DNA from: a virus
Length of the DNA: 64,000 bases
Direction: 5' to 3' (one strand)
Virus record (IMG/VR): IMGVR_UViG_3300030104_002421
Coordinates: 32,001-96,000 of that record
Under the pieces are notes generated by a model, which was not told the DNA's origin, did no database searches, and worked only from the letters and a program-made list of their open reading frames with translations. Position numbers and translations under genes: made by a program. Of the stretch, positions 1 to 64,000 are shown in pieces. Position 1 is the first letter of the stretch; the number at the start of each line of letters is the position of its first letter.

Positions 1-175
1 AAAATTTTACCCAAGGTCTTTCATAATTGTTGGCGATATCCCAATCTGTTTTTGAGATATTATCATTATAGTATTTGTCATTACTTTGTTTTGGTTCTGC
101 CCAACCATTTTTGATATGTTGTTGTAATTGACTTTTAATTAAAATGTGTTTGTCTAAAGGTAGTTTAATAATCAT
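1..175 (-). CDS. Partial ORF running off the window edge (MIIKLPLDKHILIKSQLQQHIKNGWAEPKQ...), possibly another 2OG-Fe(II) oxygenase-like protein
   Basis: Open frame from ATG at 175-173, overlapping the TGA of the upstream minus-strand gene (ATGA overlap); only the N-terminus is visible. Confidence 0.6.
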   Translation of the reverse strand, partial: MIIKLPLDKHILIKSQLQQHIKNGWAEPKQSNDKYYNDNISKTDWDIANNYERPWVKF

Positions 176-771
176 TTGTAAGGGTATCCTAGATTCCATA
201 TTACTAAAGAGTGTCTTACACCCTTGGTAACTGGTGTAACTCTATGTTTAACAAAAGAAGGAAATATACAAATAGACCCTCTTTCTTTTATTTCATTTAC
301 TTGAAATACACCATTTGGTGTTTCAAACTCTAAATCACCACCCTCATATTCGCCAGGGTGTGATAATTGTAATGTACAGGATAACTTTCTTATCTTACCA
401 TGATAATTTACATTGTCATTAGTAAAAGGTTGTACATCTTGGTCAGCATGCCAATGATAGTATTGATTTAGTTTATAACGAGTAAATTGTGCAGGTTCTG
501 AAAAGTCCCAATCAAAGTTCCATTTAGCATTTCTATTTGCTTCATCTACAAGTGGGTGTATCTCACTATAAACCCAAGGTTCTGATATCCAAGATACATT
601 GCTGTCTCTATGTAGTTTGATTTCTTCTTGTTTTTCCTCTGCTTCCTTTGCAGATATTTGACCTGTAGTAGCAAAATCTTCTTGTAGACCTTGACCAAAC
701 TGTACAATTTCATCACATATTCTAGGTGGAAGCGCTGCTGTAAAATAATAATAATAGTTTTCCAATATCAT
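172..771 (-). CDS. 2OG-Fe(II) oxygenase (PKHD/P4H-like)
   Basis: HxD (WHAD), RKLSCTLQLS..YEGGDLEF, distal H (KHRVTPV) and R (RHSLV); likely start MILENYYY at 771. Confidence 0.9.
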   Translation of the reverse strand: MILENYYYYFTAALPPRICDEIVQFGQGLQEDFATTGQISAKEAEEKQEEIKLHRDSNVSWISEPWVYSEIHPLVDEANRNAKWNFDWDFSEPAQFTRYKLNQYYHWHADQDVQPFTNDNVNYHGKIRKLSCTLQLSHPGEYEGGDLEFETPNGVFQVNEIKERGSICIFPSFVKHRVTPVTKGVRHSLVIWNLGYPYK

Positions 772-800
772 ATAGGTATATATAATGCATAAATAGTCAT
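772..800. promoter_or_regulatory. Back-to-back late (gp55-type) promoter variants
   Basis: CATAAATA at 788-795 lies 5 nt before the gp13 ATG; TATATATA at 777-784 lies 5 nt before the minus-strand ATG at 771. Confidence 0.55.
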
Positions 801-1628
801 ATGGCACAGAATAATCCAATTACCACAAGAGAGACTATGAAACAGTATTGCCTACGAGCATTAGGTAAACCTGTTATAGAAATCAATGTAGAAGACGACC
901 AAGTAGAAGATAGAATTGATGAAGCGTTACAATACTTTGCTCAATACCATTATGATGGCGTTGAAAGAATGTATTTAAAACATGTTGTAACTGCCGCTGA
1001 TATTACAAGAGCAAGGTCAGACGAAACATTGTCAACAGTTACAGATACAGCAGACAGTACGGTCACATCAGTTTGGACAGAAGGTAAGAATTATATACCT
1101 TTGCCATCTAGTGTTATGTCAGTAGTAAATGTATTTCCATTTACAGATAAAGCGGCATTAAACTTGTTTGATGTAAGATATCAATTAAGATTAAATGATT
1201 TGTACGATTTTTCATCTACAAGCATTATACACTATGATATGACATTAAGACATTTAGATTTATTAGACCATATCCTTGTAGGTGAAAGACCTGTAAGATA
1301 TAATATGCATAAAAACAGATTGTATATTGATATGGATTGGGCAAATGATGTAGCAGCAGGTGATTATCTAGTCATAGAATGTCATAGAAAATTAAACCCT
1401 TCTACTTTTACAGATATTTTTGATGATATGTTTTTAAAGAAATATACTATTCAATTAATTAAAAGACAATGGGGTGCTAACTTAATCAAGTTTCAAGGCG
1501 TTGCAATGTTAGGTGGTGTCGCATTAAATGGCGAACAACTATATACACAGGCGCAAGAAGAAATAAATAAACTAGAAGAACAAATACAATTATCATACGA
1601 ATTACCACCACAATATATGGTAGGATAA
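801..1628 (+). CDS. gp13: Neck protein gp13
   Basis: YCLRALGKPVIEINV..DQVEDRIDEALQ, KRQWGANLIKF motifs; T4 synteny. Confidence 0.95.
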   Translation: MAQNNPITTRETMKQYCLRALGKPVIEINVEDDQVEDRIDEALQYFAQYHYDGVERMYLKHVVTAADITRARSDETLSTVTDTADSTVTSVWTEGKNYIPLPSSVMSVVNVFPFTDKAALNLFDVRYQLRLNDLYDFSSTSIIHYDMTLRHLDLLDHILVGERPVRYNMHKNRLYIDMDWANDVAAGDYLVIECHRKLNPSTFTDIFDDMFLKKYTIQLIKRQWGANLIKFQGVAMLGGVALNGEQLYTQAQEEINKLEEQIQLSYELPPQYMVG

Positions 1629-1632
1629 AATC

Positions 1633-2514
1633 ATGCGAAATACTTACTTTTCACATGGCACACGCTCAGAGAAAACCTTATATGAGGATTTAATCATAGA
1701 GCAGTTAAAGATATATGGACATGAAGTTCATTATTTGCCAAGAAAAACTGTTACTGAGGATAAGATATTAGGTGAAACACCTGATAGTACATTTACAGAA
1801 AATTACATGATTGAAATGTATGTTGAAGATGTAAATGGTTTTGCAGGTCAAGGTGATTTAATTGGTAAGTTTGGTTTAGAAGTAAGAGACGAATTGACTT
1901 TCGTTGTTAGCAGGCGTAGTTTTGAAATGCTTGTTGACCAACCATCAAATACAATAGCAATTGATAGACCTGTTGAAGGTGATGTTATCTATATGCCAAC
2001 TTTTAAAAAGTTTTGGCAAGTAGATTTTGTTGAAGATGAGGATCCAATGTATCAAATCAATGATTTACCTATCTTCAAATTAAAATGCTCTGTTTGGGAA
2101 TACTCACACGAATTAGTGGATACAGGCATTACTGAAATTGATGAGAAACTAGAAAATGTATCCCAAGATTTATTACTAAATCAAATTACTTTAGAGGCGG
2201 GTACAACTTCAGCAGGTTCATTATTAGCAGAGGTTACAGATGGTAATGTTGAGGCATTACTTACAGAAACAGGTACAGGCGACTTCTACCTTGTTGATGA
2301 AACAGATAGCGACAATTTAATTCTGGAAGATGACCCTAATTATGTTGACTATATAATACAAGAAGACGCATTAACAGGCAACTTAGCAACGGACACAAGC
2401 GGTGCAAGCAATATAAGTTTTGATGATGAAGCGGGATTAAATGATACTGATACATCAAATGATATATTTGACTTTAGCGAAAAAAATCCATTTGGTGACC
2501 CAAGCGATATATAA
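1633..2514 (+). CDS. gp14: Neck/head-closure protein gp14
   Basis: LIIEQLKIYG.EVHYLPR, KFGLEVRDE, C-terminal FSEKNPFG. Confidence 0.95.
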   Translation: MRNTYFSHGTRSEKTLYEDLIIEQLKIYGHEVHYLPRKTVTEDKILGETPDSTFTENYMIEMYVEDVNGFAGQGDLIGKFGLEVRDELTFVVSRRSFEMLVDQPSNTIAIDRPVEGDVIYMPTFKKFWQVDFVEDEDPMYQINDLPIFKLKCSVWEYSHELVDTGITEIDEKLENVSQDLLLNQITLEAGTTSAGSLLAEVTDGNVEALLTETGTGDFYLVDETDSDNLILEDDPNYVDYIIQEDALTGNLATDTSGASNISFDDEAGLNDTDTSNDIFDFSEKNPFGDPSDI

Positions 2515-2525
2515 AGGAATAAATT

Positions 2526-3341
2526 ATGTTTAAAGACGCACAATACCATGAATTGATTAGAAAAACAATTGTGGCGTTTGGCACATTGTTTAACGATATG
2601 TACATATATCGAAAATCAAGCACAGGTAAAGTTACTCAAAAAATGAAAGTACCTTTAGCATATGGACCCAAACAAAAATTTTTAACAAGAATAGACCAGG
2701 ACTCTGCTCGTTCAGCATCTGACCCGGTTACAACGGCATTAACTTTACCAAGAATAGGTTTTGAATTAACAAGTTTAAGTTATGACCCGGCAAGAAAATT
2801 AAATAGAGTACAGAAATTTAAAAAAGTAAAAGGCGCAGATAGTAAGTCATTACAAAATTCTTACATGCCTGTTCCTTACAATGTAGGTTTTACTTTGTTT
2901 ACTATGGCAAAAAATAGTGAAGACGCTTTACAAATCGTTGAGCAAATACTACCTATGTTTCAACCTGACTATACAGTAGCATTAAATGTTATGCCTAATC
3001 TAGGCATTGTCCGTGATGTTCCTATTGTATTAAATGATGTATCATACGAAGATAGTTATGATGGTGCATTTACTGAAAGACGAGTGTTAATGTACACTAT
3101 GTCCTTTACAGCAAAAATGTATTTATATGGACCTGTAACAAGTACAGGTGTTATTAAACAAGTTCAGGTTGACCAATACACAGACACAAATACAACTACA
3201 GCAAAAAGAGAACAAAGATATGTTGTTAAACCAAACCCAACTACAGCAACCGCTGATGATGATTTTGGATTTACAGAAACAACTTCTTTTTTCCAAGACG
3301 CTGACGACTACGATCCGGATACTGGTACTGATAAACAATGA
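2526..3341 (+). CDS. gp15: Tail terminator/sheath stabiliser gp15
   Basis: IRKTIVAFGTLFND, VPLAYGPKQKF, LPRIGFE, QIVEQILPMFQP. Confidence 0.95.
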   Translation: MFKDAQYHELIRKTIVAFGTLFNDMYIYRKSSTGKVTQKMKVPLAYGPKQKFLTRIDQDSARSASDPVTTALTLPRIGFELTSLSYDPARKLNRVQKFKKVKGADSKSLQNSYMPVPYNVGFTLFTMAKNSEDALQIVEQILPMFQPDYTVALNVMPNLGIVRDVPIVLNDVSYEDSYDGAFTERRVLMYTMSFTAKMYLYGPVTSTGVIKQVQVDQYTDTNTTTAKREQRYVVKPNPTTATADDDFGFTETTSFFQDADDYDPDTGTDKQ

Positions 3342-3347
3342 TAGATT

Positions 3348-3749
3348 ATGAAAAAAGTAGAAGACAAGTTAAACGAGATACTTGATATATCTGAAAAGGT
3401 AGAAAAGGTTGAAAGTAAACCAATCATACCCAGACCAAAAGAGGATGAAGATGTATCTGCTGATTACAAGTACAGTAGGGAAAACCTATATAATCTAGTA
3501 GAAAGAGGACAGGACGCCATTGATGGCGCCCTTAATCTTGCAAAAGAAACAGACCACCCACGAGCATATGAGGTTGCAGGCAATCTAATTAAAAATGTGG
3601 GTGATGTAACAGATAAACTTATACAACTACAAGAGAAAAAGAAAAAACTAAATGATGATACTGTGAAAGGTCCTAATAAGGTTGAAAATAACTTATTCGT
3701 AGGTTCTACGGCTGAGTTACAAAAACTTATAAAAAAGAAAGATGGGTAG
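3348..3749 (+). CDS. gp16: Terminase small subunit gp16
   Basis: DYKYSRENL, HPRAYEVAGNLIK, NNLFVGSTAELQK. Confidence 0.95.
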   Translation: MKKVEDKLNEILDISEKVEKVESKPIIPRPKEDEDVSADYKYSRENLYNLVERGQDAIDGALNLAKETDHPRAYEVAGNLIKNVGDVTDKLIQLQEKKKKLNDDTVKGPNKVENNLFVGSTAELQKLIKKKDG

Positions 3750-4356
3750 TATAACTATTAATACTTGGATTAATGATACAAATTTATGGACAACGCCTTT
3801 ATTTAATTGCAATGTACCAATTAAACCTGACTGGTTAAAGTATATCAAAGATAATACAGATAAGTTATGGGACGATACACAAAACCCTAACGGTTCATAT
3901 ACAACAAAAACTGATTTACATACACATAAAATATTTGAACCTTTAAATCAAATATTAAAACAAGTTAGTATTACTACCTTTGGTAAAAATGTAGAAAGTG
4001 TAAAAGTGGCAAACATGTGGGCAAATATACTGAAGCGTGGCGAATATCATTTATTACATACACACAATGAACACACCATGAGTGGTGCATATTACTTAAA
4101 AGTACCAGAAAATTCAGGTCAATTATATTTTAGAGACCCAAGACCAAATAGTAATTCTTGGACACAAAAATTTTTAGATAAAGGTAACATGAGGTTTTTT
4201 GATGTAAAAGAAGGCGACTTATATTTTTGGCCGTCTTTTTTAGACCATGGTACAACACCACACGGTTCTGACGAAGAAAGAATTACAATTAGTTTTGATT
4301 TAGATTATTCAGGACCTAACTATAAATTTGGAGATAACGGATACAATGGACAGTAA
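3742..4356 (+). CDS. 2OG-Fe(II) oxygenase (TIGR02466-like) inserted between gp16 and gp17
   Basis: WANI..HxH, SGAYYL, FRDPRP, FWPSFLDH, RITISFD. Confidence 0.85.
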   Translation: MGSITINTWINDTNLWTTPLFNCNVPIKPDWLKYIKDNTDKLWDDTQNPNGSYTTKTDLHTHKIFEPLNQILKQVSITTFGKNVESVKVANMWANILKRGEYHLLHTHNEHTMSGAYYLKVPENSGQLYFRDPRPNSNSWTQKFLDKGNMRFFDVKEGDLYFWPSFLDHGTTPHGSDEERITISFDLDYSGPNYKFGDNGYNGQ

Positions 4357-5986
4357 ATCTTATCTAGGTAATCCTAACTTAAAAGCGGCAAATCAAAAGA
4401 TACGCTTTACAAAAAAACAAGTTAGAGAGTTTTTACAATGTCAGGATAATCCCATATATTTTATTACAAACTATTTAAAGATAGTTACACTAGACCACGG
4501 TCTACAACCATTTAAGTTATATAACTTTCAAAAAGAAATGGTTGATACTTTTCATAATAATCGTTTTAGTATATGTAAACTACCAAGACAAACAGGTAAG
4601 TCAACAACAATTATTGCTTATCTATTACACTATGCAATATTTAATCCTAATGTTAACATTGCAATACTTGCCAATAAGGCGGCGGTTGCTAGAGATTTAT
4701 TAGGTAGATTGCAACTTGCATATGAAAATTTACCAAAGTGGTTACAACAAGGTGTTATAAACTGGAACAAAGGTAGTTTAGAATTAGAAAATGGTAGTAA
4801 GATACTTGCCGCTGCTACATCATCAAGTGCTGTGCGTGGTGGTTCTTATAACATTATATTCTTGGACGAGTTTGCATATGTACCAAACAATATCGCTGAA
4901 CAATTTTTTAGTTCAGTTTATCCTACAATATCTTCTGGTAAAAGTTCTAAAGTAATGATTGTATCTACACCACATGGTATGAATATGTTTTATAAAATGT
5001 GGAATGACGCTGTGCATGAAAGAAATAGTTACAAACCAATTGAGGTTCATTGGTCAGAGGTACCAGGTAGAGATGAGAAATGGAAACAAGAAACAATAAA
5101 GAATACAAGTGAACAACAATTTAGAACAGAATTTGATTGTGAGTTTTTAGGTAGTGTTGATACACTTATTAATAGTGCAAAGTTAAGAACATTATCACAT
5201 AATACACCAGAACAATCTAGTGCCGGTTTAGATATACATGAAATGCCACGAAAAGGTGCAAGATATGTAATGACTGTTGATGTTGCCAGAGGTACTGTAA
5301 ATGATTATTCTGCTTTTGTCGTTATTGACGCAACAAGTATACCATACAAGGTTGTTGCAAAATATAAAAACAATGAAATTAAACCTTTAGTATTTCCACA
5401 AATTATTCATAAGATTGCAACACAATATAATAAGGCAGAGGTCTTAATTGAGGTAAATGATATAGGTGGACAGGTGGCAGATACTATGCAATTTGACCTA
5501 GAGTATGATAATTTGATTATGGTAAATCAAAGAGGGCGTTCAGGTCAGGTTGCAGGTACAGGATTTAGTGGTAAACAAAGTCAACTAGGTGTAAGAACAA
5601 CAAAAGCAACAAAGAAAATAGGGTGTTCAAATCTTAAAGCAATGATAGAACATGATAAACTAATCATACAAGACTTTCATATTATACAAGAATTATCTAC
5701 CTATATATTAAAAGGTAAAGAAAAATACGAAGCGGAAGAAGGGTCAAGTGATGATTTAGTTACTTGTTTAGTTATGTTCGCATGGTTATCAAATCAGACA
5801 TATTTTAAAGAATTGACAGACCAAGATATACGAGCAAGACTTGTAGATGAACAACAAGACGCAATGGACCAAGACATGGCACCCTTTGGATTTATAGATG
5901 ATGGCATAGAAAGTGAAGAAGATAGTAGTTATAAAGACCCTTATGGTACTACATGGTCACCTGTAAAATACAAGAAGGGACTGTAA
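4346..5986 (+). CDS. gp17: Terminase large subunit gp17
   Basis: YLGNPNLK, Walker A PRQTGKST, Walker B IFLDEFA, STPHG, nuclease DVARG and DDLV. Confidence 0.97.
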   Translation: MDSKSYLGNPNLKAANQKIRFTKKQVREFLQCQDNPIYFITNYLKIVTLDHGLQPFKLYNFQKEMVDTFHNNRFSICKLPRQTGKSTTIIAYLLHYAIFNPNVNIAILANKAAVARDLLGRLQLAYENLPKWLQQGVINWNKGSLELENGSKILAAATSSSAVRGGSYNIIFLDEFAYVPNNIAEQFFSSVYPTISSGKSSKVMIVSTPHGMNMFYKMWNDAVHERNSYKPIEVHWSEVPGRDEKWKQETIKNTSEQQFRTEFDCEFLGSVDTLINSAKLRTLSHNTPEQSSAGLDIHEMPRKGARYVMTVDVARGTVNDYSAFVVIDATSIPYKVVAKYKNNEIKPLVFPQIIHKIATQYNKAEVLIEVNDIGGQVADTMQFDLEYDNLIMVNQRGRSGQVAGTGFSGKQSQLGVRTTKATKKIGCSNLKAMIEHDKLIIQDFHIIQELSTYILKGKEKYEAEEGSSDDLVTCLVMFAWLSNQTYFKELTDQDIRARLVDEQQDAMDQDMAPFGFIDDGIESEEDSSYKDPYGTTWSPVKYKKGL

Positions 5987-5998
5987 GATTTTGATAAT

Positions 5999-6006
5999 TA
6001 TAAATA
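5999..6006 (+). promoter_or_regulatory. T4 late promoter TATAAATA upstream of gp18
   Basis: Exact consensus, followed by an AGGAG SD. Confidence 0.85.
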
Positions 6007-6052
6007 GATGTAAGAACAAATTAACAATTCTTAAATTTAAGGAGAAAACAAG

Positions 6053-8035
6053 ATGGCTTTTTTAGTTTCACCTGGTGTTCTCGTTACGGAAAAGGATCTT
6101 ACTAATGTAGTTCCTGCTGTCTCTACCTCAATTGGTGGTGCAGTAGTAGTTAGTGAGAGAGGGCCAATGGAAGAGGTTACTTTAATCTCTAGTGAGGACG
6201 AATATGTTAGTGTTTTTGGGAAACCAGACACAAGCACATTTGAATATTTTTTTAGTGCAACCAACTTTTTACAATACGGAAATGCCTTAAAAGTGGTTAG
6301 AGCGGCAACAGGTTGCGTAAATGCAGCTGTATCAGGTACACCTGTGCTAATCAAAAACACTACAGACTATCTAAATAATTACTCCACAGGACAAGGAAGT
6401 GTAGGTGCATGGGCGGCTAGAGAAGCAGGCACATGGGGAAATAACTTACAAGTTTCTACTTGTACCAACTCAACGGCATATTCACAAACATTGCCTTCAG
6501 ATAACCTAGTCAATGACGCTGACGCAGCTATTGGCGATACAACCATTACGGTTGATGACGGTGCTGAAATCAATACTGGTGACTTGTTAGAGTTTGGTGA
6601 CATATCAAGCAACTTTACTGCCGCTCCTAGTGGATATTATTATAAAGTTACAGGAAAATCAACACACTTATTAACTATCGCAAGATTTGACCCAGCAACT
6701 GGTGCAACTCAAACAGGTGGTTTAAGACATGCTGTAGCTAACAACGCATATGTTAAGAGATATTGGGAACATTATTTTCAATTCTCAGCGGCACCAACTA
6801 CAACTGATGATGTAAGTAATGCTGGTGGTTCTAATGATGAATTACACATTGCTATCGTTGACCAAGATGGTGGTATCTCAGGTACTGCTGGAACAATTTT
6901 AGAAAAATTTGAAGGACTTTCACAAGCTTCAGACGCTAAAACTGCTCAAGGCGATACAAACTATTATGCTGATGTTATATATCAACAATCACAATATATT
7001 TACTGGATGGATCATCAAACAGTATTATCAACTGCTGGTACTACAAAGGTTGGTACTACTTTTGATAACGCTTCCACTTCAGCTTTTATTGTGTTTAGAG
7101 ACGCATTGACAGGCGGAACTGACGATTTAGTTCCAACTGCTGCTGAATTATCTCTTGCATGGGATAAATTTGGCGACGCTGAAACAGTAGATGTAAATTT
7201 ACTAATAGGCGGTCCATCACAAACTAATGCTGACGCTACGGGTGATACCATGGCAACAAAAGTAATTGATACTGCTGAAGGCAGAAAAGATTGTGTAGCA
7301 TTTATTTCACCTGCGAGAGCAGATGTTGTTAATGTAACTAATCCAATCTCACAGACAGCTAATGTTAAAGCTTTTGCTGATGGTTTATCATCTTCAAGTT
7401 ATGCAGTAATAGATAGTGGTTACAAATATATGTACGACAAATATAATGCCGTATATCGTTTTGTTCCATTAAACGGCGATATCGCTGGTCTATGTGCAAG
7501 AACAGATACAGTAGCAGACAGCTGGTTCTCACCTGCAGGATTTAGTAGAGGTCAAATTAGAGGCGCTATTAAACTTGCATTTGACCCAACAAACGCACAA
7601 AGAGATGAATTGTATAAAGCTAGAGTAAACCCAGTAGTTACATTCCCTGGACAAGGCACAGTCTTGTTTGGTGATAAAACTGCTCAGTCTAAACCTAGTG
7701 CTTTTGACAGAATTAATGTTAGAAGACTATTCATAACTTTAGAGAAGGCGATAGCAACTGCTGCTAAATTCCAACTCTTTGAGTTCAATGATGAATTTAC
7801 AAGAGCGAATTTCAGAAACTTGATTGAACCTTTCTTGCGTGATGTACAAGGTCGAAGAGGTATAACAGACTTTTCTGTTGTATGTGATGAGACCAACAAC
7901 ACTTCAGCGTTAATTGACAGAAACGAATTTGTGGCTGATATCTTTATCAAACCAAATCGTTCAATTAACTTTATTCAACTTAACTTTGTCGCAACACGAA
8001 CAGGCGTAGCCTTTAGTGAAGTGGCAGGCGCATAG
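6053..8035 (+). CDS. gp18: Tail sheath protein gp18
   Basis: SPGVLVTEKDLT, WFSPAGFSRG, FDRINVRRLF, FEFNDEFTR. Confidence 0.97.
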   Translation: MAFLVSPGVLVTEKDLTNVVPAVSTSIGGAVVVSERGPMEEVTLISSEDEYVSVFGKPDTSTFEYFFSATNFLQYGNALKVVRAATGCVNAAVSGTPVLIKNTTDYLNNYSTGQGSVGAWAAREAGTWGNNLQVSTCTNSTAYSQTLPSDNLVNDADAAIGDTTITVDDGAEINTGDLLEFGDISSNFTAAPSGYYYKVTGKSTHLLTIARFDPATGATQTGGLRHAVANNAYVKRYWEHYFQFSAAPTTTDDVSNAGGSNDELHIAIVDQDGGISGTAGTILEKFEGLSQASDAKTAQGDTNYYADVIYQQSQYIYWMDHQTVLSTAGTTKVGTTFDNASTSAFIVFRDALTGGTDDLVPTAAELSLAWDKFGDAETVDVNLLIGGPSQTNADATGDTMATKVIDTAEGRKDCVAFISPARADVVNVTNPISQTANVKAFADGLSSSSYAVIDSGYKYMYDKYNAVYRFVPLNGDIAGLCARTDTVADSWFSPAGFSRGQIRGAIKLAFDPTNAQRDELYKARVNPVVTFPGQGTVLFGDKTAQSKPSAFDRINVRRLFITLEKAIATAAKFQLFEFNDEFTRANFRNLIEPFLRDVQGRRGITDFSVVCDETNNTSALIDRNEFVADIFIKPNRSINFIQLNFVATRTGVAFSEVAGA

Positions 8036-8049
8036 AGAGGAGATAGAAA

Positions 8050-8577
8050 ATGGCTAATGTATCAGACTTTATCTCTAAACTAAAAGGTGGCGGAGCAAGA
8101 CAGAACCAGTTTAAGGTAACTTTACCTTTTCCAGGTTATGCTGCTGTAGGTGGTGAAACAGAAAACATGGCGTTTTTATGTAGTGCTACTCAACTACCAA
8201 GCTCAGAGATAGGTGAATTAACAGTAAACTTCCGTGGTAGACCAATCTACATGGCAGGTGATAGAACATTCCAAACTTGGACTACAACTATCATCAATGA
8301 TACCTCTTTTGATATCAGAAATGCTATAGAAAGATGGTCAAACGGTATCAACAATCATTCAGACAATGAAGGATTATCAAACCCAACTGACTATCAAGTG
8401 GACGCTTTTGTTGACCATTTAGATAGAAGTGGTAACGCTTTGAAATCTTATACATTTAGAGGTCTTTGGCCGCTAACTGTAGGTACTGTTGACCTGAATA
8501 TGGACCAAGTAACGGCACTTGAAACTTTTGAGTGTACTTGGAGATACCAATACTGGGAATCTAACACTACAACTTAA
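8050..8577 (+). CDS. gp19: Tail tube protein gp19
   Basis: GGARQNQF, FRGR..AGDRTF..W. Confidence 0.95.
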   Translation: MANVSDFISKLKGGGARQNQFKVTLPFPGYAAVGGETENMAFLCSATQLPSSEIGELTVNFRGRPIYMAGDRTFQTWTTTIINDTSFDIRNAIERWSNGINNHSDNEGLSNPTDYQVDAFVDHLDRSGNALKSYTFRGLWPLTVGTVDLNMDQVTALETFECTWRYQYWESNTTT

Positions 8578-8590
8578 TCGTTGTGAAAAA

Positions 8591-8610
8591 GGGCGTCCTC
8601 CGGGACGCCC
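8591..8610. terminator. GC-rich hairpin after gp19
   Basis: GGGCGTCC-TCCG-GGACGCCC, with an A-tract 5' of it and a CTAAATA late-promoter variant immediately 3'. Confidence 0.7.
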
Positions 8611-8636
8611 TAAATATATAAAAAGGAGTAAAAGTA

Positions 8637-10196
8637 GTGGCAGAAATCTTTGGATTTGAAATAAAAAGAAAACCTACTGGGGCAAGTTCCCAGCAGTTTA
8701 CAGCACCTACAGCTGATGATGGTGTACAAACCATTATGGGTGGTGGTCATTTTGGCACCTACCTAGACATTGAAGGTAAAGTAAATAACGAGGCAGATTT
8801 AATTCGCAGGTATAGAGAGGTTGCAATACAACCTGAATGTGACCAAGCGATAGAAGATATTATCAACGAAGCAATTGTTGTTGATGATAATAAGGAAACG
8901 GTAAGACTTAACATGAATAAAGTACCGTTCTCACCTAAAATTAAAAAAAGTATTAATGACGAGTTTAACAATATACTTTCACTTATAGAGTTTGAAGGAA
9001 AAGGACATGATATCTTTCGTAGATGGTATGTTGACGGAAGAATAGTATATCACAAAGTAATAAACCCTAAAAATTTAAAAGAAGGTATAACAGAATTAAG
9101 ATATATTGATCCTCGAAAAATTAAAAAGGTAAGAAAACCTAAAGAGGATCCTACAAAAAGTTTTAAACCAAAAGACCCAAATAAACCTGAGGTTGTAGAA
9201 TTTGAAGAATTTTTTATCTACAATGAAAAAGGTATTGCGTCTGGCGGTAGTGTTGCTGCTACACAAGGTATGCAGATAACAAAAGACGCTATAGCGTTTT
9301 GCCCTAGTGGTCTTATAGACCAACAAAGAAATATGATATTGTCTCATTTACATAAGGCAATTAAACCTGTCAATCAATTAAGAATGATTGAGGATAGTGT
9401 TGTTATATATCGTATTAGTAGGGCACCAGAAAGAAGAATTTTTTATATTGATGTTGGTAATCTACCAAAAGTAAAGGCAGAGCAATATCTAAAAGATGTA
9501 ATGAACAGGTATAGAAATAAACTTGTTTATGACGCTTCAACAGGAGAGATTAGAGACGATAGACAATATATGTCTATGTTGGAGGACTTTTGGCTACCTA
9601 GACGAGAGGGTGGGAGAGGAACAGAAATAACAACTTTACCAGGTGGTTCAAACCTAGGTGAAATTGATGATATAAAATATTTCCAAAAGAAATTATATCA
9701 ATCGTTGAATGTTCCGTCTTCTCGTTTAGAAGCTGAGGGTAGTTTCAATATGGGTAGAGCAACTGAAATCAATAGAGACGAATTAAAATTTAGTAAATTT
9801 GTTCAAAGATTAAGAAACAGATTTAATAATTTATTCCATGATTTATTGAAAACACAATTAATCTTAAAAGGTATTGTAACAATAGAAGATTGGGAAAATA
9901 GTCTTGCAAGAACAATCAGATACGATTATGTAAATGATGGTTACTATGCAGAAATTAAAGAAAGCGAAATGTTTAAAGACCGTATGCAAGTTATGAGTGA
10001 TATGAAGAACAACGAAATGGTTGGTACATATTATTCACAGGACTTTGTAATGCGTAATATTCTTAAAATGTCAGACGCTGAAATATTAGAACAACAAGAA
10101 AAGATTGCTGCTGAAGCAAAAGCTGCTGAACAGCAACAACAACAAGAACCAGAGAATGGTGAAGAAGGAGATAATGATGACGGACAACAATTCTAA
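8637..10196 (+). CDS. gp20: Portal vertex protein gp20
   Basis: RRWYVDGR, YRISRAPERRIFYIDVGNLP, EDFWLPRREGGRGTEITTLPG. Confidence 0.97.
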   Translation: MAEIFGFEIKRKPTGASSQQFTAPTADDGVQTIMGGGHFGTYLDIEGKVNNEADLIRRYREVAIQPECDQAIEDIINEAIVVDDNKETVRLNMNKVPFSPKIKKSINDEFNNILSLIEFEGKGHDIFRRWYVDGRIVYHKVINPKNLKEGITELRYIDPRKIKKVRKPKEDPTKSFKPKDPNKPEVVEFEEFFIYNEKGIASGGSVAATQGMQITKDAIAFCPSGLIDQQRNMILSHLHKAIKPVNQLRMIEDSVVIYRISRAPERRIFYIDVGNLPKVKAEQYLKDVMNRYRNKLVYDASTGEIRDDRQYMSMLEDFWLPRREGGRGTEITTLPGGSNLGEIDDIKYFQKKLYQSLNVPSSRLEAEGSFNMGRATEINRDELKFSKFVQRLRNRFNNLFHDLLKTQLILKGIVTIEDWENSLARTIRYDYVNDGYYAEIKESEMFKDRMQVMSDMKNNEMVGTYYSQDFVMRNILKMSDAEILEQQEKIAAEAKAAEQQQQQEPENGEEGDNDDGQQF

Positions 10197-10395
10197 TCCT
10201 ACAAGGGATATGATTGACGCTTTGGATAAAGATAACAATGTGGATGCAGAGGTGCATTTTAAAAATGCTTTAAGTGCTAAAGTAGGGCAAGAACTTGACG
10301 ATAAGAGAAAAGATATTGCCAGCACTATTATGGCTAAAGAACCGGAAAAAACAAATGACAATAACGCTGAGCAATCTACGGAAATTGACGATTGA
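10177..10395 (+). CDS. Prohead core protein, gp67-like
   Basis: Small acidic protein directly after the portal, in the gp67 position. Confidence 0.6.
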   Translation: MTDNNSNPTRDMIDALDKDNNVDAEVHFKNALSAKVGQELDDKRKDIASTIMAKEPEKTNDNNAEQSTEIDD

Positions 10396-10606
10396 GAGGG
10401 ACGAACACAAGCGTTCCCCAGTCTATAAAAAACAAGCACCAAAAGCCAAGAAGGCGATTGATGATGTAATGGTTATGCTGGCAAAGCAACCATCAAAAGT
10501 TTTAACTACATTCCCTAAAATAATTAAGGATGTAAGTAAAAAATATGGCGTAAAGCCAAAAGATATTGAAACCTATTTCGCAAAAGAAACAGGTCTAACC
10601 ATATAA
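10355..10606 (+). CDS. Small basic prohead-region protein
   Basis: ORF in the head operon, likely start MTITLSNLRKLTIE. Confidence 0.6.
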   Translation: MTITLSNLRKLTIERDEHKRSPVYKKQAPKAKKAIDDVMVMLAKQPSKVLTTFPKIIKDVSKKYGVKPKDIETYFAKETGLTI

Positions 10607-10618
10607 AGGAGAGTAAAA

Positions 10619-11023
10619 ATGGCAGTAGTAAATAAAAGAACACTTGTTGATAGTGGTACAAGACATGTAGTTATGTTCGAAATCAACAACGCAACAAATG
10701 ACGCTGTGCAAGTGGTAGACGCTTCAGCATTAAAAGGACATGATAGTAACCCAACACTAGACATAAGAAGTATTAAGTGGAATACAACGGCAGCAACTAG
10801 TGATGTGGCATTTGAATTTGACGCAACAACAGATAGTCATGGTATATCAGTACACGGTAGTGGTGAGTATGGATTTCATGGTAAACAACCTATGATAACA
10901 AATCCAGAAGCAAGTGGCGTAACTGGTGATATAGTTATCACTAATGCGTCAGCAGTAACTGGTACTTTTATTTTAGAAGTACAAAAATCTAAAGGTTATG
11001 ATAACTCAGGACAAACAAGATAA
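10619..11023 (+). CDS. Putative virion beta-sandwich protein (paralog 1)
   Basis: Strong SD; shares VDAS.L, FD.T, G.G and GDI..T motifs with the next ORF. Confidence 0.65.
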   Translation: MAVVNKRTLVDSGTRHVVMFEINNATNDAVQVVDASALKGHDSNPTLDIRSIKWNTTAATSDVAFEFDATTDSHGISVHGSGEYGFHGKQPMITNPEASGVTGDIVITNASAVTGTFILEVQKSKGYDNSGQTR

Positions 11024-11409
11024 TGGCTGATACAGTAACAAGTCAAACTATAACGGATGTAGCCGGCACTAAAACGGTAATGAAATTTACCAATAAAAGT
11101 GATGGTACAGGAGAAACACTAGTAAATAAAGTGGATGCAAGTGAATTAAATCATGCGTCTTCAACGACTAAAATTGCTAGAGTAATTTATAGTGTCAATA
11201 CCACGGACCCTAAAGGGTCCGTTGAGATTGTATTTGATGGTTCAACTAATGCTACGGCATTGTTTCTATCAGGTCAAGGCACAATAGATTTACAAACATC
11301 TGCTATACAGATACCCAATAATGCGAGCTCCGCTACGGGCGACATTTTGTTTTCCACACACAATTTTGTCAACGGAGACAGTTATTCCGTCATTTTAGAA
11401 GTGAGATAA
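11023..11409 (+). CDS. Putative virion beta-sandwich protein (paralog 2)
   Basis: MADTVTSQTI..KFTNKSDGTGE..KVDASEL; TAATG coupling to paralog 1. Confidence 0.65.
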   Translation: MADTVTSQTITDVAGTKTVMKFTNKSDGTGETLVNKVDASELNHASSTTKIARVIYSVNTTDPKGSVEIVFDGSTNATALFLSGQGTIDLQTSAIQIPNNASSATGDILFSTHNFVNGDSYSVILEVR

Positions 11410-11417
11410 TATAAATA
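11410..11417 (+). promoter_or_regulatory. T4 late promoter TATAAATA upstream of gp21
   Basis: Exact consensus. Confidence 0.8.
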
Positions 11418-11441
11418 GAACAAAAGGGGAAAATACGCAAC

Positions 11442-12095
11442 ATGAAACTTATAACAGAAGAACTTACAAATGTTGAATTGATGGTCGAAGAAAAAAACGG
11501 CTCAAAACAACATTTCATTAAAGGTACCTTCATGCAGGCAAACATAAAGAACAGAAATGGTCGTGTTTACCCAATGGAAGTATTAGAAAAAGAAGTAGGA
11601 AGATACAGAAAAGAATTTATTGACCGTAAAAGAGCATTTGGAGAACTTGGACATCCAGAAGGACCTACTGTTAACCTAGAAAGAGTATCACATATGATAA
11701 CTAAACTAGAGAATGACGGTAAAGGTAATTACTACGGTGAAGCAAAGATTACAGATACGCCATATGGTAAGATTGTAAAAGAACTTATCAACGAAGGCGC
11801 ACAATTAGGAGTTTCGTCAAGGGGCATGGGTTCCTTGGAGAATAAAGGTGGTACTAACTATGTAAAAAATGACTTTTACTTAGCAACTGCTGCCGACATT
11901 GTTGCAGATCCGTCTGCTCCATCAGCATTTGTACAAGGTGTTATGGAAGGTAAAGAGTGGGTATGGGATAATGGTATTGTCAAGGAACAAGATGTTTCTG
12001 AAATACAAGAAGAAATAAACCGTGCTAAGCGTGATGAATTAGTAAAAGCGCAGACTGCTGCTTTTGATAAATTTATGCGAAAGTTACAGTTTTAA
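11442..12095 (+). CDS. gp21: Prohead protease gp21
   Basis: KNRNGRVYP, GELGHP, GVSSRGMGS, DIVADPSAP. Confidence 0.97.
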   Translation: MKLITEELTNVELMVEEKNGSKQHFIKGTFMQANIKNRNGRVYPMEVLEKEVGRYRKEFIDRKRAFGELGHPEGPTVNLERVSHMITKLENDGKGNYYGEAKITDTPYGKIVKELINEGAQLGVSSRGMGSLENKGGTNYVKNDFYLATAADIVADPSAPSAFVQGVMEGKEWVWDNGIVKEQDVSEIQEEINRAKRDELVKAQTAAFDKFMRKLQF

Positions 12096-12147
12096 TAAAT
12101 AGTAGTACGCAAATTTAATATTTCGAAATATTGGAGAGATAAAAAAA

Positions 12148-13440
12148 ATGACGGAAGAAATTAAAAACGAACAAGAAATCGTTTCTGAAGCTCCTAAGGG
12201 ACAAGATGCTCCTAAAGCTGGTGCAGCTAAAGCTGAACCAATGCAAAAAGTAGGCGACTTTGAAGATTTAGGTCCAGCGGTTGTAAAACCAACTGACAAA
12301 AATCCAGACGCTGCTAAAAAAACTAAAAAAGATGCATCCGCTCCTACGAAAGGTGCCGGCGCACCGGAATCTGCTGAGAAAATGAAAAAAGAAGAAGCAG
12401 AACCAGAAGACGCTGAAGATAAAGAAAACGATAAAAAAGATGACGAAGAAGAAAAAGCTGAAGATTATGGTAAAATGGAAACACCAAAAACCAAATCTGG
12501 CATGATTCAGGCAATGTACGACAACATGAACAAAATGAAAAAAGCTGATTTACAAGCCAACTATGGCAAAATGATGAAAGCAATGAACATGAAAATGGAC
12601 ATGGATCCTGAAGATAAAGAAGACGAAGATAAAGAAAAAGAAATGGCAGCTGCTTCTGAAGCAGTAGAAAAAAGAGTTAAAGAAATTAATGTTGAAGAAG
12701 ATGTTAATGCTTTAGTTTCTGGCGATGAAACTTTATCTGAGGACTTTAAAGCTAAAGCCGCAACAATCTTTGAAGCTGCAGTTAAATCAAAAGTAAGAAA
12801 TGAAATCGAAAGATTAGAAGGTGAATACTCAACTGAAATAACTGAAGCAACAAACAACATTAAAGAAGAATTAACTAATAAGGTTGATAACTACTTAAAC
12901 TATGTTGTTGAAGAATGGATGAAAGAAAACGAACTTGCTATTGAAAAAGGTATCAAAGGCGAGATTGCTGAAGATTTCATCGGCGGATTAAAACAATTAT
13001 TTGAAGACCATTACATTGATGTTCCAGATGAAAAGTATGATGTGCTTGGCGCAAAAGAAACTGAACTGGAAGAAGCGAAAGCTAAAATCAATGAAATGAC
13101 TGAAAAAATGATTGAAAAATCTAAAGTCATTAACGAGTTTACTAAAGAAGAAATTTTAGAAGACATTACATCTGGTCTTGCTGACACAGAGGTAGAGAAA
13201 CTAAAATCTTTAGTAGAAGATATAAGTTACGAAGGTGCTGATGAGTACAGAACAAAATTAGAAACTATTAAGGAATCTTATTTTGGACAAGGTGCTTCAA
13301 AGGCGGCTCCGGCGTCAACTGAAAATGTTGACACACTTAACACCGACAATGGTAACACAGTAACAGATATGTCTGATAGCATGTCTCGTTATACGGCTGC
13401 AATTAGTAGGGTAAAAGGTAGAGATATCTACAATAACTAA
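12148..13440 (+). CDS. gp22: Prohead core scaffold gp22
   Basis: LSEDFKAKAATIFEAAV, VDNYLNYVVEEWMKENELAIE; lies between gp21 and gp23. Confidence 0.93.
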   Translation: MTEEIKNEQEIVSEAPKGQDAPKAGAAKAEPMQKVGDFEDLGPAVVKPTDKNPDAAKKTKKDASAPTKGAGAPESAEKMKKEEAEPEDAEDKENDKKDDEEEKAEDYGKMETPKTKSGMIQAMYDNMNKMKKADLQANYGKMMKAMNMKMDMDPEDKEDEDKEKEMAAASEAVEKRVKEINVEEDVNALVSGDETLSEDFKAKAATIFEAAVKSKVRNEIERLEGEYSTEITEATNNIKEELTNKVDNYLNYVVEEWMKENELAIEKGIKGEIAEDFIGGLKQLFEDHYIDVPDEKYDVLGAKETELEEAKAKINEMTEKMIEKSKVINEFTKEEILEDITSGLADTEVEKLKSLVEDISYEGADEYRTKLETIKESYFGQGASKAAPASTENVDTLNTDNGNTVTDMSDSMSRYTAAISRVKGRDIYNN

Positions 13441-13465
13441 TAAACAAGAAAAGGATAGAATTAAA

Positions 13466-14731
13466 ATGTATAATTCAGAAAACTTACAGGAAAAGTGGTC
13501 ACCGGTTCTTGAGCATGCGGATCTACCAAAAATAGATAACCCATACAAAAGAGCGGTAACTGCTGTTATCCTAGAAAACCAAGAAAAAGCGGCGAAAGAA
13601 GACAAAGCATTCTTGGGAGAAATTGCCAATGTAACAGGTGACGCTGCCGTGGCAAATTGGGATCCAATCCTAATTTCTCTCGTAAGAAGAGCAATGCCTA
13701 ACTTAATCGCTTACGATATCTGTGGCGTTCAACCAATGACTGGTCCAACTGGACTAATCTTTGCAATGAAGTCCAGATTTACTTCAAACTCAGGCACAGA
13801 AGCATTATTCAACGAAGCTGATTCAGATTTCTCTGGAACAGGTACTCATTCTGCTTCTCTAAATCCAGGGTTGATGAACGATACTACAACTTCCGTTACT
13901 GCTGGTACTGGTATTGCAACTGCTACGGCAGAAGCTTCATCATCTTTCGCAGAAATGGCGTTCAGTATTGAAAAATCAACTGTAACTGCTAAAACTAGAC
14001 AGTTAAAAGCAGAATACACAATGGAACTTGCACAAGACTTAAAAGCAATCCATGGTTTAGACGCTGAAACAGAATTAGCAAACATCTTGTCTGCTGAAAT
14101 TCTTGCTGAGATTAACCGTGAAGTAGTGAGAACTATTTACGAAAAAGCTAAAAAAGGTGCAGGTGTTAATACAACTACTGCTGGAACTTTCGACCTTGAT
14201 ACTGATTCAAATGGTAGATGGTCTGTTGAGAAATTCAAAGGACTAATGTTCCAAGTAGAAAGAGACGCTAATGTAATCGCACAAGAAACAAGAAGAGGAA
14301 AAGGTAATATTATCATTTGCTCATCTGATGTTGCTTCTGCTTTACAAATGGCTGGTGTATTAGATTACGCTCCTGCTTTAAACAACAGTCTAAATGTTGA
14401 CGATACTGGTAATACTTTTGCTGGTACTCTAAACGGTAGATACAAAGTATATATTGATCCATATGCAAGTAACAATACTGCTGCTCAATACTATACTGTT
14501 GGTTATAAAGGAACTTCACCTTATGACGCTGGTATGTTCTATTGCCCATATGTACCACTACAAATGGTAAGAGCAGTAGGCGAAAACAGTTTCCAACCAA
14601 AAATTGGTTTCAAAACTAGATACGGTCTAATTAGAAACCCATTCGCTGAAGCAAGTGCTCAAGCTTCTGGAACAGGAACTGACCAAGCTAACATTTATTA
14701 CAGAATGGTTAAGGTTACTAACCTTATGTAG
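13466..14731 (+). CDS. gp23: Major capsid protein gp23
   Basis: LVRRAMPNLIAYDICGVQPMTGPTGLIFAM, ELAQDLKAIHGLDAE, FQPKIGFKTRYG. Confidence 0.98.
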   Translation: MYNSENLQEKWSPVLEHADLPKIDNPYKRAVTAVILENQEKAAKEDKAFLGEIANVTGDAAVANWDPILISLVRRAMPNLIAYDICGVQPMTGPTGLIFAMKSRFTSNSGTEALFNEADSDFSGTGTHSASLNPGLMNDTTTSVTAGTGIATATAEASSSFAEMAFSIEKSTVTAKTRQLKAEYTMELAQDLKAIHGLDAETELANILSAEILAEINREVVRTIYEKAKKGAGVNTTTAGTFDLDTDSNGRWSVEKFKGLMFQVERDANVIAQETRRGKGNIIICSSDVASALQMAGVLDYAPALNNSLNVDDTGNTFAGTLNGRYKVYIDPYASNNTAAQYYTVGYKGTSPYDAGMFYCPYVPLQMVRAVGENSFQPKIGFKTRYGLIRNPFAEASAQASGTGTDQANIYYRMVKVTNLM

Positions 14732-14755
14732 GATTCATTTCCTCCATGAAATTAA

Positions 14756-14780
14756 GAGGGCGCTACGGCGCCCTTTTTTT
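14756..14780 (+). terminator. Rho-independent terminator after gp23
   Basis: AGGGCGC-TACG-GCGCCCT followed by a T run. Confidence 0.9.
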
Positions 14781-14794
14781 TGCTTTCCAGTCCT

Positions 14795-14802
14795 TATAAA
14801 TA
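14795..14802 (+). promoter_or_regulatory. T4 late promoter TATAAATA for gp3 (near-leaderless)
   Basis: Exact consensus 5 nt before ATG 14808. Confidence 0.8.
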
Positions 14803-14807
14803 GTAGT

Positions 14808-15404
14808 ATGACAGATAGTACATTAGCAACAAAACAACCAACTAATTTAGATTATGCTGACCCTACTAAATTTAAGTTTCAGATAATCAAACTACCTACT
14901 GTAGAATATAATACTGTACAGGCAACTTTGCCAGGTATATCATTAGCAGAGTTAAATCAACCTACTAGATTACAACAATTAAAACTTGCAGGTAATGATT
15001 TAACATTTGAAGATTTATCTATTACATTTATTGTAGATGAAGAATTAATAAACTACAGAAAAGTACATGATTGGATGTCAGGTTTAGCTCAAGTAGATGG
15101 TGATACATCATTTCAAAATGTATTAAGTGATGGACAAGATAGAATGCCATTGTCTCAAAGCAGAGGTATTCAAACAGAAGCAGGTAAGATTATGCCGGCA
15201 ACACCAGATGGTGCCATATATTCTGACGCTAAACTTATTGTATTGTCAAGTAGAAATTTACCTAAACTAGAGGTAACTTTCGTAGATTGTTATCCTAAAT
15301 CATTAAGTGCTTTAGAATACAATCAACAAGCAACAGATACGGAGTATCTACAAGCGACGGTGACTTTTGGTTATAAATACCATGAGTATAGTACACCATT
15401 TTAA
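14808..15404 (+). CDS. gp3: Tail tube terminator/completion protein gp3
   Basis: PTKFKF, LPGISL, FIVDEELINY..VHDWM, YLQATVTF; the ORF-track start at 14655 is an over-extension. Confidence 0.85.
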   Translation: MTDSTLATKQPTNLDYADPTKFKFQIIKLPTVEYNTVQATLPGISLAELNQPTRLQQLKLAGNDLTFEDLSITFIVDEELINYRKVHDWMSGLAQVDGDTSFQNVLSDGQDRMPLSQSRGIQTEAGKIMPATPDGAIYSDAKLIVLSSRNLPKLEVTFVDCYPKSLSALEYNQQATDTEYLQATVTFGYKYHEYSTPF

Positions 15405-15412
15405 TTAAAAAC

Positions 15413-15441
15413 TTGCCTTTTTGGCAGGAATGTGATATAAT
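15413..15441 (+). promoter_or_regulatory. Sigma70-type promoter for uvsY
   Basis: TTGCCT-N17-TATAAT with an extended TG. Confidence 0.8.
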
Positions 15442-15447
15442 ATAATT

Positions 15448-15876
15448 ATGAATTTAGATGAACTACAAGCGCAAGCTGAAAAAGATTTGAAGATTGATGA
15501 TACTGAACTTGATATTGAAAGTTTAAATACACCAATCATACACGCCAAATACCTCAAACATTATTCCACTTATAGTCTAATGCTTACAAAAGCACAAAGC
15601 GAATACAATCAATTGTATAAAAAGAAATGGGTCTTTTATACAGGTAAAGCAGACCCAGAGGAATATAAAGAAACTAACTTTGAATTAAAAGTATTAAGAC
15701 AAGATGTTGGTACATTTATTGAGGCAGACGAAGAAATAATAAAACAAACACAAAAGGTTTCTTATCTTAAAACTGTATGTAATTATTTAGAGAACACACT
15801 TAAACAAGTTAACAATAGAGGTTTTCAAATAAAGAACGCAATAGATTGGAAACGATTTACGGAAGGAAGTATGTAA
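15448..15876 (+). CDS. uvsY: Recombination mediator UvsY
   Basis: DLKID..LD.ESL..P.IHAKY, RGFQIKNAIDWKRF. Confidence 0.92.
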   Translation: MNLDELQAQAEKDLKIDDTELDIESLNTPIIHAKYLKHYSTYSLMLTKAQSEYNQLYKKKWVFYTGKADPEEYKETNFELKVLRQDVGTFIEADEEIIKQTQKVSYLKTVCNYLENTLKQVNNRGFQIKNAIDWKRFTEGSM

Positions 15877-16700
15877 TGATATTTTGCATTGGTAATGGAG
15901 AAAGTAGAAAAGATTTTGATTTAGATAGATTACGACCATTTGGTAAGATATATGGTTGTAACGGACTGTATAGAGATTTTGCACCTGATTTATTACTTGC
16001 AATGGATTATAACATATGCCACGAAATATATCGTAGTGGTTATGCCTTTGACCATAATGTTATGTTAAAAACATGGGAGAAAAATCCTGCTTCCATGTAT
16101 GATAAACTATTTTTACCAGAAACTGTGGCTAAGTTTATAGGACAAGATATAGATGATATACACGAACTTACAGATGAGTGGGCATGGAAAGGTGAAAAGA
16201 AAAGATTTTTTGTATGTTGGGCAAACAATAGAGACTTAATGAAAAAGATGAGAGAATCCAGACCAGAGTGGAATGAGGATGATATGAAACTTTATCTTAG
16301 CGAAGACCAAGAAGGTTATCTTATTACATGGACAAAGAAGAAAGATAAAGTAGTAGGACTAGGTAAGTATAAAGATGAAAAGACTAATGCAGGTATATTG
16401 ATTGCACATATGGCAGCAGAAAAAGAAAAACTTATATATCTACTAGGATATGATTACTACTCTAAAACAGAAACAGTTAATAATATATACAAAGATACAA
16501 AAGGTTATGTTGGTAAAAATGCACATGCAATAAAACCAGATAACTGGATAATGCATACAAAACGATTACTTAATCACTATGACAAAGACCACAAATTTGT
16601 ACATGTTGGTGAACCTATAGAAGAATTATCAGACCGTGATAATTGGGAAAATATCTCATATGAAGAACTAGATGAGCGAATTAGCCGTAACGAAATTTAA
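15876..16700 (+). CDS. Hypothetical protein with DUF115/GT42-like Rossmann motifs
   Basis: N-terminal CIGNGES..YGCN..RD..PD...D and C-terminal IYLLGYD. Confidence 0.5.
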   Translation: MIFCIGNGESRKDFDLDRLRPFGKIYGCNGLYRDFAPDLLLAMDYNICHEIYRSGYAFDHNVMLKTWEKNPASMYDKLFLPETVAKFIGQDIDDIHELTDEWAWKGEKKRFFVCWANNRDLMKKMRESRPEWNEDDMKLYLSEDQEGYLITWTKKKDKVVGLGKYKDEKTNAGILIAHMAAEKEKLIYLLGYDYYSKTETVNNIYKDTKGYVGKNAHAIKPDNWIMHTKRLLNHYDKDHKFVHVGEPIEELSDRDNWENISYEELDERISRNEI

Positions 16701-18141
16701 CGAAGCATATATTAAGTGTACTAGTGAAGATTTAGGACTGCTACAGTCTCTATCTGACTTTTTTACCTTTCCAGTACCTGGTGCCTCATTCATGCCATCT
16801 GTCCGTGCTAAACGGTGGGATGGTAAGATAAGATTATTTAGCAAAGCAACAGGAAAAATTTATGCTGGTGTGTTACCTTATATCATTGAGTTTTGTCGCC
16901 GGAACAGCCATACAATCATACTAGACGAAGCGTTAACCATTGGTGGGGGTGTTCCTACCAATGATGTTTCCAAGTTTATTGACAAATTATCAGTAAAAGA
17001 CATAGAAATTAGAGATTATCAATTAGGAGCGATTACACATGCATTGAATAGTAAAAAGACAATACTATTATCACCTACTGCTTCAGGTAAATCATTAATC
17101 ATCTATTGTATTATAAGAATGATGAAAGTTTTAGGTAATAAGTGTTTACTAATTGTACCTACCACTTCTTTGGTAGAACAAATGTATAAAGACTTTATTG
17201 AATACGGTTGGGACGCTGAGAAGTATGTACAAAGAAAATACTATGGTTATGAAATAGATGAAAGTAAACCTGTTGTTGTATCTACATGGCAATCTTTGGC
17301 AACTTTTGATAAAGAATACTTTAAAGATTTTGGTTGTGTTATAGGTGATGAAGCACACTTATTCAAATCTAAAGAATTGCAGAAAATTTTAGGTGCTTTA
17401 ATAAACGCTAAATATAGAATAGGTACAACTGGTACTTTAGATGATAGTAAAACACACAAACTTGTATTAGAAGGTTTATTTGGTACAGTACATCAAGTTA
17501 CAACAACACGAAGTCTCATAGACAAGAAACAATTAGCAGACTTAAAAATACAATGTATTGTTTTAAAATATCCTAAAGAGGATTGTATTCAAGTAAAGAA
17601 CTTGAAGTACCAAGAAGAAATGGATTACATTGTTTCACATGAAAAGAGAAACAAGTTTATTCGTAATCTAGTAAAGAAACAAACTGGTAATACTTTGGTA
17701 TTATTTCAGTATGTAGAAAAACATGGTAAGATATTACATCAACTTATTGGTGACACTATTGACCCAGAAACAAGAAAACTGTTTTTTGTATATGGTGGTA
17801 CAGATACGAAAGATAGAGAGACAGTTAGGAGTATAACAGAAAATGAAAGCAATGCTATTATCGTGGCGTCATATGGTACTTTCAGTACCGGTATTAACAT
17901 ACGGAATCTACATAACATTGTTTTTGCTAGTCCTAGCAAATCTAAAATTCGCAATCTCCAGTCTATTGGTCGTGGTCTTCGCCTTGGTGGTAATAAAGAT
18001 GTTGCTACGCTTTACGATATATCTGATGACTTTACCTATAAGACTTATAAGAACTTTACTATGAACCACTTTTTGGAAAGGATAAATATCTATAGTGAGC
18101 AAGAATTTGATTATGAAATATTTAATGTGGACCTTATATGA
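16672..18141 (+). CDS. uvsW: UvsW DNA helicase
   Basis: WDGKIRLF, SPTASGKS, DEAH, QSIGRGLR. Confidence 0.96.
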   Translation: MSELAVTKFNEAYIKCTSEDLGLLQSLSDFFTFPVPGASFMPSVRAKRWDGKIRLFSKATGKIYAGVLPYIIEFCRRNSHTIILDEALTIGGGVPTNDVSKFIDKLSVKDIEIRDYQLGAITHALNSKKTILLSPTASGKSLIIYCIIRMMKVLGNKCLLIVPTTSLVEQMYKDFIEYGWDAEKYVQRKYYGYEIDESKPVVVSTWQSLATFDKEYFKDFGCVIGDEAHLFKSKELQKILGALINAKYRIGTTGTLDDSKTHKLVLEGLFGTVHQVTTTRSLIDKKQLADLKIQCIVLKYPKEDCIQVKNLKYQEEMDYIVSHEKRNKFIRNLVKKQTGNTLVLFQYVEKHGKILHQLIGDTIDPETRKLFFVYGGTDTKDRETVRSITENESNAIIVASYGTFSTGINIRNLHNIVFASPSKSKIRNLQSIGRGLRLGGNKDVATLYDISDDFTYKTYKNFTMNHFLERINIYSEQEFDYEIFNVDLI

Positions 18142-18602
18142 CAGATAAAAAAGAAAAAGTAAATATAAAGAAAGTAGTAATACCTACACCTAGAATGCTA
18201 AAATTAGCAACAGGTGAACAGGTTATAGCGATTATCTATGTACAAGAAGGTTCAGATTTTATTCGCCTTTCTGACCCATATAAAATAGAATTACATAATT
18301 TTGACGCTGACCCTACGGCATACTATATGGAAGAAAGAATGTCAATGAAACCTTGGGTTTGGCAGGCGCAAGATAAGATATTTTCAGTACATAAAAACAA
18401 TATATTAACGATAGGTATGCCAAACGAAACTATCAAAGATTATTATAATAATATAAGATTAGGAAAAATAGAGGTTCCACAAGAGAAACCTTTAAAACCA
18501 ATGCCTTCCGTGGACGAGTTTAATCAAATGTTAGATAAACTAGGAGATGAAGATTATTTTGATGTTATAGAACATCTAAAGGGTAAGAAGACAGTACATT
18601 AA
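18138..18602 (+). CDS. Conserved T4-like hypothetical protein (Sm-like fold suspected)
   Basis: LKLATGEQVIA..P....MKPW pattern; typical position between uvsW and gp55. Confidence 0.6.
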   Translation: MTDKKEKVNIKKVVIPTPRMLKLATGEQVIAIIYVQEGSDFIRLSDPYKIELHNFDADPTAYYMEERMSMKPWVWQAQDKIFSVHKNNILTIGMPNETIKDYYNNIRLGKIEVPQEKPLKPMPSVDEFNQMLDKLGDEDYFDVIEHLKGKKTVH

Positions 18603-18634
18603 GCTAATATGTATCTGAAGGAGGGACACCGCCC

Positions 18635-18663
18635 ATTATACACTAACCCACCAAAAAAGTCAA
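18635..18663 (-). promoter_or_regulatory. Antisense sigma70-type promoter
   Basis: Minus strand reads TTGACT-N17-TATAAT. Confidence 0.75.
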
Positions 18664-18688
18664 GCCTTTTTTTAAATTAATTTAATGC

Positions 18689-18717
18689 TTTACTTTTTGA
18701 GTAAAATGTGATATAAT
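18689..18717 (+). promoter_or_regulatory. Sigma70-type promoter for gp55
   Basis: TTTACT-N17-TATAAT with an extended TG. Confidence 0.75.
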
Positions 18718-18744
18718 ACACTATATTAATAAGGAAAATTTATT

Positions 18745-19302
18745 ATGACAACAACAGTAAAACTAAAAACTCCTAAGAAAAAGGAACACTATGTTTCTAA
18801 CAAAGATTTTTTAGAAGCAATGAAAGACTTTAAGAAGAAGTGTTTAGCTGCAGAGAAAAGAGGAAGAAAGCAACCACCTATAAGTGATTACATAGGTGAA
18901 TGTTTTTTAAAGATTGCTAATCATCTATCCTACAGACCAAACTTCATAAACTACACATACAAAGAAGACATGATTTCAGACGGTATAGAAAACTGTTTGC
19001 AATATGTAACGAATTTTGACCCAGAGAAAAGTAACAATCCTTTTGCTTACTTTACACAGATTATATACTACGCTTTTATTCGTAGAATACAAAAAGAAAA
19101 GAAACAAACAACAATCAAACAAAAACTAATATTAAAAAGTGGCCTAGATGAATTAGTTTTACAGGCAGGTGATGATGGTGATTATCAAAACCAGTATGCT
19201 GATTTTCTTAAAAAGAATATGGTAGAAACTGAACCTGAAAAACCTAAAGAGAAAAAGGTTAGAAAGAAAGAGCCTAAAAAACTAGAATACTTTATGCAAT
19301 GA
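18745..19302 (+). CDS. gp55: Late-transcription sigma factor gp55
   Basis: HYVSNKDFL, YIGECFLKIA.HLSYRPNF, NPFAYFTQI.YYAF.RRIQKEKKQ. Confidence 0.97.
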   Translation: MTTTVKLKTPKKKEHYVSNKDFLEAMKDFKKKCLAAEKRGRKQPPISDYIGECFLKIANHLSYRPNFINYTYKEDMISDGIENCLQYVTNFDPEKSNNPFAYFTQIIYYAFIRRIQKEKKQTTIKQKLILKSGLDELVLQAGDDGDYQNQYADFLKKNMVETEPEKPKEKKVRKKEPKKLEYFMQ

Positions 19303-20786
19303 TATTGAGAGATAAAATTATAATTGTAGGAGGTGGTAGTGCAGGCTGGATGTCAGCGGCAACACTTATCAAAGCATTTCCTGAAAAAGATATAACTGTT
19401 ATAGAAAGTCCAAATACACCAACAGTAGGTGTAGGTGAAAGTACCATTGGTAGTATTAATGATTGGTTATCTTTTTTAGAACTAGAAGATAAAGATTGGA
19501 TGCCTCATGTAGGTGCTTCATATAAATTAAGTATTAAGTTTACAGACTTCTACAAAAAAGGTGAGGAATTTCATTACCCATTTGGTTTACCTTATGAACC
19601 TTATATTAATAATGATACACGAAACAAATGGTATATAAAGAAACATTTACAAAATTGTAAAACATCTGATTATGCTGAATGTATTGCACCACAAATTGCT
19701 CTTTCCAATACAAACAAAATGGCAAAATCTTTTGATACATTTGATTATCACAAAGACGCTGCTTATCATTTTGACGCTTTACTCTTTGCAAAATATCTAA
19801 AGAATAATTATTGTTTACCAAGAGGTGTGAAACATATAGAAGAACATATAAACACGATAGAAACAAATGAACATGGTATTACATCACTTAACAATAAACA
19901 TACTGCTAACCTATACTTGGATTGTACAGGTTTTAAATCTATGTTAATGAAAGAAGTAGATGGTGAGTTTATAAACATGAACCATATCTTACCAAATGAT
20001 AGTGCATGGTCAACAAAATTAGATTATACAGATAAAGAAAAACAATTAGAACCATATACAAATTGTACAGCAATAGATAATGGTTGGGTATGGAATATAC
20101 CTCAATGGCAAAAGATTGGTACTGGTTATGTTTATTCAAGTAAGTATATTGATGATGTTCAAGCGTTACAAGACTTTCAAAACTATTTGGGAAAACCAAA
20201 AGATGTGAATTATAAACATACACGAATGAGAATAGGTAGACATAAACAAATGTGGAAAAAGAATGTATGTTCTATAGGACTGGCTGCAGGTTTTATTGAA
20301 CCTTTAGAAAGTACAGGTCTCCTTCAAACACATGGATTTTTATTAACACTTGTAAAAAATTTAGAACGAGGTAAGGTATCACAGTTTGATAAAGATACAC
20401 ACAATTTAGAATGTAATGATATATTTGATAACTTTGTGGCATTTGTCGCCATGCATTATTCTTTATCACATAGAAACGATACACAATATTGGCGTGATGT
20501 AACAAATAAAAGTATTGCTGAATTAGAACTAGTGCAAAAGGTAATGAAAGTAAAACACATTGACCATTATTTTACAATAGATGGTGGTATGCATTATATA
20601 GCAACAGGTATGAATTATGATCCTATTTCTATGACAGATATACTTACAAGACAATATGAAGTAGAGACAGATACAATAGATGAAAACTATGTGGCAGAGT
20701 TTGATATAAACAAAAATAGATGGAAAGAAAATGCATTGTTAGCACCTACACTATATAAATTTTTAAAGGAAAACATATATGAGTAA
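19299..20786 (+). CDS. Flavin-dependent tryptophan halogenase-like protein (PrnA family)
   Basis: GGGSAG, VGVGEST, catalytic-Lys region YKLSIKF, WxWxIP (WVWNIP), FIEPLESTG. Confidence 0.9.
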   Translation: MILRDKIIIVGGGSAGWMSAATLIKAFPEKDITVIESPNTPTVGVGESTIGSINDWLSFLELEDKDWMPHVGASYKLSIKFTDFYKKGEEFHYPFGLPYEPYINNDTRNKWYIKKHLQNCKTSDYAECIAPQIALSNTNKMAKSFDTFDYHKDAAYHFDALLFAKYLKNNYCLPRGVKHIEEHINTIETNEHGITSLNNKHTANLYLDCTGFKSMLMKEVDGEFINMNHILPNDSAWSTKLDYTDKEKQLEPYTNCTAIDNGWVWNIPQWQKIGTGYVYSSKYIDDVQALQDFQNYLGKPKDVNYKHTRMRIGRHKQMWKKNVCSIGLAAGFIEPLESTGLLQTHGFLLTLVKNLERGKVSQFDKDTHNLECNDIFDNFVAFVAMHYSLSHRNDTQYWRDVTNKSIAELELVQKVMKVKHIDHYFTIDGGMHYIATGMNYDPISMTDILTRQYEVETDTIDENYVAEFDINKNRWKENALLAPTLYKFLKENIYE

Positions 20787-21825
20787 AATTGCCTTAATTA
20801 ATGATACACACTTTGGTTGTAGAAATGATAACCCTAATTACCACGATTACATTTATCGTTTTTGGGACGAACAGTTTTTTCCTTATATAGAACAAAACAA
20901 CATAGATACAGTTATACATTTAGGTGATGTATTAGATAGGCGTAAGTATGTTAATTTTAAAACACTACAAGACTTTAATAACAAAATTGTATATAACTTA
21001 AAAGATATAAATGTTGATATTATAGTAGGTAACCATGACACATATTATAAGAATACAAACGAAGTAAATGCACCACAAGAACTTATGAACTGGGGTAATG
21101 TATATTCAGAACCAACAGTAGTAGAACGAGGTGGTATGAAAATGTTATATGTGCCTTGGGTAACACCTGAAAATTATGATAAAACTAAAATGATGTTAGA
21201 ACAAGAAAGTGTTGATATGGTATTAGGACATTTAGAAATAAAAGGTTTTGAAATGCATAACGGACATGTATCAGATACAGGTTTAGAAAGTAATCTGTTT
21301 AGTAGATATGAAAAAGTATTATCTGGTCACTTTCATAAAAAGAGTGATAACGGACATATCTATTATTTGGGTAGTCAATATGAAATGACTTGGTCAGATT
21401 ATAATTGTCCTAAACACTTTCACATATTAGATACAGAAACAAGAGAAATAGAGGCAATAAGAAACCCTTTAACAATACATCATAAGATATATTACAATGA
21501 TGAAACTACAGACTATTCTAATTTTGATTATAATGAATGTAACAATAAGTATATTAAACTCATTGTAGAAAAGAAAACAGATTACTTTATGTTTGATAAG
21601 TTTGTTGATAACATCTATCAAAAAGCAAAACCTTATGATTTAAAGATAATAGAGGACTATAGTGATTTAGACGCTACTACTGTAGCAGACGATATAGTGG
21701 AACAAAGTGAAGATACACCTACTTTACTGGACACCTATATAGAACAAACAGATACTACACTTGATAAAGGTAGATTAAAAACTTTGATGAAAAGTTTGTA
21801 CACGGAGGCATTTGACTATGAGTGA
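20779..21825 (+). CDS. gp47: Recombination nuclease gp47 (Mre11-like)
   Basis: DTHFG, HLGDVLDRRK, GNHD, SGHFH. Confidence 0.95.
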   Translation: MSKIALINDTHFGCRNDNPNYHDYIYRFWDEQFFPYIEQNNIDTVIHLGDVLDRRKYVNFKTLQDFNNKIVYNLKDINVDIIVGNHDTYYKNTNEVNAPQELMNWGNVYSEPTVVERGGMKMLYVPWVTPENYDKTKMMLEQESVDMVLGHLEIKGFEMHNGHVSDTGLESNLFSRYEKVLSGHFHKKSDNGHIYYLGSQYEMTWSDYNCPKHFHILDTETREIEAIRNPLTIHHKIYYNDETTDYSNFDYNECNNKYIKLIVEKKTDYFMFDKFVDNIYQKAKPYDLKIIEDYSDLDATTVADDIVEQSEDTPTLLDTYIEQTDTTLDKGRLKTLMKSLYTEAFDYE

Positions 21826-22507
21826 AGAATACCCGGATCATTTATATTATAATAATGTATATTATTTTGGTCCATACATACACCACGGTAGGGTTGACCC
21901 TAACTTTGTAAGAGACCTATTAGCAGTAGGTGAACAATCACAAGGTAAACAAGATATGAAACAGAACCTAGCAGGTTCTTTAAAACAAGAATGGAAACTT
22001 AACGAAGAACAACAAAGATGGTTTGATAAATCTATGAGAATAAACTTTGAACACTACATAGATAGAAGAGCACATTGGCATAATGACCAAAATCTAAAAA
22101 ATAAAGGTTACATTATAGACAATGTATGGATTAATTATCAATATGCTACTGATTATCAACCAGAGCATATTCATTCTGGTGATTTTAGTTGGGTTATTTA
22201 CTTACAAAATCCACCAAAGATAGAAGAAGAAAGAGAAAAACACGAAACAAGAGGACCTGCACCAGGCACAATTACCTTTTCTTATGGCGAAGGTGTTGGT
22301 ATGAATACGGAATCACCTTGGGTTAGTGTACAGTCATTTGTTAATGATGTAGCAGATTTCTTTATCTTTCCGGCACAGTTAAAACATTTCGTACCACCTT
22401 TTAAGAGTGAAGGTTGTAGAATATCAGTAAGTGGTAATGGTAGTTTCCAAGAAGACCATAGTCCATATAATGATTATTCTTACGGAGCAAAACGAATTAA
22501 TTATTAA
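21818..22507 (+). CDS. 2OG-Fe(II) oxygenase inserted between gp47 and gp46
   Basis: WINYQ..PEHIH, FIFPAQLKHFVPPF, RISVSGN. Confidence 0.85.
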   Translation: MSEEYPDHLYYNNVYYFGPYIHHGRVDPNFVRDLLAVGEQSQGKQDMKQNLAGSLKQEWKLNEEQQRWFDKSMRINFEHYIDRRAHWHNDQNLKNKGYIIDNVWINYQYATDYQPEHIHSGDFSWVIYLQNPPKIEEEREKHETRGPAPGTITFSYGEGVGMNTESPWVSVQSFVNDVADFFIFPAQLKHFVPPFKSEGCRISVSGNGSFQEDHSPYNDYSYGAKRINY

Positions 22508-22510
22508 TAT

Positions 22511-24223
22511 ATGATTTTATTTGAGACGATTAGGTGGAAGAACTTTCTTTCCACCGGCAATACAGGTATAGAAGTTAAACTAAATGAACACCAAGATACA
22601 TTAATTGTAGGACACAATGGTGCAGGTAAATCAACAATACTTGACGCCTTGTGTTTTGGTCTTTTTAATAAACCTTTTAGAGATATTAAAAAAGAACAAA
22701 TGATTAATAGTGTTAATCTAGGTGGCACAGAAATAGAAATAGAATTTAGTATATCAAAAAATAGATATAAAATTAAACGAGGTATTAAACCTAATTTATT
22801 TGAGATATACTTAAATGATGAACTTGTTAACCAAGACGCTTCTATTGCTGACCAACAAAAATATTTAGAACAACAAATACTTAAATTTAATTATCGTAGT
22901 TTTACACAGGTCGTAATACTAGGCAGTAGTGCATTTGTACCTTTTATGGAATTAAAATCACCACATAGACGAGAAGTTGTGGAAGATATACTTGATATAA
23001 AGATATTTTCTGTAATGAATATGTTAGTGAAGATACAAATAAAAGAAATACAAGACCAGTTAAGAGATATTGATAGAGAGATTGAGATTACTAAAAATAA
23101 AGTAGAGACACAGGAAAAATATATTGAACAAACAGGTAAACAAACACAATCTACAATAGATGATTATAATACAAAGATAACAGAAAACAAAGAAGCATTA
23201 GAAAAATACAATGACCATAAAAAAGAGTTAGAGAAAGCATTAGTAAAAGAAAAAGAAAAAATACTAGATGAAGAAAAGGTAAGACAACAAGTTAAAAAAT
23301 TAAATAGTTTTGAAACACAATTTGAAAGTAAGGTAAAGGAGTGTACTAAACATAAAAGATTTTATGAAAGTAATGATAACTGTCCTACATGTCAACAAGA
23401 TATTAATCCAGAGTTTAAGTCAAAAAAGATATCTAACGAGAACAATGAGATAATTAAATTTAATCAGGCATTAGAAGATGTGGCAAAAGAGATATCATCT
23501 AAACAAAGACGATTACAAGCAATTGCTTCTGTATATGAAGATATGAAAGTTACAGAAATTGATATTGCTAAGTTTGAACAATCATCAAATGAATTACAAA
23601 ACATTAATCGTAAACTAGAAAGTCAAGTTAATACTCTTATGCAACAAAGTGAAGATACAGGTAGTGCTAAAGGTAAATTAGAAACATATCAATCAATGTT
23701 AGAAAAGTATGAAGAAGAACAGTTACGAAAAAAAGAAGAACTAGATTATTTACAGGCAGCAAGAGTAATGTTAGCAGATACAGGTATCAAAACAAAAGTA
23801 ATAAAACAATATTTACCTATTATGAACCAGTTAATTAACAAGTATCTTGCAAGTATGGATTTCTTTGTTAACTTTAAACTAGATGATGAGTTTAGAGAAA
23901 TAATACGAAGTAGATTCCGTGATGACTTTAGTTATAGTAGTTTTAGTGAAGGTGAGAAGATGAGAATAAATCTGGCATTATTGTTTACATGGCGTGCTAT
24001 TGCAAAGATGAAAAACAGTATATCTACCAATCTATTAATGTTAGATGAAATATTTGATAGTAGTTTAGATGGTCAAGGTACAGACGATTTCTTAAAGATA
24101 CTGAATACACTAGAAGGTGAGAATGTGTTTATCATATCACATAAGACAGATTTGATGGCAGATAAGTTTAAAAACATAATGAGATTTGAGAAATATAAAA
24201 ACTTTACAAGGATAGTAGAATGA
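22511..24223 (+). CDS. gp46: Recombination ATPase gp46 (Rad50-like)
   Basis: GHNGAGKST, CPTC hook, FSEGEK, LDEIFD. Confidence 0.97.
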   Translation: MILFETIRWKNFLSTGNTGIEVKLNEHQDTLIVGHNGAGKSTILDALCFGLFNKPFRDIKKEQMINSVNLGGTEIEIEFSISKNRYKIKRGIKPNLFEIYLNDELVNQDASIADQQKYLEQQILKFNYRSFTQVVILGSSAFVPFMELKSPHRREVVEDILDIKIFSVMNMLVKIQIKEIQDQLRDIDREIEITKNKVETQEKYIEQTGKQTQSTIDDYNTKITENKEALEKYNDHKKELEKALVKEKEKILDEEKVRQQVKKLNSFETQFESKVKECTKHKRFYESNDNCPTCQQDINPEFKSKKISNENNEIIKFNQALEDVAKEISSKQRRLQAIASVYEDMKVTEIDIAKFEQSSNELQNINRKLESQVNTLMQQSEDTGSAKGKLETYQSMLEKYEEEQLRKKEELDYLQAARVMLADTGIKTKVIKQYLPIMNQLINKYLASMDFFVNFKLDDEFREIIRSRFRDDFSYSSFSEGEKMRINLALLFTWRAIAKMKNSISTNLLMLDEIFDSSLDGQGTDDFLKILNTLEGENVFIISHKTDLMADKFKNIMRFEKYKNFTRIVE

Positions 24224-24831
24224 TAAACTACGAGTTATATCCTTTATTTGCTATGCCTGTATTAAAGGTTACTGAAAAATACAATATGTCAGATAGTGAA
24301 AGAAAGACTATTGAAAGTTTAGAATGGTCACCTAATCCTAATAATTTAATATCTAAAAATAATAATGTATTAACAACAATGAATGAGTTATCTGGTTTAA
24401 GAGATTATGTTTCAAAGTGGGTAAATTTTTATACAAAAGATATTATGAAAATAAAAGATGTTGAATTTTATATAACACAATCTTGGTTTAATGTAACAAG
24501 AAAAACAGAAAGTCATCATACACATACACACCCTAATAGTATTGTTAGTGGAGTTTTCCACCTTGATGATGATTTATCACATATTACTTTTGAAAGAGAA
24601 CGAACAAATGCTACTTTTGATTTAAAACTAAAATATAGTGAATACAATATACAAAATTGTAATGCTTATGATTTTAACACAGACAAAAATACTTTGATAA
24701 TATTTCCATCAAAACTACCTCATAAGGTAAAAGTGAACAATGATAATAGAGATAGATATAGCATGTCTTTTAATACATTTGTTAAGGGGTCAATGGGTGA
24801 TGAAAACGAATTAGACTTATTAGAATTATGA
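24220..24831 (+). CDS. 2OG-Fe(II) oxygenase (TIGR02466-like)
   Basis: QSWFN..HHTHTHPNSIVSGVF, FPSKLPHKV, RYSMSFN. Confidence 0.85.
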   Translation: MINYELYPLFAMPVLKVTEKYNMSDSERKTIESLEWSPNPNNLISKNNNVLTTMNELSGLRDYVSKWVNFYTKDIMKIKDVEFYITQSWFNVTRKTESHHTHTHPNSIVSGVFHLDDDLSHITFERERTNATFDLKLKYSEYNIQNCNAYDFNTDKNTLIIFPSKLPHKVKVNNDNRDRYSMSFNTFVKGSMGDENELDLLEL

Positions 24832-25550
24832 AATATTTTCCTGCCGTTATAGATAATTTTTTTGACAAACCAGATTTGGTTAGAGAGTTTGCTTTATCTT
24901 TAGATTATGCACCTGATGATAAAGGTAGGTGGCCTGGGCAAAGAAGTGAATCCTTGCACATGATAGATTATGAATTGTATATGAGTGTAATGTTAAAAAT
25001 TATGTCCATATATACAGACTTTGCTTATACAAATGTTACTTGGGAAAATGCTTCTCTTTATTTTCATAAGATAAAAGATACAGGCGATAAAGAATTAAAT
25101 AAAGGTTGGATTCATATTGACCAAGATTTTCAATTAGCAGGTCTTTGTTATCTAAATCCTGGTGTAAATGATATGAATTTAGGAACCTCAATTTATTCAA
25201 AAAAAGGATTTCACCAGAAGTTTGAAAGACACCATTATAAACATATGTATTATAAAGGTGAACAAATTAATTTGAATGACTATAAAAAGAAATTAAGTGA
25301 ACACAATAATGAATATGATGAAACAATTAAAATTGGTAATGTATATAATAGAATGATTACTTATGATACATTAGAACATCATACTTTAAATGGGATACCA
25401 AAAGATGAAGAAAGATTAACTATGTTATTGTTTATGGATGGTATTAAACCAGAAGATAATAGATTTCCTAATAACAGAATTAAAGATGTAAAACAATATG
25501 ATAGTTTTATTGAAGAAAGGATTAGGTTTTTAAATGAACATAAAAAATGA
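24828..25550 (+). CDS. 2OG-Fe(II) oxygenase-like protein (DUF6445-like)
   Basis: IDNFF..PD.VREFA, WPGQRS, WIHID, AGLCYL, GTSIY, NVYNR...H, RLT. Confidence 0.7.
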   Translation: MKYFPAVIDNFFDKPDLVREFALSLDYAPDDKGRWPGQRSESLHMIDYELYMSVMLKIMSIYTDFAYTNVTWENASLYFHKIKDTGDKELNKGWIHIDQDFQLAGLCYLNPGVNDMNLGTSIYSKKGFHQKFERHHYKHMYYKGEQINLNDYKKKLSEHNNEYDETIKIGNVYNRMITYDTLEHHTLNGIPKDEERLTMLLFMDGIKPEDNRFPNNRIKDVKQYDSFIEERIRFLNEHKK

Positions 25551-25776
25551 AATACTAACAATACTTATGGAAGAATGTGCTGAAACAAGTATTGAATGTA
25601 GTAAGGTTATCCGTTTTAATATAGATAATACTGAACGATTAGAAAAAGAATTAGGTGATGTATTAATGATGATAAAATTATTATCTGAAAATAATATAGT
25701 AACAATGGAAAACATTGAAGCTGCTGCCAGACAAAAAAGAGAGAAACTTAAAACTTGGAGTAAAATACCATTATGA
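25534..25776 (+). CDS. MazG-like all-alpha NTP pyrophosphohydrolase
   Basis: EECAE...KELGDVL acidic helix motifs. Confidence 0.75.
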   Translation: MNIKNEILTILMEECAETSIECSKVIRFNIDNTERLEKELGDVLMMIKLLSENNIVTMENIEAAARQKREKLKTWSKIPL

Positions 25777-26783
25777 AAATAACTATTGCAAGATTACGAA
25801 GTGGTACTAATTATAAAGAACCACTACATGATATTATGGATAGTTTCTATGAACTATACAAAAGATACATGGAAGAAAATCAACAACACACTTATGGTGT
25901 ATATAACTTTGGTTGGGGACATGCAAACAGAAAAAAGTTAGATGATATACCAGATAGTGATGTTATTATTATACCAAGTGAAAACGAGTTTACTCAACAT
26001 ATAAAAAACTTTGTTGACCCAAGACATAAAGCAAGAAGTGATGAAATGGTCAAACAAATAGGTGAACACTTGGCAAATAAGCATGTAATGATATGGCGTA
26101 GTGATAGAGCAGACAATGAAGAACTGTATAGAAACAAAACATTTAAAGACCAACCCATTGGTAAGTTTAGTACATTAGACGAAATGGATATACCTGGTGG
26201 TCTACATGGTATGAAATATCACTTTATTACAGATAACTATCCTGCTAAACTAGATGAGACAAGAGATATAGATTTTATATATTGGGGTACAGATAAAAGA
26301 AAGACAACAGAAAATGTTGATAGTGGTGATCCTAGGCACAAAGTATTTAAACAGATATACAAAGAAAAGAAGTTATCATCTTATTGGATTGGCAAGTTTA
26401 GTAATATAGAAAGAAACATGAAGATAAACCGTATGGTACATATATTACCATATCTTACAAGTGGTAAAGGTACATTGTGTTTTAACTGGATGAGTGAGAC
26501 AGCCACAACAAGTAGATACCACGAGGCATTGGCATGTGGTCTTATACCATTTGTGTGGCATAACTATGATATCAAAAATACAATTGTTGGTGACCCATGG
26601 CAAAGAGTATCAAGTGTGGAAGAACTATATGAAAAGTACGAAGAACTGAATAGTGCCAAAGGAGACTTATGGGGTCAAAAATTCTTTGAAATAGAACTAG
26701 AATATCAAAAGAATGTCCTGAAGTCAAAAGATGAGTATTATCAATTGTTTAAATCAAGGCTTGACAAATTGTTAGAAATATGA
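25773..26783 (+). CDS. GT-B glycosyltransferase resembling T4 DNA beta-glucosyltransferase
   Basis: MKITI start, DFIYWG, and TTSRYHEALACGLIPFVWHNYDIKNTIVGDPWQRVSSVEEL align by eye with T4 BGT as recalled (DVIYGG; ITLRVWETMAS..DTKHRIINDARFYVNNRAEL); similar length. Confidence 0.7.
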   Translation: MKITIARLRSGTNYKEPLHDIMDSFYELYKRYMEENQQHTYGVYNFGWGHANRKKLDDIPDSDVIIIPSENEFTQHIKNFVDPRHKARSDEMVKQIGEHLANKHVMIWRSDRADNEELYRNKTFKDQPIGKFSTLDEMDIPGGLHGMKYHFITDNYPAKLDETRDIDFIYWGTDKRKTTENVDSGDPRHKVFKQIYKEKKLSSYWIGKFSNIERNMKINRMVHILPYLTSGKGTLCFNWMSETATTSRYHEALACGLIPFVWHNYDIKNTIVGDPWQRVSSVEELYEKYEELNSAKGDLWGQKFFEIELEYQKNVLKSKDEYYQLFKSRLDKLLEI

Positions 26784-26789
26784 TAGCCT
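26761..26789 (+). promoter_or_regulatory. Sigma70-type promoter for the DUF4338 gene
   Basis: TTGACA-N17-TAGCCT with an extended TG. Confidence 0.6.
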
Positions 26790-26802
26790 AATAGTTTATA
26801 TT

Positions 26803-28059
26803 ATGGAAAAGAAAATTGACCCGCTATTAGAAGAGCAATGGGAGGTATTTCAAAAAGAAAACCCAAGTGCGACATTTCGACACATAGATGAGACAAAACT
26901 AAAAGATAACTTAACAAAAGAATTATCTTATGCTGCCAATATGTCAGTAGAAGAATATACACTATATCAAAAATGGTGTGAAGTTAAAAACAAATATCCT
27001 GCTCAAGTAGTAAACACATTGTTTGGCGAAGAAAGTCAATTAGTAGATTTATCAAAAGACAAATTATTAGTACATGTTAAAAACAATATATGGGCACCTA
27101 AAGACCCTATGGATTTTGAGAAGTTAGAACCAGAACTAATCTATACAAAAGATGACCCTAGTTACCCACAATTGTGGAATGCAATAAGAACATTTGCCTC
27201 TACAATGAAGAACAATAACAATATAGGTCGTAATTTAAACTTTATAGTAAGAGACAAACCAACAAAGAAATATCTAGGTGTCATTTGTATATCAAGTGAT
27301 TTTTTAGATTTAACACCTAGAGATAATTACATAGGTTGGGATAGAGAAAGAAAAACTAAAAAGATGATTAATCATACTGCTATTGGTAGTACGATTGTTC
27401 CATTACAACCACTAGGTTTTAATTATACTGGTGGTAAGTTACTGGCATTATTATGTCTATCTGATAAAGTACAAGAAACATGGAAAAAAGAATATGGTGA
27501 TACAATGGTTGGTGTTACAACAACAAGTCTCTATGGTAGTTTTAGTCAGTATCAAAATCTAAAATACTGGAAGAAAAGAGGTCATAGTGCAGGTAGTGTA
27601 TCATATGAAGCAACGAAACCTACAATACAAATGTTAAGAGATTGGTTAAAAGAAAATCATACTAGAAAATTCTTTGAATGGTATAGTGCTACAAAACCTA
27701 CAGGACAACCTTATAAGAGAGACCATAGAAATAGAAGTCATACATTTGCTTATGGTAAACTAGGTATACCTAAAGAAATTACAAAGTCAGCACATAGTAG
27801 AGGTATCTATTTCAGTACACTATACGACAATACATGTGAGTTTTTAAGAGAAGAAATAGAAGAAGATAAACTAAAGAAATCATTTGATAGTAGTATTGAA
27901 GGACTTGTAAATGTATGGAAGAACAAGTATGCTAGTAAGCGTATAAAATCGCTGATTAACCAATCTAGGACAAACATGGAATCACTTTATTATGATGACT
28001 TGATACATCTATCATGGGAAGAAACAAAAAATAAGTATCTAAAACAAGTAGGAAGATGA
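26803..28059 (+). CDS. DUF4338/DruA-like protein, copy 1
   Basis: GRNLNFIVRD, RDNYIGW, VPLQPLGFNYTGGKLLA, TTTSLYG, GHSAG. Confidence 0.8.
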   Translation: MEKKIDPLLEEQWEVFQKENPSATFRHIDETKLKDNLTKELSYAANMSVEEYTLYQKWCEVKNKYPAQVVNTLFGEESQLVDLSKDKLLVHVKNNIWAPKDPMDFEKLEPELIYTKDDPSYPQLWNAIRTFASTMKNNNNIGRNLNFIVRDKPTKKYLGVICISSDFLDLTPRDNYIGWDRERKTKKMINHTAIGSTIVPLQPLGFNYTGGKLLALLCLSDKVQETWKKEYGDTMVGVTTTSLYGSFSQYQNLKYWKKRGHSAGSVSYEATKPTIQMLRDWLKENHTRKFFEWYSATKPTGQPYKRDHRNRSHTFAYGKLGIPKEITKSAHSRGIYFSTLYDNTCEFLREEIEEDKLKKSFDSSIEGLVNVWKNKYASKRIKSLINQSRTNMESLYYDDLIHLSWEETKNKYLKQVGR

Positions 28060-28074
28060 GAACATATAGAGAAC
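28060..28074. promoter_or_regulatory. Alphaproteobacterial LexA (SOS) box
   Basis: GAAC-ATATAGA-GAAC matches GAAC-N7-GAAC. Confidence 0.6.
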
Positions 28075-28109
28075 ACCAAGAGTGTTGCAAAAATACAACA
28101 CTAATAAAA

Positions 28110-28182
28110 TGCTAAACCATTGAAATATAACGATTTTAATTTATATTATTTTGTTGACAAATGAACCAAAATGGTATAGGAT
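28110..28182 (+). promoter_or_regulatory. Early promoter with a conserved upstream 21-mer
   Basis: TGCTAAACCATTGAAATATAA, then a 23 nt gap, then TTGACA-N17-TAGGAT. Confidence 0.85.
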
Positions 28183-28205
28183 ATAAGAATAATTAACGAG
28201 GTATT

Positions 28206-30536
28206 ATGAAACAAATTAGTAAAGAGCAAAAATCAAATTTAGCAAGATTACTTGCAACAGAAAATCTTAACATTGAACACAGAAAAGTTAAGACTGCTTA
28301 TTTTATTCCTAAAACTAGAACATTATGTCTTCCAATATGGGAGAATATGTCTAACGATTTATATGACCTTTTATGCGGACACGAAGTTGGTCATGCATTA
28401 TACACTCCACAAGATGAAAATGTTTTAAAAGAAAAAATGAAAGATATTCCTCATTCATATTTTAATGTTATTGAAGACATTAGAATTGATATGAATATGA
28501 AGAAGAAATATCCTGGTTTAAGAAAATCTTATTTTAATGGTTACAAAGAATTAGTTGAAAGAAAATTTTTTGGTAATATAAAAGAAGACGCCAACAAAAT
28601 GAGATTTATTGATAGACTTAATATCTATACTAAATCTGGTAATTTAGAAAATCTTATTGAGTTTAATGATATAGAAAAAGATTTTTTTGAACAATCACAA
28701 AAACTAGTTACCTTTGATGATGTTATAGACCTTGCTAAAAAAATATTTGCTTATAGTAAAGAAGAAAATTATGATCCAGAACAAGACCCTTTAGGTTTAC
28801 AAAATCAAAACGGTCAATTAGAAGAAGGTGAAGACCCAGAAGCAGAACAAACTGAATCCTCAGATAGAGAAGGTGACGAAGAAGGTGACCAACAAACAGA
28901 AGGTGGTAATGGTGAAGAAGAAAACAAACAAGATAATGATGAAGGCGATACTGCCTCATCTAACAATGATAAACCTGAAAGCAACGAAGAAACAAAAGAA
29001 ACAAAAGAAGCAAGTACAGGTAACGAAGCAGGACACAACCCAGAATTAAATGCTGGTGTTACTAAAAATACAAACGAAGCAAAAACTGATGTAGCATTTG
29101 AAGAAAATAAAGGTGCTCTTTCAAAAACTGATGAAAAAACTAGAGACAATTTTTATGTTACTTTACCAGATACAAAGTCTGGTGTTGTAATTGATTATAA
29201 AGTTGTAACTGCTAAGTTTAGAGAATATCTTAATAAAAATTATACTAAAGATAGTTATACTTATAAATTAGAAGACATTACAAAAAGAAATCAAAGATTT
29301 GCTGAGTTTAAAAGAAAACAAATGAAAACTGTACATTATATGGCAAAAGAATTTGAAATGAAAAAAGCGGCAGATAACTATAACAAAACACAAACAGCGT
29401 TATCTGGTTCTTTAAATATGAACAAATTACATTCTTACAAATATAATGATGATATCTTTAAAAAATTACAAATAGAACCAGGTGCTAAAAATCATGGCAT
29501 GATGATGTTTATTGATTGGTCTGGTAGTATGGGTGATAATTTAGAAGATACTATTAATCAAACATTGAATTTAGTTATGTTTTGTAAAGCAGTTCAAATC
29601 CCTTTTGAAGTTTATGCTTTTTCAGATATTAATTCAGTATATTTTCAACCTAATAAAGAAACAGACGATTACTGGAGAAGTGATAGAAAATCAATTGATG
29701 TTGCTCCTTTTAATCACAAACCTGGTCATTTATTTGTAGAAAATGTTACCTTGATAAACTTTTTATCTAGTAGAATGAAACCAAGAGAATATAACGAAGG
29801 TATGCAAAACCTTTTTGGTATTGGTGAGAGTTATCAAAAATACTCATTGAGTTATAGAAATAGATACCGTTTTGAACCGGATGAAAATCAAATTAATCCA
29901 GTACAATCTCCACAATGTATGAGACTTGGTGGTACGCCACTTGATCCTTGTATCATTGCTGCTACGACTATTGTTAAAGACTTTATTTCTAAAAACAGAA
30001 TACAGAAAATGAATACAATCTTTTTAACTGATGGTTGTGGTCATACATTAACTGGTGTAGTTATGGATGACAATACAGTATCTAGTGATCCATCTTATAA
30101 ATCAAATCTAGTAATTAAAGATAATGAAACAAAAACAAATATTAAATATGATGGTTATGGATTTAATCAATCACATAAACCTATGTTAGATTTATTTAAG
30201 AAAAAAACTGGTAGTAAAGTAATTGGTTTTTATATTTCTGCTAGAAACAATGTATCTTATTATGATATTAATACTTTTCTACCTGTAACAGCAGGGCACG
30301 AAGGTGTTGAAAAGGTAAGAAAACAAATAAGAAAAGACAAAGTTGGTATCATTACTGACAATGGTTATGATGAATTGTTTATCTTACCTAAAAAGAATTT
30401 GAAAATCGTTGATGAAGAAGCGAATATAGAACCTTCTATGACACCAGCGAAAATGAAGCAACAGTTTCTTAAAACTCTAAAAACAAAGAAAACTAGTAGG
30501 GTTTTATTGAATAAATTTGTAGAAAGAGTAGCATAA
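28206..30536 (+). CDS. Metallopeptidase-like + VWA protein (CobT-like partner of the AAA+ ATPase)
   Basis: HEVGH, NVIEDIRI, acidic linker, MIDAS DWSGS..GGTP..LTDG. Confidence 0.85.
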   Translation: MKQISKEQKSNLARLLATENLNIEHRKVKTAYFIPKTRTLCLPIWENMSNDLYDLLCGHEVGHALYTPQDENVLKEKMKDIPHSYFNVIEDIRIDMNMKKKYPGLRKSYFNGYKELVERKFFGNIKEDANKMRFIDRLNIYTKSGNLENLIEFNDIEKDFFEQSQKLVTFDDVIDLAKKIFAYSKEENYDPEQDPLGLQNQNGQLEEGEDPEAEQTESSDREGDEEGDQQTEGGNGEEENKQDNDEGDTASSNNDKPESNEETKETKEASTGNEAGHNPELNAGVTKNTNEAKTDVAFEENKGALSKTDEKTRDNFYVTLPDTKSGVVIDYKVVTAKFREYLNKNYTKDSYTYKLEDITKRNQRFAEFKRKQMKTVHYMAKEFEMKKAADNYNKTQTALSGSLNMNKLHSYKYNDDIFKKLQIEPGAKNHGMMMFIDWSGSMGDNLEDTINQTLNLVMFCKAVQIPFEVYAFSDINSVYFQPNKETDDYWRSDRKSIDVAPFNHKPGHLFVENVTLINFLSSRMKPREYNEGMQNLFGIGESYQKYSLSYRNRYRFEPDENQINPVQSPQCMRLGGTPLDPCIIAATTIVKDFISKNRIQKMNTIFLTDGCGHTLTGVVMDDNTVSSDPSYKSNLVIKDNETKTNIKYDGYGFNQSHKPMLDLFKKKTGSKVIGFYISARNNVSYYDINTFLPVTAGHEGVEKVRKQIRKDKVGIITDNGYDELFILPKKNLKIVDEEANIEPSMTPAKMKQQFLKTLKTKKTSRVLLNKFVERVA

Positions 30537-30570
30537 TGAACAGCTGCGACAAATTGTCAAGTAAAATAAT

Positions 30571-30643
30571 TGCTAAACCATTGAAATATAAAGGTTTTAA
30601 TTGTACGAATATGCTTGACTTTTCTGCAAAACTATGATAGGAT
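30571..30643 (+). promoter_or_regulatory. Early promoter with the same upstream 21-mer
   Basis: TGCTAAACCATTGAAATATAA, then a 23 nt gap, then TTGACT-N17-TAGGAT. Confidence 0.85.
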
Positions 30644-30672
30644 ATAGAGATAATTAAAAAAAGGACTACATT

Positions 30673-31866
30673 ATGAAACTAAATGATAAACAAAAAACAT
30701 TTGTTGAGACTGCTTTCAAGGAGTTTGGTACAGATACCATTACTAGAAAACAAGTCCAAGAAATTGAGACTAAATTTAACTTAACTGGTAACAGTTGGTT
30801 AGTAAATTCAGGAGACTACAAAGTGGGTCGTGGCGTATATAAATTACCTGTTAACGGTATGGTTAACCCCTCTAAAAATGTTAAACAGAATTTAAAACCT
30901 AAACCAGTTATTGAACAACCACAAGAAAAGGTTACTCTACAATCTACTGAAAGTACCGCTGATAACTTGGTACCTTCTAAAGAGGCGACCTTTGTATCTT
31001 TTGGTAACTACAAAGATATTAAGAATATTGTTAAATCAAAAATCTTTTATCCTACTTTTATTACTGGTTTATCTGGTAACGGTAAAACTTTAAATATAAT
31101 ACAAAGTTGTGCTGAGTTAAAAAGAGAATTAATTAGAGTTAATATAACAGTTGAAACAGACGAAGACGATTTACTTGGTGGTTTCAGACTTGTAAATGGT
31201 GCAACAGTATGGCATGATGGTCCTGTTGTTGACGCTATGAAAAGAGGCGCTGTTCTATTATTAGACGAAATTGATTTAGCGTCTAATAAGATTATGTGTT
31301 TACAACCAATACTTGAAGGCAACGGTGTCTTCCTTAAAAAGATTGGTAAATTTATAGAACCACAACCTGGTTTTAATATCATTGCTACTGCCAATACTAA
31401 AGGTAAAGGTAGTGATGACGGAAGATTTATTGGTACTAATATACTCAATGAAGCATTCCTTGAAAGATTTCCTGTTACTTTTGAGCAACAGTATCCTCCA
31501 ATTAAAGTAGAGCAAAAAATACTTGAAAATGTTATGGATGCTTATAACTTAAAAGATAGTAAATTTACAGAAAACCTAGTTAAATGGGCAGATGTAATTA
31601 GAAAAACTTTTTATGATGGCGGTGTTGATGAAATAATCGCTACTAGAAGACTAGTACATATCATTAATGCTTATGCAATCTTTAAGAACAAATTAAAATC
31701 TGTTCAAGTATGTGTAAACAGATTTGATGATGATACTAAAAACAGTTTCCTAGATTTGTATTCTAAAGTGGACTCAGGAGTTGACCTAGAAGACTTATCA
31801 GGAAATATCAATGATGATGAGATAATAATGGAGAAGGAAGTTGATCCAATCAACCAACCAATCTAG
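30673..31866 (+). CDS. cobS: CobS/MoxR-like AAA+ ATPase
   Basis: GLSGNGKT, DEDDLLGG, LLLDEID, ATANTKG, NEAFLERF. Confidence 0.9.
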   Translation: MKLNDKQKTFVETAFKEFGTDTITRKQVQEIETKFNLTGNSWLVNSGDYKVGRGVYKLPVNGMVNPSKNVKQNLKPKPVIEQPQEKVTLQSTESTADNLVPSKEATFVSFGNYKDIKNIVKSKIFYPTFITGLSGNGKTLNIIQSCAELKRELIRVNITVETDEDDLLGGFRLVNGATVWHDGPVVDAMKRGAVLLLDEIDLASNKIMCLQPILEGNGVFLKKIGKFIEPQPGFNIIATANTKGKGSDDGRFIGTNILNEAFLERFPVTFEQQYPPIKVEQKILENVMDAYNLKDSKFTENLVKWADVIRKTFYDGGVDEIIATRRLVHIINAYAIFKNKLKSVQVCVNRFDDDTKNSFLDLYSKVDSGVDLEDLSGNINDDEIIMEKEVDPINQPI

Positions 31867-31897
31867 TATGAAATTCATTCATAATGTAGACCTCGTA

Positions 31898-31924
31898 GGT
31901 GGCGGATTTCATAAACCCGCCACC
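31898..31924 (+). terminator. Hairpin between cobS and the tRNA
   Basis: GGTGGCGG...CCGCCACC followed by a T-rich stretch. Confidence 0.6.
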
Positions 31925-31940
31925 GTTTGTTCTACTTTGA

Positions 31941-32014
31941 GCGGGTTAAGTATAAAAGTAATACGCTTTGCTACCAGTAAAGAGAACTTTGGGCAGTACA
32001 AAGGATCCGCTCCA
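31941..32014 (+). tRNA. Non-canonical tRNA-Gly, anticodon ACC
   Basis: 74-nt cloverleaf: acceptor GCGGGTT/GATCCGC, D stem GTAT/ATAC, anticodon stem CTTTG/TAAAG with loop CT-ACC-AG, T stem CTTTG/CAAAG, discriminator T, encoded CCA; D and T loops are atypical. Confidence 0.8.
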
Positions 32015-32027
32015 ATAAAATAAAGAT

Positions 32028-32231
32028 ATGACTATAACAGTAATAGTAAAAAATAACAATGTAGAGAAAGCGATTAGAACGCTTAAGAAAAAAGTTTTAA
32101 AAGAAGGTCTCTTAAAAGAAATTAAACAAAGGCAGTATTACGAAAAACCTAGTTTAAAGAGACAAAGAAAACATAAAGAGAACCTAAAGCGTGTTGCTAA
32201 ATTAAAGAAGCAGCGTGAAAGGGAATCTTAA
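32028..32231 (+). CDS. rpsU: Ribosomal protein bS21
   Basis: V.V..NNVEKAIR.LKKK...EG...E.K.RQYYEKPS.KR. Confidence 0.9.
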   Translation: MTITVIVKNNNVEKAIRTLKKKVLKEGLLKEIKQRQYYEKPSLKRQRKHKENLKRVAKLKKQRERES

Positions 32232-32294
32232 TACGAATTTCTGTTGTAACGGCGGAAAAACAACCATAACACTAAACTAAAGGAGTATAATATT

Positions 32295-32549
32295 ATGGGA
32301 AGAGCGAAAATAGCAAATAGCACTAGATTTCTTAACGCTATGTTAAGAGGTGCAAGTGTATCATGGACGGATGCACAAAACAAATATAACTTAAAATCAC
32401 CAAGAAGTGTGGTGAATAAGTTAAGAGAAGATGGACATTGTGTTTATATCAATAAATCTTCTACTGGTACCAGTTACAGAATTGGTACACCTTCAAAAGC
32501 GATAGTGGCCGCAGGTCTTATGGCATTAGAAGGACAGGCAGTTGCCTAG
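32295..32549 (+). CDS. Small winged-HTH-like protein
   Basis: SPRSVVNKLREDGHCVYIN....SYRIGTPS; strong SD. Confidence 0.65.
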   Translation: MGRAKIANSTRFLNAMLRGASVSWTDAQNKYNLKSPRSVVNKLREDGHCVYINKSSTGTSYRIGTPSKAIVAAGLMALEGQAVA

Positions 32550-32660
32550 TATAAATAGTCATGCAGGCAATTCATAAGTCCTGCTTGAGTGTTGCCTCTC
32601 GTAAAGTCAACACATTTTGCCTTTTTACGGTTTGGGCTTGTAAAAAATTAAACCGTACTT
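32550..32660 (+). ncRNA. Putative structured late small RNA with three hairpins
   Basis: TATAAATA at 32550, then stems GCAGG/CCTGC, GTGTTG/CAACAC and TACGGTTT/AAACCGTA; no ORF. Confidence 0.45.
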
Positions 32661-32661
32661 A

Positions 32662-32729
32662 TATAAATACTTATGATACGCTCATTGTGAGGTATCGTTT
32701 TTATTAACTCGCTTAAAAGGAGAAAACAA
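32662..32729 (+). promoter_or_regulatory. Late promoter and structured 5' leader of hsp20
   Basis: TATAAATA at 32662; hairpin GATAC-G-CTCA-TTG-TGAG-GTATC; AAGGAG SD. Confidence 0.6.
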
Positions 32730-33155
32730 ATGAATAAAACTCTATCTATATGGAACGACCTACGACCATTTTCTGTAGGTTTTGATAGTATTTTTGACCA
32801 CTTTGATAATCATTTAGAATATACAAGAAGTCAAAATCAAACTTATCCACCTTACAACATTAATAGAATTGATGAACTCAATTATCAAATTGAGATTGCA
32901 CTTGCTGGTTTCAGCAGGAAAGATATTGATGTTCAATATGCTGACAATCAATTAACTATTAAATCAGTTGAGAGTGATAAGGAAGAAAAAGATACTATCC
33001 ATAGAGGCATTTCTAAAAGACATTTTACAAGAAAATTTACAATTGCAGATGATGTACAAGTAAATGGTGCTAAAATGGAAGATGGTATGCTACTCATTGA
33101 TTTGGAAAAGATAGTACCAGAGGAAAAGAAACCTCGAACTATTAAAATTAAATAA
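32730..33155 (+). CDS. hsp20: Small heat-shock protein Hsp20
   Basis: YPPYNI, IEIALAGFS, HRGIS.R.F, A.MEDGML.IDLE. Confidence 0.95.
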   Translation: MNKTLSIWNDLRPFSVGFDSIFDHFDNHLEYTRSQNQTYPPYNINRIDELNYQIEIALAGFSRKDIDVQYADNQLTIKSVESDKEEKDTIHRGISKRHFTRKFTIADDVQVNGAKMEDGMLLIDLEKIVPEEKKPRTIKIK

Positions 33156-33168
33156 TGAATAAATGATA

Positions 33169-33189
33169 GGGTGGGCGCTATGCCCACCC
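33169..33189 (+). terminator. Hairpin after hsp20
   Basis: GGGTGGGC-GCTAT-GCCCACCC. Confidence 0.6.
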
Positions 33190-33209
33190 ATTGAACTAAC
33201 AATTATATT

Positions 33210-33509
33210 ATGAATTACAAAAAACTAGACCAAAAAATAAAAGAACTCAATTCAACAAGAGTATTTAAAAAGATTACCCCCAAATACGATTTATCTTGGT
33301 ATGTAAAATGGGTATCAAGTGTATTGATACTTACAGCAGTTTGCTTTAGAGCAGCAGGTGGTTTTCATATGTTTGATTTGTATTTTAGTTTTGTAGGAAC
33401 ATTAGGTTGGTTATGGGTAGGAATACTATGGCATGACAGAGCACTAATAATGTTAAATGGTGCATTAGCAACCTTGTTATTTACAGGCATACTGAAAGCA
33501 TACTTATGA
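33210..33509 (+). CDS. Small membrane protein with three predicted TM segments
   Basis: WYVKW, GWLWVGILWHDRALIMLN hydrophobic segments. Confidence 0.7.
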   Translation: MNYKKLDQKIKELNSTRVFKKITPKYDLSWYVKWVSSVLILTAVCFRAAGGFHMFDLYFSFVGTLGWLWVGILWHDRALIMLNGALATLLFTGILKAYL

Positions 33510-34069
33510 GCAACATAAGTCCTTTATTTACAACACCAATCTTACATAAACCATTAAACTTAAATCTAGCAGCGATTAAACACCATTGCCAAGGTTTACG
33601 AATACATGGTAAAGGTAGAGAAGTTTCTAACATAGGTGGTTGGCAAAGTGAAGATTTAGTTGGCGAACATCCAGAATTAAATGACCTGTTTTTAGAAATA
33701 GAATTAGCAGGTAATGAATTTACAAATTATATTAATAATGATTGGTGTAAATTAGATAATGTCTGGGTTAACTTTAATAGTTATAGAGATTACAATAGAC
33801 CACATGTTCATTCAAAAGCATATGTGAGTGGTGTCTATTATGTACAAACACCAGAAAATTGTGGTAATCTATGTTTCGAACATCCATCACCATTGCACAA
33901 TACAGAATGGGACCATGTGCCAAATGTAATGGGTTATATACCACAAGCAAATAATCTATACTTATTTCCAAACTGGTTAAGTCATTATGTTTTACCAAAT
34001 CTAAACGAACAAGAGGAAAGAATTTCAATCTCATTTAATTTGAAGCTTGACAAATCACCAGAATTATGA
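33506..34069 (+). CDS. 2OG-Fe(II) oxygenase (TIGR02466-like)
   Basis: SNIGGWQS, WVN..PHVH, SGVYYV, FPNWLSHYV, RISISFN. Confidence 0.88.
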   Translation: MSNISPLFTTPILHKPLNLNLAAIKHHCQGLRIHGKGREVSNIGGWQSEDLVGEHPELNDLFLEIELAGNEFTNYINNDWCKLDNVWVNFNSYRDYNRPHVHSKAYVSGVYYVQTPENCGNLCFEHPSPLHNTEWDHVPNVMGYIPQANNLYLFPNWLSHYVLPNLNEQEERISISFNLKLDKSPEL

Positions 34070-34075
34070 TAGGAT
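34047..34075 (+). promoter_or_regulatory. Sigma70-type promoter of the replication operon
   Basis: TTGACA-N17-TAGGAT; ATG 6 nt downstream. Confidence 0.75.
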
Positions 34076-34081
34076 ACCATT

Positions 34082-34420
34082 ATGTATAAATTTAAAGAAA
34101 ATATAATATTAGATGATGTGAAAAGATATATTGATGAAACTTATTCATCACATTATGCACAATCACAAAAACAAGCTACTGAAATTATTATCGACCAAGG
34201 ACACGGTAATGGTTTTTGTATGGGTAATATTTTAAAGTATGCCCAAAGATATGGCAAGAAAGATGGCAAGAATAAGAAAGACCTTATGAAAGTTATACAC
34301 TATGCTATAATACAATTGTCCCAAGACCATTACAATAGTCAATTGTCTTTATTTGACACTTTGAATGAAGCACCATTACAATCTGTAATGAGTGAAAAAC
34401 TAAACAATCCAAATGATTAA
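34082..34420 (+). CDS. DUF3310-like protein
   Basis: YSSHY, GFCMGNILKYAQRYGKKDG, DLMKVIHYA. Confidence 0.75.
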   Translation: MYKFKENIILDDVKRYIDETYSSHYAQSQKQATEIIIDQGHGNGFCMGNILKYAQRYGKKDGKNKKDLMKVIHYAIIQLSQDHYNSQLSLFDTLNEAPLQSVMSEKLNNPND

Positions 34421-34432
34421 GGAGAATATATA

Positions 34433-35101
34433 ATGAAATTAAGTGAAGCAACAAAAGAGATACTTAAAAATTTTTCAGACATTAATCCAAACTTGATGAT
34501 TAATCCTGGTAAACAATTAAAGACTATCTCTACAATGAAGAATATTCTTGCTACTGCTAATGTAGAAGAAGAATTTCCACAAGATATTGCCATCTATGAC
34601 CTATCTGAATTTTTAGGCGTGATGTCTCTATTTAATAAACCTACTTTTACTTTTGATGATAAGTCATTATCAATTAGTGAAGAAGGTACTAAAACAAAGT
34701 CAAAGTATTACTTTGCTGATGCCTCTATTTTAACAACACCTCAAAAAGATGTTAAAATGCCAGAAGCGGAAGTTAATTTTACTTTAACTGAAACTGACTT
34801 AACAAAAGTTAAGAAAGCGGCTGCAATGTTACAATTACCAGATATCGCTGTAACAAGTGATGGTGGTGATATTACATTATCAGCAATAGATAAAAAGAAT
34901 GATACTGCCAATAACTTTAATTTAAAAGTAGGTACAAGTGATAAGACATTTGTATTTCATTTTAAAACAGAGCATTTGAAAATGTTACCTGGTGATTATG
35001 ATGTGGCAATCTCATCTAAATTAATTAGTAATTTCAAACACAAATCTAAATCAATTCAATATTGGGTTGCATTAGAGAATACAAGTAAATATACTGGCTA
35101 A
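34433..35101 (+). CDS. gp45: Sliding clamp gp45
   Basis: MKLSEAT.EILKNFSDIN, IYDLSEFL, YWVALE. Confidence 0.95.
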   Translation: MKLSEATKEILKNFSDINPNLMINPGKQLKTISTMKNILATANVEEEFPQDIAIYDLSEFLGVMSLFNKPTFTFDDKSLSISEEGTKTKSKYYFADASILTTPQKDVKMPEAEVNFTLTETDLTKVKKAAAMLQLPDIAVTSDGGDITLSAIDKKNDTANNFNLKVGTSDKTFVFHFKTEHLKMLPGDYDVAISSKLISNFKHKSKSIQYWVALENTSKYTG

Positions 35102-35119
35102 TTTAATGAGGATTTTATT

Positions 35120-36064
35120 ATGGAAAACTTTTTATGGACGGAACAATATCGTCCAAGTACAATAGATGAATGTATCTTACCTGTTGAGATTAAGAGTACA
35201 TTTAAACAATTACTATCTAAAGGCGAAATACCTAATTTACTACTTAGCGGTACTGCTGGCACAGGCAAGACTACTGTAGCAAAAGCATTATGTAATGAAC
35301 TTGATTTAGATGTAATGATGATTAATGGTTCTGACGAAGGTCGTTCCATTGATGTTGTTAGAAATCAAATCAAAGCATTTGCTTCTACGGTTAGTTTGTC
35401 TGAAACAGATAAACCTAAAGTTGTAATTGTAGATGAAGCAGATTATATGAATGCTGAGAGTGTTCAGCCTGCTTTAAGAAACTTTATAGAAACATTTAGT
35501 AATAACTGTAGATTTATTTTTACATGTAATTACAAAAACAAAATCATTCCTGCCATCCATTCCAGATGTACTGTAATTAATTTTACAATACAGAAAAAGG
35601 ATAAATCAAATCTTGCAGGACAATTTCATCAACGATTATCTAAAATACTAGAGCAAGAAGCAATTGAGTTTGACGCTAAAGTATTGGCAGAATTAATTAT
35701 AAAATTCTATCCAGACTTTAGACGAACTATCAATGAACTACAACGCTATAGTGTAAGTGGTAAGATTGATACTGGTATACTTGTATCTATTTCAGATATG
35801 AATATACAAGGTCTTAATCAGGCACTAAAGAAAAGAAACTTTCCAGAAATGAGAAAGTGGATAGTTGATAACATAGATAAAGACCCAGCAGGTCTCTACA
35901 AAGAACTGTATGAGAACTTTTACAAAGTATTAGAACCTAATACTATTCCTGCCATGGTTATTCTACTTGCAGATTACCAATACAAGAATGCCTTTGTAGC
36001 GGATCCTGAATTGAATATGGTTGCTTGCCTTACAGAAATTATGGGTGAGTGTAAATTCAAGTGA
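35120..36064 (+). CDS. gp44: Clamp loader large subunit gp44
   Basis: W.EQYRP..IDECILP, GTAGTGKTT, DEAD, SRC. Confidence 0.96.
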   Translation: MENFLWTEQYRPSTIDECILPVEIKSTFKQLLSKGEIPNLLLSGTAGTGKTTVAKALCNELDLDVMMINGSDEGRSIDVVRNQIKAFASTVSLSETDKPKVVIVDEADYMNAESVQPALRNFIETFSNNCRFIFTCNYKNKIIPAIHSRCTVINFTIQKKDKSNLAGQFHQRLSKILEQEAIEFDAKVLAELIIKFYPDFRRTINELQRYSVSGKIDTGILVSISDMNIQGLNQALKKRNFPEMRKWIVDNIDKDPAGLYKELYENFYKVLEPNTIPAMVILLADYQYKNAFVADPELNMVACLTEIMGECKFK

Positions 36065-36453
36065 GTGATTATGGTTTAACAAAGTATCTAACGGCGATAA
36101 ACTGGTCAAAGGAGAAGTTACTAGATACAGATGACAAAGATTGGGAAAAGAAATATCCACCTTATATAATCAATAAAGGTCTCTCATATTTTCCAGACAC
36201 CGTAATGTATGCCAACGAAATGAATAGGTTACATCATGCAACAAAGCATATGCAGTTTTCATTTTTACTAAATACTATTAGACCTAAAAAAAGGTTTAGT
36301 AAGTGGTTAAAGGCGTCAAAGTTAAGCAACCTAGATGTGGTTAAACAATATTACGGATATAGCAACGAAAAGGCTAAACAGGCACTTGAATTGCTTACGA
36401 AAAAACAGATTGAATATATAAAAGAAACATTATATAGGGGTGGGAAAAAATGA
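36061..36453 (+). CDS. gp62: Clamp loader small subunit gp62
   Basis: YPPYIINKGLS..DT..ANEMN, KRFSKW, YYGYSNEKA. Confidence 0.93.
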   Translation: MSDYGLTKYLTAINWSKEKLLDTDDKDWEKKYPPYIINKGLSYFPDTVMYANEMNRLHHATKHMQFSFLLNTIRPKKRFSKWLKASKLSNLDVVKQYYGYSNEKAKQALELLTKKQIEYIKETLYRGGKK

Positions 36454-36884
36454 GTGATACTATAGAATGGAAGCCAGAGCAAATGCTCGAAGTCAAGTTA
36501 AAAGAACCTGACGATTTCCTAAAGATTAGAGAAACATTAACAAGAATTGGTGTAGCAAGTCGTAAAGAACGAAAAATATATCAATCTTGCCACATACTAC
36601 ATAAACAAGGTAGGTATTTTATTGTCCATTTCAAAGAACTATTTGCCCTCGATGGCAAACAAAGTAACATATCTGTTAATGATGTTGAGAGAAGAAACAC
36701 TATCTCACAATTACTAGCAGATTGGGGACTTATTGAGTTGATAAGTCCTGTTGACAACAAGGCACCATTATCACAAATCAAAGTTTTACCATTTAAGGAA
36801 AAGAACGATTGGATATTGGAACCTAAATATAATATTGGTAAGAAACCAAGTGAGGATAACAATGACACCAGACCCACAGAATAA
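36450..36884 (+). CDS. regA: Translational repressor RegA
   Basis: PDDFLKIRETLTRIG, QSCHILHKQGRYFIVHFKELF. Confidence 0.97.
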   Translation: MSDTIEWKPEQMLEVKLKEPDDFLKIRETLTRIGVASRKERKIYQSCHILHKQGRYFIVHFKELFALDGKQSNISVNDVERRNTISQLLADWGLIELISPVDNKAPLSQIKVLPFKEKNDWILEPKYNIGKKPSEDNNDTRPTE

Positions 36885-37083
36885 ATTAATATTACTACAA
36901 GCGCTTAAGTCTAGCGCTCAAGGCAACATAGATAAACATAAAGCAAATGTAGATATCTATTTACGAAATGCCATTGGCATTGGCGAGCATTCTGATATTG
37001 TGGAAACAATAGAAAAAGAACTTGACCATATTGCTAAATACGAAGACCAATTAGATATAATAGCAAAATATTTCGAAAAATAA
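36862..37083 (+). CDS. Conserved hypothetical protein
   Basis: ANVDIYL....GIGEHSDIVE motif; likely start 36862. Confidence 0.65.
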   Translation: MTPDPQNKLILLQALKSSAQGNIDKHKANVDIYLRNAIGIGEHSDIVETIEKELDHIAKYEDQLDIIAKYFEK

Positions 37084-37085
37084 GC

Positions 37086-37114
37086 TTGACTTTTCAAGTC
37101 AATTGTGATATAAT
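37086..37114 (+). promoter_or_regulatory. Sigma70-type promoter for gp43
   Basis: TTGACT-N17-TATAAT; the -35 sits in an inverted repeat TTGACTT-TTC-AAGTCAA. Confidence 0.8.
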
Positions 37115-37126
37115 ATACTTTTATTA

Positions 37127-39598
37127 ATGCAAGAATTTTATACAAATGTATCGCCGTATGGTGATGAATTATTAGTCCGTGGTTTTTCAGGCGGCAAGCG
37201 TTTTGAGGATAGAGTAACATATGTCCCAAAACTATATCACCCATACAAAGGTAAAACTACCCACAAAGCATTAGATGGCACACCTCTGGTTGCTAGAACT
37301 TGTAAATCTGTTAAAGAAGCAAGAATGCTAATTAAGAGATACGAAGACCACCCTAACTTTTTATATGGCACAGATAGATGGCAATATCAATACATGGCAG
37401 ACTATTGGCCGGGTCAAGTTGAATATGATAAAGACAAGTTAAGAATTTATACAATTGATATTGAAGTTGAAAGTGAACAAGGATTTCCTAATCCTGATGA
37501 CGCTGAAGAAAAGATGATTTGTATAACTATTAAAGATAGTGTTACAAAAAAATTCTTGGTTTGGGGTATTGCTGATTATACAGTTAAACAAGATAATGTT
37601 TCTTATATCAAATGTGATAATGAAAGAGACTTACTTAAAAAGTTTTTAGATTTCTGGCGTCAATATACACCAGATGTTGTTACAGGTTGGAACAGTAAAT
37701 ACTTTGATGTACCTTATTTAATTAATCGTATTGAGAAAGTATTAGGTTCTGCTGCCATAAAAAGAATGTCGCCATGGGGTCTAGTAGATAGAGATACTGC
37801 TTATCACAATGGTAGACAAGTAACATTTTTCAGATTACTAGGTATTGCACAATTAGACTATTTGCAATTGTATGCCAAATTTACAATTAAGAACCAAGAA
37901 CGATATACACTTGACCATATTGCTTTTGTTGAGTTAGGTGAACAAAAAGATAAAAACCCATATGATACTTTCAAAGAATGGTATCAACAAGACATACAAT
38001 CTTTTATTGATTACAATATTATTGATGTTGAGTTAGTTGATAAACTAGAAGATAGATTACAATTGATTGAACTTGCATTAACTATGGCATACAATGCCAA
38101 AGCAAATTATGAAGATGTATTTTCGCAAGTTAGAATGTGGGATACAATTATCTTTAATGAATTGTTAAAAGACAATATTGTTGTACCAATGAGAAAGATT
38201 GGTAGTATTCAAGCAAAAGAACTTGTTGGTGCATATGTTAAAGAACCTAAAACAGGTTTCCATGAATGGGTTGTATCTTTTGATTTAAACAGTTTGTATC
38301 CACACCTTATTATGCAATACAATATTTCGCCAGAAACTATTTTAGAAGGTCAAAAAGATATTAAGATTTCTGACTTGATAAACAAGACGGTTGATACCTC
38401 TGATGGTAATTGTGTTGCTGCTAATGGCACAATGTATAGAAATGATAAACAAGGTATGTTGCCACGAATTATACAAAAAGAATATAATGCTCGTACAATA
38501 TTTAAAAAGAAAATGTTAGAAGCAGAGCAAATGTATGCTAACACAAAAGATAAGAAGTATGAAAAACTTGCAAGAAAATATTATATTGTTCAGCATTCTA
38601 AAAAGATTTCATTGAATAGTGCTTATGGTGCAATTGGTAACAAATACTTTAGATATTATGACCATAGACAGGCAGAAGCAATTACAATGTCAGGTCAATT
38701 AAATATTAAATGGATTGAGAAGAAACTAAACGAATACTTTAACAAGTTGTATAAAACTGATGATGATTATATTATTGCTAGTGATACAGATTCCGTGTAT
38801 ATTAATATGGCGCCATTAGTTAAGATGACAGGCGCTACAGATAAGAATAAGATTGTTAAAGCATTAGATAGTTTTTGTAGAGATAAAGTTGAACCATACA
38901 TTGCTAAAGTATATAAAGAACTTGCAGATTATATGAATGTCTATGAACAAAAAATGGAAATGGCAAGAGAAGTTATTGCTGATAGAGGTATCTGGACTGC
39001 CAAGAAAAGATATATTTTAAATGTACACAATTCTGAAGGTGTACAATATCCAGAACCTAAACTAAAGATTATGGGTATTGAAGCAGTTAAGACCTCAACG
39101 CCACTACCTTGTAGAGATAAACTCAAAGAGAGTTTTAAAATATTAATGAATGGTGATGAAAAAGAAATGAAAGAGTTTTGTGTAAACTTTAGACGAGAGT
39201 TTGAATTGTTACCACCTGAAGATATTGGTTTCCCTCGTAGTGTAAACAATGTAGAAAAATATAGTGATACAACATCTATCTACAAAAAAGGCACACCAAT
39301 GCATGTCAAAGGTGCATTACTATATAATCATCTATTGAAAACAAAAAAAGTATCACATAAACATCAAGCAATTTACGAAGGCGATAAAGGTAAGTTTGTG
39401 CATTTGAGAAAGAATCCTTGGAATGCCAATGTAATAACTTTCATTGGTAGTTTACCAAAAGAATTTGATATGCATAAACTTATTGATTATGAACAACAAT
39501 TTACTAAATCATTTATGGATCCACTACGATTTATACTCGAAGCAATAAACTGGAAAGTGGATGCAAGTGATAGTAATACAATTGAGGATTTCTTTTGA
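37127..39598 (+). CDS. gp43: Family B DNA polymerase gp43
   Basis: Exonuclease DIE, FDLNSLYP, KISLNSAYG, DTDS, KKRY. Confidence 0.98.
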   Translation: MQEFYTNVSPYGDELLVRGFSGGKRFEDRVTYVPKLYHPYKGKTTHKALDGTPLVARTCKSVKEARMLIKRYEDHPNFLYGTDRWQYQYMADYWPGQVEYDKDKLRIYTIDIEVESEQGFPNPDDAEEKMICITIKDSVTKKFLVWGIADYTVKQDNVSYIKCDNERDLLKKFLDFWRQYTPDVVTGWNSKYFDVPYLINRIEKVLGSAAIKRMSPWGLVDRDTAYHNGRQVTFFRLLGIAQLDYLQLYAKFTIKNQERYTLDHIAFVELGEQKDKNPYDTFKEWYQQDIQSFIDYNIIDVELVDKLEDRLQLIELALTMAYNAKANYEDVFSQVRMWDTIIFNELLKDNIVVPMRKIGSIQAKELVGAYVKEPKTGFHEWVVSFDLNSLYPHLIMQYNISPETILEGQKDIKISDLINKTVDTSDGNCVAANGTMYRNDKQGMLPRIIQKEYNARTIFKKKMLEAEQMYANTKDKKYEKLARKYYIVQHSKKISLNSAYGAIGNKYFRYYDHRQAEAITMSGQLNIKWIEKKLNEYFNKLYKTDDDYIIASDTDSVYINMAPLVKMTGATDKNKIVKALDSFCRDKVEPYIAKVYKELADYMNVYEQKMEMAREVIADRGIWTAKKRYILNVHNSEGVQYPEPKLKIMGIEAVKTSTPLPCRDKLKESFKILMNGDEKEMKEFCVNFRREFELLPPEDIGFPRSVNNVEKYSDTTSIYKKGTPMHVKGALLYNHLLKTKKVSHKHQAIYEGDKGKFVHLRKNPWNANVITFIGSLPKEFDMHKLIDYEQQFTKSFMDPLRFILEAINWKVDASDSNTIEDFF

Positions 39599-40725
39599 TA
39601 TTAAATGACCAAGATAGTACCTGGGCAATGAATTACTTTATTGAATACTTTGGGCAGTTTGAGAGAATTGACCAGTATCTTAAAGAACAAAAACTAGAAC
39701 AAGTCAAATCTTTTCCATTTCAGTTACCTGGTATGGCAGATGAAGATGATTTCTTTAGTAATTTTGATTTACACCCACATGATATGAAATTTAGTGTAAC
39801 AATACCAAACGGACAAATATTTGATAGAATGTTAAACAAAACATCTAGTCATACAAACATGTCAAGTATACCTGGTAAAAGTATTAGATTATTAGTTACA
39901 GAAACAACAACAAATACAATAGTTGGTTTTATAAGATTAGGTAGTCCAGTTATCAACAGCAAACCACGAAATGATTTTCTTGGTAGACCTTTACAAACAA
40001 CAGACTTAAAAGAAATGGGTCGTTTCAATGCAAGTGCCATCATGGGATTTGTTATAGTACCAACACAACCTTTTGGTTATAACTATCTAGGTGGTAAATT
40101 ATTAGCGGCGATATGTTGTTCTCATCATGTCCGTGATTTACTAAATAGCAAGTATAATACTAATATATGTTTATTTGAAACTACATCATTATATGGTAGT
40201 AGTAAGGCGTCAAGTCAATATGATGGTATGAAACCTTATTTAAGATTTAAAGGTTTGACAGATAGTAATTTTTTACCATTGTTACATGGTGACGCTTTTA
40301 AACAAATGAATAAATGGTTTACGGAACGAAATGGTAATGAACCATTAGTTGACCCAGAGGCAAGTAGTAGAAAACTTAAAACACAAACGAAGATGGTATC
40401 TGTTATAAAGGAATCATTAAAAAAACACAATACTAACTTATATGAAAAGTTTGGTAAGTTTGTTAATAAGACTAGAGACTTGACGGAAAGAAAAAGGTTT
40501 TATATATCTGATTACGGTTATGACAATGTACCACAGTATTTAAAAGGTGAAACTGATAAGTTAAATCCTAGTGTACACCACTATGATAAATTCACTTTAG
40601 AAAATACAATCAAGTGGTGGCAAAAGATTGCAGGTAAAAGATATGATAAACTAAAGCAAAGTGCCACATTGAGGAATGAATTAGAGATATGGCACCAGGA
40701 TGCTGAAATACAAATTATAAGATAA
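39595..40725 (+). CDS. DUF4338/DruA-like protein, copy 2, coupled to the polymerase gene
   Basis: PGKSIRLLV, LGSPVIN..PR, VPTQPFGYNYLGGKLLA, ETTSLYG..SQY; TTGA overlap with the gp43 stop. Confidence 0.8.
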   Translation: MILNDQDSTWAMNYFIEYFGQFERIDQYLKEQKLEQVKSFPFQLPGMADEDDFFSNFDLHPHDMKFSVTIPNGQIFDRMLNKTSSHTNMSSIPGKSIRLLVTETTTNTIVGFIRLGSPVINSKPRNDFLGRPLQTTDLKEMGRFNASAIMGFVIVPTQPFGYNYLGGKLLAAICCSHHVRDLLNSKYNTNICLFETTSLYGSSKASSQYDGMKPYLRFKGLTDSNFLPLLHGDAFKQMNKWFTERNGNEPLVDPEASSRKLKTQTKMVSVIKESLKKHNTNLYEKFGKFVNKTRDLTERKRFYISDYGYDNVPQYLKGETDKLNPSVHHYDKFTLENTIKWWQKIAGKRYDKLKQSATLRNELEIWHQDAEIQIIR

Positions 40726-40728
40726 AGC

Positions 40729-40756
40729 TTGACTTTTGAAAGGAGTATGATATAAT
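40729..40756 (+). promoter_or_regulatory. Sigma70-type promoter before the uvsX block
   Basis: TTGACT-N16-TATAAT with an extended TG. Confidence 0.65.
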
Positions 40757-40967
40757 GGAAGAGTTGATTAAAAAATTAGATGAACAAAACTTAACAGTTG
40801 CTGATTATAGTACAATGGTAAAGATAATACAAGCGTCTTTACAAAGAGGAGCGATAAGAGCGGAAGAATGTACTACTGTTGGTCAATTGTATGACAAATT
40901 AATAATTATGATAGAAAAACAAAATAAGGAGAATGAGAATGCCAGACTTTCTGAAACAGATAATTAA
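40755..40967 (+). CDS. Hypothetical protein
   Basis: 70-aa ORF with an AGGAG SD; [15 protein letters not shown]. Confidence 0.6.
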
Positions 40968-41961
40968 AGATACAGGAAACGAATATGCCAGTTTAGTAAG
41001 TGAAGGTGTCGAAGCAGGTGATGTAGATACTTTTATTGATACTGGTTCTTATATGTTCAATGCTCTGTTATCTGGTAGTATTCATGGTGGTATTCCATCA
41101 AATAAAATTACTGCTGTTGCAGGTGAAAGTGCTACAGGTAAAACTTTCTTTGTATTAGGAATGTGTAAACATTTTTTAGATAACAACCCGGATGCAGGTG
41201 TTATTTTCTTTGAAAGTGAAAGTGCATTGACAAAAAAATTAATTGAAGATAGAGGTATTGATAGTAGTAGAATGGTAATTATGCCAGTAACTACAGTCCA
41301 AGAATTTAGACATCAAGCATTATCAGTTGCAGAAAAATATTTAGAACAAGATGAAGGTGATAGAAAACCTTTATTGTTTGTATTAGATAGTTTAGGTATG
41401 TTATCTACAACAAAAGAAGTAGAAGATACAGCAGAGGGTAAAGAAACTAGAGATATGACTAGAGCACAGGTACTCAAAGCGGCATTTAGAGTTTTAACTT
41501 TAAAATTAGGTAGAGCAAAAGTGCCAATGGTTATTACAAATCATACTTATGATGTAGTTGGTGCATATATGCCTATGAAAGAAATGGGTGGCGGGTCAGG
41601 ATTGAAATACGCTGCTAGTACAATTGTCTATCTATCAAAGAAAAAAGACAAAGAGGGTACGGAAGTTGTAGGTAATATTATACATTGTAAAACACAAAAG
41701 TCCAGATTATCAAAAGAGAATATGATGGTTGATGTAAGATTACGATATGATACAGGTTTAGACAAATACTATGGACTATTAGATTTATGTACAAAGTATG
41801 GTATATTTAAACAAGTATCAACAAGAATAGAGTTACCAGATGGCACAAAACAATATGCTAAATCAATATATAATGAACCAGAAAAATATTTCACAGACGA
41901 TATACTAAAACAAATAGACGAAGCGGCACAGAAAGAGTATAGTTATGGCAACGAAATATAG
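40939..41961 (+). CDS. uvsX: RecA-like recombinase UvsX
   Basis: [33 protein letters not shown]. Confidence 0.96.
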
Positions 41962-42250
41962 TTACCAAGAAAATCCATCAAACGAAGTAATGGGTTTTAA
42001 AATAGAAGAAGGTACATATAAAGATGTTATCTATACTTATGGTAAAGTAAATTTTATTGAAGATGAGGAATCAGATAAGTTAAGATTGAAGTTTGAATAT
42101 GATGTACATGAGAATCCTACAAAACAAAATACGGATTCAAGTGATTTTATAAATGTCATTGGTGACATTTTAGCAATAGAAGTGGAAAGGAATCCTAGTG
42201 GTAACAGCGGAACGAATAGAGAGAACGACCCTAAAAAATCTAATACATAA
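41945..42250 (+). CDS. Hypothetical protein in the gp40 position
   Basis: ORF between uvsX and gp41. Confidence 0.55.
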
Positions 42251-43598
42251 CGAAGAATATACTCGTAAGGTATTACCTTTTTTAAAGGCAGAATATTTTG
42301 ATGACAGAAGCGAAAAGATAATCTTTTCTGAAATTGAAAAATTTATATCTCAATATAATAAACCACCTACAAAAGAAACACTACAGATTGATATAGGTAA
42401 AAGAAAAGACCTAAACGAAAAAGAATATCAAAATATAGTTGACTTAATTTCTACACTTAACAAAGAAGAAATAGATTTAGCGTGGTTAGTTAACACTACA
42501 GAAAAGTTTTGTAAAGACCGTGCCATTCATAATGCAGTTATGGAAGGTATTCATATCATTGATGGTAGAGATAAAAAACATACACCAGAGGCAATACCAG
42601 AAATATTAAAAGACGCTTTGGCAGTAAGTTTTGATAATAATGTCGGGCACGATTACTTATCAGATATTGAAAAACGATTTGACTTTTATCATAAGAAAGA
42701 AAATAGAATTGCTTTTGATTTAGATTACTTTAATAAAGTTACAAAAGGCGGACTCCCTAATAAAACATTGAATGTTGCTCTTGCAGGTACGGGTGTTGGT
42801 AAAACTTTATTCATGTGTCATCAGGCTGCCGCTGCCTTAGCAGATAATAAGAATGTATTGTATATCACAATGGAAATGGCAGAGGAAAGAATTGCAGAAA
42901 GAATAGACGCTAACTTATTAAATGTATCTATGGAAGATTTACATATGTTAAACAAGAAAATGTTTGCTGATAAGGTAGTAAAATTACAAAGTAAAACAAC
43001 AGGTACAGTTATCATTAAAGAATATCCAACCGCAGGTGCAGGTGCAAATCATTATAGAGCATTAGTCAATGAGTTGGCATTAAAGAAAAGTTTTAAACCA
43101 GATATTATATTCATAGACTATATTAATATTTGTGCAAGTAGTAGATTTAAGGCAGGTGCTAATGTAAACAGTTATACTTACATTAAAGCAATCGCTGAAG
43201 AATTAAGAGGATTGGCAGTAGAGTTAGATGTGCCAATTGTAACGGCAACACAAACAACAAGAACAGGTTTTGTTTCCACAGATGTAGGTTTAGAAGACAC
43301 ATCTGAAAGTTTTGGTTTACCAGCAACAGCAGACTTTATGTTTGCTTTGATTAGTAGTGAGGAATTAGAGAAGGCAGGTCAAATGCTTGTCAAACAATTA
43401 AAGAACAGATACAACGACCCAACAATGAATAGAAAGTTTATTATAGGTGTTGATAGAAGTAGAATGAAATTGTTTGATATAGAACAATCAGCACAAAATC
43501 TAATACAACCAGAACAGGAGAAATATGTCGAACACAGTATTAAAAAAGAAGAAACGCCAGAAGACAAGTACAAGAAGTTCCAAAACATCCAATTCTAA
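42198..43598 (+). CDS. gp41: Replicative helicase gp41
   Basis: LAGTGVGKT, EMAEERIAERIDAN, DYINI, TSESFGLPATAD, KQLKNRY. Confidence 0.97.
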   Translation: MVTAERIERTTLKNLIHNEEYTRKVLPFLKAEYFDDRSEKIIFSEIEKFISQYNKPPTKETLQIDIGKRKDLNEKEYQNIVDLISTLNKEEIDLAWLVNTTEKFCKDRAIHNAVMEGIHIIDGRDKKHTPEAIPEILKDALAVSFDNNVGHDYLSDIEKRFDFYHKKENRIAFDLDYFNKVTKGGLPNKTLNVALAGTGVGKTLFMCHQAAAALADNKNVLYITMEMAEERIAERIDANLLNVSMEDLHMLNKKMFADKVVKLQSKTTGTVIIKEYPTAGAGANHYRALVNELALKKSFKPDIIFIDYINICASSRFKAGANVNSYTYIKAIAEELRGLAVELDVPIVTATQTTRTGFVSTDVGLEDTSESFGLPATADFMFALISSEELEKAGQMLVKQLKNRYNDPTMNRKFIIGVDRSRMKLFDIEQSAQNLIQPEQEKYVEHSIKKEETPEDKYKKFQNIQF

Positions 43599-43794
43599 AC
43601 TATCTTATAGTGTAAAAACTGTAAAAAAGAACAAGGATATAGTATTTGAAGTATGGCAGAAAAATTCCTTAGGCAAAGATGGTAGAGTAAGTACCTTTGA
43701 TTTTAAGAAGGACGCTAAACATTTTGCAGAATTTCACAATAAAAACCAAATATGGCGTGCAAATGGAGGTATTCCTAACTTTCTGCTTGACTAA
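43525..43794 (+). CDS. Hypothetical basic protein
   Basis: SD AGGAG; C-terminal W..NGGIPNFL. Confidence 0.6.
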   Translation: MSNTVLKKKKRQKTSTRSSKTSNSKLSYSVKTVKKNKDIVFEVWQKNSLGKDGRVSTFDFKKDAKHFAEFHNKNQIWRANGGIPNFLLD

Positions 43795-43864
43795 ATAGTT
43801 CTAATAGTATATAAGTGTATAATTAATAAACAATAATGTTTATTATACACAATGGGAGTTATTG

Positions 43865-44923
43865 ATGTTAAGTTTTAAAGGTCACAGCGTATTATCTGAA
43901 GCACGAAGTCGTGGTGAAGAAATGGAAGAATTAATCATTGCCGCTGTCAATGGTCAAAAAGAACCTAAATCTAAATATGGCATACCTACCGGTGCAGGTA
44001 AGAATGTTGCCAAATTTCTCAAATCAAAAGGTATATCAGGCAAGGGTAAAGTCCTTGGTGCAGATACTATTACTGTAACACCAGAATGGTCAAAGTATTG
44101 GCCGGGTGGTAGTGTACCTGGTTCTACTAAAACACCTAAAACAGATTTTATCATAGGTAAGAATAAAATATCTCTAAAGTCAGGTAGTGCAGCTCAGTTA
44201 ATGAGTGGTGGTCGTAATGAAAGTATTGCGACATTTTACACGGCATTAGGTAGTGTTGAGGGTATGCAAAAGAAAATGATTGATAAACTTACTAATATGT
44301 TTGAAGGACTTGCACCAGCAAGTGTTGCCGGTTCTGAATTAGGTAAAGAAATCAAAAAAGGTAAAGATAAGGCAGTTATGCAAGCCAATCAAGCACATAA
44401 AGAATTGATGGGTGAGTTAAAAGCAATCTTTGCTAAAAACAAATCTTTTGCTAATGCATTTGCTTATGAAGCAATGTCAGGTGATGTTAAGTTTGGCCGT
44501 AAATCACCAGGTAGTTGTAGTCATTTTTTAACGACAAGTTTTGATGGCAAAAAAGCTGCATTGAAAAAAGTATCAGACAAATCTTATGTAAGTAAAATTG
44601 CTGACCAAATGAAAGTATCAGTAAGGTTTAAATCATCTAGTCAAAAAGTAGGTGGTAAGAAAACTGGTAAATACAAATACTGGTCTGCTGTAGGACTTAT
44701 TGTAGATAAACTGGAAGAAGAAATGAAACCTATTGAAGGACAAATCTTACATGAAGGTATCATGGACAAACTAAAAGGTATATACAATAGAATGAAAGAT
44801 TTTGTTGTCAAAATATTTAAAGACATAATGGCATATGTTTCAAAAGGGTTTAGAAATCTAATATCCTTTTTAGATGTAGAACCAGTTGTTGATGTTAAAA
44901 CTAGTGTAAAGATAGATGTATAG
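43865..44923 (+). CDS. Putative PD-(D/E)xK nuclease-fold virion protein
   Basis: TPKTDF..KISLK motif; N-terminal MLSFKGHSVLSE resembles a capsid-targeting peptide; CTAAATA upstream. Confidence 0.5.
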   Translation: MLSFKGHSVLSEARSRGEEMEELIIAAVNGQKEPKSKYGIPTGAGKNVAKFLKSKGISGKGKVLGADTITVTPEWSKYWPGGSVPGSTKTPKTDFIIGKNKISLKSGSAAQLMSGGRNESIATFYTALGSVEGMQKKMIDKLTNMFEGLAPASVAGSELGKEIKKGKDKAVMQANQAHKELMGELKAIFAKNKSFANAFAYEAMSGDVKFGRKSPGSCSHFLTTSFDGKKAALKKVSDKSYVSKIADQMKVSVRFKSSSQKVGGKKTGKYKYWSAVGLIVDKLEEEMKPIEGQILHEGIMDKLKGIYNRMKDFVVKIFKDIMAYVSKGFRNLISFLDVEPVVDVKTSVKIDV

Positions 44924-46151
44924 TTTAAATAATTATTTGGTTGAGGATAAAAATACTCATTTAGAACACCTAGAAGATGATATAATCAATAATGGTTATG
45001 CAGGTGGTCTTAATGCAGTTAATTTTTTGAAAGCAACGGCAGATTTACTATCAGGTAATAGTTCTAAAGGAACAAGTATTACTGTTAAATGGGACGGCGC
45101 ACCAGCAATTGTGTGTGGTCCTAATCCAGAAAATGGTAAATTTTTTGTTGGTACTAAATCTGTGTTTAATGCAACACCAAAAATTAACTATACAATACAA
45201 GATATAAAAAACAATCATACTGGCGAAGTTGCTAATATATTACAAGATTGTTTACGATATCTTTCTGGTTTAAACATGAAAGAAATATTACAAGGAGACC
45301 TGATGTACAGGTCTTCTACTTTAAAGAAAACTACTTATAAGACCTCTACTGGTAAATCTGAGCAAATGTTTTCGTTTCAACCTAATACAATTGTTTACAT
45401 GGTACCAGAAAATTCAGGTCTTGGTCGTAAGATGAACAGTAGTAAACTAGGTATTATATTTCATACAACATATAAAGGTAAGACAATGAATAAGTTGTCT
45501 GCTAAGTTTGGTGCTAATGTAAAAAAATTAAGAAGAACACCATCAGTATGGTTTGATGACGCTTCATATAAAGATGTTTCTGGTAATGCAACAATGACAA
45601 TAGGTGAAATGCAACAGTTACAAAAAACATTAAACATGGCACAAGGTAGTTTAAAACAATCTAAAGAAATGTTAAACAAAATAAAAACAGAAACAAATAC
45701 ATTATCAGTAGGTGTACAGTTGAAAACATATCTTAATAGTTTTATTAGAGCGGCAACAGATTTGCCAAGTACAAAAGAAGTATCTACAAAGTTTAGAGAA
45801 TACTATGAACAAAGAACACAAAAAGAGATTGATAGTAAGAAAACAGATAAAGGAAAAGAAAAGTATATTGATATACAAAAGACAGGTTTAAAATTTATTG
45901 ATAGTCAAGGTAAACAAGTTTACTTTGCATGTGCCACTTATAAAACTTTGCAAACAGCAAAGAAAATATTAATAGACAAGTTAAATAAAGTGAAGTCTAT
46001 AGGTACATTTAAAACAACGCCAAATGGTCTACAATCAACAAATCCAGAAGGGTATGTTGCAGTAGATAAAAAAGGCAAAGCAGTAAAGTTAGTAGATAGA
46101 ATGGAGTTTAGTTTACAAAACTTTACGGCTGCAAAAAACTGGAAGGGGTAA
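44916..46151 (+). CDS. ATP-dependent ligase-like nucleotidyltransferase (DUF6267-like)
   Basis: Motif I TVKWDG, III QGDL, IV PEGYV, V VKLV; N-terminal KNTHLEHLED. Confidence 0.7.
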   Translation: MYSLNNYLVEDKNTHLEHLEDDIINNGYAGGLNAVNFLKATADLLSGNSSKGTSITVKWDGAPAIVCGPNPENGKFFVGTKSVFNATPKINYTIQDIKNNHTGEVANILQDCLRYLSGLNMKEILQGDLMYRSSTLKKTTYKTSTGKSEQMFSFQPNTIVYMVPENSGLGRKMNSSKLGIIFHTTYKGKTMNKLSAKFGANVKKLRRTPSVWFDDASYKDVSGNATMTIGEMQQLQKTLNMAQGSLKQSKEMLNKIKTETNTLSVGVQLKTYLNSFIRAATDLPSTKEVSTKFREYYEQRTQKEIDSKKTDKGKEKYIDIQKTGLKFIDSQGKQVYFACATYKTLQTAKKILIDKLNKVKSIGTFKTTPNGLQSTNPEGYVAVDKKGKAVKLVDRMEFSLQNFTAAKNWKG

Positions 46152-46153
46152 AA

Positions 46154-46999
46154 ATGTCAGGCAAAGGATTATGGCATAATATTCGCATGAAAAGAAAAGC
46201 AGGGAAACCTAAGGCGAAACCTGGTGATAAGGGATATCCTGGACCAGGTGCTTTTGATAGAGCAAAAGAAGATATCAATGTACCAATTAATGTAGGTGAT
46301 ACAGTAAAAGGTGGTAAGTTTAAGAACAAATCAATCAAAGTAAAATCTATAGGTAAGAATGATAAAGGTGATATCACAATAAACGATAAACCATTAATGA
46401 AATTTAGATTGACTACAAAAGTTGAAGCTAGAGATTATAAAGATGAATATAAAAAGTTTCAATCTTCTAAAGAAAAAATTGCTTACAGAGCAGATTTAGT
46501 AAAATACAATAGAGATAAAGGTACTTATGGAAACGGTGATGGTAAAGACGCTTCACACAAAGGTGATAAAATTGTAGGTTTTGAAGACGCTAGTAAGAAT
46601 AGAGGTAGAAAAGAAAAGAGTAGAAAAAAAGGATATAAAGAATTAAGAAAAGAACAAGTTGATGACCATGAAGTTTCTATGGCAAGAGGTGAATTACAAG
46701 TTACTGCTGACAGGTCGTTAAAACTTGTTTCTTATCTACAAGGTAAATCAGATGAAGGTAATCCTATAGAAGCATGGGTACAATCTAAAATTACCAAAGC
46801 AAAAGATTATATAACATCCGTACATGATTATTTGTTGAATAGACCAGAAGACGCCATGGAACAGGCACCAAATACTGCTGACGCTATGAAAAGACATAAG
46901 GCAGGTAAGTCAGGTTTTACAGATAAAGCACACTTGAAGGCAAAAGGTTTAATACCTAGGTCTGATGGTGAAAAAAGAAAGAGCGACAAATATAAATGA
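46154..46999 (+). CDS. Modular basic protein (probable internal head polyprotein)
   Basis: Several short unrelated modules each ending in Glu; one HNH-like module (RDYKDEY..DGKDASH..NRGR). Confidence 0.6.
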   Translation: MSGKGLWHNIRMKRKAGKPKAKPGDKGYPGPGAFDRAKEDINVPINVGDTVKGGKFKNKSIKVKSIGKNDKGDITINDKPLMKFRLTTKVEARDYKDEYKKFQSSKEKIAYRADLVKYNRDKGTYGNGDGKDASHKGDKIVGFEDASKNRGRKEKSRKKGYKELRKEQVDDHEVSMARGELQVTADRSLKLVSYLQGKSDEGNPIEAWVQSKITKAKDYITSVHDYLLNRPEDAMEQAPNTADAMKRHKAGKSGFTDKAHLKAKGLIPRSDGEKRKSDKYK

Positions 47000-47322
47000 G
47001 AGTAATGTCATTTTTAAAATTTCAGGAAGAACCTAGAATACCTAGGAAAAAAGGACAACCTGCTGGGTCAGATAAACATTCTGATTTATATACAGATGAG
47101 AATCCAAAAGGTACTATTAAAGGTTTAGGTTTTAAAGATGTTGCAACGGCAAAAGCAAGTGTTGCTAAAATTAAAGGTTCTGGTAAATCACATGCTCATA
47201 AAATACAGGCAGCGATTGCCATGGAACAAAGAGCAAGAGTTATGGGAAAAACTGCTGAAGCGGCAGTATATAGAACTTTTATTAATGCAATGAAGAAAAA
47301 AACAAAAGAAAAAAACAAATGA
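46996..47322 (+). CDS. Conserved hypothetical basic protein
   Basis: HSDLYTDENPKGTI.GLGFKD; N-terminal MSFLKFQEE. Confidence 0.65.
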   Translation: MRVMSFLKFQEEPRIPRKKGQPAGSDKHSDLYTDENPKGTIKGLGFKDVATAKASVAKIKGSGKSHAHKIQAAIAMEQRARVMGKTAEAAVYRTFINAMKKKTKEKNK

Positions 47323-47984
47323 TACCATTTATATTAAAAGAAGGTTTATATGACCCAGGCATTTTCAAGGCATTTTTTCTTGCAGGTGGTCCTGGTTCAG
47401 GTAAAACTTATGTAACTAGAAAGGTAACTGGTGGTTTAGGATTAAAAAATGTTAATTCAGACGCTGCCTTTGAAACAGGTTTAAAGAAAGCAGGTCTATC
47501 TTTAAAAATGCCAGATAGTGAAAAAGAACCAAGAGATAAAGTTAGAGCAAAAGCAAAGGCATTAACACAAAAGAGTTTAGAAGGTTATATTGGTGGTCGT
47601 TTAGGTTTAGTTATTGACAGTACAGGTAGAGACTATTCTAATATTGCAAAACCAGTTATGTTATTAAAACAAATGGGATATGATTGTTATATGATATTTG
47701 TAAATACAAGTTTAGATGTTGCATTGAAAAGAAATGCCGCTAGAGATAGAACAGTTGCTCCAGATTTAGTAAAAAAAAGTTGGAATACTGTTCAACAAAA
47801 CATGGGAAAGTTCCAAAGAATATTTGGACAAAAGAATATGATTATACTTGATAATAATAATGCAAAAGAAGATGTATTATTAGGTGTGTATAAACAAGTT
47901 TTGAAGTTGGTTAAGAAACCTATTCAAAATCATATTGCGAAAAAATGGATGAAAAGAGAAGCAGAGAAAAGAAAAGCAAAATGA
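47319..47984 (+). CDS. P-loop kinase (PNK/zeta-toxin-like)
   Basis: AGGPGSGKT, NSD, IDSTG, ALKRNAARDR. Confidence 0.8.
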   Translation: MIPFILKEGLYDPGIFKAFFLAGGPGSGKTYVTRKVTGGLGLKNVNSDAAFETGLKKAGLSLKMPDSEKEPRDKVRAKAKALTQKSLEGYIGGRLGLVIDSTGRDYSNIAKPVMLLKQMGYDCYMIFVNTSLDVALKRNAARDRTVAPDLVKKSWNTVQQNMGKFQRIFGQKNMIILDNNNAKEDVLLGVYKQVLKLVKKPIQNHIAKKWMKREAEKRKAK

Positions 47985-49816
47985 AAAAGACTTTAAAAGA
48001 ATTACTATCAAAAAATGTAGGTCGTAAACAACCTGTGGTGTTCGCATTTGGCAGATTAAATCCGCCAACACAAGGACATCAAAAACTTATTGATAGAGTA
48101 ATAACAATGGCAAAACGAGTGAAAGGTTTGCCTGTTTTATATGTTAGTGCTTCACAAGATAAAAAGAAGAATCCACTAAAAGTAAAACAAAAATTAGATT
48201 ATTTAAAAAAAGTATATCCAAGAGGAATAAAATTATTACCTGCTACGAATAAGGAAAGAACCTTTATGGAAATATTAAAGAATAACTTTGATAAAAAATA
48301 TACTGATGTTTATATGATTGCAGGAAGTGATAGAGTAGCAGAATTTAAAAGATTAATTTCAAAGTATAATGGTAAAGATTATAACTTTGATACAGTAAAT
48401 GTGGTAAGTGCAGGTGAAAGAGATCCAGACGCTGAAGGTGTTTCAGGTATCTCTGCTAGTAAAATGAGGGAATTTGCCACAAAAAATGACTATAAAAATT
48501 TTAGGAGTAACCTTATGACAGGCACAAAGGAGAAGGATGCCATGAAACTATTTAAAGACCTTAAAAACCAAATGGGTGTTAGAGAAGACATGTTAGCACC
48601 TAGCGACAATGAAGAACAAAAAATAATTAGAGAAAATTACCACAACAATGAAATCTTTAATCTAAACGAATATGTGGAAAATTTAAAAGATGGAACTGTG
48701 GGTAAAATTATTAAACGAGGACCTAACTATGTACAATATGAAATGGAAGATGGTGGCGTGAAGAAAGCATGGTTAGATGACATTATACCAAGTGAAAGTT
48801 TAAATACAGAATTAACAAATGAAGATGTTGATAAGAAAAAATTAGTATTACAAAAGAATAGTAATCAATTAAAATCTTTCAAATCTTTTGATGAAGAAAT
48901 AAAAGAGTATGATGATGAAAAGAAAGGTTTACCTTTCCCTGGTTATGATAGCGCTGCTGATGCTCAAAAAACATTAGGCGTAATGAGAACTAAAAAGAAA
49001 AAAGAAAATGAAAAAAAAGATAAGAAAGATAAAGTATTTGCAATTAAAACACCGGGTCAACCAGCAATTAAAGATGTAGATGATTGGACACAAGGACCTG
49101 ATAATGCAGACCAAATTCATACAATGAGAACATTTAATCTTAAAACTCCAGGACAGGATAGAGATTATAGTAAACTTGTTACAACAAGAAAGTTCCAAAA
49201 GTTTGAAAGTAATGATAAGACAAGACAGGATCCAGATGTAAAAGATAAAAAAGGTACACAACCTGCCAAGTATTATTCTGGTTTAGCAAAATCAACAAAA
49301 TCTGCTAGAGACGCTCATTTCAAAAAGAAGACAAAGGTTGATGATGACAACCCAGCAGCATATACACCGGCACCTGGCGATAGTAAAGGTAAAACTAAAC
49401 CATCAGTACATACAAAGAAGTTTAAACAAATGTATGGCGAAGAACCTGAATACATTAATGCTAATGATGTTAAAGAGTGGGCATTAGAGACAACCACTAT
49501 CAACAAGTTCAAAGACCGTTATCAAACGGAGTGGAGAATTGAGTTAGATAAAGCAGTAGCAGAAATGTTAGAACAAGTAAAGATGGAAGAAAGTAAAGAA
49601 GCAGGTCTTAAAAAGAAAGCAGAAAAATCTGGTATGCCAATTGGTGTATTAAGAAAAGTATATAATAGAGGCATGGCTGCATGGCGTACAGGACATAGAC
49701 CTGGTACTACACCACAACAATGGGCAATGGCAAGAGTTAATTCTTTTGTAACAAAGTCAAGTGGAACATGGGGTAAAGCAGACGCTGACTTAGCAAAACA
49801 AGTGAGAGGTAAGTAA
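47981..49816 (+). CDS. HIGH-superfamily nucleotidyltransferase (cytidylyl-/adenylyltransferase-like) with C-terminal modules
   Basis: FGRLNPPTQGH, KNPL, AGSDRV, SAGERDPD, SASKMR; C-terminal VYNRGMAAW..GHRPG..WAMARVNSF module. Confidence 0.8.
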   Translation: MKKTLKELLSKNVGRKQPVVFAFGRLNPPTQGHQKLIDRVITMAKRVKGLPVLYVSASQDKKKNPLKVKQKLDYLKKVYPRGIKLLPATNKERTFMEILKNNFDKKYTDVYMIAGSDRVAEFKRLISKYNGKDYNFDTVNVVSAGERDPDAEGVSGISASKMREFATKNDYKNFRSNLMTGTKEKDAMKLFKDLKNQMGVREDMLAPSDNEEQKIIRENYHNNEIFNLNEYVENLKDGTVGKIIKRGPNYVQYEMEDGGVKKAWLDDIIPSESLNTELTNEDVDKKKLVLQKNSNQLKSFKSFDEEIKEYDDEKKGLPFPGYDSAADAQKTLGVMRTKKKKENEKKDKKDKVFAIKTPGQPAIKDVDDWTQGPDNADQIHTMRTFNLKTPGQDRDYSKLVTTRKFQKFESNDKTRQDPDVKDKKGTQPAKYYSGLAKSTKSARDAHFKKKTKVDDDNPAAYTPAPGDSKGKTKPSVHTKKFKQMYGEEPEYINANDVKEWALETTTINKFKDRYQTEWRIELDKAVAEMLEQVKMEESKEAGLKKKAEKSGMPIGVLRKVYNRGMAAWRTGHRPGTTPQQWAMARVNSFVTKSSGTWGKADADLAKQVRGK

Positions 49817-49817
49817 T

Positions 49818-50168
49818 ATGAAAACTCTAAAACAAGTAGAAGAAATTGATTTAGTATGTGAGGGTATGGTTTATGAACATGAACAAGAAGGTATACAAGA
49901 GGCAGAATATCAAGGTAAAAAAGTAAATCTTAATGACCCTGTTCGTTCATCTGGTGGTCCTAAAAAGTTTCATGTGTATGTTAAGAATGCTAAAGGTAAT
50001 GTTGTTAAGGTTAATTTTGGTGATCCTAATATGAGTATTAACCGTGATGACCCTGGTGCGAGAAAAAGTTTCCGTGCTAGACATAATTGTGACCAGAAAA
50101 AAGATAAGACAACCGCAGGTTATTGGTCATGTTATCAATGGCGTGCAGGCGCTAAGGTTGATAATTAG
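49818..50168 (+). CDS. Conserved hypothetical protein
   Basis: EAEYQGKKV.LN.P, KVNFGDPNM, RKSFRARHNC, AGYWSC. Confidence 0.7.
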   Translation: MKTLKQVEEIDLVCEGMVYEHEQEGIQEAEYQGKKVNLNDPVRSSGGPKKFHVYVKNAKGNVVKVNFGDPNMSINRDDPGARKSFRARHNCDQKKDKTTAGYWSCYQWRAGAKVDN

Positions 50169-50176
50169 TATAAATA
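50169..50176 (+). promoter_or_regulatory. T4 late promoter TATAAATA
   Basis: Exact consensus. Confidence 0.8.
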
Positions 50177-50194
50177 GTAACACGGAGAGAATAA

Positions 50195-51562
50195 ATGACC
50201 AGATATAGTACAACCATGGCACAAATCCAAGAGCAGATGATGTTTGAGGAGTATATTGATGGCGTCCTTCAATTAGATGACGAGGCGTTTAATGAATATT
50301 ACGATAGTTTGGATAGTGACCAACAACAAGAATTAGAAGAAGTAATTGGTAAAATTGCAAAAGGAATAGGCAAGGTTGCTGTATCTCCTATTACATTGCC
50401 ATTTAAGGCAGTAAAAGGTATTGCAAAAGGTGTTAAGAAGGTGGCAACATCTTCTCCTGTAAAGAAAGCTGCAGGTGCAATCGCTAGAGGTGCAGGTAAA
50501 GCAGCTGCCGCTGGTGCTAAAGGTGCAGTCGCAGGTGTAAAAAAAGGTATCAATAGATTATCTGTATCAGGTAGAGCAGACGCTGCTAAAAAGAAGGCAG
50601 ATAAAATCGCAAAGAGAAACCAAGAAAGAGAAAGACTGGCAAGAGAAAAAGATAGAGTAGACCAGGAACGCCAAAAAGCAAGAGACGCTATGAAGAAAGA
50701 CATAGAAAGAGAAAAAACTACCTCTGCTGAATATGATCCTAAAAAAGATAAAGAAAAAAAGGACATGAAAGAAGAAGACATAGAAGAAAAATTTAAACCA
50801 ACTGCTGGTGAGTTATATGTAGTAACTGCTGGCCCAGGTGATAATGCACAAAAAGTTATTGGCACAAATAAAGATTTGAAGAAAGCTCAAAAGATGAGAG
50901 ACGATTATAATAAAAAGAATAAACCAAGTAAACCGTCTCACAAAGCAAGAGTTTATGCACAGACTAGGGCATCACAACCTGCAAATAAATTTAAAACTGG
51001 TGATAAAATTATGTATTCTACATATGGCAACAAAGCACAGTTTACAAAAGTTAAAGAAAACTTTTTTAAAGAAGAAGTAGAAGACATAGAAGAATTTTCT
51101 GATAGTCAAATCAAAAGGTTACAAAAAGAATATGAACCTTTGAGAGGTAAAGAAACTGGTGTGAATCCACAAAAGTTTGCTAAGCTTCGTAAGATGATGA
51201 AACGAATGAAGAAACCTCAATTAATGGCGCTAGTAAAAGCAAACATACCAATTCTAACATCAGCTGCGAAAGCAAGTTTGGTTATTAATCATGGTATGAA
51301 ATGGTCGTCATTACCAGAAGATTTTTTACCTTATATAGAGGTGTTCGCTGATGATACATTAGATGAACAAAAATCAAAATTTAAAAGTGTTGATACAAAA
51401 GTTTTACAAAGAGTAAGTAAAATGATGAGAGGCACAAAACAAGAGAAACAATCAATAGCAAATATGCTAAATTATTTCATGCCACCTGAAGTGGTTGATA
51501 TGATTAGAGACAAGTTTGGCATTAAAATGCCAAGAGGTAAAATAAAATTTACTGATTTATAA
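50195..51562 (+). CDS. Late modular protein with a G/A/K-rich amphipathic segment
   Basis: Late promoter; acidic N-terminus ending LEE, followed by KIAKGIGKVA.. repeats. Confidence 0.6.
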   Translation: MTRYSTTMAQIQEQMMFEEYIDGVLQLDDEAFNEYYDSLDSDQQQELEEVIGKIAKGIGKVAVSPITLPFKAVKGIAKGVKKVATSSPVKKAAGAIARGAGKAAAAGAKGAVAGVKKGINRLSVSGRADAAKKKADKIAKRNQERERLAREKDRVDQERQKARDAMKKDIEREKTTSAEYDPKKDKEKKDMKEEDIEEKFKPTAGELYVVTAGPGDNAQKVIGTNKDLKKAQKMRDDYNKKNKPSKPSHKARVYAQTRASQPANKFKTGDKIMYSTYGNKAQFTKVKENFFKEEVEDIEEFSDSQIKRLQKEYEPLRGKETGVNPQKFAKLRKMMKRMKKPQLMALVKANIPILTSAAKASLVINHGMKWSSLPEDFLPYIEVFADDTLDEQKSKFKSVDTKVLQRVSKMMRGTKQEKQSIANMLNYFMPPEVVDMIRDKFGIKMPRGKIKFTDL

Positions 51563-51574
51563 AGGGAGACTAAA

Positions 51575-52282
51575 ATGACTGACAAAAAAATAAAAGGCTG
51601 GAATAGTTCGTATTTTGGCGAAGCAAAACCAGGAAGTTTGAAAGATGTAATACAAAATATTACTAACAAACAAAATGCATTAGTAGGTGATAAACCTGTT
51701 GTTGCAGACCCAATTACACCTGAACAAGTAGCAAACAAAGAAAAGTTTAATACTGAAGCAAAATATACTGTTTCTATTGAAACAAATAAAAACGATAAAT
51801 CTGATGACGGTGAAGGCTTAGACGCTGTACAACCTAAAGCAGTAAAGAAGAAGTTTAAAGATAGAAAAGACAAAGACATTGACAATGATGGTGATGTAGA
51901 TAGTTCAGATAAATTTCTTCACAAAAGACGAAAAGCAATCTCAAAGGCAGTAAAAAAAGATGAAGGCGCTATGAAGCGTGGTGACCATTTAGATACTTTT
52001 AAACCTAAACCTAAAAAAGAAAAACATAAACCAGGACATGATGAAGATGAAAAAGGTAAAGATAAGAATGGTGTAAAGGTTCATGGTGAACAAGCTGACA
52101 AATGGGAAGCAGTAAGAGCATTTAAAGTATCATCTATGAAAGACGCTTTAGCAAAAGTATATGCTGAAAAATTAGAAGATGATGATACACCAGAGGTAAA
52201 AGATACTATCAAAGGTCTTAAAAAAGCAAGTCAATCACATGCTAAACAGGCTAAATCTTTAGAAAAACAAATTAAAGATTAA
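51575..52282 (+). CDS. Late charged protein with a DxDxDG Ca-binding-like loop
   Basis: DKDIDNDGDVDSSDKFLHKRRKAI. Confidence 0.6.
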   Translation: MTDKKIKGWNSSYFGEAKPGSLKDVIQNITNKQNALVGDKPVVADPITPEQVANKEKFNTEAKYTVSIETNKNDKSDDGEGLDAVQPKAVKKKFKDRKDKDIDNDGDVDSSDKFLHKRRKAISKAVKKDEGAMKRGDHLDTFKPKPKKEKHKPGHDEDEKGKDKNGVKVHGEQADKWEAVRAFKVSSMKDALAKVYAEKLEDDDTPEVKDTIKGLKKASQSHAKQAKSLEKQIKD

Positions 52283-52283
52283 C

Positions 52284-52874
52284 ATGAAGTATTCCGCTCT
52301 GGCGGAGACGATTAAAGGCATCCATATTATACAGGAAGCAGATAGTCTCCCAACTATATACTGTGATATGGATGGCGTCTTGGTAGATTTTGCCAAAGGC
52401 ATTGATAAAATGTTTACGCTTAAATCTAAAGACCCAAGTATGCCGGGACCTATGCAAACGGCAGGTTATTCTGACGCCAAAGATTGGTTAAAAGCACCAA
52501 TGACGGCGGCAAAATGGCAACCTATACATGATTACCCTATGTTTTGGCCTACACTACCGTGGATGAAAGACGGTTTAAAATTGTGGTCCTACATAAGGAA
52601 ATTCAATCCACACATTCTATCTGCCTATACACCATTTGATAAGAATAGTATTAAAGGTAAACAATTGTGGATACAACGAAACTTAAAACTAACGGACTCT
52701 AGTAGAATCCATTTAGTTAGAAGAAGTGAGAAGCGAGTATATGCTAATGGTAATGTATTAATTGATGATTATGGTAAGAATACTAAAGAATGGAAAAATT
52801 ACAAAGGTATTCCTATCAAACATAAATCCGCTTCAAGTACAATTTCCTCGTTAAGAAAACTTGGATTTGTATAA
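52284..52874 (+). CDS. HAD phosphatase (5'(3')-deoxyribonucleotidase-like)
   Basis: DMDGVLVDF, ILSA, K..W, LIDDY. Confidence 0.85.
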   Translation: MKYSALAETIKGIHIIQEADSLPTIYCDMDGVLVDFAKGIDKMFTLKSKDPSMPGPMQTAGYSDAKDWLKAPMTAAKWQPIHDYPMFWPTLPWMKDGLKLWSYIRKFNPHILSAYTPFDKNSIKGKQLWIQRNLKLTDSSRIHLVRRSEKRVYANGNVLIDDYGKNTKEWKNYKGIPIKHKSASSTISSLRKLGFV

Positions 52875-52877
52875 ATA
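52870..52877 (+). promoter_or_regulatory. T4 late promoter TATAAATA
   Basis: Exact consensus. Confidence 0.8.
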
Positions 52878-52925
52878 GTAGTTAATAACTAGTTATAAAC
52901 AAAACTTAATTAAGGAGAATTAAAA

Positions 52926-53678
52926 ATGGGACTATGGGGAAAATCTACTTCCGCAGATAGTAGACCAAAGTTTCTGAAAGGTGACGGCGCTGAAGGTGCA
53001 GGGGGCAAATTAGAAGACGCTCTAGCAACAACTAGAGGCTGGGAACTTAAAGCAGGAACAGCGGCAAGCGGAAACGACAACGCTAGTGCTCAGAGTGAAA
53101 TTTTAGTCGCAATAGGCGGACTATCTTCTACACTTGGCGCTGCTAACTTAATGTCTGTTGACTGGACTGATGGAACTTACGGACACGCAGGTTCAACTGA
53201 CTTTGATATCGTATTTACATATGACGAAGCAGTTACAGTAACATCAGCAACGGCAACGGCAAACAACACAATTTCAAACAAAGTATTTACATCAATGCAA
53301 ATATTAGGTCCAACTGATATGGCTTCAGACGCTGATATGAAAATGCAATACTACTCTGGTAGTGGTACAAACAGAATTGTATTTAGAGGTAGAATACCTG
53401 CAGCTGGTGTTGCAGGCGGTTATATCGCAATTGCAGACGCTACAGCGGCAATGGCAACAGACGGATCTTCAGCAATGGTTGATGGTAACGGAACAACCGT
53501 ACCTTCAGCAGACGCCGACCACGCAGGTGGTTCAGCGGCAGCAGGTGCTGATGGTGGAAGTTCAATTTGGGGAACCGCTATTAAGCGTACTGGTTCTTCA
53601 TCAATGACTTTAGAAACTAAAACTGGTTCATCAAGTGGAACATCTTCACTTGTTTTAACTGGTGTTGTTTTAGGTTAA
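52926..53678 (+). CDS. Virion structural protein (G/S/T/A-rich)
   Basis: MGLWG start, EILVAIGGL, Y.SGSGTN..F motif; late promoter and strong SD. Confidence 0.65.
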   Translation: MGLWGKSTSADSRPKFLKGDGAEGAGGKLEDALATTRGWELKAGTAASGNDNASAQSEILVAIGGLSSTLGAANLMSVDWTDGTYGHAGSTDFDIVFTYDEAVTVTSATATANNTISNKVFTSMQILGPTDMASDADMKMQYYSGSGTNRIVFRGRIPAAGVAGGYIAIADATAAMATDGSSAMVDGNGTTVPSADADHAGGSAAAGADGGSSIWGTAIKRTGSSSMTLETKTGSSSGTSSLVLTGVVLG

Positions 53679-53691
53679 TAAATAGAATTAA

Positions 53692-53773
53692 ATGGGGAGA
53701 AATAACTCCCCATATAATGATGAGAGTAAAGCGTATGCATACTCTCAGTAGCATTCCCCTAATACATACGGGG
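53692..53773 (+). promoter_or_regulatory. Structured 5' leader with three hairpins and a possible pseudoknot
   Basis: ATGGGGAG/CTCCCCAT, TGAGAGTA/TACTCTCA, CCCC/GGGG; loop-loop complementarity CGTATG/CATACG. Confidence 0.5.
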
Positions 53774-53795
53774 TTTATATAAGGAGAAAAAAAAC

Positions 53796-54467
53796 ATGGC
53801 TGATAAAAAAATCACAGCTTTAACTGACCTAGGTTCTGGTAACATAGCGTCAGCTGACTTACTACATGTTATTGATGATCCATCTGGAACACCAATTAAC
53901 AAAAAAATATCTATAGCGAGTTTGTTCGCTTCAATTCCAACTGCTGTTGCAATCAATCCAGGTGCTTCTGCTAATGTAACAATTAACAGTTCAGCAACGG
54001 ACTCTGACTTTATCGTTTCAAATGATGACGAAGAAGCATTTAGAGTAGATGGTGCAAATAGAGAGGTTGTTATTAACGAAGCTTCAGGACAAACAGACCT
54101 TAGAGCGGAAACTAACAGTTACTCAACTGCTTTACTTGTTGACGCTTCTGCTGATAATGTACAAATCAACGCTACACCAGTTTTTGGGTTAACTCAATTA
54201 CTAACAGGTGCAGGTGCGGTTGATGTTGTTTCTGCTATCACAGAGGTAGTATCAACAGGTGCTCAAGCAGGAACTTTTGCTGACGGAGTAGAAGGTCAAA
54301 TTAAGTTTATTGTTATGAAAACTGACGGTGGAGATTATACAATTACACCAACAAACTTTAATAGTGGTTCAACAATCACTCTTAATGACGCTGGTGACGC
54401 TGTATTATTACTATTCACAAATAGTGCATGGTACTTAATTTCTAACCAAGGTGCGACAATAGCATAA
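53796..54467 (+). CDS. Virion structural/fibre-like protein
   Basis: [30 protein letters not shown]-terminus typical of fibre or decoration proteins. Confidence 0.65.
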
Positions 54468-54479
54468 TAATTAATTAGT

Positions 54480-54503
54480 GAGGGCGCTACGGCGCCCTTT
54501 CTT
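54480..54503 (+). terminator. Terminator identical to the gp23 terminator
   Basis: GAGGGCGCTACGGCGCCCTTT. Confidence 0.8.
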
Positions 54504-54517
54504 ACCATGGAGTAAAT

Positions 54518-54733
54518 ATGAATAAAGAAACACTTGAAGCGAAAAAGACACAGTTACTAGAAAATAAATCAATAGTAATGAACCAGATAAATGACGGTAC
54601 AAGACTATTAGAAAAGGCGAAAGCAGATTTGAATGCCCTTTTAGGTGCCATTCAGGTCGTTGACCAACTTTTGGAAGAAACTGGAGACATAGATAGGTCA
54701 AAGGAGGCGAATAAAGATGGTACAAAGAATTAG
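54518..54733 (+). CDS. Small coiled-coil protein
   Basis: SD GGAG; NALLGAIQV. Confidence 0.6.
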   Translation: MNKETLEAKKTQLLENKSIVMNQINDGTRLLEKAKADLNALLGAIQVVDQLLEETGDIDRSKEANKDGTKN

Positions 54734-54938
54734 ATACGGTGCAGGGGGCGTTCCTTACTATGAACAAACAACTGACATTGAAAAAGAAAAGGCTGAATTA
54801 GAGGCAAGTTTAAAACAATCTAAAGCGGCAAAAAAAGAACGCCAAGATAAGGCGAAAAAGAAAAAGAAAAAAGTAATACAGGAAATCATGGGAGATGACC
54901 TGAACGAAGAAAAGGAGTTATTAGATGAAATCATTTAA
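54717..54938 (+). CDS. Hypothetical protein
   Basis: SD GGAGG; charged 73-aa ORF. Confidence 0.55.
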   Translation: MVQRIRYGAGGVPYYEQTTDIEKEKAELEASLKQSKAAKKERQDKAKKKKKKVIQEIMGDDLNEEKELLDEII

Positions 54939-55356
54939 AGAGTTTGACAACAAACAGATAGATGAAGTATTAGCTAAAACTACTCCGGTCAATGCACCTG
55001 CTGATAGTGATATGGCATTAAACGATATTACAAATGATGAAATCGTTAGTCGTATAAATCACTTTGTTGGTTCAATTGCAAGTATGGAACATATTAATCC
55101 AATGGCTGCAGTTAATCATTTAAGAAGTAAGTTACATGGACTAGGTGTAGAGTTTGCTGGGGAAGTTTCTATGCCAGAAACAGTAAAAAACGGAACAGTT
55201 AGTATACCATTAAGTAAATTTGGTGGTGTGTATGGAAAAACAGGTGAAGAACCTGCAGGTGAGGTAAAAAATGATGATGGTGTGGTAAGAAATTTATCTC
55301 TTACATACGAAACATTAAAAAACGGAGCATGCAAGGTTTACGCTAAATTAGTTTAG
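54925..55356 (+). CDS. Probable internal head protein
   Basis: N-terminal MKSFKEF..IDE, like the T4 capsid-targeting sequence. Confidence 0.6.
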   Translation: MKSFKEFDNKQIDEVLAKTTPVNAPADSDMALNDITNDEIVSRINHFVGSIASMEHINPMAAVNHLRSKLHGLGVEFAGEVSMPETVKNGTVSIPLSKFGGVYGKTGEEPAGEVKNDDGVVRNLSLTYETLKNGACKVYAKLV

Positions 55357-55364
55357 GACCTAGA

Positions 55365-55730
55365 ATGAGATTTGATAAGCTAACGAAGGACAATGTCCTT
55401 ATGTTCGCAATACAAAATTACGACAATCCTCAGGCAGAGGGTGAAAAAGAGTTTTATGATGACATGAAACGCTTTAAGTATCTTAAACGATTGTTTAAGA
55501 AGTTCAGTAAGACTGGCATACTTAAAGAACGATTGATTATGAACCACATAATTGTATTAGCAAATGTGTTTGGTCCAGAAGCAGTCAAAGTTTTATTATT
55601 CTTTAAGATTGACCAAATGTTTTGGCCACAATTGAAAACTTTTTTAATATTTTTGAATTATATGACTATGGACGAATTGACACAAATCTCTTTAGATGAT
55701 AAACTATTAGAAACCTTAAAGGGGATATAA
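55365..55730 (+). CDS. Conserved T4-like hypothetical protein
   Basis: FAIQNYDNP...EFYDDMKRFKYLKRL, LIMNHII.L.NVFG. Confidence 0.75.
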   Translation: MRFDKLTKDNVLMFAIQNYDNPQAEGEKEFYDDMKRFKYLKRLFKKFSKTGILKERLIMNHIIVLANVFGPEAVKVLLFFKIDQMFWPQLKTFLIFLNYMTMDELTQISLDDKLLETLKGI

Positions 55731-56336
55731 ATGGCAAGCAGAGCAATAGACGCTTTTATTACTTTTCGTTTTTTAAAATTGTTAGTAACGCCATTTAATA
55801 AGACTGAGGCATTTAAGTTAGGTATTATTAATGATAGAGGTAAAGTTTTAAGAAGATATAAGACACTTGAGCGAATAGAAGAAAGGCAAGCATATACTAT
55901 TTTACACAGGCTCGTTTTCAATATAAAGAAATTAATTGAAAAGATTCCTGGTGGTAAGTCCAGATTGGCGAGTTATGCTGCCGCTCTATTTCTTATTAAA
56001 GAACATGTTGACCAAATGCATGATAGTGATGGAGAATTACTTGAAAAAGAGTTTTATAAATATTTAAAAGATAATGATTTAATTGAAGAAGATGATGGTA
56101 TCATAAGAGAAGATATCTCATTTGCAGATAAATTATTAAAAGGTTCTTACAGATTAGTAAATGATGTAGGGACAGATGAGGATGATAAAGTGATTGGAAA
56201 AAGAGGCGACATAGTATCAGTATATGCTGATAGTCATGCCAAAGATAATGTTATGGGACAGGATGTATTTGAAGTTATACACGATAAAACAAAAGATGTT
56301 TTATTAGTAACAGTAGAGGATATAGAAGAAGCATGA
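55731..56336 (+). CDS. Conserved T4-like hypothetical protein
   Basis: RFLKLLVTPF..TEAFKLGII...G, HRLVFNIKK, LASYAAAL.LIKE. Confidence 0.75.
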   Translation: MASRAIDAFITFRFLKLLVTPFNKTEAFKLGIINDRGKVLRRYKTLERIEERQAYTILHRLVFNIKKLIEKIPGGKSRLASYAAALFLIKEHVDQMHDSDGELLEKEFYKYLKDNDLIEEDDGIIREDISFADKLLKGSYRLVNDVGTDEDDKVIGKRGDIVSVYADSHAKDNVMGQDVFEVIHDKTKDVLLVTVEDIEEA

Positions 56337-57409
56337 CCAGGAGTTTTTCAGATTTTTCAGCAGGTTTACTTGCATTGAAAGAGAGTTTAGAAAAGAAAGA
56401 AGACATAGCAAATGTCGCTGGTGATGGTGCGGTTTCTATGCCACCCACAGCAAGAAAACCTATCAAAAGAAAGAAGATGACATTTAATGTCTCTCCAGAA
56501 GTTTTTGCCGCTTTTAAAAAAGGTAAATCAAAGTTTGAAAAATGGTCAAAATATTTAGACCTAACTGACGAAAGTCAAGCAGCGATATATTCCTGGGCAA
56601 TCAAAAATCATACAGGTGTTATTATACTACAAAATTCTGTAACAGGAGAAATAAGAGCGATTAGACATAATAGAATGGGTGGTGGACAATGGCACAAATT
56701 ATCCAGAGGTTTAAAAACAGAAGCAAGTGAATTACCAAAAGAAGTTTTAGATGACGCTGAAGATATAGTAAAAGATTTAAAATCTAAAAAAGCAGACTTT
56801 GTAAAAAGATATGGCAAAGACGCTAAGAAAGTTATGTATGCTACAGCAATGAAACAAGCAAAAGCAAAACATGGCATAGAGGGTAAAGAATTTGGTTCTA
56901 TTATCAAACAAATTAAAGATAGTATAGATAACATTGGTGTTAAAAAAGAAAGTATTAATACACAAGCAGAAAAACAATTGTATGAAACACCAGCAAAACC
57001 ACACGAAAACAATATAACAGTTTTACGAAATATAGTAAAAGAAAATGTTACAAAGAAAGTAATTTTTGAAAAAGCAGGAACTATGAGGGTTGATCCTGAA
57101 ACTGCTAAAACATTATTATCCGTATATGATGAATTAGATGAAGCATTAAAGAGTAAGTTTCAAAAGATGTTAAACTTTAATCAAATGGGTCTTAAATCAT
57201 TAAGAAACATGGCATACGAAATCGCAACATACGGTGAACCTCAAGGTCTAGCAAGACCTATTGCGAGTATAGGTAATATGAAATCACCAAGAAGTCGTCC
57301 AGCATACGCTTTAAATGCAAAAAAGAAGAAAGAAATTAAATCTACGGCAAAAGGTCCTGGTCTAGGTACATCTATGCCTATGATGAATATAACAGCGAGG
57401 AAGAAATAA
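56333..57409 (+). CDS. Modular late protein (probable head polyprotein)
   Basis: MTRSFSDF N-terminus; modules ANVAGDGAV, F.KRYGKDAK.VMYATA, RVDPETA..L..VYD.L. Confidence 0.6.
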   Translation: MTRSFSDFSAGLLALKESLEKKEDIANVAGDGAVSMPPTARKPIKRKKMTFNVSPEVFAAFKKGKSKFEKWSKYLDLTDESQAAIYSWAIKNHTGVIILQNSVTGEIRAIRHNRMGGGQWHKLSRGLKTEASELPKEVLDDAEDIVKDLKSKKADFVKRYGKDAKKVMYATAMKQAKAKHGIEGKEFGSIIKQIKDSIDNIGVKKESINTQAEKQLYETPAKPHENNITVLRNIVKENVTKKVIFEKAGTMRVDPETAKTLLSVYDELDEALKSKFQKMLNFNQMGLKSLRNMAYEIATYGEPQGLARPIASIGNMKSPRSRPAYALNAKKKKEIKSTAKGPGLGTSMPMMNITARKK

Positions 57410-58158
57410 TGTTAGGACTACAACCAGAATTTTCGTGGAAGAACTCCACAATACTTGCCAAAGCGTCAGCAACGGCATACAATAATTTAAGTGCTTTTCA
57501 AAAGCAATTTGATCCAGAAGCAGTAATGTTTGATAAAGACGGTACACAGGTGTTTTGTTGGAAAGATGATAAACATGCTTGTGTTGCATTTAGAGGTACA
57601 GAACCAAATCAATGGTCTGATATTAAAGCAGACTTAAAAATAAGACGAGTAAAATGTCCTACAGGATTTGTACATAGAGGATTTAGAGACGCTTTAGACG
57701 AAGTATGGACAGATGTAGTGGCATGGATATCTAAACAAAAATGTCAACATGTATTCTTTACTGGTCATAGTTTAGGTGGTGCATTAGCAACACTAGCTGC
57801 AAGTAGATGGAACACAGTAACAACACATCTATACACATATGGATCACCAAGAGTAGGTGGTAAGAAGTTTATACAATCATTTCTTACAAGAAACAGATAT
57901 AGATTTAGAAACAATAACGATATAGTAACAAGAGTACCATTTGAGATATTTGGATATAAACATGTATCAGGTGAAGGTGGTAACTTTATCTATTTTGATA
58001 TTGATGGTAATGTTGCAACAAAATTTAGTAGATGGTATATGTTTAAACAATGGTGGAAAGGTACATTTAGAGGTGTATCACATTTAAAAGTAGATGGTTT
58101 TAGCGACCATTCTATGACTAACTACTACGAATATTGTAAAAGAGAAATGGATAAGTAA
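57409..58158 (+). CDS. Class 3 lipase
   Basis: VAFRGTE, VHRGF, nucleophile TGHSLGG, YGSPRVG, DIVTRVP, DHSM. Confidence 0.92.
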   Translation: MLGLQPEFSWKNSTILAKASATAYNNLSAFQKQFDPEAVMFDKDGTQVFCWKDDKHACVAFRGTEPNQWSDIKADLKIRRVKCPTGFVHRGFRDALDEVWTDVVAWISKQKCQHVFFTGHSLGGALATLAASRWNTVTTHLYTYGSPRVGGKKFIQSFLTRNRYRFRNNNDIVTRVPFEIFGYKHVSGEGGNFIYFDIDGNVATKFSRWYMFKQWWKGTFRGVSHLKVDGFSDHSMTNYYEYCKREMDK

Positions 58159-58445
58159 TGTGGGATATGATTGAAAGAATGGCAAGTGATAGATTGTGGA
58201 TTTATACTGCTATTTTTGGGTCATTGTTTGGCGCTGCTTTTTTATTTTGGTTTAAAGATACAAGAATGGCAACATGGGGTGTGGCAAAGTTTGACCGCAC
58301 ATTAGAATTTTTAGTAAAGCGTTGGGGTTGGACTTGGTTACAAAATGACCCAGAGGCATGGCGTAAGAAATATCCTAAAATTACATCAAAGATAGACGAT
58401 TTAGAGGAGAGGATCAAAGATTTAGAAAAATTTGATAATCAATAA
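58158..58445 (+). CDS. Single-TM membrane protein
   Basis: LWIYTAIFGSLFGAAFLFWF. Confidence 0.65.
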   Translation: MWDMIERMASDRLWIYTAIFGSLFGAAFLFWFKDTRMATWGVAKFDRTLEFLVKRWGWTWLQNDPEAWRKKYPKITSKIDDLEERIKDLEKFDNQ

Positions 58446-58461
58446 AGAAAGTGATTAAGAT

Positions 58462-58926
58462 ATGAAAATAAGCGATAATACATCCGTGGCAATGCCAATG
58501 AGGAATTTAATTTCCATTGTTGTAGCTGTAGGATTAGGTGTATGGGCCTACTTTGGGATAGTTGAAAGATTAAACCAAGCAGAAACAAATATCATTTTAA
58601 TTAAAGAAGATATTACTAACGAAACTAATAGACTTGATGGTACAATTTTAAGTTTAAAAGAAGGTGATATTGATGAAAACACAGAATTTAGGATTAAATG
58701 GCCGAGAGGAGAAATGGGTACTCTTCCAGCTGATAGTGAACAATATATGCTGATAGAATTTCTATCAGGACAAGTGGAAACTATGCAGGCACAAATGGAA
58801 GGTATGATGAATAATTCCGTGAACATTAAGAGGTTGCAAACTGATATTGAAAAGATGTTATCAGATATAGAAGAACTAAAGGATAGAGTTAGACAAAATG
58901 GTTCTAATATGACAATTGGGGAGTAA
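58462..58926 (+). CDS. N-terminal TM + coiled-coil protein
   Basis: LISIVVAVGLGVWAYFGI, followed by heptad repeats. Confidence 0.65.
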   Translation: MKISDNTSVAMPMRNLISIVVAVGLGVWAYFGIVERLNQAETNIILIKEDITNETNRLDGTILSLKEGDIDENTEFRIKWPRGEMGTLPADSEQYMLIEFLSGQVETMQAQMEGMMNNSVNIKRLQTDIEKMLSDIEELKDRVRQNGSNMTIGE

Positions 58927-58928
58927 AT

Positions 58929-59171
58929 ATGGAAAATGTATTAGTATGGGCTTTGCTAATGTTTTATAGTGAAGGCAGCAATATAAATGATTTTAACACA
59001 GCTGATGAATTTACATTAACAGACGGATTAACTAAATGTTTATCAATGAAAAGAGAAGCAACAAGAAATTCAGATAATGTACAATGGAGATGTATGCAAG
59101 CGAAAGTAGATTTAGAAGTTGACGCTACTGGAACTTTACATATATTGAGGTTAAAAGAAGAAGTAAAATAA
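58929..59171 (+). CDS. Hypothetical protein with two Cys
   Basis: CLSMKR..R....WRC. Confidence 0.55.
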   Translation: MENVLVWALLMFYSEGSNINDFNTADEFTLTDGLTKCLSMKREATRNSDNVQWRCMQAKVDLEVDATGTLHILRLKEEVK

Positions 59172-59174
59172 ATA

Positions 59175-59627
59175 ATGTTTAGTAGTTTAAAAATAGGTTT
59201 GGTTTTGTTAATGATGGCAGGTGCCGGTGGAGGTTTTCTATATGTCAAAAAATTACAAAAAGATAACGAAATACTTAAAGTTAATCAAGCAAAACTTGAA
59301 ACGGCAGTTGAGGAAAGTTCAGCTGTCATTGAACAACAAACGAAAGACTTGGGGCAAATACGAGAAACATTAAAAGAAGTTGAAGCTCAAAAGGCAAAAC
59401 TACAAAAAGATAAAGACGCTTTAAGTAACAGACTAGGTAAGCATGATATTGGTAATCTTGCAGAAAACAAACCTGGTCTAGTAGAAAAAATAATTAACAA
59501 AGCAAGTGATAGTGCTACCAGATGTTTAGAAATTGCAAGTGGTAGTCCTTTGACGGAAGAGGAGATAAATGGAACGCCTAATAGGGAATGTCCTGGTTTT
59601 TGGCCTGACGATACTGTTTCTGAATAG
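59175..59627 (+). CDS. Inner-membrane spanin (Rz-like)
   Basis: N-terminal TM, long coiled coil, KPGLVEKIIN, C-terminal Cys; overlaps the downstream lipoprotein gene. Confidence 0.7.
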   Translation: MFSSLKIGLVLLMMAGAGGGFLYVKKLQKDNEILKVNQAKLETAVEESSAVIEQQTKDLGQIRETLKEVEAQKAKLQKDKDALSNRLGKHDIGNLAENKPGLVEKIINKASDSATRCLEIASGSPLTEEEINGTPNRECPGFWPDDTVSE

Positions 59628-59934
59628 TTGCGCTGGGTTAGCGGTAAAGGAGATATCTAATTATAAGATTGAAAAAAAGCGGGAACCGTTAGCGTTAGAT
59701 GCTCCTACCCCTTTAGACTTACAGGATGTAGATTGGATTATAATAACTAAAGATAATGCTAACGAAGTTTTTGAAAAGATTAAAAATGATAAGAATGGTG
59801 ATTATGCTTTGTTTGCAGTTACAGATAAAGGTTATGAAAAACTTGCTCTGAACATGGCAGATATCAGAAACAAGTTGGCGGAACAAAGACAAATAATTCT
59901 GTCATATAAGGAATACTACGAGGGTGGCGAATAA
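59569..59934 (+). CDS. Outer-membrane spanin lipoprotein (Rz1-like)
   Basis: Signal peptide with lipobox LNS-C21; Pro-rich segment; YEKLALN..DI. Confidence 0.7.
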   Translation: MERLIGNVLVFGLTILFLNSCAGLAVKEISNYKIEKKREPLALDAPTPLDLQDVDWIIITKDNANEVFEKIKNDKNGDYALFAVTDKGYEKLALNMADIRNKLAEQRQIILSYKEYYEGGE

Positions 59935-60388
59935 CATAGATGATTTGGTTAAAGATATTGCAACGCTAAAGGCTGATGTCAAACAATCAAGTCAAATACA
60001 TTCAAGGTTAGATGACGCTATAGTTAGATTAACTGATATTTCTTCAAGTATCAAATCTATGTTAGCAGTACATGATGAGAAGATAAGACGAGTTGATTCC
60101 TCACAGGAAGATATTCTATCTCTACTAGAAGATAGAAGACGAGAATGGGAAGTTGACTTAAAAGAATTACATAGTAGAATATCGACACAAGGACGAGAAT
60201 TACGAGAGGCAATCCAAGATACTACTTTACGAGGTGAAAGACAACACCGTGAACACGCTGAAGCTATTGAGAAAGTTGAAGACGCTTTATCTAATAGAGT
60301 TGGCGTGTTAGAAAAATGGCGATGGTTAATTATTGGTGGTGCAATACTACTAGGTTTTATTATACAAAACATGGATATGTTTGGATGA
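59924..60388 (+). CDS. Coiled-coil protein with a C-terminal TM (holin-like candidate)
   Basis: LAVHDEKI, LEKWRWLIIGGAILLGFII. Confidence 0.5.
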   Translation: MANNIDDLVKDIATLKADVKQSSQIHSRLDDAIVRLTDISSSIKSMLAVHDEKIRRVDSSQEDILSLLEDRRREWEVDLKELHSRISTQGRELREAIQDTTLRGERQHREHAEAIEKVEDALSNRVGVLEKWRWLIIGGAILLGFIIQNMDMFG

Positions 60389-60483
60389 GATTATTTGATT
60401 GGTTTATAATTATGATATTAGGTGGTTATCTAGGTTACATTTTTTTACTTGCATTAATCAACACATTTTGCGACTGTATTTAG
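60385..60483 (+). CDS. 32-aa hydrophobic peptide not in the ORF track
   Basis: MRLFDWFIIMILGGYLGYIFLLALINTFCDCI; ATGA overlap with the upstream stop. Confidence 0.5.
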   Translation: MRLFDWFIIMILGGYLGYIFLLALINTFCDCI

Positions 60484-60621
60484 AGTAGCACATTACTGGC
60501 ACATTATTGGCACAGTCCTGCCATGTTCAAAATGCATAGAGACTATTCAAATATAATGCATTACAAACATGTTAAAATATGTTATAATATGATAAATATT
60601 TTTGAACATGAAAGGAAAAAA

Positions 60622-60795
60622 GTGGCAACATTTATACAAAACATCTTGGAAGCATTTAGGGTTCCATCTATCGCTTATGGCAATAATTATGATAATGTGG
60701 ATCCAAATTTGGTCCGTTATTTTAGGACTGAATATGGAAGGGACTGGCAGAGCGAACTTAATCATCACCTCTATAAAATCAACAAAAATAAGTAA
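60622..60795 (+). CDS. Small hypothetical protein
   Basis: GTG start after an AAAGGA SD (MATFIQNILEAF..RYFRTEYG). Confidence 0.5.
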   Translation: MATFIQNILEAFRVPSIAYGNNYDNVDPNLVRYFRTEYGRDWQSELNHHLYKINKNK

Positions 60796-60804
60796 AGACT
60801 AGGC

Positions 60805-60833
60805 TTGACTTTTTAGCGGTTTTGTGATATAAT
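60805..60833 (+). promoter_or_regulatory. Sigma70-type promoter of the primase/nrd operon
   Basis: TTGACT-N17-TATAAT with an extended TG. Confidence 0.8.
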
Positions 60834-60843
60834 ACATAGTATT

Positions 60844-61365
60844 ATGAAACTGACAAAGTTATTTCCACGAATTATAGGCGAGACTACCAACAAAGACTTT
60901 GATTTACTAGAGGATATCTACAAAATACGAGATAATCCCTCTGGTACTCCAAAGAGTTGGGTATCAAATAAAACTTACAGTACATTTGGAAGAGACTTAT
61001 GGGACTACCCAGCATTTCATCCTTATATGAAGTGGCAAGATAGTCAAGTCTTACAATATACATATGATTTAGATTACGAGTTTGAAAAGTTTAAATGTCA
61101 AACTTGGTTTAACATATATAAAAAGAATGACTTTCAGGAATTGCACAATCACGGCAACGAAGATATAAGTACAATCTTTATGGTCAAAGGACCTACAGAA
61201 AGTGCATATACATATTTTAAAGACTTTGCTTTACAAGACCAATATCGCTTTGACTTTGAAGAAGGTAAACTGTTGATATTTCCATCACATATGTTGCATG
61301 GAGTATCTCAACACCAATTAGATGATGAAAGGATTACTATTGCTAGTAATTATAAATTAACTTGA
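60844..61365 (+). CDS. 2OG-Fe(II) oxygenase
   Basis: WFNIY...FQELHNH, IFPSHMLHGV, RITIASN. Confidence 0.85.
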   Translation: MKLTKLFPRIIGETTNKDFDLLEDIYKIRDNPSGTPKSWVSNKTYSTFGRDLWDYPAFHPYMKWQDSQVLQYTYDLDYEFEKFKCQTWFNIYKKNDFQELHNHGNEDISTIFMVKGPTESAYTYFKDFALQDQYRFDFEEGKLLIFPSHMLHGVSQHQLDDERITIASNYKLT

Positions 61366-62345
61366 TAGACTTACAATATTTACACCAGATTTCCCACAAA
61401 CTAGATAGATTTAAAAAGAAAAATCAAAACTTATATAACTTTAGATGTCCCTATTGTGGCGATAGTCAAAAGAAACAATCTAAAGCAAGAGGTTTTGTTT
61501 ATCGTAGTAAACAAGATTATTTCTACAAATGCCATAATTGTGGTAAAGGTACTACATTAGGTAAACTTATAGAACATATTGACCCAGATTTATATAAGAA
61601 GTGGGTAGTAGAGAAGTTTAAAAAAGGTTCTAAACAACACAAAGAACCTGATTTTGATTTTAAACCAGTAAAGTTTCCTGATAGTAACTTAAATAAACTT
61701 ACTAACTTTTCAAAGTTATCATCTGACCATCCGGCACTAGACTTTATCACTAAAAGAAAACTACAAGATTATATTGATAAATTTTATTTTGCACCTAAAT
61801 TTATGACATGGGTAAACAGTATGATACCTAACAAGTTTCCAGAAGTAAAGAATGACCATCCTAGAGTAGTAATACCATTCTTTGATACAAGTGGTAAGAT
61901 GTTTGCTTTTCAAGGTCGAGCATTTGGTAAAGAAGAACCAAAATATATAACAATTAAACTAGATGAGAACAAAAGAAGAATATACGGACTTGATACTATA
62001 AACATAAACAAAGATATTAAAGTTGTAGAAGGTCCTATTGATAGTCTATTTTTGTATAATGCCGTAGCATGTGCTGGTGCAGATATGGTTTTACCTAGAA
62101 CAAAAAATAATGCTGTGTATATCTTTGACAATGAACCAAGAAATACCGTAATTATTCAAAAATTAGAAAATTTAATTACTCAAGGTTACCGTGTATGTAT
62201 TTGGCCTAAAAGCATAAAAGAAAAGGATATCAATGATTTAATACTTGCAGGTTACTCAAAAGTAGAGATAGAGGATATTATAAGTAGTAACACATTTTCA
62301 AAATTATCAGCAATACAACAATTAAACAATTATAAGGAGGTATAA
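61362..62345 (+). CDS. gp61: DNA primase gp61
   Basis: NFRCPYCGDS..KARG..CHNC zinc finger, VEGPIDSLF, DNEPRN, KDIND. Confidence 0.96.
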   Translation: MIDLQYLHQISHKLDRFKKKNQNLYNFRCPYCGDSQKKQSKARGFVYRSKQDYFYKCHNCGKGTTLGKLIEHIDPDLYKKWVVEKFKKGSKQHKEPDFDFKPVKFPDSNLNKLTNFSKLSSDHPALDFITKRKLQDYIDKFYFAPKFMTWVNSMIPNKFPEVKNDHPRVVIPFFDTSGKMFAFQGRAFGKEEPKYITIKLDENKRRIYGLDTININKDIKVVEGPIDSLFLYNAVACAGADMVLPRTKNNAVYIFDNEPRNTVIIQKLENLITQGYRVCIWPKSIKEKDINDLILAGYSKVEIEDIISSNTFSKLSAIQQLNNYKEV

Positions 62346-62346
62346 A

Positions 62347-64000
62347 TTGTCCCCAGACGCTATACAAGTTAAGAAACGAAACGGTAGGGGGTTAGAACCT
62401 CTGGATATACAAAAGATACATTCCATGGTAGGATTTGCATGTGAAGGTTTGTCTAATGTATCTGAAAGTCAAGTAGAAATGTCAAGTGGATTACAATTCT
62501 ATGATGGCATGACTACAGATGAGATACAACAGATATTAATAAAATCAGCGAATGACTTAATCACTTTAGAAAATCCTAACTATCAATATGTAGCGGCAAG
62601 ATTGTTACTCTTTAGTCTTCGAAAATCTCTCCATCACAAATTATGGGACCACCCAACAGTAAAAGAACATGTACAGAAATGTATTGAGTTAGGTGTCTAT
62701 GACAAAGAAATTGTAAACTGGTATGATGAGGATGAATTAGACCAAATGAACGGTTTTATAAAGCATGATAGAGATTATTTATTTTCTTATGCAGGTATTC
62801 GTCAAGTTATAGATAAGTACCTAGTACAAGACCGTTCAAATGGGTCTATATTTGAAACACCGCAATTCATGTATATGATGATAGCGGCAACATTATTCAG
62901 AAATTATGATAAAGAAAGGAGAATGAGTTATGTTAAAAAATATTATAATGCGATTTCAAATCATCTTATCAATATTCCCACACCTGTTATGGCTGGTGTT
63001 CGTACTCCTCTTCGCCAGTTTGCTAGTTGTGTTTTGGTCGATAGTGATGACACTTTGCCTAGCATTTTCTCTAGCGACATGGCTATTGGGCGTTATGTTT
63101 CCCAAAGGGCAGGAATTGGTATCAACGCTGGGAGAATCCGTGGAATCAACAGTAAGATTAGGGGTGGAGAAGTCCAGCATACTGGCGTTGTCCCTTTTCT
63201 CAAAAAATTTGAAGCAACCGTTAAATGCTGTACACAAAACGGTGTACGAGGCGGGTCAGCGACTGTACACTTTCCTATCTGGCACCAAGAGATAGAAGAT
63301 ATTATTGTTTTAAAGAACAATAAAGGTACGGAAGATAATAGAGTTAGAAAACTAGACTACTCTATACAAATATCAAAAATATTTTACGAAAGATTTATAC
63401 AAGGTGAAGATATAACTTTATTCTCACCACATGAAGCACCAGGTCTATATGACGCTTTTGGTACGGAAGAGTTTGATGAAATGTATATGATGTATGAAAG
63501 AAAAACTAGTGTAAAGAAAAAGAAGGTATCTGCTCAAAAATTATTTGGTGATATCTTAAAAGAAAGAGCAGAAACAGGTCGTATTTACATAATGAATATT
63601 GACCATTGTAATACTCATTCTAGTTTTAAAGACATGGTAAGAATGTCAAATTTATGTCAGGAAATAACACTACCTACAGACCCATTACAACACATTGATG
63701 GCGAAGGAGAGATTGCATTATGTATTCTATCTGCTATAAATATGGGTTCAATTTCAGATAAGGAAGAGTTAGAAGGACTATGTGATTTATCTGTACGAGG
63801 ACTAGAGGAGTTGATTGACCTCCAACAATATCCAGTTAAGGCAGCAGAGATATCAACAAAAGCAAGGCGTAGTTTAGGCGTTGGTTATATTGGTCTGGCA
63901 CACTTCTTAGCAAAGAACAAAGTTAAGTATGAAAGTAAAGAGGCATGGAGATTAATTGATGAATATACTGAAGCATTCCAATATTATTTACTTAAATCAA
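62347..64000 (+). CDS. nrdA: Class Ia ribonucleotide reductase alpha subunit (partial)
   Basis: TTG start after AGGAGG; ATP cone VKKRNG, PTPVMAG.RT..RQFASCVL, QNGVRGG, SNLCQEI. Confidence 0.95.
   Translation, partial: MSPDAIQVKKRNGRGLEPLDIQKIHSMVGFACEGLSNVSESQVEMSSGLQFYDGMTTDEIQQILIKSANDLITLENPNYQYVAARLLLFSLRKSLHHKLWDHPTVKEHVQKCIELGVYDKEIVNWYDEDELDQMNGFIKHDRDYLFSYAGIRQVIDKYLVQDRSNGSIFETPQFMYMMIAATLFRNYDKERRMSYVKKYYNAISNHLINIPTPVMAGVRTPLRQFASCVLVDSDDTLPSIFSSDMAIGRYVSQRAGIGINAGRIRGINSKIRGGEVQHTGVVPFLKKFEATVKCCTQNGVRGGSATVHFPIWHQEIEDIIVLKNNKGTEDNRVRKLDYSIQISKIFYERFIQGEDITLFSPHEAPGLYDAFGTEEFDEMYMMYERKTSVKKKKVSAQKLFGDILKERAETGRIYIMNIDHCNTHSSFKDMVRMSNLCQEITLPTDPLQHIDGEGEIALCILSAINMGSISDKEELEGLCDLSVRGLEELIDLQQYPVKAAEISTKARRSLGVGYIGLAHFLAKNKVKYESKEAWRLIDEYTEAFQYYLLKS

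What the first reader, a model, noticed from the sequence alone, without database searches (positions are those of the whole stretch)
1..64000. GATC and GANTC sites survive almost only inside GGA/TCC, a footprint of a sequence-specific base modification
Seen (hand count, approximate): all ~30 GATC I found are GGATC or GATCC (e.g. 2041, 3312, 6095, 21836, 57842, 58412). I found no AGATCT, TGATCA or AGATCA, although A/T flanks should dominate in such AT-rich DNA. About 35 GANTC are GGANTC or GANTCC, with only three exceptions (12504, 13820, 14204). The one GAATTC I noticed (~52598) is GGAATTC. GATGC is also depleted, with Asp-Ala usually written GAC-GCN, and about half of the survivors are GGATGC. 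Codon choice bends accordingly (GAC-CAA, GAC-CAT, GAC-CTT). Inference: host restriction sites are purged except where they overlap a motif the phage itself modifies (A or G of GGA, or C of TCC). GATC, GANTC and GATGC are all classic m6A-type R-M targets, which favours an adenine in GGA.
Basis: partly seen in the sequence, partly recalled or inferred. Interest (0 to 1): 0.85.

Follow-up and report, generated by a model that had tools for sequence, protein, structure and literature searches.

The report
GGA-shielded restriction sites in a pelagiphage
This SAR11-infecting T4-like phage has removed every GATC, GANTC and GATGC from its genome unless a G precedes it (GGA…). That is the footprint of an unidentified enzyme, carried only by this phage lineage, that probably marks the adenine of GGA and hides those sites from DNA-cutting defences.

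Summary
The window is bases 32001-96000 of a 146-kb pelagimyophage, about 81% identical to Pelagibacter phage HTVC008M.

Counts against a codon-shuffle null, whole genome:
- HGATCD: 0 sites, about 210 expected.
- HGANTCD: 5 sites, about 223 expected.
- HGATGC: 12, about 196 expected.
- GGANTC, GGATGC and GGATCC sit at expectation. One-sided GGATCD is partly depleted (37 vs 127).

The rule recurs in HTVC008M, in Mosig and in an unrelated 166-kb T4-like contig. It is absent from two podoviruses of the same host and from the T4-like phage Melnitz. Those three also purge GATC or GANTC but keep no GGA-flanked copies. So the shield belongs to the phage lineage, not to the nuclease or the host.

Rescue occurs only where GA opens the site, which favours the adenine. 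G at -2 is disfavoured, so the motif is about HGGA.

No canonical DNA methyltransferase or DpdA is encoded. The best candidates are two DruA/DUF4338 GNAT-fold proteins (26803-28059 and 39595-40725). Their top structural match is phage Mu Mom, but they share no detectable sequence homology with it. A covarying tRNA-Gly(ACC)-like gene lies at 31941-32014.

Modification itself is not shown. The scan had noted the same pattern in an overlapping window of this genome, not on other DNA.

The parts
1..64000 (.). Footprint. GATC, GANTC and GATGC occur only, or almost only, with a 5' G on one strand (GGATC, GGANTC, GGATGC). Unflanked copies are purged by synonymous recoding.
2040..2045 (.). Example of a doubly flanked GGATCC site. 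This class is not depleted: 13 vs 9.7 expected genome-wide.
12504..12508 (+). Unprotected GANTC, context TGATTCA. It is one of only five in the genome, and all five read TGATTCA on the coding strand. The other two in the window are at 13820 and 14204.
26803..28059 (+). DruA/DUF4338-family protein, 418 aa ('type 1'). It has a GNAT-fold core at residues about 104-351. It is conserved in HTVC008M (80% identity), Mosig (59%) and contig L141 (65%), and absent from Melnitz and the podoviruses. Lead candidate for the GGA-modifying enzyme.
39595..40725 (+). Second DruA/DUF4338-family protein, 376 aa ('type 2'). Its start overlaps the stop of the DNA polymerase gene. It is present in HTVC008M and in a subset of cyanomyophages, where it lies between the clamp-loader genes. 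It is absent from Mosig.
37127..39598 (+). T4-type DNA polymerase (gp43), given for context. In phage Melnitz a HhaI-type C5 DNA methylase gene occupies the slot just downstream of it.
31941..32014 (+). 74-nt tRNA-like gene with a GCGGG acceptor start, U73, an encoded CCA and an ACC anticodon. The D and T loops are non-canonical. It is a possible aminoacyl donor if the enzyme works like Mom; that link is speculative.

Best explanation
After replication, a phage-encoded enzyme recognises the short word 5'-(H)GGA-3' in double-stranded DNA and modifies one base of it, most probably N6 of the adenine.

In GGATC, GGANTC and GGATGC that adenine is the one which GATC-, GANTC- and GATGC-specific systems read. 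It is also the one their cognate methylases mark. These copies are therefore masked. Copies without the 5' G cannot be masked, and selection has removed them through synonymous changes such as GAT to GAC before C.

Palindromic sites with a G on only one side are hemi-modified. That is enough for GANTC, gives partial protection for GATC in this phage and HTVC008M, and gives none in Mosig, where only GGATCC survives.

Shown:
- the footprint
- its lineage specificity
- the register dependence
- the absence of canonical methylase and DpdA genes

Inferred:
- that a modification exists
- that it is on adenine (about 55% given a modification)
- that a DruA-family GNAT-fold protein makes it (about 35%)
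- that it uses the tRNA-Gly-like RNA as donor, as Mu Mom uses Gly-tRNA (about 15-20%)
For: Size of the effect against 300 codon-preserving shuffles:
- HGATCD 0 vs about 210 sites
- HGANTCD 5 vs about 223
- HGATGC 12 vs about 196
- GGATCC 13 vs 9.7
- GGANTCD 68 vs 65
- GGATGC 23 vs 24.5

Same rule in related phages:
- HTVC008M and Mosig.
- An independent 166-kb T4-like contig, L141, GC 44%: HGANTCD 2 vs 82 and GGANTCD 34 vs 21.

Negative controls:
- HTVC011P and HTVC019P (same host) have GATC 0 vs 161 and 0 vs 176, and GANTC 2 vs 136 and 12 vs 162. Their GGATCD counts are 0 vs 34 and 0 vs 32; GGANTCD 0 vs 16 and 0 vs 18.
- Melnitz has HGATCD 20 vs 474 and GGATCD 10 vs 149.

Register map:
- Rescue only where GA is the 5' end of the word: GATC, GANTC, GATGC, and GAGATG in HTVC008M.
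- No rescue where only the Gs lie in the word (TCGGA, CASTGGA).
- No rescue where only the A lies in words whose known cognate methylation is on C, by my recollection (GGACGT, GGAGCT).

Finer specificity, shared by independent genomes: G at -2 is disfavoured, 15 vs 49 against 380 vs 523 for H at -2, and 1 of 36 in L141.

Site positions are no more conserved than background, so the sites are tolerated rather than required.

No PF01555, PF02086, PF00145, PF02384, PF01702 or PF25680 match over cut-off, and no DPPY-type motif.

Candidate enzyme:
- Two PF14236 DruA proteins.
- AF2 model with pLDDT 95.8.
- PDB hits are GNAT folds throughout. Mu Mom 8bv8 ranks first: Z 9.9, 186 of 222 residues aligned.
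- Present in all four phages that show rescue and absent from all controls.
- Always located in the replication/recombination module.

Mom precedent: a GNAT enzyme that modifies N6-adenine in the 3-nt word SAS, using Gly-tRNA as donor (PMC13219725).
Against: - No direct evidence that the DNA is modified.
- GGA does not rescue GAATTC (0 vs 9.4 and 0 vs 6.7) or TCCGGA (1 site vs about 5.6 in each of three genomes).
- GGAGTC is missing in the three pelagimyophages.
- The DruA-rescue association rests on few lineages that are not phylogenetically independent. 31 genes share the same presence/absence pattern.
- DruA-like proteins show no sequence homology to Mom: hhalign probability 0.3-1.5%. The structural Z for Mom is within 1 of ordinary GNATs.
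- Several DruA-bearing phages (S-SSM7, L140, L144, L149, L152) do not avoid these words, so they say nothing either way.
- A G-flank rescue of CTGCAG also occurs in Melnitz, which lacks DruA. Flank-dependent survival can therefore have other causes.
- SAR11 genomes are reported to lack R-M systems almost entirely.
Confidence: 0.62

Rival explanations
1. The shielding mechanism is the same, but the modified base is the second G of GGA or its paired C (TCC), not the adenine. Examples would be a 7-deazaguanine-type or a cytosine modification.
For: That G:C pair also lies inside GATC, GANTC and GATGC, so it could mask them. The footprint alone cannot tell strands or bases apart.
Against: - TCGGA and TCCGA contain that pair inside the purged word TCGG/CCGA yet are not rescued: 3 vs 43 and 2 vs 38.
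- GGAATTC is not rescued.
- No TGT/DpdA or C5/N4 methylase family is found.
- From my own knowledge, the three rescued words are all words whose cognate methylation is on that adenine.
Confidence: 0.15
2. There is no phage modification. The nucleases, or other agents, that pelagimyophages meet simply do not act on G-flanked sites. Podoviruses and Melnitz meet different enzymes that do.
For: - Flanking sequence does affect many restriction enzymes.
- A G-flank rescue of CTGCAG occurs across unrelated phages, including one without DruA.
- The natural host ranges of the compared phages are unknown.
Against: - It needs three unrelated specificities (GATC, GANTC, GATGC) to share the same odd 'not G at -1' rule, plus a shared dislike of G at -2.
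- Phages isolated on the same host strain purge GGATC and GGANTC completely.
- In Melnitz the CTGCAG flank effect is present while the GATC flank effect is absent, so the two are separable.
Confidence: 0.1
3. The purged words are avoided because host methyltransferases mark them (CcrM at GANTC, possibly others), not because host nucleases cut them. The marks would then expose the phage to methylation-dependent nucleases or disturb its regulation. The GGA mark, or the GGA context, prevents that methylation.
For: - SAR11 methylates GANTC genome-wide.
- SAR11 is reported to lack classical R-M.
- About half of the pelagiphages analysed in that study deplete GANTC (PMC9516812; PMC7029224).
Against: - It does not explain the many other purged palindromes (ACGT, CGCG, AGTACT, TCTAGA and others). 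Those look like ordinary restriction-site avoidance.
- It still needs a phage-specific GGA-directed activity. This makes it a variant of the main model that differs only in the selective agent.
Confidence: 0.1
4. GGATC, GGANTC and GGATGC are functional signals kept by positive selection, for example for replication, packaging or transcription. They are not tolerated leftovers.
For: GGATCC exceeds the null in HTVC008M (28 vs 12.5 sites) and in Mosig (19 vs 7).
Against: - Site positions are conserved no better than background between this phage and HTVC008M: GATC 14 of 38, against GGAT 69 of 226.
- The sites are scattered inside coding regions in all frames.
- Most classes sit at expectation, not above it.
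Confidence: 0.03

Closest known systems
Phage Mu Mom (PF25680): momylation of adenine
   Same: - It is a phage enzyme that modifies adenine N6 after replication in a very short word (SAS). The mark shields overlapping restriction sites.
- It has a GNAT fold. Mom is the top structural match of the DruA-like model: Z 9.9, 186 residues aligned.
- It depends on tRNA-Gly (PMC13219725), and a tRNA-Gly-like gene lies nearby here.
   Different: - The inferred word here is (H)GGA, with the A at the 3' end, not SAS.
- There is no detectable sequence homology.
- The proteins are about twice as long, with extra N- and C-terminal domains.
- The chemistry is unknown.
- The genome has additionally purged all unshielded sites.
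Restriction-site avoidance in phage genomes (my recollection: GATC-free Staphylococcus phage K; from the literature: GANTC depletion in pelagiphages, PMC9516812)
   Same: Short palindromes are removed by synonymous recoding, and many words fall to zero.
   Different: Here avoidance depends on one flanking base, so that one sub-class of each word is fully tolerated. I did not find this conditional pattern described in the papers I could search.
Phage-encoded orphan or short-motif DNA methyltransferases (my recollection: T4 Dam, chlorovirus M.CviPI GpC)
   Same: Self-protection by marking a short word that overlaps many restriction sites.
   Different: No Pfam DNA-methylase family and no DPPY-type motif is found in this genome.
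Sequence-context-specific 7-deazaguanine modification (DpdA phages such as CAjan; motifs GA and GGC, from my recollection)
   Same: Partial, motif-dependent base replacement that blocks restriction.
   Different: No TGT/DpdA homologue is present. A modified G in every GA would protect all GATC, which is not what is seen.
DruA of type I Druantia (PF14236)
   Same: Both candidate proteins match this family: E 4e-20 and 4e-9. The Aravind group reads the domain as GNAT-like (PMC10853773).
   Different: The phage copies stand alone in the replication module, with no DruB-E. The function of DruA is unknown in any context.

Membership tests
Restriction-site avoidance with overlap protection (phenomenon) | Target words strongly under-represented against a codon-aware null | tested here: met
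   HGATCD 0 vs about 210 sites, HGANTCD 5 vs about 223, HGATGC 12 vs about 196.
Restriction-site avoidance with overlap protection (phenomenon) | Copies that overlap the protective word are not under-represented | tested here: met
   GGANTC 80 vs 78, GGATGC 23 vs 24, GGATCC 13 vs 9.7 sites. One-sided GGATCD is rescued only partly, 37 vs 127.
Restriction-site avoidance with overlap protection (phenomenon) | Protection is a property of the phage, not of the nuclease or host | tested here: met
   No rescue in HTVC011P and HTVC019P (same host) or in Melnitz. Rescue is present in 3 pelagimyophages and in L141.
Restriction-site avoidance with overlap protection (phenomenon) | A modified base is physically present at the protective word | not testable with these tools
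   Needs SMRT or Nanopore kinetics, LC-MS, or digests of virion DNA.
Mom family (PF25680) | Sequence match to the family profile | tested here: not met
   No PF25680 match in the genome at E<=10. hhalign of the DruA-like alignment against Mu Mom and against a Mom alignment gives probability 1.5% and 0.3%.
Mom family (PF25680) | GNAT fold with the Mom-specific HTH-like insertion | tested here: inconclusive
   The GNAT fold is clear. Mom 8bv8 ranks first (Z 9.9, 186 of 222 residues aligned against about 145-150 for most other listed GNATs), but its Z is within 1 of other GNATs. No residue-level alignment was available.
Mom family (PF25680) | Catalytic residues R111, S124 and R151 (as reported in PMC13219725); use of Gly-tRNA | not tested
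   No structural superposition at residue level was possible. A tRNA-Gly(ACC)-like gene is present at 31941-32014, but its use is unknown.
DruA / DUF4338 (PF14236) | Match over the Pfam gathering score | tested here: met
   Window 26803-28059: 72.5 bits. Window 39595-40725: 36.4 bits. The cut-off is 27 bits. Both also match phrog_19197.
Canonical DNA methyltransferases (N6/N4 amino-MTases, C5-MTases) | Pfam PF01555, PF02086, PF02384 or PF00145 domain, or a (D/N)PP(Y/F/W) motif | tested here: not met
   The only hit is a 14-bit partial PF01555 match, inside a generic class-I methyltransferase. That protein has no DPPY motif and is absent from Mosig.
DpdA / 7-deazaguanine DNA modification | TGT-family transglycosylase (PF01702) | tested here: not met
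   No match at E<=1.

The most novel reading that the evidence does not exclude
DruA/DUF4338 proteins are a new family of sequence-specific DNA adenine-modifying enzymes. They would be analogous to Mu Mom in fold and logic but unrelated to it in sequence. In pelagimyophages they would mark 5'-HGGA-3', possibly with a dedicated non-canonical tRNA-Gly(ACC) as acyl donor. By extension, DruA in type I Druantia would be the self-marking component of that defence system.
Probability: 0.25. Interest if true: 0.92.

Novelty: new variant of a known kind. Interest (0 to 1): 0.8.

Why it matters
- **Ecological reach.** Pelagimyophages infect SAR11, the most abundant bacteria in the sea. SAR11 is reported to carry almost no restriction-modification systems, and phage DNA modification was set aside for that reason (PMC7029224).
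- **What the genome says instead.** This phage has been scrubbed of more than 15 short words. It also seems to own a three-to-four-base protective mark with no recognisable methylase behind it.
- **If confirmed.** It would show strong sequence-specific nuclease pressure, still unidentified, in the SAR11 world. It would explain the puzzling GANTC depletion in pelagiphages. It would point to a new DNA-modifying enzyme class, and the leading candidate would give a first functional handle on DruA of the Druantia defence system.
- **Directly testable.** HTVC008M is in culture and shows the same footprint.

Tried and rejected
- **Canonical enzymes.** Searches of the whole genome for PF01555, PF02086, PF00145, PF02384, PF01702 and PF25680 found nothing over cut-off. 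A six-frame scan for (D/N)PP(Y/F/W) gave only one spurious hit.
- **Generic methyltransferase.** The class-I methyltransferase at genome 102942-103658 sits in a sugar/radical-SAM cluster. I rejected it because it lacks the motif and is absent from Mosig, which shows the rescue.
- **Cluster at 43862-52874.** It holds DUF6267, a zeta-toxin-like kinase, a cytidylyltransferase-like protein and NT5C. It gave no link to sequence-specific modification.
- **Mom homology.** Not significant by sequence.
- **Functional-motif idea.** Site positions are not conserved beyond background.
- **'GGAH' specificity.** Suggested by the missing GGAGTC. I dropped it because GGAG protects GAGATG in HTVC008M and GGAGTC is common in L141.
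- **IMG/VR relatives.** Those found with the capsid protein were nearly all too short to use.
- **Other DruA-bearing sequences.** L140, L143-L145, L148-L152 and cyanophage S-SSM7 do not avoid these words or are too short, so they are uninformative.
- **tRNA detection.** ARAGORN and Rfam do not call the tRNA-like gene. Covariation nevertheless supports it.
- **Not done.** I did not search SAR11 genomes for R-M genes myself.

Full report
**What the DNA is**

The window is bases 32001-96000 of a 146,188-bp, 99%-complete virus record. It is about 81% identical at the nucleotide level to Pelagibacter phage HTVC008M, a T4-like myovirus of SAR11 in the Kyanoviridae. G+C is 33%, and nearly all genes in the window lie on the + strand.

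**The observation**

- All 32 GATC in the window are GGATC or GATCC.
- 34 of 37 GANTC are flanked in the same way.
- In the whole genome, 50 of 50 GATC and 74 of 79 GANTC are flanked.

I built a null by shuffling synonymous codons among positions with the same amino acid. This keeps proteins and codon usage unchanged. Counts against that null, whole genome:

| word | observed | expected |
|---|---|---|
| HGATCD | 0 | about 210 |
| HGANTCD | 5 | about 223 |
| HGATGC | 12 | about 196 |
| GGATCC | 13 | 9.7 |
| GGANTCD | 68 | 65 |
| GGANTCC | 6 | 6 |
| GGATGC | 23 | 24.5 |
| GGATCD | 37 | 127 |

The G-flanked classes are therefore at expectation, except one-sided GGATCD, which is partly depleted. 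Window-only figures tell the same story.

Codon choice shows how the purge works. Asp is written GAT 75% of the time. This drops to 9% when the next base is C and the previous base is not G, and stays at 59% when the previous base is G.

GAATTC is absent from the genome.

**The wider picture in this genome**

GATC, GANTC and GATGC are part of a much larger purge.

- Zero or nearly zero: ACGT (0 vs 282), CGCG (0 vs 38), CASTG (0 vs 128), AGTACT, TCTAGA, TCATGA, GAATTC, ATCGAT, GTGCAC, YGCNGCR, WCTNAGW and TCAAGA/TCTTGA.
- Strongly reduced: TCGA, AGCT, CCGA/TCGG and CGATG.

The purged set differs between close relatives. ACGT is 0 here and 108 in HTVC008M. TCGA is 43 here and 2 there. CTTAG is 48 here and 213 there. 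That turnover is what an ongoing conflict with sequence-specific nucleases would produce.

**Is the GGA rule a property of the phage?**

This was the key test.

Phages that show the rule:
- HTVC008M: HGATCD 0, HGANTCD 0; GGATGC 14 vs 19.
- Mosig EXVC030M: all 19 GATC are GGATCC; GGATCD is 0 vs 97; GGATGC is 20 vs 18 against HGATGC 13 vs 156.
- L141, from an unrelated 166-kb T4-like metagenomic contig with 44% G+C: HGANTCD 2 vs 82, GGANTCD 34 vs 21, and 35 of 36 sites flanked.

Phages that purge the same words but keep no G-flanked copies:
- The podoviruses HTVC011P and HTVC019P, isolated on the same host strain. GGATCD is 0 vs 34 and 0 vs 32; GGANTCD is 0 vs 16 and 0 vs 18.
- The T4-like OM43 phage Melnitz, which depletes GATC evenly: HGATCD 20 vs 474, GGATCD 10 vs 149.

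So whatever targets these words does attack GGATC and GGANTC. The exemption is specific to one phage lineage. This argues against a flank preference of the nucleases and against a host-wide methylase.

**Which base?**

I mapped every way GGA can overlap a purged word.

- Rescue occurs only where GA is the 5' end of the word: GATC, GANTC, GATGC, and GAGATG in HTVC008M.
- There is none where only the two Gs lie inside the word: TCGGA 3 vs 43, CASTGGA 0 vs 14.
- There is none where only the A lies inside ACGT or AGCT. These are words whose known methylases act on C (my knowledge).
- GGAATTC is not rescued (0 vs 9.4).
- TCCGGA is still depleted.

From established knowledge, the A of GATC and GANTC is the base methylated by Dam-type and CcrM/HinfI-type enzymes. 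A mark on N6 of the GGA adenine would therefore mimic cognate protection. I take adenine as the most likely target, without proof.

Two further details speak for a real enzyme specificity:
- G at -2 is disfavoured in all informative genomes: 15 vs 49, against 380 vs 523 for H at -2, and 1 of 36 in L141.
- Hemi- and fully flanked palindromes behave differently.

Site positions are no better conserved than background. The sites are tolerated, not required.

**Which gene?**

The genome has no match over cut-off to the N6/N4, D12, N6_Mtase or C5 methylase families, to TGT/DpdA, or to Mom. It has no DPPY-type motif. A generic class-I methyltransferase is absent from Mosig.

Two proteins in the window belong to the DruA/DUF4338 family:
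- 26803-28059, 418 aa.
- 39595-40725, 376 aa, directly after the DNA polymerase gene.

The Aravind group reads this domain as GNAT-like (PMC10853773).

An AlphaFold model of the first, built on 64 diverse homologues, has pLDDT 95.8. All listed PDB matches by Foldseek and VIA-align are GNAT folds or related acyl-CoA enzymes. The crystal structure of phage Mu Mom ranks first in VIA-align (Z 9.9, rmsd 4.3, 186 of 222 residues). It is within one Z unit of ordinary GNATs but has a longer aligned stretch. Profile comparison with Mom is not significant, so these proteins are not members of the Mom family.

A 2025 paper independently called the cyanophage homologue of the second protein structurally Mom-like (PMC12801897). 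Mom is now known to transfer glycine from Gly-tRNA to N6 of adenine in the 3-nt word SAS (PMC13219725).

Distribution and position:
- The first DruA-like type is present in all four phages that show the rescue. It is absent from Melnitz and the podoviruses.
- DruA homologues in other T4-like contigs always sit in the replication/recombination module.
- In Melnitz the slot after the polymerase holds a C5 DNA methylase.

This is guilt by association. 31 genes share the same presence/absence pattern, and the lineages are few.

**A possibly linked RNA**

ARAGORN and Rfam call nothing there.

The 74-nt stretch folds into a cloverleaf with a GCGGG acceptor start, U73, an encoded CCA and an ACC anticodon. 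Orthologues exist in HTVC008M and Mosig. Across the three sequences:
- 96.8% of cells pair.
- 10 of 21 pairs carry compensatory double changes.
- No shuffle out of 500 does as well.
- Slid controls reach only 40-52%.

A crude scan finds it only in the three pelagimyophages. Given Mom's use of Gly-tRNA, a dedicated donor RNA is an attractive idea, but it is speculative.

**What remains unexplained**

- GGAGTC is missing in the three pelagimyophages, although GGAG protects elsewhere.
- GGATCC is enriched 2- to 2.7-fold in HTVC008M and Mosig.
- All five unprotected GANTC are TGATTCA.
- HCTGCAGD is purged while GCTGCAG is kept in this phage, HTVC008M, S-SSM7 and also Melnitz. Other flank-dependent rescues therefore exist that do not depend on DruA.
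- The selective agent is unknown. SAR11 genomes are reported to lack R-M systems almost entirely. GANTC depletion in pelagiphages has been published, but without the flank rule and without an explanation (PMC9516812).

**Verdict**

The phenomenon is a new variant of a known kind: self-protection by short-motif DNA modification combined with purging of unprotected sites. It has a new inferred motif and probably a non-canonical enzyme. Proof needs modification mapping on virion DNA, which is feasible because HTVC008M is cultured.

Noticed in passing
window 31941-32014 (+): A 74-nt tRNA-like gene with a GCGGG acceptor start, U73, encoded CCA and an ACC anticodon. ARAGORN and Rfam miss it. It is conserved in HTVC008M and Mosig with 10 compensatory pair changes, and 0 of 500 shuffles do as well. 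An A34 glycine anticodon is, as far as I recall, unknown in bacteria.
   Followed up: partly
whole window and genome: More than 15 other words are purged. ACGT, CGCG, CASTG, AGTACT, TCTAGA, TCATGA, GAATTC, ATCGAT, GTGCAC, YGCNGCR and WCTNAGW are at or near zero. TCAAGA/TCTTGA is 2 vs 102. TCGA, AGCT, CCGA and CGATG are strongly reduced. The purged set differs from that of HTVC008M and Mosig.
   Followed up: partly
genome-wide; also HTVC008M (L005-L007) and Mosig (L017-L024): GGAGTC with no G on the other strand is 0 vs about 10-12 expected in all three pelagimyophages. This holds even in Mosig, which does not avoid GANTC. It may be a separately avoided 6-mer.
   Followed up: partly
HTVC008M and Mosig whole genomes: GGATCC is enriched over the codon-shuffle null: 28 vs 12.5 sites in HTVC008M and 19 vs 7 in Mosig. 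In Mosig every GATC is GGATCC.
   Followed up: no
window 12504, 13820, 14204; genome 891, 1788: All five unprotected GANTC sites of the genome share the 7-mer TGATTCA, always on the coding strand. Four of the five read T|GAT|TCA (Asp-Ser).
   Followed up: partly
this genome, HTVC008M, S-SSM7 (L025-L036), Melnitz (L123-L130): HCTGCAGD is purged while GCTGCAG/CTGCAGC is kept; all 27 PstI-type sites of S-SSM7 are flanked this way. Because Melnitz lacks DruA-like genes, this is a separate flank-dependent rescue of unknown cause.
   Followed up: partly
L120 (Melnitz MZ577097.1, bases 4010-5227 of the record): A HhaI-type C5 DNA methylase gene lies directly downstream of the DNA polymerase gene. In this window the DruA-like gene 39595-40725 occupies that slot.
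   Followed up: no
L143 (6484-7593 next to 4589-5917) and L145 (127-1500 next to 1500-2591): In some marine phage contigs two DruA-family paralogues lie next to each other, separated by one small gene in L143 and abutting in L145. In L145 the pair sits immediately upstream of the DNA polymerase gene.
   Followed up: no
genome 99877-106667 (just beyond the window's end): A cluster of GT2, radical SAM, a generic class-I methyltransferase, NAD synthase (NadE), UDP-glucose dehydrogenase and a 2OG oxygenase. It looks like sugar or surface chemistry, not sequence-specific DNA modification. The methyltransferase is absent from Mosig.
   Followed up: partly

Follow-up and report, generated by a model that had tools for sequence, protein, structure and literature searches.

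What kind of RNA is encoded by a 74-nt cloverleaf that carries the glycine anticodon ACC but departs from the usual tRNA elbow motifs in both its D loop and its T loop? The element in question lies between a cobS-like gene and rpsU in a viral genome related to that of the Pelagibacter myophage HTVC008M, with 76.6% nucleotide identity over the region from cobS to rpsU. The stretch of DNA that we analysed (the window, 64 kb) comprises bases 32001–96000 of a 146,188-bp virus record that is 99%-complete. A preliminary description of the element, made from the sequence alone, had taken it for a glycyl donor under selection to be charged while avoiding the ribosome.

Read directly from the sequence, positions 31941–32014 on the plus strand, the strand of every window feature given below, form a complete 74-nt cloverleaf with an ACC anticodon and an encoded CCA. 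The acceptor stem pairs 31941–47 with 32004–10 (G1-C72, C2-G71, G3-C70, then G-C, G.U, U-A and U.G) and is followed by a 4-bp D stem (31950–53 with 31961–64), a 5-bp anticodon stem (31966–70 with 31978–82), a variable region of 4 nt between the anticodon and T stems, and a 5-bp T stem (31987–91 with 31999–32003). The anticodon itself (A34 C35 C36) occupies 31973–31975 within the loop CTACCAG, where pairing of C32 with G38 is possible. The discriminator base is U73 (32011), directly before the CCA at 32012–14. The structural features of a tRNA are all present, namely stems of 7, 4, 5 and 5 bp, anticodon and T loops of 7 nt each, U33, a purine at position 37, and G53-C61. The GlyRS identity set (G1-C72, C2-G71, G3-C70, U73, C35, C36) is also complete in the window copy, so the preliminary description was right about the cloverleaf, the CCA and the identity elements.

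The elbow is another matter. The D loop AAAAGTA (31954–31960) has A at the G18 position and retains G19, while the T loop GGCAGTA (31992–31998) reads G54 G55 C56 A57 G58 U59 A60, and A8 (31948) replaces the near-universal U8. Only G19 and C56 are present from the universal tertiary set (U8, G18, G19, U54, U55, C56, A58); the remaining sites hold A8, A18, G54, G55 and G58. All three departures had been described earlier, and the sequence bears them out. The reading of A8 as the loss of a motif holds in part: the base is indeed there, but it is peculiar to the window copy and that of its closest sister phage, and U8 is found in 81 of the 83 aligned family members described below.

The gene had been expected to escape standard scanners, and it does. 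ARAGORN called 0 tRNA genes in the 64-kb window, and an Rfam search of the window returned nothing at gathering score, with the tRNA model RF00005 unmatched even at E ≤ 10. RNAfold gave the same cloverleaf as the minimum free energy structure of 31941–32014 (−18.9 kcal/mol), although single-sequence support for this fold is weak (z = −1.87, with equally good folds in 8 of 200 shuffles). Given the weak z-score and the negative Rfam and ARAGORN results, comparative data were required.

Those data were close at hand. ARAGORN calls the HTVC008M orthologue, at the same spot between cobS and rpsU, as tRNA-Gly(acc), although published tables give HTVC008M 0 tRNAs (PMC7029224). In a pairwise alignment of the two copies, the anticodon stem and T stem are wholly replaced by compensating pairs, while no difference is seen in the acceptor stem, in the CCA or in the UACCA core of the anticodon loop. 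A search for conservation and compensatory changes in related phages had been proposed as a check, and both were found, here and in the wider family. Pelagibacter phage Mosig carries the same gene, also with ACC, between hsp20 and gp45, where it is annotated as a 31-aa hypothetical ORF.

To collect further members we scanned IMG/VR with D-arm and loop patterns and passed the matches through a cloverleaf filter, which yielded 83 distinct ungapped 74-nt relatives. An exact 15-mer scan of the 3′ end had given mostly chance matches, and the D-arm and loop patterns were used instead. The family thus comprises more than 80 distinct sequences in viral contigs, HTVC008M and Mosig among them. In the 83-member alignment, 96% of the cells are paired, a percentage inflated by the filter, which demanded pairing, and both sides have changed in 18 of the 21 pairs. 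The covariation score is 0.76, against 0.20 in shuffled alignments and at most 0.13 in slid registers. Because the filter required pairing, we also examined the raw matches to a pattern built on the two loops alone. There were 101 distinct matches, 81 of them strict cloverleaves, and many of the failures listed among those 101 are tRNA-Gly-like in a slightly shifted register. Compensatory changes of this kind, seen both against HTVC008M and across the 83 members, rule out a decaying pseudogene; the earlier argument for selection rather than decay was sound.

A covariance model (R1) built from 40 members, with the window copy and its sister left out, scores the element at 79 bits (E = 6e-20) over its full length, and this is the sole match in the 64 kb. 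The same model scores canonical phage tRNA-Gly at 52–64 bits, which indicates that the family is homologous to ordinary tRNA-Gly. G1-C72, C2-G71 and G3-C70 are at least 90% conserved in the alignment, as are U33 and A37; G53-C61 is invariant, and so are U73, C35 and C36 in the Gly-only alignment. The anticodon is less constant. ACC occurs in 24 of the 83 aligned members, and in the closest sister phage the corresponding triplet is TCC. By hand count, the window copy and this sister (86% nucleotide identity) differ at 12 of 17 positions in the anticodon arm and at 5 of 57 elsewhere.

The family looks phage-restricted, since essentially no cellular copies were found among 185,579 prokaryote species. 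When the Gly D-arm pattern was run against that many genomes, one per species, it gave 10 matches, 9 of them due to chance. The only real match was a Gln-type member on a contig of an Acutalibacteraceae MAG (L369). BLAST against cultured phages found the module only in HTVC008M, Mosig and the tRNA-His of Streptomyces BE-cluster phages, while the matches in Lak phages are canonical tRNA-Gly. Together with the fold, the R1 score and the HTVC008M orthologue, this makes the element at 31941–32014 a genuine glycine tRNA gene with an alternative elbow, conserved but unannotated, in an ocean phage of SAR11.

The canonical phage tRNA-Gly(UCC) of T4-like and Lak phages provides a close conventional comparison. 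It shares with the window tRNA the 74-nt class I form, a GCGG...CCGC-U-CCA acceptor, a U13.U22 D stem, a 4-nt variable region and the GlyRS identity set; we take the tRNA-Gly of T4 itself to resemble the window tRNA. The window tRNA differs from this type in A18, in G54-G55, in its ACC anticodon, in a weaker predicted T stem, and in being missed by ARAGORN and Rfam.

The position of the gene raises the question of whether the RNA matters mainly to its neighbor. Upstream lies the cobS-like AAA_5 ATPase gene (30673–31866; Pfam AAA_5, annotated CobS in HTVC008M), and downstream lies rpsU, encoding ribosomal protein bS21 (32028–32231; Pfam Ribosomal_S21, 1.1e-17). The rpsU start codon is 13 nt past the CCA, and the tRNA and rpsU are probably co-transcribed. 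A 22-nt motif upstream of the tRNA (CATTCATAATGTAGACCTCGTA, 31876–31897) is invariant in the alignment with HTVC008M and may be a promoter or a processing site. It is followed at 31898–31924 by an 8-bp G+C hairpin (GGTGGCGG / CCGCCACC) with an 11-nt loop and then a T-rich stretch. A hairpin occupies this place in HTVC008M too, but its sequence is different. A simple terminator scan does not call the hairpin at 31898–31924, which is either a cobS terminator or a 5′ leader hairpin. Two loci that have no tRNA (L131 and L179) carry a similar motif plus hairpin upstream of rpsU.

This arrangement would suit a tRNA-like element acting in cis on the processing or stability of the rpsU transcript, with RNase P and 3′ maturation cuts defining a short-leader bS21 mRNA and the released RNA having no function. 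The tRNA–rpsU order is conserved in HTVC008M and HTVC008M-like contigs (loci L115–L124 and L237), and in phage Melnitz a tRNA-Arg immediately precedes rpsU (PMC9004378). The order is not found in Mosig, however, whose copy lies away from rpsU, and the majority of the family is found elsewhere, in tRNA arrays or in other surroundings. Moreover, a mere processing signal would have no need of a conserved GlyRS identity set, anticodon loop and CCA. We therefore rejected an rpsU leader as the main role, and consider it very improbable that the element is nothing more than such a signal. If the transcript does include both genes, the tRNA would be released from it by RNase P and 3′ processing, and the tRNA-punctuated release of the rpsU mRNA would likely be a side effect.

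We then asked how the D and T loops vary together. A stringent cloverleaf scan of the 2.7 Mb of collected loci gave 207 cloverleaves, which were cross-tabulated by D loop and T loop. A GG-containing D loop was combined with a TTC T loop in 119 of them. The D loop AxxAGTA was combined with an xGC T loop in 73, and another 13 had a different AG-type D loop, without GG, also with xGC, so that the AG-type/xGC total is 86. Mixed types numbered 0: there was no GG D loop with an xGC T loop and no AxxAGTA D loop with a TTC T loop. The changes from G18 to A18 and from U55 to G55 thus go together. G19 and C56 are invariant across the family, and the 15-48 pair shifts coherently, G15 occurring with U48 and A15 with A or C. 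The loops of the window copy conform to the family rule, a D loop of A(A/G)AAGUA with a T loop of N-G-C-R-N-U-A, and the combination AAAAGTA plus GGCAGTA is the commonest (66 of 86).

The same elbow is found on 11 non-Gly anticodon classes (His, Gln, Thr, Ile, Asp, Phe, Arg, Ala, Glu, Trp and Met). All of their anticodons are standard bacterial decoder anticodons, and the discriminator bases match the anticodon class wherever this was checked. In Streptomyces phage Jay2Jay, for instance, an annotated tRNA-His has this elbow and adjoins a canonical tRNA-His. Judged from these sequences, the elbow change is a covarying, general tRNA solution and not a glycine oddity or a loss. The element belongs to a large and hitherto unremarked class of tRNAs, found in phages and marked by an A18-G55 elbow; within the incomplete portion of the literature that we covered, neither this elbow class nor a natural phage tRNA-Gly(ACC) was described.

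An RNA of a different kind has the same elbow. Outside the window, the phage encodes its own permuted tmRNA (Rfam 98 and 75 bits), with a T loop, GGCAGUA, identical to that of the window tRNA. The consensus T loop of the Rfam alpha_tmRNA family (RF01849) is GGCgGUA, and in place of the GG of the general permuted-tmRNA model the D-loop analogue of the phage tmRNA shows AG. The likeness extends to alphaproteobacterial two-piece tmRNA, with its GGC(A/G)GUA T loop, AG D-loop analogue and A18/G55-type elbow. Such tmRNA differs from the window element in having no anticodon arm, in being charged with alanine and in its SmpB partner, whereas the window element is a full cloverleaf with a glycine anticodon. 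tmRNA uses EF-Tu, RNase P and the ribosome. Since alpha-tmRNA has the same T loop, this elbow already serves, in the class to which the host belongs, an RNA known to use all three.

Use of EF-Tu by the tRNAs of the class can be approached through their T stems. Energies were computed with Schrader and Uhlenbeck's additive model for T stems (Table 2 of PMC3239215), and all those that follow are predictions. The 23 non-Gly alternative-elbow tRNAs follow the class means (r = 0.74, p = 6e-5), with a deviation of −0.13 ± 0.43 kcal/mol, which argues that the elbow class as such is adjusted to EF-Tu, and with it to translation. The glycine members do not follow theirs. Alternative-elbow Gly tRNAs average −9.4 kcal/mol with ACC and −9.3 kcal/mol with UCC, and the window copy is at −9.1 kcal/mol, against bacterial tRNA-Gly class means of −10.8 to −11.0 kcal/mol and values of −10.1 to −10.8 kcal/mol for canonical Gly tRNAs in the same phage arrays. 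Within the alternative-elbow class the predicted weakness is specific to Gly. It counts against a decoding role and is a real puzzle, mitigated by the single-copy tRNA-Gln and tRNA-Thr of Pelagibacter, which the same study shows to be outliers just as weak. Two features of the window copy, A8 and the possible C32-G38 pair, also belong on the side of the evidence against decoding.

The weak T stem is the one solid argument for the role first proposed, that of a tRNA charged with glycine that avoids EF-Tu and the ribosome and gives its glycine to a non-ribosomal acceptor in cell wall, lipid, protein or DNA modification. The model for such a role is the set of staphylococcal non-proteogenic (NP) tRNA-Gly species NP1–3, the donors for FemX, FemA and FemB. 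These are without G18-G19 and U55, their T loop reading TGC or TGT and bearing no pseudouridine, and their EF-Tu determinants are weak (PMC7826273, PMC13443448). For Staphylococcus non-proteogenic tRNA-Gly the T-stem model predicts −9.5 kcal/mol, and the window copy would be as weak. The phage family therefore has three NP hallmarks in common, the absence of G18, the presence of G55 and weak predicted EF-Tu determinants, together with intact GlyRS identity (PMC7826273, PMC13443448, PMC3239215). In addition, A34 might have arisen by relaxed decoding constraint in an A+T-rich genome, and C32-G38 pairing could shorten the anticodon loop of the window copy.

The resemblance to the staphylococcal tRNAs stops there. 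The NP tRNAs lack G19 as well as G18, whereas in the phage family G19 is invariant and able to pair with C56. Every NP tRNA has UCC, repeats the anticodon of a proteogenic isoacceptor and is found alongside Fem transferases; neither a redundant anticodon nor a Fem-type partner was found for the phage tRNA. The domains PF02388 (FemAB), PF13480 (Acetyltransf_6, FemAB-like GNAT), PF03588 (Leu_Phe_trans) and PF09924 (LPG_synthase_C, MprF-type) were absent from the 99%-complete genome in a search whose controls responded, although a host or novel enzyme might still act as the partner. Glycine interpeptide bridges are not known in Gram-negative alphaproteobacteria such as the host. Of the staphylococcal likeness that had been suggested, the missing G18, G55 and the weak predicted T stem stand, while the kept G19 and the lack of a Fem-type domain do not fit. 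The elbow is shared with EF-Tu-tuned tRNAs of 11 other anticodon classes and with tmRNA, paired glycine anticodons are complementary (see below), and canonical tRNA bodies with ACC exist as well. Taken together, these points make a ribosome-avoiding glycyl donor unlikely.

DruA-like genes were considered separately as a possible partner for tRNA-dependent DNA modification. Homologues occur in about 25 Synechococcus phages, but no coupling was seen, and BLAST with two family tRNAs gave no cyanophage match.

Loci with two Gly tRNA genes were informative about anticodon choice. The two anticodons differ in 15 of 15 such loci and always include UCC, paired with GCC in 13 and with ACC in 2. A tRNA that served only as a donor would be expected to duplicate an anticodon, as all of the staphylococcal NP tRNAs do, so pairs that always differ and are never redundant favor decoding. 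In the two UCC+ACC loci (L323 and L349) the ACC partner is canonical, with a GG D loop and a T loop of TTCGAGT or TTCGAAT, and its T-stem base pairs come to about −10.5 kcal/mol when scored by hand with the same table. Because ACC is found on a canonical body and accompanies UCC, it takes the place otherwise held by GCC and has arisen independently on two tRNA bodies. The genome of the phage studied here (G000) has no second Gly tRNA.

Codon usage points the same way, with a qualification. The glycine codons of the phage are 69% GGT, 15% GGA, 12% GGC and 3% GGG, whereas the other four-codon boxes favor A3 over T3, with the exception of Arg CGN. Loci bearing ACC have higher GGT (p = 4e-4) and lower GGA (p = 7e-4) than loci bearing UCC; in other boxes the differences in T3 are small at most (p ≥ 0.018) and there are none in A3. 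Since the 86%-identical sister, which has UCC, is equally GGT-rich, the correlation between codon and anticodon is at least partly a lineage effect, and we weighted it lightly.

Published work bears on whether an ACC anticodon can function in glycine tRNA. Position 34 is not read by GlyRS, and a tRNA-Gly(ACC) mutant of E. coli worked in elongation (PMC4928997). In a decoding mimic, A34-U3 is nearly as good as G34-U3 (PMC6720975). A34 is otherwise avoided in decoding tRNA-Gly (PMC6720975, PMC4928997), and the rarity of ACC that had been pointed out for this element agrees with the literature, which describes natural tRNA-Gly(ACC) as essentially absent from cells (PMC6720975). The engineered tRNA-Gly(ACC) of Boren et al. 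1993, as it is presented in PMC4928997, is a mutant, whereas the window gene belongs to a conserved natural lineage in abundant marine phages.

Weighing all of this, we think that the element is probably a decoding tRNA-Gly(ACC) that reads mostly GGU, a conclusion drawn from sequence comparison. On this reading the tRNA would be aminoacylated, delivered by EF-Tu and used in decoding. The host GlyRS would charge the phage tRNA-Gly, and the ribosome would use the charged tRNA chiefly on GGU, the codon for 69% of phage glycines. A34 would pair Watson-Crick with U3, and might either be unmodified, perhaps reading more of the GGN box, or be deaminated to inosine by the host TadA. At the elbow, the G18-Psi55 contact would be replaced by the covarying A18-G55 while the outer G19-C56 pair is retained, so the L-shape and the face seen by RNase P and the ribosome should be preserved. 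A T loop with G54-G55 would be unable to receive m5U54 or Psi55.

Why the elbow should have changed at all is a question that the T loop itself may help to answer. CRISPR-associated Schlafen (Cash) nucleases cut tRNAs 5′ of U55, and mutations at U54 or U55 abolish the cleavage (PMC13462974). Phage tRNAs are also known to counter tRNA-targeting defences (PMC10264068, PMC11464382): those with altered anticodon loops escape cleavage by anticodon nucleases (van den Berg et al. 2023, PMC10264068), and a T5 tRNA neutralises PARIS (PMC11464382). Like these, the window tRNA shows phage-specific departures from the host consensus at sites that nucleases recognise. The nuclease-evading tRNAs, however, change the anticodon loop, whereas the window tRNA has a compensated pair of D- and T-loop changes. 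Within the decoding reading, the explanation that we favor, and hold only tentatively, is that the elbow was altered to escape factors that recognise U54-U55, such as Cash/Schlafen T-loop nucleases. A broader version, possible though again doubtful, is that phages keep a second tRNA elbow design, used by at least a dozen identities and common to alphaproteobacterial tmRNA, that leaves tRNAs fully able to serve translation yet hides them from readers of U54-U55, and that SAR11-type phages, with their GGU-rich genes, evolved natural tRNA-Gly(ACC or ICC) decoders on two chassis, this one and, independently, a canonical one. The readers in that broader version would be T-loop nucleases (Cash/Schlafen and CdiA-CT type), TrmA and TruB.

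The same observations could be turned toward a tRNA that decodes little and instead acts as a decoy or sponge, soaking up, or being spared by, a host factor that acts on tRNA-Gly or on T loops. The concentration of differences between window and sister in the anticodon arm would fit such a conflict. We consider this highly unlikely, for several reasons. Translation could not be saved by one resistant tRNA if a nuclease cut every T loop, and this phage also carries a canonical tRNA-Thr. The complementarity of paired glycine anticodons indicates decoding. Nor is a defence of this sort known from SAR11.

For the reference SAR11 myophages HTVC008M and Mosig, these results mean one more tRNA gene, which their annotations lack. 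Since an entire class of phage tRNAs is systematically overlooked by scanners, tRNA counts for phages and host predictions based on tRNAs are biased. A natural and conserved tRNA-Gly(ACC), of a kind that the literature calls "banished from nearly all organisms" without explaining its absence, allows that question to be put to the test in cultivable phage-host pairs. If the decoding reading is true, the ACC decoders of SAR11-type phages would break the near-universal avoidance of A34 in glycine tRNAs. The strict A18/G55 covariation, seen over many identities and also in alpha-tmRNA, is a clean natural experiment on the tRNA elbow, and it suggests a new axis of phage-host conflict, one that would involve T loops instead of anticodon loops.

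The anticodon arm of the tRNA-Gly(ACC) gene (window positions 31966-31982) differs at 12 of 17 positions from that of the 86%-identical sister phage G001 (loci L199/L379). The changes affect all five stem pairs as well as positions 32, 34 and 38. Outside the arm, 5 of 57 tRNA positions differ between the two phages. Either recombination or fast, compensated turnover would account for the divergence of the arm. Across the window and the virus's own genome record (G000), Gly and Arg are the only four-codon boxes that favor T-ending codons, with GGT making up 69% of Gly codons and CGT outnumbering CGA among Arg codons (50% vs. 39%). A-ending codons are favored in the Ala, Val, Pro, Thr, Ser and Leu boxes.

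Upstream of the tRNA gene, at window positions 31876-31924, comparison with HTVC008M revealed a 22-nt motif, CATTCATAATGTAGACCTCGTA, followed by a G+C hairpin. The motif, which occurs once in the window, is unchanged in HTVC008M; the hairpin has changed in sequence while keeping its pairing. A comparable motif and hairpin lie 5' of rpsU in two contigs that have no tRNA there (L131 and L179). Together, the two elements may represent a promoter and its leader hairpin, or else a terminator or processing site.

The phage from which the window comes also encodes a permuted (two-piece) tmRNA outside the window, at G000 117739-118041 (L375:432-696), which scored 98 bits against the Rfam model tmRNA_permuted and 75 bits against alpha_tmRNA. 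Its tag peptide is ANFNEYALAA, and its T loop, GGCAGUA, matches that of the tRNA-Gly exactly. Similar phage tmRNAs have been described previously (PMC9004378); we saw no comment on the elbow that the two RNAs have in common. Two other tRNA calls in G000 also lie outside the window. One is a canonical, G+C-rich tRNA-Thr(UGU) at 107935-108010 (L377; Rfam, 68 bits). The other, a 94-nt "tRNA-Arg(acg)" called by ARAGORN at 141839-141932 (L376), has an unusual T loop and an extended extra arm, had no support from Rfam, and is probably a false call.

In the Pelagibacter phage Mosig record, a 31-aa CDS, "Mosig_000011 hypothetical protein" (MT647606.1 7774-7869; L373:2984-3079), most likely reflects an annotation error, as it overlaps the alternative-elbow tRNA-Gly(ACC) gene of that phage. 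The window also encodes a DruA/DUF4338-like protein (26803-28059; Pfam, 4e-20). HTVC008M has two homologues, and about 25 Synechococcus phages carry others; in one cyanophage record the stretch homologous to this gene is labeled "methylcarbamoylase mom". No link between this gene and the tRNA was apparent.

Alternative-elbow sequences also occur in other phages. A Gly(GCC)-like sequence at L208:287-360 has lost the pairing of its 3' acceptor strand; it lies in an array that also contains canonical Gly(gcc) and Gly(tcc) genes, and is possibly a decaying redundant copy. Streptomyces phage Jay2Jay carries two adjacent tRNA-His(gtg) genes (L246:1494-1666), one canonical and one with the alternative elbow (AAAAGTA/GGCAGTA). 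Over positions 8-60, the latter shares 83% identity with the tRNA-Gly of a marine phage, which suggests that identity has switched within this tRNA lineage.
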